From the NCBI RefSeq assembly GCF_035084215.1, contig NC_090356.1, positions 11,966,001 through 12,030,000 on the forward strand: a stretch of 64,000 nt of DNA, given 5' to 3'. This DNA is from Heptranchias perlo (taxonomy: Eukaryota). The notes beneath the pieces were generated by a model, which saw nothing but the letters and a program-made list of their open reading frames with translations, was not told the origin of the DNA and ran no database searches. The translations under genes were made by a program, and so were the position numbers. Positions 1 to 64,000 of the stretch are shown here, piece after piece. Each line of letters begins with the position of its first letter. Position 1 is the stretch's first letter.

Positions 1-555
1 ACAATATAAATTTATGCTGTTTTTTTTGGTTCTAATCTTTTTCCCTGCTTTTCTCCCACTTTTTGATGGTAGAAATAAACTTTGAGGAGAAAAAAAGCAA
101 ATGTTTAAATCTGCAATAAAAATTGATTTGAAAGCTTCTTAATAACTGCTTGTGGAGGCTAGGCAAGCATCTATGGAGGCTACACAGTGCAGTGGTGAAA
201 AGTAGAGGTCAGCCTTGCAACTATATAAGTGCCGCATTCATAAAACTTGCTTTTGTTGGAAAAACTGGAATGATGCCACCCTGAAATCATTAAATAATGC
301 TGCCATTCTGCTTTGATTTTGTTTTCAAAAATACAATCTACTCTTCTAAATTCAAAGTTGCTTAATTCAAATTATTTGGTAGTTCCATTTCTTAACACCA
401 GATTCCCATTTTACTGTTATTTATATTGCTAAATTAAAATTATTGAATATTTTCATTTTTTAAATGCAAAAACAACTTTATTAATGGACTATATCCATAA
501 GCTTGAAATCTTAAATTACTGTAATTCTAGTTAAATATCAAAATAGCTCCAATAA

Positions 556-941
556 GAACTTGCATTTATATCGGACCTTTCACATCCTCAGGACTCCCAA
601 AGCGCTTCACAGCCAACAAAGTGCTTTTGAAGTATAGTCACTGTTGTAATGCAAGGGAAATGCAGCAGCCAATTTGTGCACAGCAAGGTCTCACAAACAT
701 CAATCTGAGAAATGACCAGATAATCTGTTTTGTTTTAAACTGATGTTGTTGAGGGATAAATTTTGGCCAGGACACCGGGAGAACGCCCCTGCTCTTCTTC
801 GATAGTGTCCTGGGATCGTTTATGCTCACTTGAGAGGGCAGATGGGTCTTTGGTTTAAGGTCTAATCCAAAAGACAGCGCACCCGATAGTGCAGCACTGC
901 CTCGGTACTGCACTGAAGTGACAACCTAGATTATATGCTCA
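556..941 (-). mobile_element. Deu-domain SINE (SacSINE1-like), 5'-truncated
   Basis: Reverse complement matches the body and L2-like tail of the full copy at 60867 (CTTGCTGTGCACAAATTGGCTGC core; ATAAATGCAAG tail). Confidence 0.8.
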
Positions 942-1321
942 ATGCCAGAATGTTAAATGCATGCAGTTACGACACCAAGTTCAAACTCCACATCCTTTTG
1001 ACAAGTTCCCCTGATAGAAGTTTGTCTGGGTTGTGTGGCTCTTCTACACTGTTCTACCCAGTGAATTCTATAAGTACTGTACTATATTAACTAGCTGTTA
1101 GTCCCATGTAAATAACAATTCGGTAGCAATGGGTTACTTTGTTGCAAATATAATGTATAAGATGACGGTGTGTGCTGACTCCAAAATGTGAAAGCGCTGC
1201 CTGCTCTTGTTTGTTTTTTAAAAGACATCTTAAATTTACTGGGTTAGTTGAGGATGATTTTGTCTTTGTATTTGTCGAAAAAAATGTGTTGATTAATGTA
1301 TTCTTTGTATTTTACTTATAG

Positions 1322-1449
1322 AAATTGGTGCGGAGCAAGGCCTGTGCTGATGCTGGTTTGTTAGATGAGAATTTGTTGAGGAGGTGCCTCCAGTTTTATG
1401 GCACATTAATTCAGCTGATCTTTCGCCTAGTTGATCCACGCTACCCAGA
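1322..1449 (+). CDS. UBE4B: UBE4B internal coding exon (first in window), Ufd2 core
   Basis: ttatag|AAATTG...CCCAGA|gtaagt; translates [42 protein letters not shown], recognisable as vertebrate UBE4B; phase joins next exon. Confidence 0.95.
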
Positions 1450-1699
1450 GTAAGTGTCCTGTTCCATTTGTACAGAAGATCTGCACAAATTACAATAGCT
1501 TTCCTATCTGTTAAACTTGGAATGGTCCTGTGCGGTTAGATTTTATAATGTGTTCCTGTGTACCCTCCTACCGAATAACTGAATATCGCTTTGTAATCGT
1601 GTTTTCAGTGAGAGAAGAAGTTGTGATCTGGATCACCTTATGAACCTGATCACTTAACTGGTCCCAATATTAAGTTTGTTTTTTTACCCATAACTTTTT

Positions 1700-1945
1700 C
1701 TCCCATCCTTTCCTAAGGGTGCTGACCTGTGCCGGGATATGATTCTGGGCAGTGAGCCCTGGCAAACTATTTGGGTTAAGGGGTGGGGACAGGAGAGGGA
1801 CACCTGAGCCAGCTTCTTTCCTAGCCTAACGGTAGGGGTTTCTGGATTGCAATCTGAAGCAGGAGCCCTAGCTGATTTTTTTTTTTCCCCCCCTCTTTAT
1901 CATCTCTGCTTTGCCCAGGGGGACTGAAGCTAATGATTGTAGTTG
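1700..1945 (-). mobile_element. Old SINE-like repeat, degenerate; related copies at about 5200-5660(-), 6720-6965(-), 16130-16400(+), 39200-39500(+), 44320-44420(+)
   Basis: Shared motif ...GGGAAAATCAGCCAGGGTTCC(T)GCT... seen in several copies. Confidence 0.5.
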
Positions 1946-2676
1946 TAAATGTAGTAGTAAGAAAACTTGGATTAATATAGTACCCTTTTATATCAAATCA
2001 TCTCAGGTGTGTCACACAATGAATTACTTTTGAAGTGCAATAATAGTTATGTAGGCAGACTACTTAATTTAATTACCGTAAAAGTTCCTTTCAAGGTTGT
2101 TTAACAATTTGAATATGCTGTTAATTTATTCTAGGTATTGAGAACAGGTTGCAAAACGTACTAACACTAAATCTTATTTAGAATCTATTTTTGATCTGAG
2201 CAGGTTGGTGATGTGTGAATTTGTTATCTTGTATTTCCTATACTTGCCATCCTTGTTGTCATTCTGTCAATTGCTGTTGATTTATTGGCAGATTTGTATT
2301 GAAATTGTGTTGGGTCCTAGTGGGACTCATGGCCACTAAGAATGGGTTGAGAGTGCCACCAGCTTTATTTGCAGTTGGTAACTACCAGAGGGAAGAGGCT
2401 TTCATTCCAGCAGCCTTTGCATTTGAATGCAAATTCCAGAGCTGTGTGGACCATGTCATAAATCACCTGTGCCACCTATTTTCCTGTTTCACATACTCCA
2501 AAATTGTGCCATTATGAACTGTGATTGAGTGTAGTACCCCGGGCTCAATTCATGGAGGAAGAGTGAACTTTGCTGTTTGAATTTTTCATTTTGTCATTTG
2601 TCAGCTATAAGTTCTTTTGATCTTGTACTTTTCATTAACTACAAGATTGCTGAATGTTTTCTTTTTCTCCTTGCAG

Positions 2677-2775
2677 CATGACACTGCCTCTTAATGCAGA
2701 GATTCCCAAGGTGTTTGCAGCATTGCCTGAGTTCTATTTAGAAGATGTTGCTGAATTTTTGCTGTTTATTGTACA
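2677..2775 (+). CDS. UBE4B: UBE4B coding exon
   Basis: ttgcag|CATGAC...GTACA|gtaagt; (D)[32 protein letters not shown](Q). Confidence 0.96.
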
Positions 2776-3056
2776 GTAAGTAAATGTATTTGCAACAGTA
2801 GTAACAATATGGGGTTAATTCTTTGGGATAGTTAGTCACCAATGCACTCGTCAAAACAGATTCTCTTTCCAACAAGGTTCGTCAACTTCAAGTACAAAGG
2901 ACCACCACTTCTCTTGGTGAATTGGGTTCATATGATTCTCTCTATACATGTCAAAGTCTTGCATCTAGCACACATCATTGTCAAAAATATTCTTTTTTTA
3001 CAATAGGAAGCAAGCCAGCCATTTCCTGCTTATTTTTCTGATTTTGATAGTCTGGC

Positions 3057-3059
<3 letters not shown>

Positions 3060-3096
<37 letters not shown>
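3060..3096. repeat. (CT)n microsatellite
   Basis: About 18 perfect TC units. Confidence 0.95.
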
Positions 3097-3098
<2 letters not shown>

Positions 3099-3298
3099 CC
3101 CCTGAGGAAGAAGCCAGGAATATGCATGGAAGAATGACCTTCTAATTGACCTCAGGATCTGCCTATTTATCAGTTGTGTGTAATAAATGCTGTTACAAGT
3201 GCTTTTGAGGGTTAATCCAAATGAGATATGCTAATGGAAGAAAAGTCAGTGATGAGGAAAGAACATTTCATCTTTCTAGTAGTGTTTCATATAACCCT

Positions 3299-4610
3299 GA
3301 AAAGGGAGATGGAACAAGTCCAGGGAACTATAGACCAATTAATTTAACATCTGTGGTAGGAAAGATGATAGAATCTTTACTCAAAAATGTAATAGAAAGA
3401 CATCTAGAAACAAAAACATAATAGAGTAGTCAGCATGGATTTCAGAAGGGAAAGTCATGTTTGACCAACCTTATTGAATTCCTTGAAGAAGTAACAGAAA
3501 GAGTAGACAAGGGTAATGCAGTAGCTGTAATATATTTGGATTTTCAAAAGGCCTTCGATAAGCTACCGCGTTGTAGACTCATGACTAAGGTCAGAGCGTG
3601 TGGAGTCGAGACAGATGGCAGAATGGATAGCAAGCTGGCTACAAAACAGAAAAGAATAAGGGTTAAGTGTAGCTACTCAGACTGGCAAAAGGTAGGCAGT
3701 GGTGTTCCACAGGGATTGGTGCTGGGACCAGTGTTGTTCACAGTTTACATCAACAATTTGGACTTGGGAATCACAAGTACAATTTCAAAATTTGCAGATG
3801 ACACGCAAGGAAGAATGTGATAAAATGCAAGAAGACATTAATAAACTTGCAGAATGGGCAAGTGTGAGGTGGTGTAATTTGGTAGGAAGAATAAGGAGGC
3901 CACATTTTGCTTGGATAATAAGTCTAAATGGGGTAGAGGAGCAAAGGAATCACTAAAAGTAGGGCCATAAAAAAGGCAAACCAAGCACTGGGGTTCATTT
4001 CCAGAAGGATAGAATTGAAAAGCAGAGAATTTATGTTAAACTTGTATAGAACCTTAGTTAGACTACACTTGGAGTATTGTGCACAGTTCTGGTCTCCATG
4101 TTATAAAAAGGATATGGAAGCATTGAAGGTGCAAAAAAGATTCACATAGATGATACCAGAACTGAGAGAATATACTTATCAGAAAAGACTAAATAGGCTA
4201 GGGCTCTTTTCTCTAGAAAAGAGAAGGCTGAGGGGTGACCTGATTTTGGTCTTTAAGATAATGAAAGGGTTTGATAGGGTAGACGTGGAGAAAATGTTTC
4301 CACTTGTGGGGGAGGCCAAAACTAGAGGTCATCAATATAAGATAGTTATTAATAGATCCAGTAGGGAATTCAGGAGAAACTTCTTTACCCAAACAGTGGT
4401 AAGAATGTGGAACGTGCTACCACAAGGAGTAGTTGAGGCAAATACCATAGATGTATAAGCACATGAAGGAGAAAGGAATAGAAGGGTATTCTGATCAGGG
4501 TAGATGAAGCAGGGTGGGAGAAGGCTTGTACAGAGCATAAACGCCAGCATAGACCAGTTTGGCCAAATGGCCTGTTTCTGTGCTGTCGACTCAATGTAAT
4601 TCAATGTAAT
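3299..4610 (+). mobile_element. CR1 LINE, 5'-truncated, frameshifted RT and 3' UTR
   Basis: ORF fragments NYRPINLTSVVGK, YLDFQKAFDK, GVPQG, KFADDT, LFSLEKRRLRGDL; CR1-type 3' end GGCCAAATGGCCTGTTTCTGTGCTG. Confidence 0.93.
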
Positions 4611-5939
4611 GTTTTTGCCTGTTATCTTGTTAATTGGATGATGGCAAACATTTTTCTGTGCCTTTTCCAATGCAAAAATATATATTTTTGTGGCGTAGTA
4701 ACCAGAACTGACACAGTACGTGTGACCAATTCATTGTAAAACCTTAACATAGCTTCATTTATTTTACTGTTCTGGCTATGTATCCTAATATTCTATTTGT
4801 TTTTAATTGTTTCCTCATGTTGGACATTGAATGTGACAAATTACCCAGTTCCAATTTAGTTCATCATGAATCCTGTGTTCAGGTCCCAATTGGAAACCTA
4901 TAGAGTTAGCCTGTAAAACTTCCCTCTGCAGACCTGTGGTACAATGATTTTTTTTTTCCCCCCTTTCCTGTTGGGGTCACCATGCACATACACAACCCCT
5001 CACAGACGTACCACTGTGATTCTGAGCTACAAGATGCATCAGAGCAAATTCAGGTGAAATTCTGGCAGCTTTTTTTCCTCCTCTTCATTGGAGAGTATTT
5101 GGGGTTTGAAGCCTGCATTGTGGCATGGCTGACAGAGAACTTAGCGTACGGTGATGGCGGATGATAACTTGTTTATGTAATTCACTGATGCAGTGTTGCT
5201 GTCTTGATTTTCCTCCTCTTGCCTACCTTCTCCTGAGGACACTGTGCGGAGTCTAGTTCCATTGGGGGTGGGGGGCGGCCAAGGTGGTAGAGCCTCCAGA
5301 TACCCTGCTCAAATGGACATTCTTTATATGTCAGCCTGGACATTTAGATTCAGCAGGTTTTATGATGGTTCTACCAGCCGTCATAGCTGACTCTAGCCTC
5401 ATCTACATGTACTACAGTTTAAGCAGGTGTCACTTTATATAGTAATCAAGATTTAGAACACCCACCACCCAGTATTCTTTCATGCTACTCTCTTCAAGGC
5501 CAGTCACAGACATCAAGACAATTTGTAATGCTCGCAGCCATCCTGGCTGAAACAGGCAAATTCAGTACAAAGCAGGGAATTTTCTGGAACTGCCTTAAAC
5601 TGCATGGTCTACTTCCACACAACATAGCACATGTACCCACTGAGCCATTGGGCTCTACCAGCTTTATTGGTGTAGTCTCCATGTAAATCAGCAAGTGGGT
5701 ATGAACAGCAGTGGTATAAACACCCCATTCTGTACTGCACTTTCTATATGCATGCTTTTTGCTGCAGGATGAATAGGTTAGTTTAAATTTACTCTGGCAT
5801 GTACTTGGAACAAGTTTAAAATTGAGCTTGTGTAGGCACTTAGAGTTCTATTAAGTTGCAGATTGACAGCTATTTTGACACATTGTATGTGCCAGCTTTT
5901 ACACTTGATATTTTTTCCATTCCATTTATTCTTCTACAG

Positions 5940-6175
5940 ATATTCCCCTCAGGTTTTATACGAGCCTTGTACTCAGGATGTCGTGACCTTCCTTGTTGTA
6001 TTTATCTGTAGTCAGAACTATATCCGAAATCCTTATCTGATTGCCAAGCTAGTAGAAGTCATGTTTGTGACAAATCCAGCAGTTCAGCCTCGAACACAGA
6101 AATTCTATGAAATAATGGAGAATCACCCACTGGCCACAAAACAACTGGTGCCTGCATTAATGAAATTTTACACAG
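5940..6175 (+). CDS. UBE4B: UBE4B coding exon
   Basis: ctacag|ATATTC...ACAG|gtatgc; [78 protein letters not shown] (within ORF 5863..6201). Confidence 0.97.
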
Positions 6176-7368
6176 GTATGCAGTTTTTTAATTTAGTTTG
6201 AGTAATAGAAATGAAAATGCTTTGATAATTTGGTTGATGCAATGGGGAAACTTTGGATAGATGAGCTAAGAATGGGCTTCTTTGGTAATTATCTTAGGAT
6301 CTTGTGAGTTACAAGGGAGACTACTAAGATGCTTTCATGAGGCTGTTGTCTCAGAGCTTTGTAAATTCTCAAATTGCTTTGTTTATTGGGGAAGGAGAAT
6401 CATTTGTGCTATATCAGAACATAAATATATGTTAGTCAGCATCTCACTCCAAGCGGAATAGATGAGAATTTTTCAATTTAATAACACAGGCTACAGAACC
6501 TGAGGCTTCCTGAAATTCCCTCACTTCTTTTGTGAAGAGAAATTGAGTGCCAAGGCTGAAGAATAATAACTAGCTTTGTGCATTGAAAATGAATGGAGAA
6601 CTCAGACATTGTAATAAAAGGACTGATGCTTTCACAAAGGAATTGAAAGTTTGTTTTGATTTTACATTTTTGTGCTTTTCCCCCCCCCCCACCCCCTCCT
6701 CCCTCTCCTGAAGACATGAACTCATGCTATGATCTGGTTCCTTAGGTGCTGACCACCCTCCAGTACCTTACCCAAGTGGCCATTTTTTGTGAATCCAGGT
6801 GTTGTGTTGGGGAGCTATTCAGCTGTAAGGGGAACCTGTCCCCACCCAGAATCCACACCAGCACTTTCCAGTGGGAGTCACTGGTTTGAGAGGGGAATAG
6901 AGGCCACTGGTATCATCATACTGCTGTCCTGGCTGAGGTCAGCCACCTCAGCAGAGACCAGGAATTGTATAAATAAATTTTTTAAGTCTTAATTTAGTTT
7001 GTACTTGCATTTTCAGTGTATGCTATTAAATAATACCAAAAATTGAAATTTCAGTTTGTGTATATAGTGCAGGAATTCACTCTAATTTAATATTTAGAAG
7101 GTAGCACAACATTTTGGCCATTGCATACTTGGTTTAATAAGAGATTTATTTTCTTTCCAGTTCTGTAAACTGTGCTCTTTTAACATTCCCTGACTAAGGA
7201 GGAGTGATTGTTGTTCCTTTGCCAGGGCTCTGATAATGGCATTAATGTTGTAGTGTTAATGGGGCAGGCAAGATCTTTGTTTAAGACATTAAGCCTGTTG
7301 TGTTACACAGAACTTCAGTGACTATTTTGGAAGTTGCAACAAAATGTACTGTTTAATTTATTTCTCAG

Positions 7369-7495
7369 ATGTTGAACATACTGGAGCAACCAGTGAATTC
7401 TACGACAAATTTACTATCCGCTACCACATCAGCACAATCTTTAAGAGCCTTTGGCAGAATGTGGCACATCAAGGCACCTTCATGGAAGAGTTTAA
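7369..7495 (+). CDS. UBE4B: UBE4B coding exon
   Basis: tctcag|ATGTTG...TTTAA|gtaagc; (D)[41 protein letters not shown](N). Confidence 0.97.
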
Positions 7496-7754
7496 GTAAG
7501 CTGATTCAATTTTTTGAAAAAAATGTTTTTTTGTGGGGGTTGGGAAGGGTGGGTCGGAAGGCGAGGACGAGAAGAGCTGAGGAACCATGAATTCATTGTG
7601 GCTACCAAGTGCCAAAGCGTATGGCCAAAGATTTGGGTGTTACATTCTAGAAACCTAGTTGTTAGGTTGGATTTACTTACTTTGCCAGCTTGCAACTCTT
7701 TTTTGTGGCCTGCTTTAGTGTTACAGTTACAATACATATGCTTTATAATTGCAG

Positions 7755-7899
7755 TTCTGGAAAGCAATTTGTCCGTTACATCAATATGTTAATAAATGAC
7801 ACGACATACCTGCTGGATGAAAGTCTAGATTCTCTGAAACGCATCCATGAAGTACAAGAAGAAATGAAGAACAAAGAACGCTGGGACTCATTGCCCAGG
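7755..7899 (+). CDS. UBE4B: UBE4B coding exon
   Basis: ttgcag|TTCTGG...CCCAGG|gtaagt; [48 protein letters not shown]. Confidence 0.97.
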
Positions 7900-8742
7900 G
7901 TAAGTGCATATCTTGTTTGGATGTGCGTGGTTTTGTTGTTGGGAAGGGGTAATGGTATTAATTCAACACTGATGGTCAGAGAAAGATGAGATTAAAAACT
8001 ATCCCTAATTCTGGGGTTTACGAAAGTAATGTTTTTGAAATATAGGAATAAAGCAATATTGAATTTGACTTTCTGTTGGCACGTGCGGTTATCCTTTATA
8101 GTATGTGCAGTCATGTCTTTAAAAAAAAATTATGATTTATTGAATATTTGTAGAGAACCAAAAATACTCATCTGATAAAATGTCCTAGCATGTGTGTATA
8201 AGACATATGGTTTGCTTCCTAATTAAACTTGTTTCTGTGCTCCTAATCTATAGTTATAAATAACATTCATTAACTCTCTGTGAAATGTGTTTAAGAACAA
8301 AACTGGATTTTTTTTTGCTCCTTTTAAGATTGCTATCTCATGGAGAAAAGCAGATATGCAGATCTGATGGGCCGAATGGCCTGTTTCTATTCTGTAACGT
8401 TGTTTGATTTCCCCGTTTTTTTCTTCTCCACGGTTTGTGTCAATGTTTTTTTTTTCCCTTAGCGGGTATATAGGAGTGGCTAATTGTGGCATGGCAGCTT
8501 GCTCTGTTTTTCTTTCCCTGGCTTTCCTTTAGCACCTCTGCCTAATGAACTGCTAAAGATTGGAAATTCATTCTGTGAAGAATTATGGGCAGTTATTGTG
8601 AGTGGTTTAATTGTAAAATGTGGGTATTCACCTCGGGTCTTTTGCAGTACGTGTTCTATGCTTGAAATAACACACGTTCCACTTGTATCCAGCCTACCTG
8701 CGATAGATCTCTCAAAATTATTAATGTCTTTTATTTTAAAAG

Positions 8743-8877
8743 GACCAGCAACAGAGTCGGCAATCGCAGCTGACACAGGACGAACGTGTTTCCCGCTCAT
8801 ACCTTGCTCTTGGTGCTGAAACAGTGGACATGTTCCATTACCTCACCAAACAAGTGCAAAAACCTTTCCTTAGACCT
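8743..8877 (+). CDS. UBE4B: UBE4B coding exon
   Basis: taaaag|GACCAG...AGACCT|gtgagt; [45 protein letters not shown]. Confidence 0.96.
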
Positions 8878-9014
8878 GTGAGTAAATTCTCATAATTACT
8901 TCCCCCTTTAAATTATCATTACCTGCCTAATAAACATGACAAAGGTTTTATATATTTATTATAGCTCAAATTGTGTAGTAGTTAAGTTATATTTTGCTTC
9001 AGGCAAACTACTGA

Positions 9015-9035
9015 TGTGTGTGTGTGTGTGTGTGT
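9015..9035. repeat. (TG)n microsatellite
   Basis: About 10 TG units. Confidence 0.9.
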
Positions 9036-9500
9036 AAACATTAGGCAGGTCTAAGTTGCTGGATGGTAAACCTGGATTTGGGAAGAGGATGCAGAGTTAA
9101 AGAGAAGGAATGGCTTGAGACTGTTCATGATCCCATAGTAACTGCCTTCCTAGTTGGTTGAGGATTGACAATGGAGATTGTAAAGGAGTTTACTTCATCT
9201 GTTTTCAGAAGGAAAAGTTTATGGAGGTTGGCTGATGGTGATAGGAAAGAGATTTGTACTTAGGAGGGAAGAGAGGCAGCTGCCTTAATCAGGATTAGAT
9301 TTTCTATGCAAGATGATAAATATAATCTACCTATATCACTATAGAGTGTCGTTGTCTCGCCTTCGCTCTTGTGCTCTTTCTCGTGCTTTTGGCTGAAAGT
9401 GGGAAGGTATTGTAGAAAATCTCTCAAAGTTGAAAAATAACTTGATTGGAGTTTATTGGTGACGACTTAAGTGATCAGGTTTTGAGCAGTACTTTCGTAG

Positions 9501-9743
<243 letters not shown>

Positions 9744-9766
9744 TGAATATTTTATTTTTGTCTATT

Positions 9767-10325
9767 TAGAATCAAAGAATGATTACAGCACAGAAGGAGG
9801 CCATTCGGCCCATCGAGCCCATGCTGGCTCTTTGTAAGAGCAATCCAGCTAGTCCCATTCCCCCTTTTTCCCCTTCAAATATTTATTCCTTTTGGAAAGC
9901 CATGATTGAATGTGCTTCCACCACCGTTTCAGGCAGCGCATTCCAGATCATAACTACTCGCGACATAAAGTTTTTCCTCATGTCGCCTTTGGTTCTTTTG
10001 CCAATCCCTTAAATCTGTGCCCTCTGGTTCTCGACCCTTCCGCCAATGGGAACAGTTTCTCTTTATTTATTTTATCTAAACCCTTCATGATTTTGAACAC
10101 TTCTATCAAATCTCCTCTTAACCTTCTCTGTTCAAAGAAGAACAACCCCAGCTTCTCCAGTCTATCCATGTAACCAAAGTCCCTCATCCCTGAAACCATT
10201 CTAGTAATTCATTTCTGCACCCTAAGGCCTTCGTGTCCTTTCTAAAGTGCGGTGCCCAAAATTGGGCATAATACTCCAGCTGTGGCCGAACCAGTGTTTT
10301 ACAAAGGTTCAACATAACTTCCTTG
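9767..10325 (-). mobile_element. CR1 LINE 3' fragment
   Basis: Minus-strand ORFs LVRPQLEYYAQFWAPH and EQRRLRGDLIEVFKIMKG; CR1 tail at 9767-9830. Confidence 0.9.
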
Positions 10326-11010
10326 AAATCCATTTTAATGAATAACTTCTGACATAGCACACATTGCCTGCAAGCCTCTAACTGAAATTGTATCAACTGA
10401 TCTTCTGTAGAAAGTGTTCCTCTGTGACTCACTTTTTGAGTGGTTTCATTCTGCATCATATAGTGTCACACGGAAGTGGGTCTTGTGCAATCCAAAAGGA
10501 TAATTGAATGCACATGATGCAGCATCGTGCCTGCAGCTTTCAGTGTGTAGATTTATCCCAACTCTAGCTAAAAGGATGGTGTAAAGAAGAGGTGTTTGTA
10601 TTACCTATTGTGTGTGTGTGAGAGATATAGTTCTTTTTAGAAGCATTGAAGAAAGGTATGAATCCCTGGATAGCTTTGGCTCCGAACCCAGATTGGTGTG
10701 ATGGGGAAAAGCTATGATGGAACATTTTTGACCCTTGGGATAAGTCTGCAAAGGAGTTACTATGTCCACTGTGAAGTTTATATATGTGGTTGGTCCGATT
10801 ACCAGCATTGATGAGAAAAGAGCAGTCGTTGTAAGATGAAATACACAGATTCACTTTCCAACTGATAATAAACTCTAAGACCAAACCAAAGTCTGGAAGT
10901 ATGAGACGCTCAGAGAGATTGTGTTTATGTACTTCCTGGACACCAGCCCATTTTCCAAAAGTCTGCTTCAGCAGCTAGAGCTGTTTAACATTCTTCTCTG
11001 AAATCATAGA

Positions 11011-11962
11011 ACAATACAACAACAGCTTGCATTTATATAGTGCCTTTAACGTCCCAAGGCGCTTCGCAGGAGCCTTATCAAACAAAATTTGACATCAAGC
11101 TAAAGGAGATACAAGTCAGGGAAAGCTTGGTTTAAGAGGTAGGTTTTAAGGAACACCTTGAAGGGGGAGAGAGAGGTAGAGAAGCTGCGCGGTTTAGGGA
11201 GGGAATTCCAGAGCTTAGGGCTAAGGCAGCTGAAGGCACGGCCGCCAATGGTGGAGCGATTAAAATCAGGGATGTGCAAGAGGCAAGAATTGGAGGAGCG
11301 CAGAGATCTCGGAGGGTTGTCGGGCTGGAGGAGGTTACAGAGATAGAGAGGGGCGAGGCTACGGAGGGTTTTGAAAACAAGGATGAGAATCTTAAAATCG
11401 AGGTGTTTCCGGACCAGGAGCCAATGTCGATCAGCGAGCACAGAGGTGATGGGTAAACAGGACTTGGTGCGAGTTCGGATATGGGCAGCAGAGTTTTGGA
11501 TGAGCTCAATTTTATGGAGGGTGAAAGGTGGGAGGCCGGCTAAGACAGCAGATGAGTGGATGCAGGGGTGGAGAGGGGGGGGGGGCGACTGGAGGTGGAA
11601 GCAGGTGGTCTTGGTGATGGAGCGGATATGTGGTCGGAAGCTCATCTCAGGATCAGATAGGATGCCAAGACTGTGAACAGTCTGGTTCAGCCTCAGACAG
11701 TGGCCAGGGAGAGGGATGGAGTCGGTGGCAAGGGAATGGAGTTTGTGGTGGGGACCGAAGACAGTGGCTTCGGTCTTCCCAATATTTAGTTGGAGGAAGT
11801 TTTTGCTCATCCAGTACTGGATGTCAGAAAAGCAGTGTGAGAAATCAGAGATAATGGAAGGGTCGAGGGAGTTGGTGAGATAGAGCTGGGTATCGTCAGT
11901 GTACACGTGGAACCTAATGTGTTTTCAGATGATGTCGCCGAGGGACAGCATGCAGATGAGAA
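11011..11962 (-). mobile_element. L2-clade LINE 3' fragment (RT C-terminus)
   Basis: ORF 11100..11906(-): YTDDTQLYL...WMSKNFLQLNIGKTE...IQNSAA...GGRAFS...LWNSLP; tail shared with the Deu-SINE. Confidence 0.9.
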
Positions 11963-12337
11963 ATACAGCTTAGAAACAGGCCACTTTGTGTGATTATCTT
12001 AAATTTGTATCCTCTTGTTACCAACTCATGAACAATTGGAAGTATTCTTTTGTAATTTACCTGATCATAACCCTTGATAATCTTGAAGAACTCTATAAGT
12101 TACCCCTTAACCGTCTGAGTTCCAGGTGGGGTGGGGGGGGGGGGGGTGGGGGAAGGTCCCAATTTTTCAAGTCTCTTTAGTGTAACATATCATCCCTGGT
12201 AACATCCGAATGAATCTAATGCTTTTATGGTGTGAACTGTACTTGCTACTCCAAATGCAGCCTTAATAAGGTCTTGTATAAGTTCAATATTTTGCCTTGC
12301 TTTTGTATTCCATACCTGTTGATACAAAAGCAAGGAT

Positions 12338-12418
12338 GTCAGCCTTGGCTTAGTGGCAGCACTCTTGCCTGAGTCAGAAGATTGTGAGTTCAAGCCCTGC
12401 TCCAGAGATTTGAGCACA
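12338..12418 (+). mobile_element. tRNA-derived SINE head fragment
   Basis: TGTCAGCCTTGGCTTAGTGG...GTTCAAGCCC matches the head of the copy at 60867. Confidence 0.75.
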
Positions 12419-14045
12419 TACCTTCTTTGTTTCCTCCTTTCCTTTTCTCCCTCCTTTTTCTTCCTTTCTCCTTCTTTCTTTCCTTCTGAGCTGGAATTGA
12501 ATACAGAAATCAAAACCATTGAGTTGATCACATATAATTGTGCAGAAATGTGACCCACCCCCCATTTGCAAAAAATATGAGGTCAACTCACTCCTTTCCT
12601 CATCTTACTTCCTCCCTCTGTCCCATCCTCCTTGGTAAAAATCCACTGAGCAATGAGCTGCTTTTTCCAGACCTCCAGGCCTGGGAAATTTAAAGAGCTG
12701 CAGTCAAATTTGGCTATGTGCACAAGCTGCAAAGGCAGAACTGGCAGGGGCTTCACTGACCAGATCTCGAGAGCAGTGATTCACATTTGGCCACAGGCTG
12801 TGTCTTGGACACCTCCAACCTTTGTGGTATCTTATTCATTGACGAAGGTTGGGAAGTGTGACTATATGCAGTTCCAAAGATCAATTGGCAGACTGTCATG
12901 ATAGTTTGGAAGTGTATTATGGCTACCTATAGAGAGACCCTTTGCTATTGCAACTCACATCATTATTTCAGATGGATGGTAACTAAGGGTCTGGTTACAT
13001 AACAAGATCAGGAGGGAAGGGAGAGGTGAAAGACTTCATTGGTGTCGGGGTACAGTCCCTACTGCTGACAGCCGATGCGACCGTGCGTATAATGGCCATC
13101 GCAGGCCAAACCAAGTTGCTCTCACTGGAGATATTTATCTCGATCAATTGCCCGGGAGAATCTCTGAACGTGGTGAGAAGACACAGTTTAAACAATGAGT
13201 TTTGGCACGAGCCGGGAGGGAGATTCTCTGGCTCCGGCGCTAACTCCAGGCAACCCAGGAAGGTTATTGACAGCTAGAAAATCGCTCAGAGACAGAGAAA
13301 ACCCACCGGCTCCCAGCAACCTCCTGGCCACATGAATCTGCAGTGCTGACATCAGTCATTGGCTTACTTTCTGATAAAACACTGGCCTGCAGCTGTTTCT
13401 GCCCAAAATAAATGGAGCACTAAAGGCATTAGAATTGGCAACTTTGAAATTGACAATGCAAATAGATAATGGTTTTCACTTTTTGGCCGATATAAGTGAC
13501 TGCCCGTTTTCAATGTGGATGTTTTAAGTGGTGGGGACTGTACCATAGGATACAGGAGGTAAGCTCACTAACCAAACGGCTAGAGGTGAATTTGGCATTT
13601 TGGGTATACACGGAATGAGTTCTTTTAAACACCCCCCCCCCCCCCCCCCACAATCTCCCTTTCTTGCCCATCTTCACCCCCAATTCACCCTGTCTCTGTG
13701 TGCACCATAGGCCACTTCCCAGAGGATGGATGGGCACCCAACTCTCAAGTACTCTGTTATTGCTTAGATAACCACTAGAAAGTGTGTAAGAGCAACCTGG
13801 AATTACTTGTCCTTCAGCTTTCTTTTTACCTGTCCTATGCTCACCCTGACAACACCTGCTGTGTTTAAATTCATGAGTGTAAACTTATATTCTACCACCC
13901 TATTGGCCACCATTTTGCCCTGTAATAGAAATGGCTCATGTTTAGGAATGCTTATTTCTAAATCCATGTTTTGATACTCCAAACTAGTGTGTAAGTGTTT
14001 TGTGTAGTAACTTGCCAGATAATAAACTTGGTAGTCATGCTCTAA

Positions 14046-14264
<219 letters not shown>

Positions 14265-14848
14265 TGAGTTTGGAAAAATTCTAATGCTGAATTGGAATGG
14301 GAAGTTTACAGAACAATTAACTCCAAAACCTTTTGAGTTGTAAAATTCTCACTGTATTTGTGCCAAATCTGGGAAAGTATATGCAATTATTTGGGCTGAG
14401 GTAATATACCCGTTTGAGATTTCTCTTCGATATTGAACTACCAGATACAAAAAGTAACTCTGTCATCTCGCAGGCAGGAGAGATTGCTTAAAGCACCTGT
14501 CTCTAAGAATTTTATGCCTTAGATGGTAGCTGGTACAAGACTGAGAAACTGGAGATGACTGAACCGATGTAGCAGAATGCATTAACTATTTTCTGAGCAG
14601 TGTTGTTGCAAATGAATTCATGTTATACATTAGAGTTTATGAACCAGTTATAATTGCATATTTACAAGTTTAATTAAATTGAACTAATTGTAAATGGTAC
14701 ACCAATGCTTTGTAAAATATGTTAATTATGGCATATTGCAGTACTATGAAATAGCTATGTCTGTTTTATGCTGCAGTATTACAACTTTGTTACCAGTCTC
14801 TGTCAGGAACCATTTCTAATAGTTTCAAAGAGTTATTATTACAGTCTA

Positions 14849-15000
14849 CTTGGCTCAGTTGGTAGCAGTCCCATCTCTGGATGAGAAGGTCGTCACCAGG
14901 AACTGAGCACAGAACCTAGACTGGCACTCCAGTGGAGTACTGAGGGAGTGCTACTTTGTCAGATCAGATGTTAAACCGAGGTGGCATCTGTCTGTTCGGG
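14849..15000 (+). mobile_element. Degenerate SINE 5' fragment (same family)
   Basis: TGGCTCAGTTGGTAGCA A-box and AGTACTGAGGGAGTGCT body motif. Confidence 0.65.
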
Positions 15001-15927
15001 AGGTTTTGGTCTTTTTTATGATCACATTCCTTTGTTCTGTGGTTAATTTTTTTAATTAACAAAGCGGTTCTGATGACATCTGATTACTGAGTGGAATTGA
15101 CATACACAGTTGATGCTGAATCATTCCTGGGTTGATGAGTATATGAGGACTAATGCCAATTCATCCCCTTAACAGTAATCTATGTAAATACAAGTCTTTA
15201 ATTAGTAATTCCTTCATGCCAGTACTCTAATGTTGTCATTAGCACTTGGTTAAACGAATGGAACAAAAAGACATGAAAACTGGAAAGCCAGTGAAAAGGT
15301 AGAAAAACTGGGAAGCTGTATTCTTTGCAATTTTTTGTGAGCCTGCAATTTTGTTGCCAGGATAAGGGAGTTGGATTTAGTACCATAAGTTGTGGGAGCC
15401 AACTCACAGGTGGCAGTCTCCCAAAATCCAATCGAAACGCTGCTAGTATAAAAATGGCTTAATTTAAGCCTGCTTTACATTGCAGTGCTGGCGCTAATGA
15501 CAGCCTGATTTCTGAACTGTAATGTAAGTGAGTTGGCAATACTCCTGTCAGGTGAACAAGAACTAGTGTTTTTCCTAGGCTCTTCCAGAAGTAGCAATAC
15601 TGCTGTCAGCAGATGTCGGCAGCATGCTGCCCACGGGTAGGCTGAACGCTGAACCCACTGCTTTTTAAAGATTGCTGCCTTGTGAACCTTCCCCGTCATT
15701 GCTTTCCTGCTGCTGCCAGTGCTGTGGAATCTGTCTACATTCTTCATAGGGCGGATTCCACAGCACAGGGTGACCCAGCACATTGCTGAGCTGCTTTAAA
15801 TAGAAATGGTACCAGAGGAGTTCCAAATATCTATTTAGATAAATGAATTTTGATTACAATGTTGAAAAATTAGCCTTTATCGTAATAGTTATTTGAGTTG
15901 TTGAAATATAGGGCTTCATTGTTACAG

Positions 15928-16074
15928 ATCCATTGATGGACACTCTGATGAATGATCCTGTGAAGCTGCCCTCTGGGACCATAATGGACCGCTCTATTAT
16001 TTTAAGACATTTATTGAATTCTCCAACAGACCCATTTAACCGCCAACACTTGACAGAGAATATGCTGGAGCCAG
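15928..16074 (+). CDS. UBE4B: UBE4B coding exon, U-box domain
   Basis: ttacag|ATCCAT...GCCAG|gtaaag; (D)[48 protein letters not shown] = U-box signature. Confidence 0.98.
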
Positions 16075-16747
16075 GTAAAGAATGTTACTTTAAACCTATA
16101 TAAACTTTTATCTTAGTGCACAAATTATTAGCTTCCTCCAATGGCCTACTGGTTAAATGCACTACCTAATGTGCTAAGCTCCACAGACCAGGAAGGTTTT
16201 AGGTTCAGCCTGTGGTATGATATCAGTACTGGTGTCAATAGGACAAGTAAAATTGGCTACATGCTACAAAGGGGAAAAATCAGCTCGAGTTCTCTCTTTG
16301 ATCACCAACCAATAAGTCTTTTTGGAAAATGTGAGCATTTAGACATCAGGTACGGACAGGATTGGACTCCATTGCGATGCTCAGCATGATAGAATACCCT
16401 GCCACGCTCATTATGAAGACTGGCCATTTGGGACAAGCACCAGAGTGCTGCTGGCACCTGTGGAATTGTACCCCAGCACAAGTCACTGCCTTTAGGGGAG
16501 GGTACAAGAAAATTGAAGTGAGGGAGATATTGAAGACTGCACAGCATTTTTGTTCTCTTAAAACATTGCAGCAAAGTGGCAGGGCAAGAGTTTACACTGT
16601 GAGCCACCGTACCAATTTGCCTGATCTTGGCCTTTAGTTTTGTGCAAGCACTGAGCAGAATCCAGGTGCTTTCAGACAGGGATGAAAGGAAAATGAACAG
16701 TGTCTCTTTCTAGTAAAACTCCCAATCAAAAGACAGCCTAACCACCT

Positions 16748-17449
16748 CCCCGTGACATTCAATGACATCACCATCACTGAATCCCCCACCATTAACATCC
16801 TGGGGGTCATCATTGATCAGAAACTCAACTGGACCAGTCACATAGAGCAGGTCAGAGGCTGGGATTCTGTGCCTCGTGGCTCATCTTCTGACTCCCCAAA
16901 GTGTCTCCACCACATACAAGGTACAAGTCAGGAAAATGATGAAATACTTTCCGCTTGCCTGGATGAGTGCAGCAACACCACTCAAGAAGTTCAACACTAT
17001 CCATGACAAAGCAGTCCACTTGATCAGCACTCCATGCACTAGTTTAAACAACCACTCCCTCCACTACTGGTGCATTGTGGCTGCAGTGTGTACTATCTAC
17101 GGGATGCACTGCAGCAAGTCGCCAGGGCTTCTTTGGCAGCACGGCGCCCAAACTCGCAACCTCCACCACCTAGAAGGACAAGGGCAGCAGGTGCATAGGA
17201 ACACCATCAGCTCCAAGTTCTCCTCCAAGTCACACCATCCTGATTTGGACATGTATCACTGTTCCTTCATCATCGCTGGGTCAAAATACTGGAACTCCCT
17301 ACCTAAAAAAGCATTGTAGGAGTACCTTCACCACACGGACTCCAGCAGTTCCAGAAGATGGCCCACCGCCATCTATTCGAGAGCATCTAGGGATGGGTAA
17401 TAAATGCTGGCCTTGCCAGCAATGCCCATATCCCGAGAATTAAAAAAAG
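16748..17449 (+). mobile_element. CR1-group LINE 3' fragment (second LINE family) with A-rich tail
   Basis: Translations ILGVIIDQKLNWTSHI, YKVQVRKMMKYFPLAW and WNSLP; tail GGGATGGGTAATAAATGCTGGCCTTGCCAGC...AAAAAAA. Confidence 0.85.
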
Positions 17450-17770
17450 ATCTGGTACCAGTTGGTTCAGAGTAACTTTGGCAGAGGCTGTGTTTTCTTG
17501 TTTTATATATTCATTTATATCTTGGAATAGTTTTTTTTTACAAAAGGAGACTCTGATCTAAAGGTGTAAACAAAAGACCAGGATTCTGATGCTTAAAATT
17601 CCTAGGATAAGATAGATTGAGAAACAAATGCATGACATCATTGTGTTAGATATTTGTGATTGCCTTTTTTTCCTCCTTGAAAATGCAAGGTGTTAGATGT
17701 TATGAAGGAAGGAGGTTGGTTGAAGTAGTTCCATTCTCTTCTCTGGATTGTTCCATTTTATATATTACAG

Positions 17771-17841
17771 TGCCCGAACTGAAGGAAAAGATCTATGCCT
17801 GGATGAAAGAGAAGCAACATGCAAATCGTTCTTTACAGTGA
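17771..17841 (+). CDS. UBE4B: UBE4B last coding exon with stop codon
   Basis: ttacag|TGCCCG...; (V)PELKEKIYAWMKEKQHANRSLQ*; TGA at 17839-17841. Confidence 0.94.
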
Positions 17842-19090
17842 AGTGTTACTTAAGATGGATACAGTGAGAAAAGTTTGTAGTTCTGAACGTAGACCACCAG
17901 ATTATTAAGACCCAAAAGCAAATCTGCTCAACGGTGAGGCTTTGTAGGCTACGTTTGCTGCACTGATATTAAAAAGGGTGAACTGAACACATTAGAAAAA
18001 TTTAATGTCTCTGTAAATAAATTTAATTTAAAGAACAAAAACAATTAGAAGGAGAAAAGTTCAGAGGTGTTGGGTACAATTTAGAATACCTTTTCAGTAC
18101 AGCTACACGTGACCAATCCAAGTTTAAGGATGGTGCACTCAAGGCCTTGCAGCAATTTTGAAACAAAAAAGGGTCTGAGCAACAATGTTTTTTAAATGAC
18201 TGTATTAACAGAAGATAGTCTGTATTTTAGGTTGAAGTTATTACTGTATCTTGCGACCAGTCGCTGCTAAAGGGACTGTTTTGTTTGCTGCACTAAATGT
18301 TCCTCAAAACCAAAGTGATGCACAGGCCCTTTCCCTAAAAGCTGATGTTTTAATTATGAGGCATAATCTGTTGGCTCACAGGATTAAAGGTGAGACTATT
18401 GAATTCTATTTGTTTATCATTAATTTATATATTTTTTTCTATCTTACCCTCTGCCTTGCTCCTGCCCCCCTTCCCCAGTATTTACACCTATGCATAGACT
18501 TTCATGCAAACTGTAACCAGGAAAGGAGGTTATGAATTTCCTCCATTTCTGCCAACCATGTTTTATGGCCATCGTATTTTCCACAGTATGAACTGCATTA
18601 TTGGAATATTTTGATTGCAATAAGGTTTTTTTTTTAAAAGAGACATTTCCTCTTAGAAACAACCTCAGTCCAGCAGCTGTGGGGTTGCCTTCCTCTCCCA
18701 GAGGACTTTTTATTGTTGCCACAGCACTAGAGGGCACTCTTGTTTTCCAAGAGTTCCTTCAGCCTTATACCGAAATGTTTTAAGTAGTGAATAGTTGATG
18801 CCACTTGAGTGAGTACCTGACAGTGAATAGAAACAAAAAATCCAAACCCTTTTTCTGTCTACTTTGTTGTATTCACTTCTGTTACATTAATTAGAGCTTT
18901 TAATTCTTGTTAGTTGACTACATTTTCTGAATACATTTTTATCACATTTACAGTCTGTATAATTTGCTGCAAAGCTAGTTATTTCAACAGTCCTGAATTG
19001 CAGCAAGTTAAAGTAACGTGAAATTACTTTGCATTTTGGAAAATTTTCTTTTCAAGTTAAATAAAATATGCAAGAACTTGCTAAACACAT
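17842..19090 (+). other. UBE4B: UBE4B 3' UTR with candidate polyadenylation signals (true end unknown)
   Basis: Repeat-poor AT-rich sequence after the stop; AATAAA at 18016-18021 and 19060-19065, with further ones at 20714 and 20926. Confidence 0.5.
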
Positions 19091-20261
19091 CCCAAATTTC
19101 AGTGATTTCCAGATAAATGAGTCACTCATATTTCCACAAAAGTGCATTGACTTGAGAAGGATTGATTCTGCTGCCATTGTGCTTCTAGTTTAAAAATCAC
19201 CTCGTATCAGTGCGATATCTTGATGTTTTTGTAAACTGCTATATTGTGACATCTGCAATTCTGCTGCATGAATCCAGTTACAATAGCAAAACAGGACTGG
19301 TCACCATTTCCCTTCAGTGCAGCAACAACTGTGTAACAGGAAAAGGAAATCCAGTTATCAGATTTGAGTATTTGGATTTTAAATTATCTGGTCCAATACT
19401 GAAACTGCGTATCCCATGTTGCCAGGTTGTACAGTGACCAGTGTTGTGTTGGTATAAACCAATTGCAAGATTATGAGAATGATAGCTGCTGCATGAAGCA
19501 TCAAAAATCTTGAAATTGTAATTGTCTAGTTTAATTTTTACAGTAAAATCCATAAATATTGTACAAAATCATTACAAAAACAGCAATAAGTAGAAACAGT
19601 ACAAAATAGTGTCAAAGGAAATTGGAAGTTTTATGATAGCTTTATGCAGATTATAAAGACCTAGCTCTTATGACCTACAATTCTACGCACAATTAAACCT
19701 GTATTCCTGCAAATTTTCCCTTCAAGCGCTCCCTTTCGATTCAGATGCACGCATGTGGTTGCTTCAAATTCACCTGTCGGGTGTTTTGAACTTGATTGTT
19801 AAAATATTTTACAATGCTCCTAGTTTCCAAATTGATGATTTTTACATTTATTTTTTCAAATTATATTGATCCTTAACTATATAGCTGTGTGTTTTTATGC
19901 AATTTACTCAAATAACAAAGGATGTGGTAGCAAAAGGGATAATTGAGGAAGTGTTCAAAATAGCTGGATGTAAAATATGAGTCTTCATTTCAAGTCTCCA
20001 ACAAGCATTTTCCCAACATTATTCAACAGTCCACCGAATCCTGTGCAAGCTATTTTAGGATCCAGAGCCCATTTCTACGACATCACCTGTTACAGTCTGC
20101 CTGCCCTAACTCTCGAGTAAATAACTATATAGTTGTATTGAATACTGGACATTGACAGCTCACCGGTATACAATTAACATCAGTTGACAGCTCGCTATAT
20201 ACTTTATTAAAAGATATACTAAATAGTCTGTACGTTGAAAGTCCACCAAATATCCGGACTT

Positions 20262-20478
20262 AATAAAAAGAAAAAAAACTGGAAATCTGCAATAAAAGCA
20301 GAAAATGCTGGAAATACACAGTAGGCCCAAGAACATCTGTAAAGGGAAAAGACAGGCCAGCATTTGAAGTGTATACAGCAGGGTATACACCCTGAGACTT
20401 TAACCTGTCTTTTCTTTTTACAGATGCTGACTGACCTGCTGTGTATTTCCAAATGTTTGTTTTTATTTCAGATACCTG
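20262..20478. mobile_element. Older inverted-repeat element, family B (Penelope-like terminus), degenerate
   Basis: Imperfect inverted arms AAAATGCTGGAAATACACAG...ACATCTGTAAA and TTTACAGATGCTG...CTGTGTATTTCCA; homologous to 33590-33730 and 34325-34460. Confidence 0.6.
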
Positions 20479-22558
20479 GACTTAGTTTGACTATATCGCT
20501 GCAATATATACAAGTCTTGCTTCGTAAAGAACTGAGTCATTCAACAGCCCAAAACTTAGAACATAAAAGGTACATTTTAACTAGCTATCAAACTTTACCC
20601 CGCCCGTCTTCCCCCCCCCCCCCCCCCCTAACTAGAATATTTAAAAAAATGCCTTTGCACAATTGTGTAAATTTTCTACGGCAATAGTGTTATACACGTG
20701 GACTAGATTATTAAATAAAGGAATTCAGACTAATTCTTTTAATAAGTGCATCTCTTGCATTTTTTTCACTTTTTCATTCATTTCTATCCTTTCAGAATCC
20801 CTTGTGTTTAATCTTTTGAGCCAACATTCATTGCCATGGTCAGATATTGTTGGTTTTTTTTTTTCTCTTTACACAGAAAAAGCATTTAAGGCACCTCTGT
20901 GTGCAAGTTGTACAGCCACATCTTCAATAAAACTGCCACTGGTATAATGCAGATTATGAGCTCATCGCTGCATTATGTGAGGCAAAATCTACCCCTTTCC
21001 AGTTCAGACATGTAACATGCACATCAATCTGTTGATAATTTGACCTAAACTTTGAAGTTCATTTTTTGTTACTTTTTAAAAAAAAATATATATATAATGC
21101 GACCTATTGAGAAAATGGATGTTAACCCTTTCTAACCCAGAACTTTTCTCAAGAAAAAGCTACCGCAGTTCAAATTGGGAGCCACCGGTAGTGTCCAACT
21201 TTACTGTATTAGTGTTTTGATCAAATGTAAAGGCTCACGATTCCTGACTAATACTACATTTGGTGACCTCTTTTGAAATTTAGACAGTTAATTATTTAAA
21301 CTCATAATAATACTTTCTTGCATAAAAGGACCATTTAGACCTTTCTGGGCTAGAAAGGGTTAAAATTTGTTAAATTTGAGATTGTCAAATCTGTTGCGTA
21401 AGGTAATTTGAAAGTCTTTAGCCAATTATAAAGATACCATGATAGTGTGATAGTGCTGATGTATCCTTTTTACCCTGGTATTGTTGAACTGGAAATTCTA
21501 GCACTGAGGCAAGAAAAGGAGGAAATTAAAAGCTACATTGTCCAACTAAAATTTGCATTTTTGGTAATGTTATACTGCCCCTTGCTCCAGGTACTTGAAT
21601 TTCTGATTTTTATTTCGAAAAGCTGGAAGCTTTTTTTTGTGTTTTGTTTTTCTATAAATGCTGTTATAATCAGAGAACTGTTTTTAATGATAAACCTGCT
21701 CAGAATGGTGATTCCTATGGACTGTTCTGATTGCTCCCAATCTTTGAATTCCAATAAATGGTGGTACACATCCCAAATACAAAATGGTATCATTGTCTTC
21801 TACTGTTAAGTGGGTTTGAGGTTCTCCATATTGTTTTTAAAGCTGAATGTACACATACTTGGTGACTTTTGGTCTGAACTGAATTCCCATCAAAGTGTTC
21901 CATGCTGTGCAACTCATTGCTTGTCTATATTTTCACTGTTCTGCTGACTGTGGAAGCACCAAATACACATGGAATTATCTTCACTCTCAAGTTATGGGCA
22001 CCTGTTAAGTCACATACATGTCTCATTCAAGAATTCTGCTCAGTTTATTATGGGATACATTGGGTGTTTATCTTGCTCTGTTAAATTGCCTCCATTTCAC
22101 AGGCTTGATCAAATTTGAGTTCCAGCCAGCACAGGTATGTACCTTTTAATTTGAGCTGGATTCAAATTAGCCTATTCTACAACTTTTTGTGCACTGTGTA
22201 TTTAACATCTAATTAGGATATGGTCTGAATTTTACTCGTGTGAATGGCTAAAGTTACGCAGGAAGGATGTCCATGACAATTAACTGTGAAATCAGGTTAT
22301 TAATTCATACTGCTCTATTTAAAGGCAAAATTTGCATGGAATTGCAGAGGAAGGAATGGGTGAGCAATTAGATCAGGAGAATGTGTTAGCACCACATTGT
22401 GGCGCACAAGCACAGATTTAGGGAGAGGTGTGGATTTAATGTTCCTCCTGTCCAGCTATCTGCATGAACCATATAAAACATATTTCACAGTATTCACACT
22501 TCAATGTCTTCATATACTCTGTGCATAGGTATTTAATAGGTCATTTTATTTTATTTAG

Positions 22559-23316
22559 GTGTCAGCCTTGGCTCAATAATAACGCACTCACCTCCGAGTC
22601 AGAAGGTTATGGGTTCAAGCCCCATTGCAGACACTTGAGTACATTATTTAGGCTGACATTTCAGTGCAGTACCGAGGGAGTGCTGCACTGTCGAAGGTAC
22701 CATCGTTTGAGTAAGACGTTAAACTGAGGCCCCATCTTCCATCTTGGTTGAGTGTAAAAGCTCCCATGGCACTATTCAAAGAAGAGCATGGGAGTTTTCC
22801 TGGTGTCATGGCCAATATTTAAACCTCAACCAACATCACTCAAACAACTTCGACAGCACCTCCAAAACCCATGACCTCTACCACCTAGAAGGACAAGGGC
22901 AGCAGGCACATGGGAACAACACCACCTGCACGTTCCCCTCCAAGTCACATACCATCCCGACTTGGAAATATATCGCCGTTCCTTCATTGTCGCTGGGTCA
23001 AAATCCTGGAACTCCCTTCCTAACAGCACTGTGGGAGAACCGTCACCACACGGACTGCAACGGTTCAAGAAGGCGGCTCACCACCACCTTCTCAAGGGCA
23101 ATTAGGGATGGGTAATAAATGCTGGCCTTGCCAGCGATGCCCACATCCCATGAACGAATAAAAAAACCCAGATTATTCGTTCATTTATCTCATTGCTGTT
23201 TGTGGAACCTTGCTGTGTGCAAATTGGATGTCTCTACATTACATCAGTGACTACACTCAAAAATACCTCCTTGGCTGTGAAATACTTTTGGACATCCTGA
23301 GGTCATGAAAGGTACA
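22559..23316 (+). mobile_element. Deu-domain SINE interrupted by a LINE tail
   Basis: Head and body 22559-22847 and core/tail 23167-23316 are colinear with the intact copy at 60867. Confidence 0.85.
22848..23166 (+). mobile_element. Nested LINE 3' end (same family as 16748-17449)
   Basis: Shares CCACCTAGAAGGACAAGGGCAGCAG...GGGATGGGTAATAAATGCTGGCCTTGCCAGC and the A tail. Confidence 0.88.
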
Positions 23317-26300
23317 ACAGAAATGAAAGTTTTTTTTTCTTTACTGACAAAATAGTCAAATTGATATTTGTAGATACTAGTAAGTTCCCATCTATTCTCT
23401 TCACAGAACATATAGTGAAAGCAGTGTTCTGCAGTGGGCATTGGATGAACACTTTGCATCACACTGAATTTAATTCCAAATAATAAAGTGCAATAAAAGT
23501 ATTGGCACAGTACAATCAACAGTCATTTGTTTACTCCATGATGATTTATAATGGAAAAATTCTAAATGTTATGTTATCGCAAAAGCAACAATTTCAGGCA
23601 GGAGTGGTCCATCTAACTTACCCATTCAACTTCACATAAGATGGCCTTCTGCATTTGTAAATCTGGTAACGCTGAATCCAACTGGAACATGTCTCGTCCT
23701 GCTGTAGCTTTTTGTTGCTGGTTTCACATGTTTATCTACCTTTTGCTGAAAAGTTTGCCTGAATTTCCTATTTATTTAGCCTCCCTTAATTTGAAACTAT
23801 AACCCCTTGTTCTTGAGCTATTTTGAGAAAATATTTTCTCCTTCTCTACAAGGTGTAGTTTTTAGACCACATTTCATTTAGTTTTGATTCCACATGTGCA
23901 GAAATACTGAAGCCATAGTCGACTGTGGTTCAGTCTAAAGTGAACTGGATCCATGCCTGATGGACTTTATAACGGTCCAGAAAAAAATTCCATTGCTTCA
24001 AAATGGGGCGGATCATGTAAACTGGCAAAAATTCAATGACAACTCACAAAGCTCAGTTTTTTTTTACCCAATCCAAACCAGATGGAGAATTTACTGATGG
24101 GTGGAGATTCCTTTGAAATTTCACTTTCTTTCTATGAAACACTGTTCTTTTGAAAAGAATTTACCTTGTACGCTTAACATTTTCAAATTGATTACTATCT
24201 CCCATCCCTTGAATTGTGAACATTAATTTGTTGTTTGTTAATCTGTCGGAATTACTCTGTTGCAATACACATGACATGTCAGAGCAAACTGTGGGCATAT
24301 AATGAAGATCTCCACTGATTAGAGTTGATCATAGCAGCATTAACTCCTTTTGCTGGGAATACCTTCCACATAGCCAGTATTCTGGGGGGAGGGGTGGGTT
24401 ATGGGACTCTTCTAATCTCTTGTCCCCTTTGAGGATTATTAATTTTGTCCTTCTGTTCTATGATTACAAGCTGAGTGCAACATCCATGTTGGAAGTTCTA
24501 TTTTTTTTGGAGGCTGATCAATCTGTGGTAGTGAAGTCCTTTTAAGAAGGCATTAGATGCATTTTTGAAGAACTACATGATCACGGCAGAAAGAAGTAAG
24601 ACTTTTGGTAACAGTCAATGGGATGGGATCTGCTGGAGCCTGCCTGATCACCTTTGAAGGGTCAGAGAGGAATTTTTGACAGCAGATTCCTGAATTGGCT
24701 CAGTGTCTCTGAAGAGTTAGGTACATTAGAGGAGTCCAACAAAACAAATAGTGTGAGCGAGTTGGGGGCTTATGGCATTTTTAACACATTATTCATGTAT
24801 GTTGCCATTTAAAGATTTGAATTGCATTTTTTGAGTGAAAATAAGTTGAGCCTTTCTTCATAAATTAGGCCATTGAGTCCCGGAATCAAACTTTCTCCTG
24901 TGGAATGTGTCGTCTTGAAAGTGGAGTGTCCAAAATTTATACATGGTATGCTAAATGTGATCCTACCAATAACTTTGGGCACCCTCCAGGTACATCCTAG
25001 TACTTAATTAGTCCAGTTGATAACTTAGATTGACCGGATACTTTGTGAGTTGTCAGTGATCATCCAGATTCTTCACTTTTTTTAAAACTGTAACAAGTGA
25101 ATACTCATTTACTGTGCACCTGTATTTCACATTTCTTGTTTCAAGTGTATTACCTTATAAATTACTGAAAGTACCCCCCCCCCCATATCCTGTAAACAAA
25201 ACCCAGAACAAACCTGTATGAAACTCCCAACAATCACTGCCCTTCCCCAGAATGAGTTTTCTTCACACATCTACTTTCTTTGACATCCAGCTCGTTAATT
25301 AGCCATAAATTCCTTCTTTGCAAGTCTCTCATGGAACTTTATCAGATACCTTCTGAAAATCCAAGTAAATTATATTGACTGGATGGCCTTTGTCTATTGG
25401 TTTGGTTACCTCCTCAACTAATTTCAGTGAAGGGACTCTCTCAAGTTCTGGTTCAGTGTGCAAGGAGAGCATTACAATGCACTCTTATTTGACTTCATGT
25501 CGGCTTTTACCAAATGCCTTTCAGTGACTGCATTCCTCAGCATGCAGCATACCCCTATTTGAGCAAACGATTGATAGTAGTTCTTCCTGAGACTCTGACT
25601 AGGCATGGTTTTAAATCACCTGGGCTTCATTGAAAATCAGAAGAAATCCTAGGTACAGCTAGTGTAGCAGCATCGGTTTCATGGCATCCTTTTCTCATAC
25701 CATGTGATGGATGGTCTCCCTGTTGTTGGAAAAAAAAATTGCAATCAGTTGTTGGAATGCTTTTCGGTGGATCCAGGATTCAAGCCTAGAGTTACACTAA
25801 AATAGTTGTCTAGTAAAATAGTTGTCTAGACCCTTGTACCTGAATCTTGTGCAATAGTCAAGTCATAAACGCACTTTTAATTATTCTCAGATGTCAGATT
25901 TAAAGAAGAGAAATGCTGAAAAGACTCAACTTATTTTACTATTGGACACAAGGCAATTTAAATTTTCATACATCCACATTAAAGGACTAGACATTACTTT
26001 TCAAAATTTCTCTAACAGGGTGGCACAGCAGTGTGTCAACGTATGCCACTGTGAAGAGCTAGGACTTAGTTTCACGTAAATACTAACCTCACTAGCATTC
26101 CTGTTCAAAAGTAGCCAGGTAGAGGCTAGACACTTCCTAACTAGGAAGGAATGTCGGAGAGAGAGTCAGCCTGAGCTACTCTAGCCTATTACCCAGGGGT
26201 TAATTTAACAGCACGATTGCCAGGAGCAGATCATCTGCTTAGCCCCTCAGCCACACATGGTGCATGGTAACCCAATCAAACAATGAGAAAATATTTGGTG

Positions 26301-26382
26301 GGGAGTGGAGGGAACTTGCCCATATCACACGATATTAGCACTGTATTTTGTATATTTTAAATTTCTACTCTGAACAAGAAAT

Positions 26383-28566
26383 CATTTATAAATACATAAG
26401 GAGCAAGAGGATAACCAAGGAAAGAGTAGGGCCTATTAGAGACCAAAAAGGTAACCTGTGTGTGGAGGCGGAAGATGTGGGTAAGGTTCTTAATGAATAC
26501 TTTGTGTCTGTCTTCACAAAAGAGGGGGATGATGCAGATATTGCAGTTGAGGAGGAGTGTGAAATATTGGATGGGATAAACAGTGAGAGAGGAAATATTA
26601 GGGGGATTAGCATCTTTGAAAGAAGATAAATCACCAGGCCCGAGTGAAATGCGTCCCAGGCCGTTCAGAGAAGGGAGGAAATAGCAGATGCTCTGACCAT
26701 CATTTTCTAATCCTGTCTGGCTACAGACGTGGTGCCGGAGGACTGCTAACATTATACCATTGTTTTAAAAAGGGAGAAAGGGATAGACAGAGTAATTATA
26801 GGCCAGTCAGCCTAACCTCGGTGGTGGGCAAATTATTGGAAAAAATTCTGAGGGACAGTATTAATCGTCTAGAAAGGCACTGATTAATCAAGGACAGTCA
26901 GCATGGATTTGTTGAGGGAAGGCCGTGACTGACTAACTTGATTGAATTTTTTGAGGAGGATCGATGAGGGTAATGCATTTGATGTCTACATGGATTTTAG
27001 CAAGGCTTTTGACAAGGTCCCACGTGGCAGATTGGTCAGAAAAGTAAAAGCCCATCGGATCCAAGGGAAAGTGGCAAATTGGATCCAAAGTTGGCCCAGT
27101 GGCAGGAAGCAATGGGTAATGGTCGACGGGTATTTTTGTGACTGGAAGGCTGTTTCCAGTGGGGTTCCGCAGGGCTCAGTACTTGGTCCCTTGCTTTTTG
27201 TGGTATATATCAACGACTTGGACTTAAATGTAGGGGGGGCATGATTAAGAAGTTTGCAGATGATACAAAAATTGGCCGTGTGGTTGATAGTGAAGAAGTA
27301 GTGTAGACTGCAGGAAGATATCAATGGACTGGTCGGGTGGGCAGAAAAGTGGCAAAAGGAATTCAGTCCAGAGAAGCGTGAGGTAATGTATTGGGGGAGC
27401 GCAAACAAGGCAAGGGAATACACAATAAATGGGAGGATACTGAAGTGTAGAGGAAGAAAGGGACCTTGGAGTGTATATCCACAGATCCCTGAAGGTAGCA
27501 GGACAGGTAGATAAGGTGATTAAGAAGGCATACGGGATACTTTCTTTTATTAACCAAGGCATAGCATATAAGAGCTGGGAGGTTATGCTAGAACTGTATA
27601 AAACACTAGTTAGGCCACAGCTAGAGTACGGCATACGGTTCTGGTCTCCACATTACAGGAAAGATGCGATTGCACTAGAGAGGGTACAGAGGAGATTTAC
27701 GAGGGATGTTGCCAGGACTGGAGAAAAGATAGGGTAGGCTGGGGTTGTTTTCTTTGGAACAGAGGAGGCTGAGGGGAAATTTAATTGAAGTGTGTAAAAT
27801 TATGAGGAGCCTAGATAGAGTGGATAGGAAGGACCTATTTCCCTTAGCAGAGGTCAATAACCAGAGGGCATAGATTTAAAGTAATTGGTAGAAGTTGAGG
27901 AGAACTTTTTCACCTGGAGGGTGGTGGGGGTCTGAAGCTCACAGCCTAAAAGGGTGGTCGAGGCTGGAACCCTCATTGCATTTAAAAAGTACTTGGATAT
28001 GCACAATTTATAGGGTACGGTAGCATAGTGGTTATGTTACTGGTCTAGTAATCCCAAGACCTGGACTAATAATCCAGAGTTATGAGTTCAAATCCCGCCA
28101 CGGCAGCTGTGGAATTTAAATTCAATTAATTAAATAAAATCTGGAAAAAAAAACTAGTATCAGTAATGGTGGCCATGATCGTCCGGATTGTCATAAAAAC
28201 CCATCTGGTTCACTGATGTCCTTTAGGGAAGGAAACCTGCCGTCCTTGCCCATATGTGACTCCAGACCCACAGCAATGTGGTTGATTCTTAATCACCCTC
28301 TGAAATGGCCTAGCAAGCCACTCAAGCAGGTGGCTCACCACCACCTTCTCAAGGGCAATTAAGGGATGGGCAATAAATGCTGGCCTTGCCAGTGACGCCC
28401 ACATCCCATGAACAAATTAAAAAAAAACCTTGAAGTGCAGTAACCTACAAGGCTACGGCCCAAGAGCTGGAAAGTGGGATTAGGCTGGATAGCTCTTTTT
28501 CGGCGGGCACAGACACGATGGGTCGAATGGCCTCTTTCTGTGCATAAATTTCCATGAATCTATGAT
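26383..28566 (+). mobile_element. CR1 LINE, 5'-truncated, frameshifted ORF2, 3' UTR split by a SINE
   Basis: YKYIRSKR, NYRPVSLTSVVGKLLE, YMDFSKAFDKVP, GVPQGSVLGPLLF, YKTLVRPQLEY; tail TGGGTCGAATGGCCTC...CTATGA. Confidence 0.95.
28012..28428 (+). mobile_element. tRNA-derived SINE whose tail is borrowed from the 16748 LINE family
   Basis: A-box TAGCATAGTGG, B-box GAGTTCAAATCC; 3' end GGCTCACCACCACCTTCTCAAGGGCAATT...AATAAATGCTGGCCTTGCCAG...poly(A). Confidence 0.85.
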
Positions 28567-30062
28567 TAAACAACTAGAATTGACCACTTATAGTTAATTG
28601 GCTCTTCACTTGTGAAAGCACTGTGTACCCAGGCAGTGAAGACATATTATAATGTGTTTTGTCATACATCAAAATGTCACATTTGTTAAGTGTCACTGTA
28701 GAAAGTAAATCTGACACTTGCATCTGATTGGCTCCAATATTATTTTCCCAAGCTGACGAACCAACTAATCAAGTACAAAACACACCAATGAGCAAATCGC
28801 AAGTGGGAATGAAAACTACCAATCATGACTAGATAACAAGGGAACAACTACCAATAAAATAAGGGCAAAAAAAAGTCTCTTTAAAAATCATTTTGGCTGC
28901 ATGCTTGCTTTAGTTAATGAAAATATGGTTTCCAATATAATAGAGATAAAAATATATAATTCACAATAAAATAATTAAACTTAACTATGTTTCTTTGTGT
29001 TGAGGTCTTCAAAAAATTTTTTCACTCAGTGAGACTTGTCCAAGAGGAATAGATCTGAGTTCTTGGGGTCTTTTAGAGTCATCACACTCAGCTGAATGAA
29101 AAGCACAATTAGGCAGTAGCCCATAACTCCCAACATATAAAAGTTTTACTGGAAGCTCTTTGTGGATAAAACTCCCAGATGTGCAAATTTTACTTTGTGC
29201 ACTGCAACTCCCAGAATGAATAGCAACGTTGCTTCTCTCCCCTTTTCACAGCTGGGTGGAGGGGACAAATACACACACCAGGATTTTATTTTGTGATTGA
29301 TAGCAAGGCTAGACACTCATGCTGGGTTTTCCATTTGTAAAGATACTATTTTCCACCTCTTTCCCCCCCCCCCCCTGCCCTGTCTAGCAGTGGAAAGGAA
29401 CTAATAACTGTTGGCATTAAAAGGCAGGAAGCTATTATTCAGATGTGAATATTGTGAAGGCAATTATGAACTTGTGCTTTTTGTACAAAAGAAACTTCAG
29501 AAAATAAGACATGAACTTTATCTGAGGTAACTTTGATGTGAAAAATGATCTAACTATTCAAGTGGCTGTTTATCTAACTACAGTACAGATTTATTTATGG
29601 AACTGTTATGTAAGGGGAATAAGTTAATTTATCTGGCTTCAGTGAGTGAGGAAAACATTTATTTACTCTTTTTAATTTTTTCATCCACGAGCAATGCCAC
29701 GGGAGGTCTATTCATGTATATCAAGTCTTGCATCTAACGTGTTTGTCACACATGAGAAATGTCAACAATGCAAAAAAAATCCTGATTGGCTCAAATTTTC
29801 TAGCAACAATCAAAAACACTTAATACACTGTCTGCTCGCACGTTTCTCACCAACTTCTTTCCAAATCTTTTAGCGGCCATGTGCATCCCTCCCACATCCC
29901 AGCAACCTCCTGGGAACAACATAACCTTCAACTTATCATAAGCAATGCCATGGGCGACATTTAAAGAATTCTGTAGCAAATTAACTTTTATATAACTTTC
30001 ACCAAAGAGTGAGAGAAAGCAAAAAGAGAATGCAATAATGGTTTTCAGAGCTAGTTGACTGC

Positions 30063-30150
30063 ATTTACCTGAGGAAGGAGGAAGTCTCCGAAAGCTTGTG
30101 AATTTAAAATAAAATTGCTGGACTATAACTTGGTGTTGTAAAATTGTTTG
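30063..30150 (+). mobile_element. Penelope-like terminal fragment, family A1, with hammerhead motif at 30063-30103
   Basis: ATTTAC CTGAGGA A GGAGG AAG TCTCC GAAA GCTT GTGAAT, followed by the AATAAA-containing family sequence. Confidence 0.8.
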
Positions 30151-32501
30151 CAAAGAGAGAAGAGTAGGAAGTCTGGGAGGAGCTAATGAATAGTAGAAAA
30201 ATGATCGAAAAAGAGAAAAGTAATACATTTAATGTTACTTTTTACTGCACTGAAGTATGCAGTATATAGGTTATATTTGCACAGTGGTGCAAGTGAGAGT
30301 CGTGTTTTCAATGCTTACATCATTCCGACGTTGGAGAAGGCAGAGCTCCGCACATGGACCAAGATGTGTGCTCGGTGCCCTGCTTACTGACCTCCCACTG
30401 CCTGTGTGACTTTCAACAATCAAAAAGAGGTGTCAAAATACTGGGCTGTTTTCAATCTTTCAAATATGATTGCTGGTACAGTGGGCCACTAGAGTTTCTC
30501 TTAACTATAAAAGGCTGTAAATTATTTTTGGCAAGGATTTGCACCAACTCGTTTTTAAACAGCAGCCAGCCCCTATCATTCCTAATGTAAGACTACTTCT
30601 TTCAGGTGATTTTTGATTGTTGTTGTGCTGAAAGTGCTCCTGCCCTGAGTTACCAGAAGACGTCACTCTAACAATGACTCAGAGCAGACTTGTCAGCGAT
30701 AATACGACAACAAACTATGATCGAAACATGAATCAGCAGCTCACTGCAATCTGTGTGATGGATGCAGCGTTCTGCTTATAACCATACTTACGTTTTTGAT
30801 GTCAGGGTTGCTGACTCACTATTGAAAAGCTCACACTGAGATTTTGTCCAATGTTGACCAATATAGCTATTACATATTTAGGAATTTGACAGAGATCAAT
30901 CTGCACTTAGAAAAATACAGGCTGCAAAACAAGGAATGATATGCATCTTTGGCAATCTGCTCACCTCATTTCAATGAATGATTTTGAATGTTTCTCAAAT
31001 GTGAGGGTGTGGGGAGAGTCAAAAGGGTCATATTTCCCAGTCCTTTGTGCCCAAGAAAATCCACTGCTTTCTTCCTGCTCTATCAACAAGCCTTTCACTG
31101 ATTCTTGGTTGCTCTCCACACTACTGCCCCGCTTCTCATTCCTTTCAAATAATCTTCCCTGCTTCTTGCTACTCAACAGTGCCAGGAGTGTGCAGGTCAC
31201 TCATGTATAAATGAAATAGCTTTGTAACCCTAATAGCCTTGTAGATTAGCAGAGCTGTCGATATTAATTCTAGTTGTGAGATTTCAGTCATGAACCACAT
31301 AACTAAAGTGTTGCCTCAGCCCAAAAATATAAAAAACAAATATAGGAAAAAGTATAGTTTACAGATAAAATGTAGGGTACATGTGAAGTCTGACTGGGGC
31401 TGAAATGTCACCTCTGTGGTTTCAAAGTCTGTACAAAGTTAAAAGGAAGGTTTAGGTTGGACATTAAAACCTGAAGAATTCACCGATTGGAAATGTCACA
31501 CCATGAACTCGGGAAAGTGCATTTTTATTTTTTTCATATTTGTTTGAACTTTCAATTCTACCACATTTCTTGGAGAATTTATTTTCTCCATTGTGATACT
31601 TTTGATATTAATTGGATTATTTTGTGCAGATGCCTTGATATTCTGCTTCCAACATTATCTCAAGTAGGAATTTCAAACTATCTAACAACTGTATGCAGTG
31701 CAAGATCTGCTTTTAATGTATTTTTGCACCCCCTTTTTAAAAAAAAAATCCACACCATAGTAAATTGTAATGCTTAGAACCAACACTGTGAGGGACTGGG
31801 GGCGAGAGAACTCTTAGACTTAATTACCTGTCCAGTAAAATTAAGTCATATCAGAGAATTGTATTGTTTTAATCCTTTAAAGCTTACTACTAAATACATT
31901 TTTGCCTTTGTCATGTAACATCCAGGAATCTGTGGGTAAAAGTCAATCCATCTCATTATAAAACAGCATATGTATTTTCTAAATTCCGCTTGTCACTGGG
32001 AGATGTGCCATGTGTCCATATTTGAAATTCACAGGATTCTAACAGAGTCAGAAAGTTCAATGAGACTGTAGACTCAGAGCTCTGGATAGGATTTTCCAAG
32101 CTGGGCGTTGATTATTTTGGTGACTGTTTAGGTCGTGATGTTATAATCAAGTTTGCGACAGTCACAATTATGTTCTGTGTGCTATAGATTAAAGAAGCAA
32201 TATTTCTTTTTAAATTTAAAAATGAAATAAGGTACACTTACTATTATCGAAATATTACCCCATTTGTGCCTGCAGTGATGTTATTGCTTGTTAAACACAA
32301 ACCTAATGCATTACCAAACACATCCAAAACAACAAAATTACCAAGAGACAAGCCTGACAAAAATAAGGCAGCATCCAATTTAATGCAACTTTTTGGACAC
32401 CATAAGACACCTTTTGGAGGAAAGTTTAATACTGCTTATCTATAGGACAAATCTCAGTGACAAATGTGCCGTGTTTATTTTGCTACATATCAAACTGATA
32501 A

Positions 32502-32595
32502 CCGAGTAAATGGAGTTAAGATACAGATCAGCCATGTTCTAATTGAAGGGCGGAACAGGATAGAGGGGCTGAATGGCCTACTCCTATTCCTATGG
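32502..32595 (+). mobile_element. CR1 3' tail fragment
   Basis: GATCAGCCATG...GGGCTGAATGGCCTACTCCTATTCCTATG, as at 60000-60071. Confidence 0.75.
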
Positions 32596-33589
32596 TATAA
32601 TTATACAACTATTAGGATTCACTAACATTAACCAGATGCAATCGTAGAGGAATTTTACAACTTTGAAGCAATGTGGGATTATTCTGAGCCAGTTACCATG
32701 ATTGTTGTTACCGATTTTGGGCTGTTAAAATACTGTTTCTATCTCAACCATTTCACAGCAGTTTCCATAAGCAGACCCTGTTCCCAATGTCCTGGAAGCC
32801 GGACCTTTATAATGAACGTCCCTTGCAGAATTGAATGACCCGCGGATTAATAATTGTTCCATGTTTTGGAATGAATCAAACGGTGTCTGCCATTTGTTAG
32901 ACTTGCCCTAGCATGTTTAGGTTTTTTAATTTTTTGCATGGCAAGTTGCTGAAAGTGTGAGCTGATAATGTCGTAGCGAGGGAAACAGGGCATCTGGGAC
33001 CTGAGTGAACAGGGCAAGCAACTGTGTATCTCCTTAACCAATCAAGACTGAAGGAATGCGAAATTAACAATACAAGGACTGAGAAGGAAGTGTAGGTGAA
33101 TTTAATGTCAAATCAGGTACAGAAAGAGAAATGAAGAGAGGGAAAGAAAGATTGAGTTGAGAGAGAAAGAGACAGAAAGGAAAAGTTTAAAAAAAAATTT
33201 AAATGGGACATTTTTGAAATTTCCAACAATTAAAACCTGAAGGAATGAGACTCCACACTTAGAGTTAATTTTCAGTGCCAGAAATGTTGATTGGCAGTAA
33301 TTAACTGTTATGACATTGTTAAAAGGGTATAGACTGGAATGGACAAGACTTAACTTTCTGTGGCAAGTTTAATTCATATGTATTGCGCAAATACAGCAAC
33401 TTCTGCCAATCAGTGCATTTCGATGGTGAGCCAGGCAGTGAGATGCTGTTTTCGCGAAGCTAACGGTGGAACTTTTGAATTTTTAAGTTTAACCGCGCAT
33501 CTGCCCCTCGCCTGAAGTTGCTGTACCATTGTGTGAGCGCCATTAGTCTTACTGTTATTTTGGCAGGAAAATCTGGGCTGTGATGTAAA

Positions 33590-33730
33590 TTGAAACAAAA
33601 ATAGAAAATGCTGGAGACACACAACAGGTCAGTCAGTATCTGTAGAAGACAGATAAGATAACATTTCACATGTAGACCCTTCATCAGAACTTGGTTCTCA
33701 TCTGTTCTCTTCACAGATGCTGGCTGACCT
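33590..33730 (-). mobile_element. Family B Penelope-like terminus with degenerate hammerhead core
   Basis: Minus strand reads AGTT CTGATGA AGGGTCTACATGT GAAA TGTT; flanked by inverted ATCTGT/ACAGAT arms. Confidence 0.6.
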
Positions 33731-34324
33731 TTGATCCTGTTTAAAGAAATTTGTTTGAATGATAGTGAGTGATTGTGGGGGATTTTTTAGTAACAGCTGA
33801 TAAACTTGTTAGTTGTGGCACCGTTTTCAAACAAACTGGTATTACAGACATAATGATTCACACCCAATGACAACCAGACCACAAAGAGTTCTGGAGGATG
33901 AAGTTAAGCATAATGTGGCCATTTAGATAACTATTGCCATTGATATAACCAAAGCACTTCACAAAAGGCCTCTTGAAAACAGAGGCCATATTACTTTGTA
34001 TAACCAAAAGCATAAAACTTCAGATGCTGGAAATCTGAAGCAAAAGCACAAATTGATGGACACCCTCCTTGGGGTCAGTTTGCATCTTTGGAGAGGGTGG
34101 CCCTGGAGAAGAAGCGGTGTCTTCCAGTACGCTTGAAGCCTCCTGCAATTGGTGGGCACTGCAGGGATCAGAGTGCGTAGTGGATAGTGGAAATAACATT
34201 ATTATTTAAATTATAAGTTTCCTTTGCTTTTGTTTTCTGTTTTCTATTAATTGCGTCCCTTTACAAGAGGGCACCTTTATTAAGTTTTAGTGTTAGGTTA
34301 GAGTTCAATAGTTAATTGAAGAAA

Positions 34325-34460
34325 AGGCATCTGTGGAGAGAACAGAAGAGAACCAAGTTTTGATGAAGGGTCGACACCTGAAACATTAACTCTGTTCTCT
34401 TTACAGATGTTGAGTGTTTCCAGCACTTCCTGTTTCTGCAGGGTTTTTTTTTGCTTTTTG
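34325..34460 (+). mobile_element. Family B Penelope-like terminus with degenerate hammerhead core (34356-34391)
   Basis: AGTT TTGATGA AGGGTCGACACCT GAAA CATT AACT, between inverted arms 34328-34346 and 34391-34409. Confidence 0.6.
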
Positions 34461-34488
34461 TTTAATTCATTGTCCCTTTTCTTCCAGG

Positions 34489-34809
34489 TGTGGAGATGCT
34501 GGCGATGGACTGGGGTTGACAAATGTAAGGAATCTTACACCAGGTGAGAGTCCAACAGTTTTATTTGAAAATCACAAGCTTTCGGAGGCTTTCTCCTTCG
34601 TCAGGTGAAGTGTGACGAAGGAGAAAGCCTCCGAAAGCTTGTGATTTTCAAATAAAACTGTTGGACTATAACCTGATGTGGAGATGCCGGTGATGGACTG
34701 GGGTTGACAATTGTAAACAATTTTACAACACCAAGTTAATTTTATTTTAAAATCCACAAGCTTTCGGAGGCTTCCTCCTTCCTCAGGAAGGAGGAAGCCT
34801 CCGAAAGCT
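34489..34809. mobile_element. Cluster of two adjacent family A palindromic insertions (A2 at 34489-34675, A1 at 34677-34809)
   Basis: Each starts TGTGGAGATGC(C/T)GG(T/C)GATGGACTGGGGTTGAC, runs to the hammerhead core and folds back as an inverted copy. Confidence 0.88.
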
Positions 34810-35103
34810 ACCCTTACCCCCTCCTGCCTGTTTTAGAGCAGTGATCAAGAGAAACTTCTTTACAGAGGGAGTTGTGAGACTGTGGAATTCACTTCCAAAG
34901 TTCTGTAGTGACAAGTTCTCCTCATGTTTTTATCCAAAACAGGCCTCAGCCCAGTCATTTACTCCAAATGTTGATGCAATGGTTCAAGCTAAGAGGTGCC
35001 AGGTATCAGGAGCAGCAGTAGCTGTAAATAAAATCTAAATGTAATTAAGTACCAATAGAGTTCATCTTCATCTATTTCCAGTTTAATAACTTTTGCTGAA
35101 TTC

Positions 35104-35353
35104 TGTAAAATTGTTTACAATTATTCTGAGACCTGGCAGGTAACACCTGATTGCCTTGGCAATGGGCAGTTGAAAAAACTGTCTGTTATCACCAAGCATT
35201 GTTCTGTGAATTATAAATGCGACTTCATTTTGAGGATTTCATTTCCACATCGTTCACCTGAGGAAGGAGGTAGCCTCCGAAAGCTTGTGAATTTAAAATA
35301 AAATTGCTGGACTATAACTTGGTGTTGTAAAATTGTTTACAATTGTCAATCCC
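35104..35353 (+). mobile_element. Longest family A1 copy (near-complete pseudo-LTR) abutting the KIF1B promoter
   Basis: TATAAA 35212, hammerhead 35253-35291, AATAAA, 3' hairpin; the 19-nt TGTAAAATTGTTTACAATT occurs at 35104 and 35326. Confidence 0.78.
35253..35291 (+). ncRNA. Minimal type-I hammerhead ribozyme motif
   Basis: Stem I TTCAC/GTGAA; core CTGAGGA; stem II GGAGG-TAG-CCTCC; GAAA; palindromic AGCT in place of helix III; predicted cleavage after CUU. Activity untested. Confidence 0.75.
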
Positions 35354-35439
35354 TCAATAGTGACCGCTTTACCTTTCGCCTCTCTTTTTTCCCCTTCCCC
35401 AAAAAAGAGCAAAAAGCGGTACTCTGCCATACAGCCTCC

Positions 35440-36000
35440 TCAAGCAAGGTGGCAGCCCAGCACACTTCGGCTGACAGAAATCCCGCATCGTTACGTCATT
35501 GCCAAGCAGAAGTCCCGCCTTCGGAATGCTCCTATTGGCTGCGCCGGTGCGCTGAGCGTGCCCATCGCCACAGCTCGCATTCCAATAGGCAAACTGCCCA
35601 GTCAATCACAAGAAGGCTGACGTAATGCCTCGGAAAAGCGGCCGGCGTTGGTAGTTTGGTCTCCGCTTTTAGAGATTTTTTTTGGGTTGCAACAGCGATA
35701 TCCCCCCCGCCCCCCTAACTCCCCCCGATCCGCAGTTTGAGCGCACTTGGCCGAGAAAGGAACCTCGAAAATAGCCCCGAATAAAAGATACGAGAGAGTG
35801 CGGCGTTAGGAGCGGGCTGGCGGGTGCCCATCATGGGTTTGGAGTGTTGACACATTCGCCTCAATTGTATCCGACCGCAGCGAGCTGTAACATTGTTACT
35901 TTCCGGCTTCCCTTCGCCCGGCTCCGGAGCAGCTTCGTCTCTCTCTCTCCCTCTCTCTGTGTTTTTGGTCTTTTCACAAGGGTAAGTAGTAACTGTGTCT
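35440..36000. promoter_or_regulatory. CpG-rich promoter of KIF1B with paired CRE-like and CCAAT (NF-Y) motifs
   Basis: Dense CpG in an otherwise CpG-depleted window; TTACGTCA 35491, ATTGG 35534, CCAAT 35582, TGACGTAA 35618; about 1 kb upstream of the KIF1B ATG exon. Confidence 0.8.
35700..35981 (+). other. KIF1B: Putative non-coding exon 1 (5' UTR) of KIF1B; start approximate
   Basis: Strong donor CAAGG|gtaagt at 35981/35982 inside the CpG-rich region; acceptor ttaatag| at 36772 precedes the ATG exon. Confidence 0.65.
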
Positions 36001-36835
36001 CTGGGGTCTGCCTTTATGCCGGGGGGTTGGCTCTGACTCCTCTCTCTCTCTCCTCCCCCCACCCCCACCTACATCCCGACCGTTTGTTTCCCACCTTGTC
36101 TCAGCACACGTCGTGTGCTCCCAGAAGCAGCTGTTTCCCCAATGAGGTTAGTTATTCTCCAGTAATGGAAAATAAGATTAGATGAATCGTTATCACCTCG
36201 CTTCGTTCTGAAGTAAAACTCCTGTTTTATTTTGGGTATAGCGATCATCTAAATTTAATGTTATGGTCTTAGTTAGGGCGAATGTTATTCAGGGTTGTGT
36301 TTTTTTTTGGGTGGGTTTTTTTGTGCGCACTCGCAACCTGTCAGGGACATAACTGATTTGTTTTGTGTCTCATTGCAGATCAAGGGCGGATGCCCTTAGT
36401 TTTTTTTTAATGAAAAGCTGACTCCAAGAAAACCCAATTTCATTGATAAATTGGTATTACGTGATTGTAATGCAGCATTTATTATGATTTAAAAAAAAAC
36501 ATTTCTACTTGATCTGAGGATGGAATGTTGAATGTTGTAATAGTTATTTGCGAAATCTGTACCTGTGCGTGAAGTATAGGAAGAAAATATCTTTGTGATG
36601 GTATAATTTTATTTTTCTGAAAATTGGAATGTTTCGAACATGCATCAGTCTCACTGCAGTACCGATACGGCAGCCATGTTTAAAATTTAACAACTGGAAA
36701 AGTGATCAAAACACCGTGACATCAGTGGCGACGTTTTTTTTTTATCTTGCCTGTGTGCGTTTTCGTTAATAGAACTCCTCTTGTAATCTTTGATATAGGG
36801 GCTGGTCGCTGTGAGAGAGAGGCACAAAGAGCAAG

Positions 36836-36941
36836 ATGTCTGGAGCATCTGTCAAAGTGGCGGTCCGTGTGAGACCGTTCAACTCTAGAGAGACCGGCAA
36901 GGATTCGAAATGCATCATCCAGATGCAGGGCAGCTCTACCA
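36836..36941 (+). CDS. KIF1B: KIF1B first coding exon (kinesin-3 motor N-terminus)
   Basis: ATG at 36836; [35 protein letters not shown]; donor ACCA|gtaagt; nearly identical to the human KIF1B N-terminus and syntenic with UBE4B. Confidence 0.95.
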
Positions 36942-39900
36942 GTAAGTGAAATCAGAATCCGACTCTCCATGAATCTCCTTGCCCATAACCTCGGCATCAC
37001 TGCGTCACCCATATTCATTGACTTTTCTGTGCCACACTGCAGAATTTCACTGCTACACATTTTACAAGACATCATGTTGATTTAATATCAGGAGGCTGAG
37101 TAACATAAACCACCTTTCTTCATGAATATTAAAATGTAAACCCCCTTGCAACATTTGAATGGTATATTTTTTGTTTATAAAACCTATCCTGTGGTGGCTG
37201 TAAAGTAGTCTTTGAAACATTTTACACATAACCTGTAGAAAAATGTAATGAAATCACACCAATCTAGCTGACGCTAGTAATTAATTTGCTTTTTTAATAC
37301 TTAAAATGCCATACATTTTGATTTCTGTCAGTTTTGTAACTGTGTTCAGATTGCGTGAGGGGTAAAAACAAATTTGGTAATTGGAATAGTTCTACCCACG
37401 AGTAGTCCAATTGTCACCAAAGATGGTGGTGATGAATATTTCTTGGGAACAATTTGAATAAGGAGAAGAATGTGTGTGTTGCACTTCGGCTAAAAATAAC
37501 TTTATTATCTTTGCAACTCATATTTCCAGTAATTGAAATTTGTGATCATACATTTGTGATTTAACTTGTAGCCAAAAAAAGTTTCAATTTTTGTGTTACA
37601 TTCTTTTGTTTACAAGTTGTGCACGTCCTCCTGCCTTATGGTGGTTAAGTTTTAAAAATGGTCAGCGTATCTTTTAAATGTATAATTTTCATATGATTAA
37701 AATTACACATACATATAGACACGCACGCACTTTGTAAAGGTGCTGGCCCAGATTCTTATTTGTGCAAAATAGCCACCAATACTGGGATTATATTTTGACA
37801 GAGCAAGTATGTATCTACAGATTGGCATATGCACAAATGTATACTTTAAAATGGATTGTAATGCAGTGCATACAGATCTTTAAGAGTAGTTTGGTCTTCT
37901 GAATGCTGTAATACTGCTTTGGAATTATTTTGGATTTTTGTGTGTTGTACATTGAGCAACTCTAACTCTATTGTGTTGATCTAGGATTCCATGCATGTTT
38001 CAGTTTTGTGCTGACTGGGCTGGCAGGTGGGGGAGGGATTTATTTTGCTACTTCCGTTCTGTGTAGATTATCCAAATGATAAAGATTCTTTAAGGATTAA
38101 GACAAACATCAAAATGATTCTATACCGAATGGGCAACATTTAAAATATGGTAAAACACGTTTGTCTTAATTATAAAAGGGAAATCATTGACACTTGTGCA
38201 GAATCCATAAAAAGCTGGCGTATTGGCGTGTAGCCCAGTCTCTACACATGGTCAGATTCGACTGCATATGGTGCAGAGTGGTGCTCATAATAAGCACATG
38301 ATGCATTGCTGAGATAGCTGAGGTATACCAGAGAGAATCTTGTACATTTTTAAAAAGATTTAAAATTATTTATTCCTCTGTACCCTATTTTTAAAATCTC
38401 ATTTCTCTTTTGGGCTCTCTATCACATACCCTGTAGCTAAGAGTTGTAAGTTCTGGTCATCTTCTGGTGACTAGACATACATTTACAATTGTGAGTGATT
38501 TTAAATTTACATTTTTGCTCACTTCTCATGATGTGGACTGATGTGTACCACCTTCATGTTCTGTTTTGACAAATCTGATAATTCATATTGGCATTAGCTG
38601 ATTGATTTGAATAGGTTTTGGGTTTCAAAATGTGTATCTTTGAACAAATGGTTGCTCACACTGTAATGGCAGTTAACAAGTGGGGCTTAAGAAAATCTCC
38701 AACTAAATAAACCACATAATGAACTGTAAGACCTACTGATGAAAATTGGTTATTAGTGTTGGCTACAAAACACTGTCCAACCATCACTGTGAATTTCCTT
38801 TCACAAATTGCTTGCACTGCTGCATTTTATCTAAAAATGTACGTCATGTGGATTTCTGATGCTGAATATTATAAAGAAAAAGCTAAAAGTATTTGAACCA
38901 TAGATCAATTGGTTAAATTATATTCTCTGAATAAATTGAAACCTTTTTATATACTAGTTGTGAAAATATACCATAGTCTTCAAGATTATAATGCATTTGA
39001 GGAAAAAAAAAGTCTTTGCTAATTAATAACACCGCGGAGCAGTACAGATCTTGCATTTCTCTTTGATATAAGTATCAGGTGGTTTTTGGCCTTCACTCTT
39101 ACACATTGGGATGTGCAGCAAGTGATCTGATGGCTACATCAGATAATGCTTTAAGTGTACTAATTCATCCATACAATGTTTTTCAGATTTTAATAGTTTA
39201 GTAGGTGAAGCATCACTTGGTGCAGCATTAAGCTGTACCGGGCAGAAAGTCCATGGTTTGATTCTTGGTCTCTGTTAGACTGGATGATATTGGGGTGCTA
39301 CAATTGGCATTGGTGCCCTTAAGCTGGAGGAGGACGGGGGGTGGGTGGGTGGTGGCAGGGGGGGATACGGGGTGTTGGGAGGGTGGGTGGTGCAGCTGGT
39401 GGTGAGGGAAAATCAGCCAGGGGTCCTGCTTGTGGATGTATGGTGAATAGAAGATGGGACTTGGCTGTGAGGCTCTCTTTGCTTGACGCTCATTAGATTC
39501 ACACATGAAGATTGGTCATTTGTGGAGAGGGGAGGGTAGTGGAATCTGTGATACTGCACTTGGCAGAATTGGCACGTTGAGGAGGGTAGGGGAAGGGTCT
39601 GGGTAGGTAAAATGAAATAGGCGCACAACATATGAACCTTTTTTTAACGTGAATGATGGTTTATTGAGATTATGTTCTCCTTTCCTGAGAATTGTATTTA
39701 TTGGCGACAAATTAATGTCACAATGGCTGTCATAGACTCAATTACAGGTTATTTGAGCCAACTGACATTTCAGGGTGGCGAACTCTGGTAGATTAAATGA
39801 GAATTTACTTTAATTGGGTTGCAAAACATACAATTTACTCTGGAAAATAAAGATGCTAAACTGTTGGTTTCACCCCTAGAAATACTTTTGCCGTGGAAGG

Positions 39901-40896
39901 TTAAAAATGATTAGTGTTAAGAGTAATAATAAAAGTGATTCATCTTTTCAGGGTTATATGTTGCATTTAAAATTGCTCTGGCATTTTCATGTAATATACT
40001 TAACATCCAACTTCGAATTATCTTACTGACTTTGTGCCATTCAGTCATTACACTGTACCCTTGTTATTCTCTAGGGTATTGCAAGTATGTGCGGTTTCAA
40101 AATTGTAATGCATAAATGGACTTCAGATGACATCTCGAATGCAAGGGTCAATCCTGAGCAGTTTGTCATATGAGCCCAGAAAGTATATTGTGTCCTTGAT
40201 TGTGCTCCCAGGCTAATTCAAAATTCAAGGTTGATGCTAGCTAATTATTACAGTCAAACAAGATGTTGGATTTTAGTATATACAGGTATATTACACCTCA
40301 GAAGCACATAATACTGTCAGTTGACCTCTGCTTCATTTCTATCATCATAATATTAGAAAACTGCCTCTTTTTCCTGTTATGTGATAAGCGGTTACACAAC
40401 AAAAACTTGGCCAATGTACTGGTTGAGATTAACATCAGTAACAGGAAATAAGAGCTCAAGTTTGCAGTAGGACACCTCTGAAAAGCTGTTCGTCGTTCAA
40501 AAAATATTTGTCCATGTTTTATAAAGTAGTTGAGCTCAAATGATTTCCTGATCACTTGAGCATCACTCTTGTGGTTTGACTTCATCTGACTCTCGAGTGT
40601 ATTCTGTTTTAAGATGCTTCTAGCCTTCATTATTCATTTGCATTGCTATATTGGTGACCTGCTAAACCAATGCAACAATCCCAAACGTGACAAGAAATCC
40701 ACCCATAATCTTTTAACACTTGGTTGCCATTGGACAATGGAATGTTTTATTTCCATTACAGTTTATATACGTAGAGCTTAGGGATCCTTCTGAGAACAGC
40801 AGCTGGTTTACAGAGCGTCCTCGATCAGTGTACTACTTCAGTGGCTGTGCATGAAAAAGATTATTCACGCATTCACTGGGGTGCAGACTTGTATAG

Positions 40897-40898
<2 letters not shown>

Positions 40899-40933
<35 letters not shown>
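40899..40933. repeat. (GT)n microsatellite
   Basis: About 17 GT units. Confidence 0.95.
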
Positions 40934-40934
<1 letters not shown>

Positions 40935-41335
40935 AAATGTGAGAACATTTTATTTTTTAACAGGAAGTAGCTCAAAAATGGGCAGCAGAGTTTTTAACAT
41001 GAATGAAAACTGTATTTTTCCCCTTCATGACGTACATAGTTTAAAATTTAAAGGAAAATGCTTTGTGGTCAGGTGAACTCTGAAACTTGCTAAATATGGC
41101 AAAGAAACTATAGACTGGAAAAAAAATCACAAGTTTCTGAATCTTAATGTCTTCAGATTGCAACCAAACCCATTGTAAAATGTAAAGTTTATAATTACCT
41201 ATGGGCACAACAATGCATTGAGTCACTACTTTACTGAAAGAAAAATTGATAATTCATTAAAAAAATTTGTGGTTGCTAATTACCTTTTGTGCAATATTCT
41301 TTAAGGGGACAGTCCACAAAATGAATGCAATATTT

Positions 41336-41482
41336 AGAATCACAGAAGCATAGAGCACAGAAGGAGGCCATTTGGCCCATTGTCCCAGTGCCGGCCCTTT
41401 GAAAGAGCTATCCAATTAGCCTCACTCCCTTGCTCTTTCACCTGAGCCCTGCAAATTTCTCCTTTTCAAGTACATATCCAAT
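41336..41482 (-). mobile_element. CR1 3' tail fragment
   Basis: AGCACAGAAGGAGGCCATTTGGCCCAT...AAGAGCTATCCA, homologous to the tail at 9767. Confidence 0.78.
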
Positions 41483-42647
41483 ATACTTGAAACATAAGAA
41501 GATTGGACTTGCATTTAGCAGGCATCTATCACATTTACTCGCAGCTGCAAAATGTTCTTTTTGGAGAAAAAAAAGTTATTGCCTTGCAGCATAAAATTTA
41601 CATGCAATTATAATTGCTCTCTGACTTGATACATTTTTCTTTTTGATTACTTTCTGGTTGAGCGGTGATATTAAAGGGACAGTCCAGATTAACAACTAAC
41701 CATTAAAAACCATGCTCCAGACACAGATTACACATGGTCAACGCCATGCAAAAATCAGCTAGTTAAGTCAAAATGTTAGTATTGCCAATTAAAACCATTA
41801 CAAAATAAAGGAACCATATAGCTGTTTGAATACATGTAAGTTAAAAAATTGACAGTACGGTCAAATTATTTAAAATATATTTTTTGAAGTGGCAATGCAC
41901 TTTAAATTTTACTTTGTCATTGGTGCCCAAAAGTTCTATTTGACTCTTGTGATGAGACACCAAAAATTTGAATAAGCTGCTAAATTTTGTTTTGAGAGAT
42001 CTGACTCTTGTTTAAAATATAAACTTAACCATTCCCTCATATTGTACTTCAGGAAGTGAGAACTGTGAAAATTTGTAAAAATATCATATGACTTCATTCT
42101 AAAATGAATGCATTATGATTTAACTGGGTGCACTTCTGCAAGTTTAAACTTTCAGCAGAAAAAATATCAGAGTATCTGTGGTTGCTGTCATAATTATATT
42201 TTGTGTATGGGTAAGCTGCATTTTAGAGATATTAGCTAAGTATACATTAAGGCAACATCCTAAGCTTGGATGGCCTTGAATATGAGCACATGAATACACT
42301 CTAACTGTTGAAGGACTCTGGCAGCATATCATTCAATAAAATAAAGTTGGGTATTTAAAGGTGTGTAATTATTGCCTAAATTAGACTGCAGTAATCTTGA
42401 CTATCGTGTCTTGCTCCTCTCATCCCTGCTTTTGTCATTTTATGGTTGGAATTCGCCACTGAACAGTGGTGATGCTGGCTACCTGATTGCTCTTTATTTG
42501 TCTATCCTTTAGGTTTGACTTGGATCATGAAGGAAAACTGGGCCTCATTAATATCAGCAACATTAAGGACATTAAATGTTCTATGCAGTTACAAAGGAAA
42601 ATATGTACCTTAAGGAGGCTGATATCTCCCCTGCATTTGTTGAAATG

Positions 42648-42731
42648 TTAACAATTTTACAACACCAAGTTATAGTCCAGCAATTTTATTTTAAATTCAC
42701 AAGCTTTCGGAGGCTACCTCCTTCCTCAGGT
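42648..42731 (-). mobile_element. Family A1 terminal fragment
   Basis: Reverse complement of the family A1 core; TTGAAATG direct repeat at 42640 and 42734 (possible TSD). Confidence 0.82.
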
Positions 42732-43231
42732 TATTGAAATGGTATCTTCACCTGAGAGCCCAACAGAATCTGGGGGTGTTTTGGTTGCCTGAAGTTGAGT
42801 TGCTTTTGTGCTGATAATTAAATAGCAGTTTTGGTTGCAGCTGGTTAAAACAACTTTCATTATGTTGAAATAACTTGGCACATCGCATGCTTTCAGCCTG
42901 CCTGCATTGCAGAGTTACAGTTATCCCTGGCTCTGTTTATAATTGATCTGTCATCGCAGCACAGTGTTTCTGCAGCAGGTAAAGGAAGGATTATTGATCT
43001 GTGGGCTAAGCTTGGATAATGCATTAAAGCTGCGGAAATGAAGTCCAGTGCCAAAAGGAAGCTGAGGCGAGAGAATATTCCAGAAAATGGACTGCATTTT
43101 TGACAGGAATTACTATACTTGGAACACATTTATAAATTTAAAATCGGGCAAATCGCTTATATTGAACAGATTTAATTAGGGCTTCAATAGATTGGTAGAA
43201 CTTGAGGTTCAAACCTGCAACTTTCCTACAT

Positions 43232-43583
43232 AATGTTCAAAATTATGAGGGGTTTTGATAGAGTTGATAGGGACAAACTGTTTCCACTGGCAGGAGGGTC
43301 TGTAACCAGAGGACACAGATTTAAGATAATTGGCCAAAAAAGCCAGGGGGTAGATGATTAGAATTTTTTTTACTCAGTGAATTGTTATGACCTGGAATGC
43401 ACAGCCTGAAAGGGAGGTGGAAGCAAATTCAATAGCAACTTTCAAAAGGGAATTGGATATCTACTTAAAAGGAAAAATTTGCCAGGGTATGGGGAAAGAG
43501 CAGGGGAGTGAGACTAATTGGTTGCTCTTTCAGACAGCTGGCACAGGCATGATGGACTTCTTCTCTGCTGTATGATTCTATGA
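43232..43583 (+). mobile_element. CR1 3' fragment
   Basis: TTCAAAATTATGAGGGGTTTTGATAGAGT...TWNAQP...; ends TATGATTCTATGA. Confidence 0.85.
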
Positions 43584-43627
43584 CAATGACTTCACACCAG
43601 TCATATGCGAGAAGGCACTAAGCAGAG

Positions 43628-43742
43628 GCATAGGAACAGGAGTAGGCCATTCAGCCCCTCTAGCCTGTTCCACCATTTGATATGATCGTGGCTGATCTGT
43701 GATCTAACTCCATATACCCACCTTTGGCCCATATCCCTTAGT
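43628..43742 (-). mobile_element. CR1 3' tail fragment, opposite orientation
   Basis: CATAGGAACAGGAGTAGGCCATTCAGCCCC = reverse complement of the tail at 60071. Confidence 0.8.
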
Positions 43743-44689
43743 ATCATCTTGTAGGCAAAATTGAAAGAAGAATTGTCCTGGGATATACTCGAGCACACCC
43801 TGGTGGCAGATTGAATAGTTTTGGCTTGGGTCCAGGTCACCTGCCTGTCCTGTCAGCTGGAGAATGGGGAAATTTATCAAAGGCTAAGGAGAAGAGGAAA
43901 TGACAAACATCTAATTTATAGCACATTTCATAAGGTGAACTTTGTTTTTGCTGTGGTCATTTTATGACCAAAGAGCTAAAATAGGCCTAGGTAACAGTCT
44001 TCTCTGAAGTTTAACCCAGACTTTGTACTGAGTTAGAGAGCAGTAACCACTGTGGATTGCAAATAATTTAGTGACCATTGTTAGCTGTTCTGACTGATTT
44101 CCTAGTCAGTACTGATAATTACCACATAGATGCTATTAAAATGTAGCTATTCGAGGTTGTACAATTAGATACGTGCTTTGAAGTACAAATGTTGTTTTCA
44201 AAATGCAATGTGACCGGTGTTGGTAACTGCTTCAAGATAATTAGATACAACTTTTATTTTCAAAAATATTGACTTAGTGGGTAATTGCACCATGTGATGT
44301 GATACTGGGCAACACATATCTGCACTGTGCTGATGTTAGCTCATTTTTAGCTGGGGTAGTGGTGACAATGTCCTTGAATTAGAAGAGGAAAATAGCCAGG
44401 GTTCCCACTCTGGATCATGTATGCACCACCGTTTTTGGGGGAGGGGAGAGCGGTTGGGGCGGTGGGGGAGAGGAGGTGTATGTGTTTTGGTTAGGATGGG
44501 ATCAGGTTCTGCTGTGGTGCTCACCGTGATCAAATGACCCATTATCAGCAACATTTGTGTCCATTTTTAATATCAAAAAAAAATTCCAAGATGATTTAGG
44601 AAGGGAAAGATCAGAGGGACAACCAAAGGCTCGGCCAAAGAAATGGATCTTATGGTTTTTACAGGTTGAGAGTTTGCAAGCACTCCAGA

Positions 44690-44862
44690 AAGTAAGGTTG
44701 AAGGCTGTGTCGCCAGTGGTGGGTGCAGCAAAGGAGGGGGGAGGGGTGAGGGGAGGGTAAAGTGCACAGAAGGCCAGAATCTGAGGAACAGAGCTTTTGT
44801 GGGGAGATACAGGGCTGGAAGAGATTGCAGAGATAGGGTGGCAAAGCAATGGAGAGATTTAT
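44690..44862 (-). mobile_element. Degenerate L2 fragment
   Basis: Minus-strand translation LPPYLCNLFQP...LCSSDSGLL resembles the L2 at 11011. Confidence 0.6.
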
Positions 44863-45589
44863 AGACAACGACGACACTCAGTGTTTAGGTTCAGTGCATA
44901 AAGATGGTCATTTGGGGAAGATACTGGAAGGTTATCAGCACCCTTTGCGCTACAGCATGATTTGCTGTTTTCAGGAGAGGAGGAAAGAGGGGGCCATGGA
45001 AGTGAATTTTCATATTGAAAAGATTTTCAATACAGAGACTTACAAATGAATATAATCTTTCCTGTTTTTCACAAGTGTGGCTATGACTTAATATTCCGCA
45101 CGGCTTATTCCTGGGAAATGTCTTCAGTTCCCAACATTTGAGCCCTATAATTTACAGATGTTTTATGCAGAATTTACAGGTGTAGCTGATTTATTTATTT
45201 TAATCTGCGCTGCTAAATTCCCGCTGAGTCAGTTTCAATGCACTTTCCAAATCTATTTCAGTTTTGGTGCACTCTACATGAAGGGTAATCTTGCATTCTT
45301 GATTTGTATCCTTGGTTATCCAGTCTCGCATATCAGAAGCATCAGTGTGTTGGTTGTTTATTTTAAAAGTATGCTGATTCAGCCTCTGTTAAGACTGACT
45401 TCACAGTTAAGTGCCTAACTACACGTGTGCTAGCTTTTTAAAAAAAAAATAAAATGCAACCAGTATAAGAGCAAATTGCTGCAGTTCACCACATTTAGAA
45501 TCTGCCTTTGTGTTGTAGACTTCATGAGTACTAAGAACTGGGACTGTTGACCTTTGCAGCTATCATAGAGAAACGCACATGCGGTTATC

Positions 45590-45985
45590 ACATTGTGGCT
45601 GACCCGAGACTGGATGTTGGGCAAGCAGCTTGACAGCACGGTGGAGGTGGTAGAGAGGTAGAGCTGGGTGATGGCAATGTACACATGGGAGCTGACCCCA
45701 TGTCTTTGGATAACGTTGCCAAGGGACAGAAGGTATATAAGAGGAGGGAGCTAAGGATAGATCCTTGAGATGATTCCGGACATAACTCTGTGGGGGTGGG
45801 AAGGGAAGCCATTGCTGGAGGCGCTCTAGCTATGATTGGGTAGGAAGAGTGGAACTAAGCGCAAGCCGTCCCACTGGAGGGAGAAGCATTGTGGGAGGAT
45901 GGTGGTCCACCATGTCAAAGGCTGCAGAAAGGATGAGGAAGGAAAATGCATTGCAGTCACTGGAGATGTCGTTTGTTACTTTGAT
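45590..45985 (-). mobile_element. Degenerate L2 RT fragment
   Basis: Minus-strand QGSILSSLLL (GVPQGSILGPLLF-like) followed by a QLYLS motif. Confidence 0.6.
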
Positions 45986-46967
45986 CAAGAGCAGAAATAC
46001 CCAGTTATCTCAAACCCCCCCCCCCTGAAAAAATAGTTCAATTTATTTTCACTTCAATTTTGTTTTGAGGGTGAGAAAGAAGGAAATAGAGACATGCATA
46101 TGCCTTGTAGCAAGTTTCTGGTTACTTCACTATATTTGTAGTATTTCCAAGGCAGAAATCAATTCTTAAAATCGTGCACTAATTTAAGCAGTATAATAAA
46201 GCAATACTAAAGGCAGATGTGTATTTTTAAAAATGTATTTTGAGAACTGGCTTGCTAAGTAGTTTCCACTGTGTCGCCAAATTGGTTTGCAGCATTTATC
46301 AAGAAATTTTACATCTAGGGTAAAGGGTGCCTTGCCACATCCACACCCATATGTAAGATGATGCAATATATCCCAAGTAATCCAAGTGCATAAATGTTTT
46401 TTTAATTTAGTATTAGCACTCATCGTGTTAAAGTGGAAATCAAGGTCATGTAGGCAAATATATAACCAAGTCCGAGATGCTAAGTGTCTCTCAAACCATG
46501 ACTAGTCACACTGTTAAGATTTTAATTTTTGTGGTCATTTGAGGTCGCTGTGCTAGAGAATTACACTTTTTCTTTTTGCATATAGTGTTGGCATTGGAAA
46601 GGAGAGAAGTAACAGGTTATATGGAGAGATGCAGCATGTAATGGAGTTGTCTGGTGTGGTGAGCTAACTGTATTTTGCAGGGTTTTTTTTGAAGGCCAAG
46701 AATGACATCATTCGTTAATGTCTGAACTGGGAGGGGTCAGGTGCATTGAAATGGGTTAAGTATGTGACCAAATGAGTTAGGTACACTGTAAAATGTTTAT
46801 AGTGGAATAACATGGAAAGTGACTGTCAGAGGCTTTCTCTTGGCCGTTGGTCTTTCTAGTCTGTATATCTCAGTTGATAGCTGGATACTCTTGTGGCGCT
46901 GGCCAGGTTCCGCTAGCTTTTCCTCGACCATTTTTAAAAAGAAAACGTCTGCATTCCTTCTCCCGTA

Positions 46968-47267
46968 TTAAGATTTTGATAGGGTAGACTAAACTAGAGG
47001 TCATAAATATGAAGTAGTCGCTAATAAATTCAATAGGGAATTCAGGAGAAACTCCTTAGAGTGGTAAGAATCTGAAAGGAGAAGTTGAGGCAAATAGCAT
47101 TGATGCATTTAAGGGAAATCTAGATAAGCACATGAGGGAGAAAGGTATAGAAAGGTATACTGATAGGGTTAGATGATATAGGGAGGGAGGAGGCTTGTGT
47201 GAAACATAAATGCTGGTATGGACCAGTTGGGCCGAATGGCCTGTTTCTGTGCTATAGTTTCGATGTA
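46968..47267 (+). mobile_element. CR1 3' fragment (same subfamily as 3299-4610)
   Basis: Colinear with 4260-4590 (TTTGATAGGGTAGAC, AAACTAGAGGTCAT, GGGAATTCAGGAGAAAC, GGCCTGTTTCTGTGCT). Confidence 0.85.
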
Positions 47268-50200
47268 AGTGGACCTAAAAATAATTGTGGCACAGTGGTT
47301 TGATACGTTTGGCCCTGTGGCACATATTCCTGATCTGGAGGGATGTTATGAACAAAGTATTGCATTTAAGAGAGAAAAATTTAAGTGATATCTTCGATGT
47401 TATTTGCCAATTTTACTCTTCGGTAATCTTGAATACTACAACCTGATTGTTTGGTGATTCCATGCTTCCAGCAGGGAACTGGACTCGAAGGGAACACATG
47501 TGGAAGAATCCGATTCTCCCATCGCTGGTGGTATTGCCCCTATGGTGTAAAATGGACATTTAAAATAAAAGCCTATCTGTTACCATCTTGGTTCAGTGTT
47601 GTAGATGATGATCAATAAGTCTGTGAGCATGCTTGTAGCTTTCTTCTTGTCAAGTGATCTCCGTCTCAAATCTTTACATTAATGACCCACTGTGGCAGAA
47701 CTGTTCTTTACAGTTAAAGCAATTTACTTTGAAACTTATTTTATCATTCCTACCCCACAGCAGTTATTTAAAACTAGTCCTTCCAGAGTACAACACCTTT
47801 AGTTTCAAATACCTGTACTTATGTACAGCAGTATTCAGCTAGAGCTCGACACGGTACTTTACTGATTTTAATAAGTTTGGCAGGACCGTTATTATTTACC
47901 TCCTTTTCTTTCCTGCTTTTCTACCTTGGGCCTCGGTCCTTCGTGTTGGTTCCTCAATTTGGAAAGAAAAATGATACTAATGTCCTTCAATTGAAACCTG
48001 GAAAATGGAGCCCATGTTTGACATGTCATGAGACAACCATTTTGTGCAAGTTGACCTCATCAGGGCATTCTGGTATTAATTAATATTCCACATTTTGAAA
48101 ATCATGCAAAACTACTTTCTGCAAACATTAAGCCTCAAAATATTTATGTAAAGGAGTGAAAAAGTGAAAGCTCTTATTTATTCTGTTCTGCAGAAACCTT
48201 ATAATGTGGTTTGTGTTGAATCACAATTATAGTTGAATCCACAACAGCATAACTTAAATGCTTCATTTAATCTTAAAGGATCAACTTGCATCAGTAGAGT
48301 TATTTTTAACAACAGTTTGGAAAAGAAAGATGATTTTGTAAGCTGGGCTGACTACATTGTGTTCAAAAATTAAATCCAATACGATACTTGAGGACCTCAT
48401 TATATACCTGGTTCAGAAATTCTATTAAATGAGCTGATTTGGATATTTGATTATCTCGAGCAGTGCAAACTGTTTCAGGAATGTTGAGGTTGGGGCGTAG
48501 CTCGTGTTGGAAGGCCATTTGGACTTGAAAGTGACACTGGGACTTTATTGATCGGAATGGCTGGCTGCATTTTGTTACTCAGGTGGTTGTTCGTTGACTG
48601 TAGACAAGTTGTAAGCTAAGCAATGTACAGTTCTTGACGTAAATGCTGGAAAATCAGTGGACTGATGTAATAAACTATAATACAGCATTGATTTGATATA
48701 TTGTGTATCTCGGTCAAAGCCTGGATCATCCCAACTTCTTTATGCTTGGGTTTTGTATTTTTGATTCTGTGACTCACTTTGCAAAGTAAAGATACAGCCT
48801 AGAATGACACAAGAAATACATTTTGGTATTGGTCTTTTCAAATAAGTGGACATTTAACATGTAACAACTTAAATGTAAAGTTACCAGGGGAGAAAATGTG
48901 ACATCCAAATATTTTTGGGTTTTTGCAATGATTGATGTATGAAATTATTTAAACCCAAAGAGCTCTACATTGAAACATTTCTGCTGAATCTTTGTTTTAC
49001 GTTATAATGTTTCAGTATTTGGAGTCTTTCACGAAATACCATGAAAACCAGGATCCTATTTAATCTGTCACAAAGACCCCATATAAAAGGCAGTGAAGAT
49101 GCCACTCTGACTTGGTGACAGGACCATTCATTGAATAGATTAAAGTAATCCAGGCATTTGAATGCTAGAACTGTCAACTTGTCAATGACCAAAGTGGTGC
49201 AAGTCTGACAGAGTTGGCTATTTTGTGACCTCTGGATAACTGGCCCACCAATTCCTTTCTTAATAACAATTCTGGTTGCCAATAACAATCTTCTATGGAT
49301 TGATTGAAATCTTGCATGGGAGAGCTTTGTCGGCCATGTTACAACTTGAAAAAAAAATCTATATGCCCGAAAAGCCTGGGCTAACATGATTATATTTCCA
49401 TGGATTCTTTTTGTTCCTTGATGGGGAAGAGTTAATATGGCATTGAGCGATTTGTGTGCATAGATTTAATTTTGTAACTTTATGAAGTAGTAAATGGTGA
49501 GAGATTTTTGTCAAGAATTTAAAAAGAGCTTTCAACTAAGATTGCTGCATTTAAGATGGCTCTTTCCAGAAGTTGATCTTAATGTTTTACATTTTTGCTG
49601 GGAGGAGGGAGAACATTTCCAGAAACCATTTAATTATGATGATTGATCAAATGTAAAAGGTGGTGTCTATTTGAGCACTTCATTCTACACCTAATTTCAA
49701 AACATCTGTGACTTACTGTATTTTGTTCATAACTTCTAACATATAACCTTATGGACTTCTGCCAAAATTCATTTTACTTTTAAGATTTTGCAAATTTCCT
49801 AATGTGAGTGTTATAAGTTTCAGGACTGTCTTAGATATTGTCTCAGGTACAGAGGTGCTGCTCTCTCCTAAGTAGTCTGAGTCTCTTGCATTCAGGAGTG
49901 TGCTTGAACTGCCCAATTTCTAATTGTACAATAGTGTAACCAGGGGATGATCTGGGCTTGAGATTGTGTCTTTCACACATGTCCTCCTCCACTCTTTCTG
50001 AAGGCAAACTGAGAAACCCTTGGTAAGATAAGGCCAGATATGAATAGTTCAGGTGAACATGCAGAGTTAAAGTCGATGCATATTCCACTTACTTAACACA
50101 ATCTTGCTTCTCTCCTTGAAAACGTGGGGGGCAAAATAATAAGCCATTCACCCTGTCCTTTTCGTGGGGTGATTTCCTTGTTTTTGACACTGCCTTTCTT

Positions 50201-51643
50201 ACAGATCACTTCTAACTGCAAAAACTGGCCGCTTGCATTTTTAGATTCCAGATCTGACCCTACGCTTTACAGTCATGTTTAAAATCTGACTACCTTGTGT
50301 GTCTCTTTGACCCTTTTCTGTTGATTCTGACCCCAGCAAGCAGAGCGGCGGTGCTTCTGACATCTTCCTGCGCAGGCATTTGTCAGCAGGCCTGTCGACC
50401 AAACATACCACCACCCTCTTAAGTTTATATTCTCTGCAGACTCCTCAGGCCGTGTCCATATGAATAGAAGCATCTTCAGCTCAATGGGTGAGAATATTAA
50501 TTGGCCGTCTAAGACAAGATGATGAATTGCTTAACGTTCCTGGCTAATGGGCCTGGGATGAGTGAATAGATCCTCGTGTCAGTTTGAAATGGACAAGGAG
50601 TTGTGACATTCCCTAAACTGCCTTGTCTGGGTTTTAATATACATTCTTCAGTCTGTGTCTTAAACCTGTGCAAATTTACTTTGTTTTAAAACGTAACCCT
50701 TAAATATAATTCAATCCTAAAATTCTTTCCACGAAGAAAAAAAATGTTCAAAAATACAGAAATCTGACCGTGGGGAAGATACAGTTCAATACAAAGCAAA
50801 TTCTACTTGTATTGTGCGCCATAAACTAGTGATGAGTACAATTTTCCTGTTAATATTCACTTGAACACTCAGTCAGTGGTACAAGAAGTATAGGTTTGGC
50901 CCTTCCAAACATGTGTCAGGAGAGAGAACTTTGAGCTACTTTAACACTGGAGTGAAGCACTGGTGGTTACAGGTTTATCAGTGGTGGTACAACTATCACA
51001 ACAAGATTTTGTAATTATATAGCACCTTTTAATATAGAAAAAACATCCCAAGATGCTTGTAGCAATATGAGGTCACACAGCATTAATGCATCTTGCATTG
51101 TATCTGTTTTCCCCCATAACATATTGATGCTTCTACAATGTACTGATGCCAATATACTAAATGAGCCAAATGACAACATAACAATGTGATTAACAACCTC
51201 TGGCAGCTCAAGCTATTTGATAAAAGGTTTTACCATTAATGGATTTTATAAATTGAATTCTCTCTTACACCTGAACTGTACTGGAGAAATTATAACACAA
51301 AATCCTGGCAGCATTTGGGCTTTTGGTGTCAAATAGTTTAAATATGGGGTAATCAAAAATTGTGCCACTGGTTTACTTCCAGTTTTGTGTTTACTGCATT
51401 GGGATGAACAGCTATTAGCAACAGAAGGTAGGTAATTACTAAAGCATGTAATTAGCTGAGTTTCTGTTTATAATTTCCGAATTACTTTGAATGTTGCATG
51501 TATACAGACTATGTGTAATTTAATGTCACTTAATTCAAATTCTGATTATTCAAACTTATCACTAAATTATGACTGCATTGCTTAAATCAAATTCTTGGAT
51601 AATTCAAATAGTTTTAACAGAAAACGACCTCAGATTATCAGGA

Positions 51644-51858
51644 TGTGGAGATGCCGGTGATGGACTGGTGTTGACAAATGTAAGGAATCTTACAACACCA
51701 GGTTATAGTCCAACAGTTTTATTTGAAAATCACAAGCTTTCGGAGGCTTTCTCCTTCGTCAGGTGAAGTGACGAAGGAGAAAGCCTCCGAAAGCTTGTGA
51801 TTTTCAAATAAAACTGTTGGACTATAACCTGGTGTTGTAAGATTCCTTACATTTGTCA
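51644..51858. mobile_element. Family A2 palindromic insertion with 14-bp TSD
   Basis: Perfect 90-bp arms 51672-51761 and 51769-51858, 7-nt spacer; TCAGATTATCAGGA at 51630 and 51856; hammerhead on the minus strand at 51729-51767. Confidence 0.92.
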
Positions 51859-51883
51859 GATTATCAGGAGTAGGCTGTATTAT

Positions 51884-52259
51884 GTTATTAAAATTCTCAT
51901 CCTTGTTTTCAAATCCCTCCATGGCTCTGCCCCTCCCCATCTCTGTAACCTCCTCCAGCCCTCCGAGATCTCTGCACTGCTCTTGCGCATCCTCGATTTT
52001 AATCGCTCCACTAATGGCGGCTGTGCCTTCAGCAGCCTAGGCCCTAAACTCTGGAATTCCCTCCCTAAACCTCTCTGCCTCTCGACCCCTCTCTCCTCCT
52101 TTTAAGGTGCTCCTTACAACTTACCTCTTTGACCAAGCTTTTTGGTCACCTGAACTAATACCTCCTTATGTGGCTCAGTGTCAAACTTTGTTTGAAAATC
52201 ACTCCTGCGAAGCACCTTGCGACCTTTTAATACATTTATTACATATAAATGCAAGTTGT
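51884..52259 (+). mobile_element. L2 LINE 3' end
   Basis: Reverse complement of 11011-11400 (TTAAAATTCTCATCCTTGTTTTCAAA...CTCTGGAATTCCCTCCCTAAAC...ATATAAATGCAAG). Confidence 0.9.
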
Positions 52260-52725
52260 TCAAATTAGCTAGTACTCAGTGCACACAAGTGTTAATAAAG
52301 GGAAAAAGCATAGTTCACTGTATTTGCATTAACTACCACTGTAATCTGAGTTTCATAGAATGAGAAATGACCCTCTTCTCACAAAGTAGAAATACTTTTG
52401 CCAACCTGTGATTTTACTAAACAAAACATAACTTTAAACTTTTGGATTTCAATGACTAGTTCTGTTAATCTTTGAATTTGTGATCTTTGAACATGGAATT
52501 CTAGATTAGAGGTGGATTCCTCATTGTTAACCTGAATTGAATGTCATTAGAAATTTGCACATGATGGTAAGCTGCAAAGCTTCGGTGTCAGAGCTCTCTC
52601 TCCCAGATCACTTTTTTAGTCTTTCCAATTCTAGCCATTTTAGTCCAAGTTCAGCGGCAGTTGTTACCAGTGTTGCTTCATTACAAATGTTTGGGAACAG
52701 AGACCTTTCCGTTGTACTAGCAAAT

Positions 52726-53268
52726 CATAAGAACGTAAGAACATAAGAAATAGGAGCAGGAGTAGGCCCCTTGAGCCTGCTCTGCCATTCAATAAGATCA
52801 TGGCTGATCTTCAACCTCAGCTCCACTTTCCTGCCCGATCCCCAGATCCCTTGATTCGCCTAGAGTCCAAAAATCTATCTATCTCAGCCTTGAATATATT
52901 CAATGACTCAGCATCCACAGTCCTCTGGGGTAGAGAATTCCAAAGATTCAGAGCCCTCCAAGTGAAGAAATTCCTCCTCATCTCAGTCTTAAATGGCCGA
53001 CCCCTTATCCTGAGACTCTGACCCCTAGTTCTAGACTCTTCAGCCAGGGGAAACAACCTCTCAGCGTCTACCCTGTCAAGTCACCTCAGAATCTTATATG
53101 TTTCAATGAGATCACCTTTCATTCCTCTAAATCAGAGAATATAGGCCCATTCTACTCAATCTCTCATCATAGGACAACCCTCTCATCCCAGGAATCAATC
53201 CAGTGAAACTTTGTTGCACTGCCTCTAAGGCAAGTATATCCTTCCTTAGATAAGGAAACCAAAACCGT
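52726..53268 (-). mobile_element. CR1 3' fragment
   Basis: ORF 52817..53056(-): FPLAEESRTRGQSLRIRGRPFKTEMRRNFFT...LWNSLP; CATAAGAA-type tail. Confidence 0.9.
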
Positions 53269-56200
53269 GCGAAGGTTTACAATATTGATTAACTTGTGAT
53301 TGTATACTTGAATGTCAAACAAGTTGAGAATTATTAAATATACTTGGATACAGAAATCTTAAAACTCTCCATATGATGGCAGAAACTTTTTGAAGACAAC
53401 TTTTTAATCTTTTCGCCCCTCCCTTTGTGTGAAGGCAGCCAGAAGGTTGAGCTGGTAAAAACAACTATTACATTTTAAATTCTGTGGGTATTGTTGCCTT
53501 CGAGTGAAAATCTTACATTAATTATTATCAGTCACTGACTGACTGAAATCTTGGCACTTCCTGTTGCATTGCAGTCAGTAGGGAACAGGTAGATTTCAGC
53601 TCACAATCGCAGATGGTAATAAATATGGACAGGCAGCTCCTGTAGTGCTGGCACTTGCTGTATTCAAACTAAATATTGCAAACTCAGACCATTCCTAGGA
53701 TTGAATGGTCACTGAACTAGCGACAGGGCTGCAGTGACTGTTGAGTATTGAGGAAGAAATGGGGGGAAAAACATTGAAAGAGAATCAGTTCCTAGAAAAG
53801 AGAATCTGAGAAAGAAAGTAAAGGAAAATTAGAAAAAAAAACACAAAATGATGTGAAAGATGCAAGCTTTTATTTTAATCAAAGTTTTCTTAACCCCTCC
53901 CATCAAAAACATGCAGCTACCCTTGAAAATATTATTTTTGCCCTTTGACTACTTCTCTTGGTGGTACTATGGTATATTTGTACGTGTGTGTAACGGTTGT
54001 AGTTGGGCAAAGAATAAGGTTTAAGAATACTTGCGAACTTGTAGTGAATCATTGGTTTGAGATGGAGTTCTGTATATTATGTGAAGAACAATCTGTTCCA
54101 TTGCTTAGCCATCACACCAGCTGGCACCTGCTCTAAAGCAATGCTGTATCATAACCTCTTAATGTATTAGGCTTCTGGGCAAGGATTCCTTTGGTTTGTG
54201 ATGATAGAATCCAGAGAATTATACAGCGCAGGAGGAGATGCCCATGTGCCAGCTTGCCTTCCTGTATTGATTGTGTGTGTGTGTGTTCACCTTCAAATTC
54301 ATTTTCGCTTGGGTTCTGGTTTGTAATGACTAAAACTGCTATTTTGATGAGTTGGTGCCTAGTAGAGTTGTGCTGGTCCGTGGTCTCGCATGTGGCCATA
54401 CCAACTTCATGCATGAATTGCTCATGTGACACTGCATTTAACCTCTAGAACTTCCCTAAGATTTGAATGCTGAGTATCTATGAAGTGTAAAAAAATTTGA
54501 GATAGAATGCATATCTGACATTTTTCCAATTGTAATGCCTGATTTTGAGATTGAATTCAAGCAGCGGTTCGACTGCTCCCCCTCGTGTCTCAGTGAGTTT
54601 CATTCTTTCTTACACTAAGTTCTAGGTATTCTCAATCTTTGTTAAAGATTCTATAATACCACTGCTACAGCTACTAGTAACATCTTGGTTTGGATTTCTG
54701 GAAGCCAAGAACTTAAGTAGAAAATAGTGGACATCAATATAAATTGGACTAAAGACAATTAAACCTTCTTTCTTAATGGCGGAATACATGTGGCTCCAAA
54801 AATGATGCGCTCCACAGTGGTTTGCAGTGTGTTCTATGGCGGGTTGGCTAATTGTATTTTATTTGTCTTGCAGCACTTTCACAAGCAAAAGCATTGAATA
54901 GTATACCACTTTTTGTATTTGTTTGCTTTTCCGTGAGCCAGTCAGTCGTGTTGGTCTGACTCTGATCCTGAGTTGTTGCGAAACTAAACCCTGTTGTCCT
55001 TGACTCACAATGTGATTAGCTGGCGTCTAATGAAATTTCTATTCCCACTTCCAATTGAGCAATTTGGAATCTTCTATCCTCTTCCTGTCCAAAAGTGCTT
55101 TAAAATAGTATGGGTCATGTTCTGAATGTGCTGTGAAGTCTGATCTTTGCAGTATTCCTATTGCTTCTCCAGATCTAAAATGTTGTTATTTTTATAAATG
55201 ATACAGGATTCCCTCTCTTCTCTGCTCTCTCCCCAAATTAGGAAAAATGGACCTCTTCCATTGTATTAAAGAAGCTGGCTTAGTCTAAATCCAAGTTGCA
55301 TGTTGCTTAGTCTTTAGTGGGTCTAATTTTGGAATGTTATTACAACATCTGGTGCATGTGAATATTCGTCATTCATTTGAATTCCTGATTATGTGTGTGA
55401 TGAATGGACTTGTGCCTGTGTTTTTGATTTGGTGGGCAATGGATTACCCTTTCAAAATGTCAGGTTGCGTATGTGCATTTATAGGGTCTACAACAGTGGG
55501 AAAGCTTCGACCAAGGAGGAAATAGAAACCCTTAGCCCAGTTCTAATTTAGAAAGCACATCATATTAATAATTTCTATATTTATCCTAAACTTCTTGGAA
55601 AAGACCACTTCCCTGGATAAAGATGGATTGTATTTTGTGCTTCTAAAAACAAATGTTTTTGGCTTCCATTTAAAGTGGAGAGAATTGCTTGCTAGTGCTT
55701 CTGGTTAACTGTACATACCACAGTATTAATAAATCGTTTTTTGGCCGAGAGAGTCTAAATTGTTTTGGACGTGTCCTTCAATAACCGAACTGTAAATGGT
55801 GATGTCTCTCGGACTTGCAAAGATCTTGGATAACAATTTTTGTATATTGGGTGAATTTTTGTGTAGCTAAATGTAACAAATGGTAATGACATCTGGTGCT
55901 CTTTCCCTGCCCCTCCCACACCCACTCTTGACAGCATACATTGCCCGTGCTGTTTCCAATTTAGGTACAGCCAGAGACGGCGTGAAGCCTTCTCCTGTGC
56001 CTAATACTGCAGTTTAACACCAACCTGAGAAGAGCACCCCTATTCCTCGATGTGGAAATTGCCATTTCCAACATCAAATATGCTTTGAGTCCGATTAGCA
56101 ATTTACCAAATTATGGCTATTTTTGTACTGCGTACTTGTACCTACATTATCTAGATTGAGACTGTCCAGACTAATTTTGCACAAATAGCTTTAGAGCCAG

Positions 56201-58779
56201 CAGACAGAGAGAGACTTTTATCTTCTATAATCTTTGCTCAATTTGATCTTCTTTCCCAAAGTTGAAAGAACTGTGGGTTGCATTATACTGTGCACACTAT
56301 CTGGATTTTCTGTAATCTTCAACGGGATGACCTTAAAGATGTGAAATGTTATTTTCAGGGGCCTTAAAATTGCTCATATACCTTTTGTAGATAGCATTTG
56401 AGAGTGAGTTTTGCTTTATGCTAGGCTGAAAAGTGCAGTGCACATTTGTTTGATTGTAACTTATGGATTAAACTGATTTTGATGAGGAAAGATTACAATC
56501 GTTCTTGCATAGTTTGACTTTGTAACGGAAGCATGTAGTGGCCTCCATTCTATTTACTGTTAATGTAATTTGCTGAAGGTTGACTAGCTTGTGATTGGTA
56601 GAAGGGCTATTGCATTTATATTGCATTGTATTTGTTCAGTTTATTTAGATCACAAAATTATGACCTGGAACACTTGACGACAGTGAGCTGTTTGCACCAT
56701 GAGCAATGCAGCTGATAACACTGCAGTGTTAGTTAGTTTTGTTTGTTTGAGTTGATACATAATTACATTTGCATTTATAATTACTTTAGGTCCTTTTTCT
56801 CAGACTTTATAAAAACCGGCGTGCATTTGATTGATGCACATCGAAAAGTTTAGTTACATCCTGTTAATAACTTTGTCATTACGTTTAACCTTTTACATCT
56901 GCTAAAGCTCTCTGGTACTGTGAGGGGGAAAAAGTCATTTCATACTCTAAATTTACACTGGACTGCTGAAATGGCATGTTTAATTGGGTACGCCGGGTAA
57001 TTAGTTACTGTAGAAATCAGTAAGGTCGTCGTGCACACCAACCAGGGGCTTGCTTTCTCTGGAAATGTTTGGACCATATGCTGAGTGTATCATTCCCCAG
57101 CTGGTGAGTGATATTTATAGGCCGTCTATCTGTACCGACAGCTGAACCGAGTCCTTGAGAGTGCATGTTAAGTCTGAAAGTTTGTCAGGGATCTCTGGGA
57201 TTTACAGACACACCTGTCTCAATTTCTCCTTTTACCCGATTGCCCTGTTTTTTTTTCCGAGAAATTCAAAGGAGACAAGCAGCAGTCCTTGTGAATTCCA
57301 TGTGCCATATGCTATGCATTTCATGTCTTGGAAACCCAGCTGCGTATACATTCAAAATTCCAAAGGGAATTATCTCTTGATGTCTTCTGTATGTGTTGGG
57401 ATTAACTGTGAAGATCAAAAGTTAACAGATTTCCAATAGAATATTGGATTGACATTTTTAGCATACTTTTCAAGCAGGACTGAAAGCCTGGTTTCTTATT
57501 TTCATTACTTTGCAGTGAGAGATCTATGTAGGTGCATGGAATTTCCAACAATAAGTTAATCTCAAAAAAGGGAAAAATGAAGGGAGGGGAGTTTGGGAAT
57601 GTTAGATATTGTGGCACAGCTGGTTATGTTGTGATTCTTTCTTTCCCTCCCTCGGAGTTTCACATGCTGGATATTTTCTCAACGTTAAAAAAAAAAATTT
57701 GGGTCCGCTGAAGGTGCTTACTCTGGTTCAGTGGCGTACATCACTCCCATAAGTGCACCCCATGCTCCTTGCATGGTGGAGTAGAGAGACAGTGCCCATT
57801 ATCTATCAATCTGATAGCATAATCCAGGGGAATAACAGTAGTCCCTCCTTGTGTCATTCATATGTGCCCCCAATTGCCCCTCTAATCTTTTTGAAGGTAG
57901 ATGGAGAAAACACCGAGTAAGGTGAGGCCAGATACGAATTGTTAAACTGCCTTATTTCACGAGTGAACACAGAGAACAAGCTATGATTGGACTGATTTGA
58001 ATTAAATCAGTACAACTTGTCTTTGCATAAAAATACAAAAATAATGAACATGCAACAGTTGCCTTGCTTGACTTAAACAAAATAACGTTAACTAACCTTC
58101 ACCATTTTCCATTTGAGCCTGGCGAAAGTTTGCCTTTTCAGCTGTCTTTTCAAAGACCTATCTGTCCTTGCAGGCTTTGCTGGACCTGGCTGTCGGTGAG
58201 TGAGTGTTCCTTTTTAGCTGTTGAGAAACAGAAGGGAAGGCCTGCCAGACTCCTCCTGCTGACCGCCTGGGACTAGAGACTTGTCAACACAATGGGTTTT
58301 AGATGTTTATCGATTACCAAGCCAAGCTAACAAATAGGTCGTGGGTTGAGGGCGGGGAGGAGATCAACATTTTAAAAAAAAAAGATTATTTTTCAAATCC
58401 TTTCTGTGGGAAAAATTGGTTTAACCCCCCCCATCCACCAAAACATGCCCCCTCAGAAGGAGATGGCATTCCTGGGATACTGTTGTGTAGTACTTGGTAG
58501 TGACTTTTGGACACTGTGGGAGATGAACCCGATGTAACTTGTTTAACAAAACAAGGACATTTTTGAAGCGTAAACTTCAAAGTACTGGATGCTTGGGTCA
58601 TTAACTCCTCCATTATGTTTAGAGGATATGAACCTGAATGAATTTGTAAGTTATTTTACAAATTCAATCAGTTCCGAGCACTACTTGGCCTTAAAGTTTG
58701 AAGTTTTTTTTTGATTAAAACCCTCTGGTTGTGCATTCTTGCTTCACGAGAGATTCCATGTTTGTGGGATATTTGATAT

Positions 58780-60071
58780 TTTTATTAGAGTCTGTAATTA
58801 AGGATAGAGTGACTGAACACCTTGAAAATTTTCAGCTGATCAGAGAGAGCCAGCATGGATTTCTAAAGGGTAGGTCATGCCTGATGAACCTGATTGAATT
58901 TTTTGAAGAGGTGCCTAAAGTAGTGAACCGGGGAATGTCTATGGATGTTGTTTATATGGACTTCCAGAAGGCGTTTGATAAAGTCCCTCATAAGAGACTG
59001 TTAGCTAAAGTTGAAGCTCATAGAATTGAGGGCAAATTATTGGCCTGGTTAGGAAATTGGCTGAGCGACAGGAGACAGAGAGTAGGGATAATGGGCAGGT
59101 ACTCAAATTGGCAGGATATGTCTAGTGGTGTCCCACGGGGATCTGTGTTGGGGCCTCAACTGTTCACTATATTTATTAATAACTTAGATATGTAGCTCTC
59201 TATCCAGTCATCTGAGTTTGCCCATGACACAAATATAGGCAGCATTGTAAGCAGTGTAGATGAAAGCATAAAATTACAGAGATATATTAATAGATTAAGT
59301 GAATGGGCAAAACTGTGGCAAATGGATTTCATTGTAGGCAAGTGTGGGTACTTTCTAAATGGTGAAAAAGCTTGAAACAATGGAAGTCCAAAGAGACTTA
59401 GGGGTTCATGGACTGGTACAGAAAATAATCGAAAAGGCTAATGGATTGCTGGCCTTTATACCTAGAGGACTAGAATACAAGAGGATAGAAGTTATGCGAC
59501 AGCCATACGAAGCCCTGGTTAGATCACACCTAGAGTATTGTGTTCAGTTCTGGGCACCGCACCTTAAGAAGGATATATTGACCTTGGAGGGAGTGCAGTG
59601 CAGGTTTACTAGAATGATACCTGGACTCCAAGGGTTAAATTACGAGGAGTGATTACACAAACTAGGGTTGTATTCCCTGGAATTTAGAAAATTAAGGGGT
59701 GATTTGATCAAAGTTTTCAAGATATCAAGGGGAACGGAGGGTAGATAGGGAGAAACTATTTCTGCTGGTTGGGGAATCTAGAACTAGGGGACATAGCCTA
59801 AAAATTAGAGGCGGGACTTTCAGGAGTGAAGTTAGGAAACCCTTCTACAGTCAAAGAGTGATAGAAGTTCGGAACTCTCTTCCGTAAACGACAGTTGATG
59901 CTAACTCATTTGTTAAATTTAAACCTAAAATTGATAGATTTTTGATAACCAAAGGTATTAAGGGATATGAGGCTACAGCGGATAAATGGAATTAGATCAC
60001 AGATCGGCCATGATCTCGTTGAATGGGGGAACAGGCTCGAGGGACTAAATGGCCTACTCATGTTCCTATGT
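58780..60071 (+). mobile_element. CR1 LINE, 5'-truncated, disrupted RT
   Basis: QHGFLKGRSCL, YMDFQKAFDKVPH, GVPRGSVLGP, LVRSHLEYCVQFWAPH; CR1 tail. Confidence 0.94.
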
Positions 60072-60529
60072 TATTGTATCTACATATTAGGTGCCAAAGA
60101 AATTTCTGTAACTTACTCTAATTCAGGTTGAAAAGTACAGGATGACTCACTGTTCCCAACTTCCAAAATGTTCAGTAAGCATCAGTAATTTTGTGCAGAT
60201 TATCGGATAATCATATTATAATTTGTGCACGTGTTTGCCAGAATAGAGGTGCAGATCCATATCAAAGTAGTGAGGAGAGATCCTTTTGGCCTATGTTTGA
60301 ATCTGGGTAATAGGTAAAGGGATTGACCAAATGAATCTACTACCTGATAACCATTTAATAAACACTGCATCTTTAATTACTATCCCAGTAGTTTTTATGC
60401 AATGATTGTGGGGCAGAATTATGTGTTGTACATACTTATCTTGTGTATGTTGAACGTGGAATTCATTCTAAACCACAGAATGTGGGGCTTCACGCTCTTT
60501 GGGTTGCAAGGTATGGTAGACAACCTTGT

Positions 60530-60753
60530 ACAATTGTAAACAATTTTACAACACCAAGTTATAGTCCAGCAATTTTATTTTAAATTCACAAGCTTTCGGA
60601 GACTTCCTCCTTCCTCAGGTAAACATTTACCTGAGGAAGGAGGAAGTCTCCGAAAGCTTGTGAATTTAAAATAAAATTGCTGGACTATAACTTGGTGTTG
60701 TAAAATTGTTTACAATTGTCAACCCCAGTCCATCACCGGCATCTCCACATCAT
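60530..60753. mobile_element. Family A1 palindromic insertion with 15-bp TSD
   Basis: Perfect 94-bp arms 60530-60623 and 60626-60719, 2-nt spacer; GACAACCTTGTACAA at 60519 and 60754; hammerhead motif on both strands (60584-60623 minus, 60625-60665 plus). Confidence 0.93.
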
Positions 60754-60866
60754 GACAACCTTGTACAAATGCCACATAAAATGGAACCGAGCAAAAGCCC
60801 TAAGGATTAATGTGCACACCATCAGTACATCCAGTTTGATTAAATGGTAATTGGTCACAACAGAGG

Positions 60867-61325
60867 TGTCAGCTGTGGCTCAATGAGCAGCACTCTCGCC
60901 ACTGAGTCTGAAGGTTGTGGGTTCAAGCCCCACTCCAGAGACTTGAGCACAAAGTCTATGCTGGCACTTCAGTACTGAGGGAGTGCTGCACTGTTGGAGA
61001 TGCCATCTTTCATACGAGGCATCAAACCGGGCCCCGTCTGCCCTCTCGGGTGGACATAAAAGATCCCATGGCACTATTTTGAAGAAGAGCAGGGGAATTC
61101 TCCCCGGTGTCCTCCCCATTAACTATCCCTCAATCAACATCACAAACAGATTATTTGGCCATTGTCTCATTGCTGTTTGTGGGACCTTGCTGGGTGCAAA
61201 TTGGCTGCTGCGTTTCCAACATGACAACAGTGACCACACTTCAAAAGTTATTCATTGGCTGTAAAACGCTTTGGGCTATCCTGAGGTTGTGAAAGGCACG
61301 ATATAAATGCAAGTCTTTCCTTTCT
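60867..61325 (+). mobile_element. Full-length tRNA-derived Deu-domain SINE (SacSINE1-like)
   Basis: A-box TGGCTCAATGAG, B-box GGTTCAAGCCC, core TTGCTGTTTGTGGGACCTTGCTGGGTGCAAATTGGCTGC, L2-like tail ATAAATGCAAGTCTTTC. Confidence 0.87.
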
Positions 61326-61572
61326 TATTACTGGAAATAATTGCCCCAAGAGCATTGCTAGAAGCTGTTCTGTACTGCATAATAATAAAAAAATACCATA
61401 CTACACTAATACTCCACTCAGATAGCATGCAATTTTGTTTTTAAGAATACCCTGGCAGTTATACAATGTGTGCATCATAAAATATAATACATTGTATATG
61501 ACTCTATTGCATTTGTGCTACTTGGGAAAGGAGGAGATCTTATGTATGCATGCCTTGCTTGACACATGCAGT

Positions 61573-61693
61573 TTGTGGTTCGAGGATTTCAGTTCCACAT
61601 TCACCTGAGGAAGGAGGAAGCCTCCGAAAGCTTGTGGATTTTAAAATAAAATTGTTGGACTATAACTTGGTGTTGTAAAATTGTTTACAATTG
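61573..61693 (+). mobile_element. Family A1 single-arm insertion with 14-bp TSD and hammerhead motif at 61600-61638
   Basis: TTGACACATGCAGT at 61559 and 61691; TTCAC CTGAGGA A GGAGG AAG CCTCC GAAA GCTT GTGGA. Confidence 0.88.
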
Positions 61694-64000
61694 ACACATG
61701 CAGTGAGCATTCTATTCAGTTTTCTATGTAGTAACTCTGACATGGTTTATTAATGGTTATTACTGTGTAGAAAATAATTTTCCTCATACCATTTAGCTTA
61801 AAGATGGCTTTGAAACGAGTGTGACTTAATGAAGTATGCTTCATTTAGCTGCTCAAGCAAATTTATGATGAGCACTTTTTTTTGTTGAGACGTTTTGCAA
61901 CCTTAAAACCTGAGTACAGAACCTTCACTTTTCCAAACCTATCCATTATTTGGTTAGCCTTTTACAGTTCTCTATTAGTTACCAGCTTGGTCTTTTATGG
62001 CACCATAAATTGTCATTTACTGCTTTGGTACCAAAGCAAATTTGGCTCCTGCTTCAGTTGCCCAATTCAGAAATTTTTCAGTCTAAACTTTAGGTTTCGC
62101 CTTCTAATCCTGGTACTAAAAGACAGTCACCTTATCTCATTGTAATAGATGCAGTGGGTTTAATGTGTATTGGAACACTTACAGTTTGCACTTGCTAAAG
62201 TTTTGATTAAAGTGGCAATTTGCAGTGAATGACTAATCATCAACACTCTGTAATGCAGTTCAGTATTTTACATTAATCACATTGCTTTACTTCACCTCAC
62301 CAAGTCTATAGTAAGATCCTTTTAACTAAGTCTTAAATAGCTGAGGTGATGAGGATGTAAGTGGTGGAAAATGCGCTTGTCCCAGGATGTTGCAGAAAAC
62401 AAGTTTGGTTATAGCTATAGATGTCATTTGTTTCCATCTCTGAGCTGGATTCTTAAAACAGGATCTTTTGGGGTAGTGCAGCTCATCGACTGTGCAGCAG
62501 CCATTTTATGATTTGGAAGTTTTTTGGGCATACCTCCAAGGGAAGGACATTGGTAAACAACGTAATAATTTTATTTTCATTTTTTTTGGTAACATTGAGT
62601 GCTCCAAGTGTGGTTTATTTAACGCCAACCTTCTGTGCTCCCCACTGAACCAGTGTGATATTTGTTTCCCATACAAACTATTCTTGTGCCATCTGAGTGA
62701 AACTGACCATTTAGTGCCGAATTGGGAACTGGTTAATGCTGTGGACTTGGACCCACTAGAAACTGATTGTGACTGCACATATTTGCTTCATTTTAGAGTT
62801 TTATATTAGCACGATGAGACTTTTTTTATAATTTATGTCCATAACAGTGTAAATGTGGTGCAAAACTTCTGGGATAGAGCTGCAGAATTACAAATTGCAG
62901 CAGATGAATCACTTCTGTTGAGACCTAGGTGGTGTGGCGATGGTATAACATTTTGTTGAGGTTCTTGTGCTGTAGCTCAAATACAACCCGCATTGCGATG
63001 TGTGGGGTTACCTTCATCTGACCACCAATTCCAGCTCTTCAGGCTGCTTCAGTAGGTCAAGATCGCGAGCCACGCAGTTGGGAGCTGTGGATTCCTCTGA
63101 ACTATTAGCTACAGTAAGCAAGCATGCACTTGCACCACTGGTTCACGTATCTCAGATGCATGTGCGATTGTGGCTGAAACTGGAGCACAAAGTTGTGCTG
63201 CCAACATTGAGCTGTCTACATATTACTCTGCACCCACCAGTGTACCATTTACCTGTGTTAGTGAAGGAGACATGCTAAATAGTGCGACCTGACTTGTGCC
63301 AGATACATTGGTATAACAAGGACTCCCTATCTAATTGGAAGTTCGGGAATTTGGAAGAAATCTGTTATGGAAGACACTGTGTGAGAGAACCCTCCTTAAG
63401 ATTAGTGCTGATTAGTTTGAGATTTGCTGGTCAGAAAAGTAAATGTAGTCCCATTATTTGTGTGACGTCCTCTGTTATTTTTTGTTTGGAAGAGCACTAT
63501 GAAATAGATTGAAATTTATTGTATGATTAAAAAAAAATCTGTTTGTTGATCTAGAGTAGAGTTGGCCTTATCTTAGGGTGTTTATCAGTCCTGCTGCTGG
63601 AAGGTAGGCGAAATACTGTACATGCATGATTGTACCATCCAGTTCAAAGAACGAGGTGTTTCATTCTTGACCCCACCATCGCACTTTTGTAGGACTGGAT
63701 ATTGGGCAGTAAAAGTAAACTTCTGATCATAAGGATCTGTTTATGGGAAAGACCGATGACACTGAACCACAAGCAAATATCGAGTGTGGACCCAACATTT
63801 GTAACGTGCACCTTAAGGAATATTGAAACTGGTCAGGGGATTCAAATGTGATTAATTTGATTCAGATGATGAGCAATATAATTGTTTGCTAAGTGCTGAA
63901 TTTAGGCCATTTTAAAAACAGCTGCAGGCCAAAAAGCTAAATTTTCAGAGGCTTTAAATTTCATTTTTTTTTTCTTCACTTGGTGTGATCTGAGTTTGCT

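Follow-up and report, generated by a model that had tools for sequence, protein, structure and literature searches.

Eight insertions and a minimal hammerhead motif

The window, that is, the whole 64,000-nucleotide stretch of Heptranchias perlo DNA analysed here, contained 12 arms of a short dispersed repeat, which belonged to eight insertions and two subfamilies and spanned 30.1-61.7 kb. Copies from the window itself served as queries for BLASTN and nhmmer, and beyond the 12 arms and a 19-nt direct repeat at 35104 these searches gave zero copies above noise in the window. All eight insertions lay within 30-62 kb and none in 1-30 kb. The sample was small, and the copies were mutually related. 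The first-pass annotation had reported seven loci; all of its start points were real, but the count was eight insertions, with 34489 and 34677 marking adjacent elements of different subfamilies. The features are as follows, with 5' ends numbered relative to C3 and 3' ends relative to the cut site.

I1, 30062..30153, plus strand: simple copy, subfamily A; complete minimal hammerhead, C3 at 30069, predicted cut after 30097; 5' end at about -7, 3' end at about +56; no target-site duplication found
I2, 34489..34679: inverted copy, subfamily B
I2 long arm, 34489-34612, minus strand: tail and complete hammerhead, C3 at 34604
I2 short arm, 34613-34679, plus strand: terminates where I3 starts
I3, 34674..34809: inverted copy, subfamily A
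I3 long arm, 34674-34787, minus strand: tail, 9-nt deletion, most of the stem I 5' strand missing
I3 short arm, 34781-34809, plus strand: 29 nt, ending one base short of the predicted cut
I4, 35104..35353, plus strand: longest copy, subfamily A; complete hammerhead, C3 at 35258, predicted cut after 35286
I4 5' start, 35104-35122: 19-nt direct copy of 35326-35344, a partial tandem with a period of 222
I5, 42648..42730, minus strand: simple copy, subfamily A; 5' end at -1/-2, stem I incomplete
I5 target-site duplication, 42637-42647 and 42731-42741: 11 bp, one mismatch
I6, 51644..51858: inverted copy, subfamily B; arms complementary at 90/90 positions, 7-nt apex, tail on the left arm
I6 hammerhead, C3 at 51762, minus strand: complete
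I6 target-site duplication, 51630-51643 and 51856-51869: 14 bp, perfect
I7, 60530..60753: inverted copy, subfamily A; arms complementary at 94/94 positions, tail on the right arm
I7 hammerheads, C3 at 60631 (plus) and 60618 (minus): complete, one per strand
I7 target-site duplication, 60519-60533 and 60754-60768: 15 bp, perfect
I8, 61573..61693, plus strand: simple copy, subfamily A; 5' end at -32; complete hammerhead, C3 at 61605
I8 target-site duplication, 61559-61572 and 61691-61704: 14 bp, perfect

A complete minimal type-I hammerhead was present in seven of the 12 arms, distributed over six insertions. The relaxed descriptor, which was custom and composed after the motif was known, had seven matches on the two strands (30069+, 35258+, 60631+, 61605+, 60618-, 51762- and 34604-), whereas shuffled sequences (n=60) averaged 0.03 matches and never gave more than 1. 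The core, the extra A, stem II, GAAA-GC-UU and the predicted cut after CUU were all as previously annotated. The annotated stem I (TTCAC/GTGAA) was exact at 35104 only, with wobble-keeping variants or a 4-bp stem elsewhere. Moreover, the full consensus that had been assigned to each locus held for the seven arms but not for 34786(-) and 42729(-), which were not complete ribozymes because most of the stem I 5' strand was missing. Variable columns numbered 0/13 in the core versus 20/76 elsewhere (p about 0.03), two of those 20 being misalignment. One compensatory pair was observed, and its covariation score was reached by 128 of 500 shuffles, i.e., it was not significant. No hammerhead family appeared among the 9 matches of the Rfam scan at E<=5; Rfam hammerhead models are built from motifs having helix III. 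The best matches were miRNA-like hairpins, regarded as artefacts because the inverted repeats form hairpins.

The features scored for class assignment were the core CUGANGA with an extra base, G10.1-C11.1, GAAA, a palindromic 15.1-16.1, UH and a closing helix I. In every listed feature, the motif agreed with the minimal-hammerhead consensus of Penelope-like elements (PLEs) given in a supplement file of PMC4209133. Metazoan PLE hammerheads are likewise of type I, with an extra base before G10.1, a G10.1-C11.1 pair, a short helix I, no helix III loop, a palindromic 15.1-16.1 and an AU-rich 3' flank (Cervera and de la Pena, 2014, PMC4209133). The GC/UU arrangement seen here also occurs in the turtle entry, and helix I resembles that of the lamprey entry; no chondrichthyan entry was found in the supplement file searched. 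The motifs described there are, as here, mostly dispersed singles with some opposite-strand pairs 100-700 bp apart, and thousands of them per genome, from truncated PLEs, are reported for coelacanth and Xenopus. Minimal hammerheads in PLE ends are already known across animals, and the catalogue value of the family is small.

Inverted arms, tails and the origin of the copies

Half of the insertions (I2, I3, I6 and I7) were head-to-head inverted repeats, a form that the first-pass annotation had overlooked. A one-sided 3' tail of 33-37 nt was present in 4/4 inverted and 0/4 simple copies (Fisher p=0.029), at the following positions and nowhere else in the window.

60717..60753, plus strand: 3' tail
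34674-34709, minus strand: 3' tail
34489-34521, minus strand: 3' tail
51642-51676, minus strand: 3' tail

Target-site duplications were identified for four of the eight insertions, three of them perfect (14, 15 and 14 bp) and one of 11 bp with one mismatch. The chance of a 14-mer duplication in comparable windows was 1.5e-4. A clean duplication was not found for the other four insertions, and the I2+I3 pair had no flanking duplication. A 12-nt repeat near I1 was rejected as a duplication; it lay 43 nt away from the junction.

As described in PMC3846280 and PMC2377424, Penelope families from Adineta vaga and Drosophila virilis likewise have head-to-head inverted pseudo-LTRs (about 200 bp), a tail on one arm (31-34 bp), target duplications and, inside the pseudo-LTR, a promoter, for which there is a candidate here. 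In those elements the units flank ORFs, whereas here the repeats alone were inserted, and the duplications here measured 11-15 bp rather than 8-10 bp. Inverted pseudo-LTRs, one-sided tails of 30-40 bp, duplications of 8-10 bp and a pseudo-LTR TATA+Inr have been published (PMC3846280, PMC8557442). The inverted repeats, tails and target-site duplications are known PLE hallmarks, and the family thus most likely belongs to a known class. A MITE with a chance hammerhead-like string in its arms would also show duplicated target sites and a long hairpin, the form of 4/8 copies here (135-225 bp). This reading is extremely improbable: the arms were unequal, the termini variable, the other 4/8 copies without inversion and the duplications variable at 11-15 bp, and the motif matched the PLE consensus throughout.

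The eight insertions are very likely pseudo-LTR-only products of an endonuclease-bearing Penelope-like retrotransposon, formed via target-primed reverse transcription. The PLE origin and recent activity proposed earlier were well supported by the inverted arms, the one-sided tails, the target-site duplications and a divergence of 1-5% within subfamilies. An ORF with both a PLE-type RT and a GIY-YIG endonuclease, the defining feature of this class, was absent from the window. The Pfam scan of the 140 reading frames of at least 76 aa in the window gave 0 matches to GIY-YIG, three RVT_1 fragments (3425, 26942 and 58719) and three Ufd2P_core exons. The RT fragment closest to the family lies 1.3 kb from I7; it resembles LINE/R2 RTs and, by its motif, looks CR1-like, and was therefore not accepted as the parent. 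The open frame across I4 had no homologue among longer or similar-length proteins; of 1.84 billion proteins searched without a profile, 2 matched weakly, and the one match examined covered 20 residues in a repeat protein and was taken as chance. Genome contigs of bacteria and archaea, scanned for the motif as a possible source of stray eukaryotic DNA, gave 0 matches, as did plasmids. No tRNA genes were found in the scan for them.

Copy ends, the candidate promoter and the proposed copying route

The 5' ends were located 1-10 nt upstream of the ribozyme core in 6/8 copies. These six ends fell inside a 14-nt interval upstream of C3 (binomial p=3.6e-6, uncorrected for the choice of interval), and 0/8 coincided with the ribozyme cut site. 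No published description of such clustering near the core was found; the available text of PMC4209133 contained no analysis of tails, duplications or 5'-end clustering, unlike here. A candidate promoter was present in the longest copy.

35212..35244, plus strand: candidate core promoter in I4, with a TATA box at 35212 and the A of an initiator-like hexamer at 35241

The distance from the TATA box to the initiator was 29 nt, and the initiator A was 17 nt upstream of C3. In I8, an initiator-like hexamer had its A at 61591 (-14). Consensus patterns were used for both I4 and I8. Three TATA+initiator pairs, that of I4 included, occurred in the whole window on both strands; the TATA box was present in one copy only, and the search for promoter motifs was prompted by, and thus later than, the recognition of the end cluster. 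Together these motifs predict that transcription starts 14-17 nt upstream of the core. Hence, with the 5' ends just upstream of the core and a predicted start there, most copies may be run-off cDNAs whose priming site was close to the 5' end of an uncut transcript, and not extreme truncations of the element's 3' end. As an overall explanation, PLE end products of target-primed reverse transcription, with run-off as the most likely copying route, are probable. The promoter of D. virilis Penelope is internal and TATA-less, and 46 nt and an intron separate it from the ribozyme downstream (PMC2377424; PMC4209133); the promoter-ribozyme geometry is therefore not general.

As a complete mechanism, promoter start, internal priming and run-off are inferred with about even confidence. 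Transcription from the TATA/initiator promoter in the pseudo-LTR would begin about 14-17 nt upstream of the hammerhead. Internal priming by the RT of the element would take place in two zones past the ribozyme, one at about +56 to +63 and the other at about +90 to +94 relative to the cut, and reverse transcription would run off the RNA 5' end after 90-135 nt. A single priming event would yield a simple copy. If both nicked target strands were primed, one per zone, two run-off cDNAs would be joined head-to-head into an inverted copy that has the tail on only one of its arms. Because uncut RNA would serve as the template, the ribozyme would be carried along and would not set the 5' end of the copy. 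The scorable short arms with intact flanks (n=2) ended at +56/+60 and +59/+62, in the same zone as the simple copies.

PAc, a Poseidon-clade PLE of Anolis carolinensis, likewise has an AC-rich end zone about 90 nt past the ribozyme, two end zones about 35 nt apart and inserted copies that span the cut site (Frangieh et al., 2024, PMC11167929). By our own arithmetic from that study, the main start of PAc falls 85-92 nt beyond its ribozyme cut. Both strands are nicked and extended by the PAc protein, which works on uncut RNA and begins synthesis at two internal, tail-defining sites (PMC11167929). The PAc ORF begins inside the ribozyme, whereas here all three frames past the ribozyme were closed by stops before +45. 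Furthermore, PAc priming in vitro needed no target homology (PMC11167929), whereas microhomology of 2-4 nt was observed here in 4/4 scorable junctions.

Ordinary extreme 5' truncation is a less likely alternative. In this route, priming would occur at the 3' pseudo-LTR, the RT would stall as it left the ribozyme, whether folded or bound by protein, and the inverted arm would arise by fold-back of the cDNA on itself. Heavily 5'-truncated copies are the classical picture for PLEs (PMC8557442), and a predicted hairpin lies immediately upstream of the stop zone in I4. The apexes, with 1-2 nt of microhomology and short loops, suit fold-back, as does the finding that both arms were of the same subfamily in 4/4 inverted copies. 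However, no stop was detected at the ribozyme or at the more stable downstream stem-loop, and fold-back alone would leave unexplained the match of short-arm ends to simple-copy starts and the placement of the TATA box and initiator. The earlier choice between extreme 5' truncation and non-autonomous copies omitted run-off cDNA, which fits the end positions best; its truncation route is real, as I4 and I8 reach beyond the predicted start.

It is rather unlikely that one or a few short or palindromic masters, retrozyme-like or hairpin, were re-amplified by PLE proteins as a non-autonomous mini-element with inherited ends. I1 and I7 had a common 5' end and differed at 1/85 positions, the apexes of I2 and I6 were almost identical, with loops of 9 and 7 nt, respectively, and two copies of an older family in the window shared an apex and a deletion. 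The 222-nt partial tandem of I4 is within the retrozyme size range (PMC7229834), and a preprint derives animal retrozymes, one chondrichthyan included, from PLE pseudo-LTRs (bioRxiv 10.64898/2026.07.22.740005). Against this, the four inverted copies had four different apexes, there were two subfamilies, the 3' ends varied and the short copies did not have the candidate promoter. Animal non-LTR retrozymes are also short non-coding hammerhead units related to PLE pseudo-LTRs (PMC7229834; bioRxiv 10.64898/2026.07.22.740005), but they are head-to-tail tandem units, whereas the copies here were dispersed, simple or inverted, with a minimal rather than canonical motif. No tandem array or head-to-tail dimer with full hammerheads, the retrozyme criterion, was found in the window.

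Within the run-off explanation, a speculative extension that we consider doubtful treats the mini-copies as the fossil of a strong-stop-like PLE step. A dimeric protein would hold two uncut transcripts at their 5' ends, paired via the ribozyme palindrome, and each nicked strand would prime one RNA at one of two internal sites, with run-off immediately beyond the ribozyme and head-to-head joining; the hammerhead would be mainly an RNA dimerisation signal near the cap and would cleave occasionally. In this strong-stop-like reading, the 29-nt arm of I3 (34781-34809) could be a copy of the cleaved leader. By nearest-neighbour energies, the palindrome-paired dimer (-24.7 kcal/mol) was no better than two monomers (2 x -12.8 kcal/mol). 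The role of the PLE ribozyme and the origin of inverted ends and tails are stated as open in PMC8557442 and PMC11167929, and the start and stop positions of the copies hint at how such elements get copied. The young family with clean duplications allows a genome-level test of 5' ends against the transcription start and cut site, and of the pairing of tail and inversion.

Ribozyme activity and the host gene

Cleavage is weak in published relatives: monomers of such minimal motifs did not cleave (PMC4209133), and 8 of 9 Xenopus dimers were uncleaved in a preprint (bioRxiv 10.64898/2026.07.22.740005). The ribozyme is probably weak and dimer- or protein-dependent in the source element, and inert in most copies here. 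The possibility that active or co-opted ribozymes cut or regulate kinesin-3 host transcripts was also considered. I4 and I8 were predicted to fold into hammerhead helices with pair probabilities above 0.8, in the sense orientation to the host gene, and I4 is just upstream of the CpG island of the kinesin-3 gene. Such a role is nevertheless very improbable, given the uncleaved relatives, the predicted fold of the inverted copies as perfect hairpins that bury the motif, the missing stem I in I3 and I5, and the young age of the copies, for which conservation is unlikely. The family points to a dense source of perfect 90-bp hairpins inside host genes.

A short-motif search found no further kinesin exons. 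The position of I5-I8 appears to be intronic in the kinesin-3 gene. In the older family in the window, the turn was at the ribozyme 5' side in 3/3 inverted copies.

Copies, ribozyme motif and relative age

The copies were searched for in the window with BLASTN (word size 7) and with an nhmmer profile built from the window's own copies. The repeat was found again at every position at which the first-pass annotation had placed it, and the claimed seven loci became eight insertions (I1–I8) containing 12 copies of the unit (arms). Neither search found 3′-only or tail-only fragments in the window. Subfamily B comprised I2 and I6, and the other insertions formed subfamily A. Minus positions are counted upstream from the first core position (C3), plus positions downstream from the predicted cleavage site, which follows CUU. 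In subfamily B, the apex was taken as the 5′ end because the window holds no longer copy of that subfamily.

30062-30153, I1, 5′ end at -7
34489-34679, I2, 5′ end at -8 to -10
34674-34809, I3, 5′ end at -1
35104-35353, I4, 5′ end at about -154
42648-42730, I5, 5′ end at -2
51644-51858, I6, 5′ end at -8
60530-60753, I7, 5′ end at -8
61573-61693, I8, 5′ end at -32

All eight lay between 30 and 62 kb, hence genome-wide copy number is not to be extrapolated from them. The full hammerhead described at seven loci was recovered as seven complete motifs in six insertions, against a mean of 0.03 over 60 shuffles for a relaxed descriptor composed only once the motif had been seen; most of the stem I 5′ strand was missing in I3 and I5. 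None of the 9 Rfam matches at E<=5 was to a hammerhead family.

In an 85-base alignment, subfamily A copies had 0–8 differences (0–5 leaving out the poorly aligned I3), the two B copies had 2 and a 3-nt gap, and A differed from B at 10–15. The CpG adjoining GAAA was intact in 12/12 arms and decayed in an older family whose minimal hammerhead has itself degenerated.

20283-20473, older-family copy
33589-33730, older-family copy
34327-34443, older-family copy
34032-34094, weak older-family fragment

The ribozyme sequence of this family differed from that of I1–I8, and its copies shared 68–78% identity. Judged by low divergence and intact CpGs, the I1–I8 family is relatively young, as had been proposed, in a sense that involves no clock. 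All three older copies were inverted, turning at the ribozyme 5′ side; those at 33589-33730 and 34327-34443 had a common apex loop and a common deletion in one arm, which suggests that they were amplified as a unit.

Inverted arms, tails and target duplications

I2, I3, I6 and I7 were head-to-head inverted repeats, a feature overlooked in the first-pass annotation, with arms complementary at 90/90 bases in I6 and 94/94 in I7. An extension of 33–37 nt (tail) was carried by one arm only in each of the four inverted copies and by 0/4 simple copies (Fisher p=0.029). The 3′ ends were grouped in two zones: the four simple copies and two of the short arms ended at about +53 to +67, and the four long arms ended at +90 to +94. 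The remaining short arms ended at +35 (I2, where I3 abuts) and at -1 from the cut (I3). This abutment fits a reported tendency of Penelope-like elements (PLEs) to land in or next to copies that are already present (PMC6765202). Target duplications were sought at all eight insertions; they were perfect in I6 (14 bp), I7 (15 bp) and I8 (14 bp), spanned 11 bp with one mismatch in I5, and were found at none of I1–I4. The I3 short arm (34781-34809), one base short of the predicted cut, could have been copied from a cleaved 5′ leader or shortened by a later deletion, the latter being conceivable because I2 and I3 together are flanked by no duplication. Microhomology with the target at the four scorable 3′ junctions was 4, 3, 3 and 2 nt. 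A stem-loop was predicted between ribozyme and tail in both subfamilies; its one compensatory pair was not above the shuffle control.

5′ ends, candidate promoter and formation of copies

The value of the family lies in its end-position pattern, not in the ribozyme itself. The 5′ ends lay within 14 nt upstream of C3 in 6/8 insertions (p=3.6e-6, for a zone of 62/854 scorable bases of exposure that was picked after looking, among related, non-independent copies). None of the eight lay at the cut site; therefore, the templates were not the ribozyme 3′ product. No report of 5′ ends clustering at a ribozyme or start site was found in excerpts of the openly accessible literature. I4 had a TATA box at 35212, 29 nt ahead of an initiator-like hexamer with A at -17, and I8 had an initiator at -14; only 3 TATA–initiator pairs of this kind occurred in the window, counting both strands. 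The TATA region, represented by I4 only, was counted as belonging to the element, since the first 19 nt of I4 duplicate its own 3′ end. PLE promoters sit within the pseudo-LTR (PMC6765202, PMC8557442, PMC2377424).

From the duplications, the two 3′ end zones, the tail–inversion coupling, the 5′ end cluster and the promoter-like motifs, we infer that reverse transcription primed internally near the transcript 5′ end would give run-off cDNA of 90–135 nt. Priming on both target strands would produce the inverted form; for I4 and I8, the source may be read-through RNA or a pseudo-LTR lying downstream. In the anole, both target strands are nicked and extended by the PAc protein, which begins reverse transcription at two internal sites that set the limits of the tail. 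Its template is uncut RNA, and it assists cleavage by its ribozyme (PMC11167929). Two rivals to this run-off route remain live, stalling of the reverse transcriptase together with fold-back, and renewed amplification from short master copies; antisense self-priming, put forward for rotifer elements (PMC3846280), is possible.

Helices I and II were the predicted fold in four isolated motifs. According to predicted folding in sequence context, they were well populated in I4 and I8, weak in I1 and absent in I5, and the motif of inverted copies was buried inside a perfect hairpin. By nearest-neighbour energies, a palindrome-paired dimer had no advantage over two monomers. Cleavage was absent in monomers of such minimal hammerheads and weak in multimers (PMC4209133); 1/9 Xenopus dimers cleaved (bioRxiv 10.64898/2026.07.22.740005, preprint). 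Among the window's copies, 0/13 core positions varied versus 20/76 others (p about 0.03), which weakly supports selection in the source elements.

The proposed Penelope origin stood as far as the motif, which agreed feature by feature with the published PLE minimal-hammerhead consensus (PMC4209133), and the inverted arms, tails and duplications, which are traits described for PLEs (PMC8557442, PMC3846280). By these features the family most likely belongs to the known PLE kind, of which the ORF is the defining feature. Excerpts of the openly accessible literature yielded no shark PLE ribozyme family, and a 2026 preprint reports retrozymes in one chondrichthyan (bioRxiv 10.64898/2026.07.22.740005). 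The family may well be catalogued already.

Host genes and neighbouring repeats

5836-9743 (5.8–9.7 kb), + strand, Ufd2/UBE4-type exons
about 35.5 kb, CpG island
36836-36943, + strand, kinesin-3 first coding exon
3425-3817, 26942-27241 and 58719-59192, LINE-type reverse transcriptase fragments (Pfam RVT_1), unrelated to I1–I8

By vertebrate synteny, we take the host genes to be UBE4B–KIF1B. I1–I4 lay upstream of the CpG island, and I5–I8 lay downstream of the kinesin-3 exon and are probably intronic. The flanking SINE and LINE types were, to our eye, cartilaginous-fish-like, and several further dispersed repeat families were unrelated to I1–I8. An older-family copy, I2, I3 and I4 were crowded into about 1 kb (34327-35353) immediately upstream of the island. 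An 80-codon open frame (35059-35298) spanned the whole I4 upstream part and the ribozyme; protein searches found no homologue. The candidate TATA–initiator of I4 (35212-35244) was directed into the host CpG-island promoter region (about 35450-35900), which lies a few hundred bases further on; the pair could provide the host with an extra upstream start site. Downstream of the kinesin-3 first exon, perfect hairpins of 90 bp (51672-51858) and 94 bp (60530-60719) accounted for miRNA-like Rfam matches; if intronic, they would give long double-stranded RNA, a possible substrate for editing or small RNAs.
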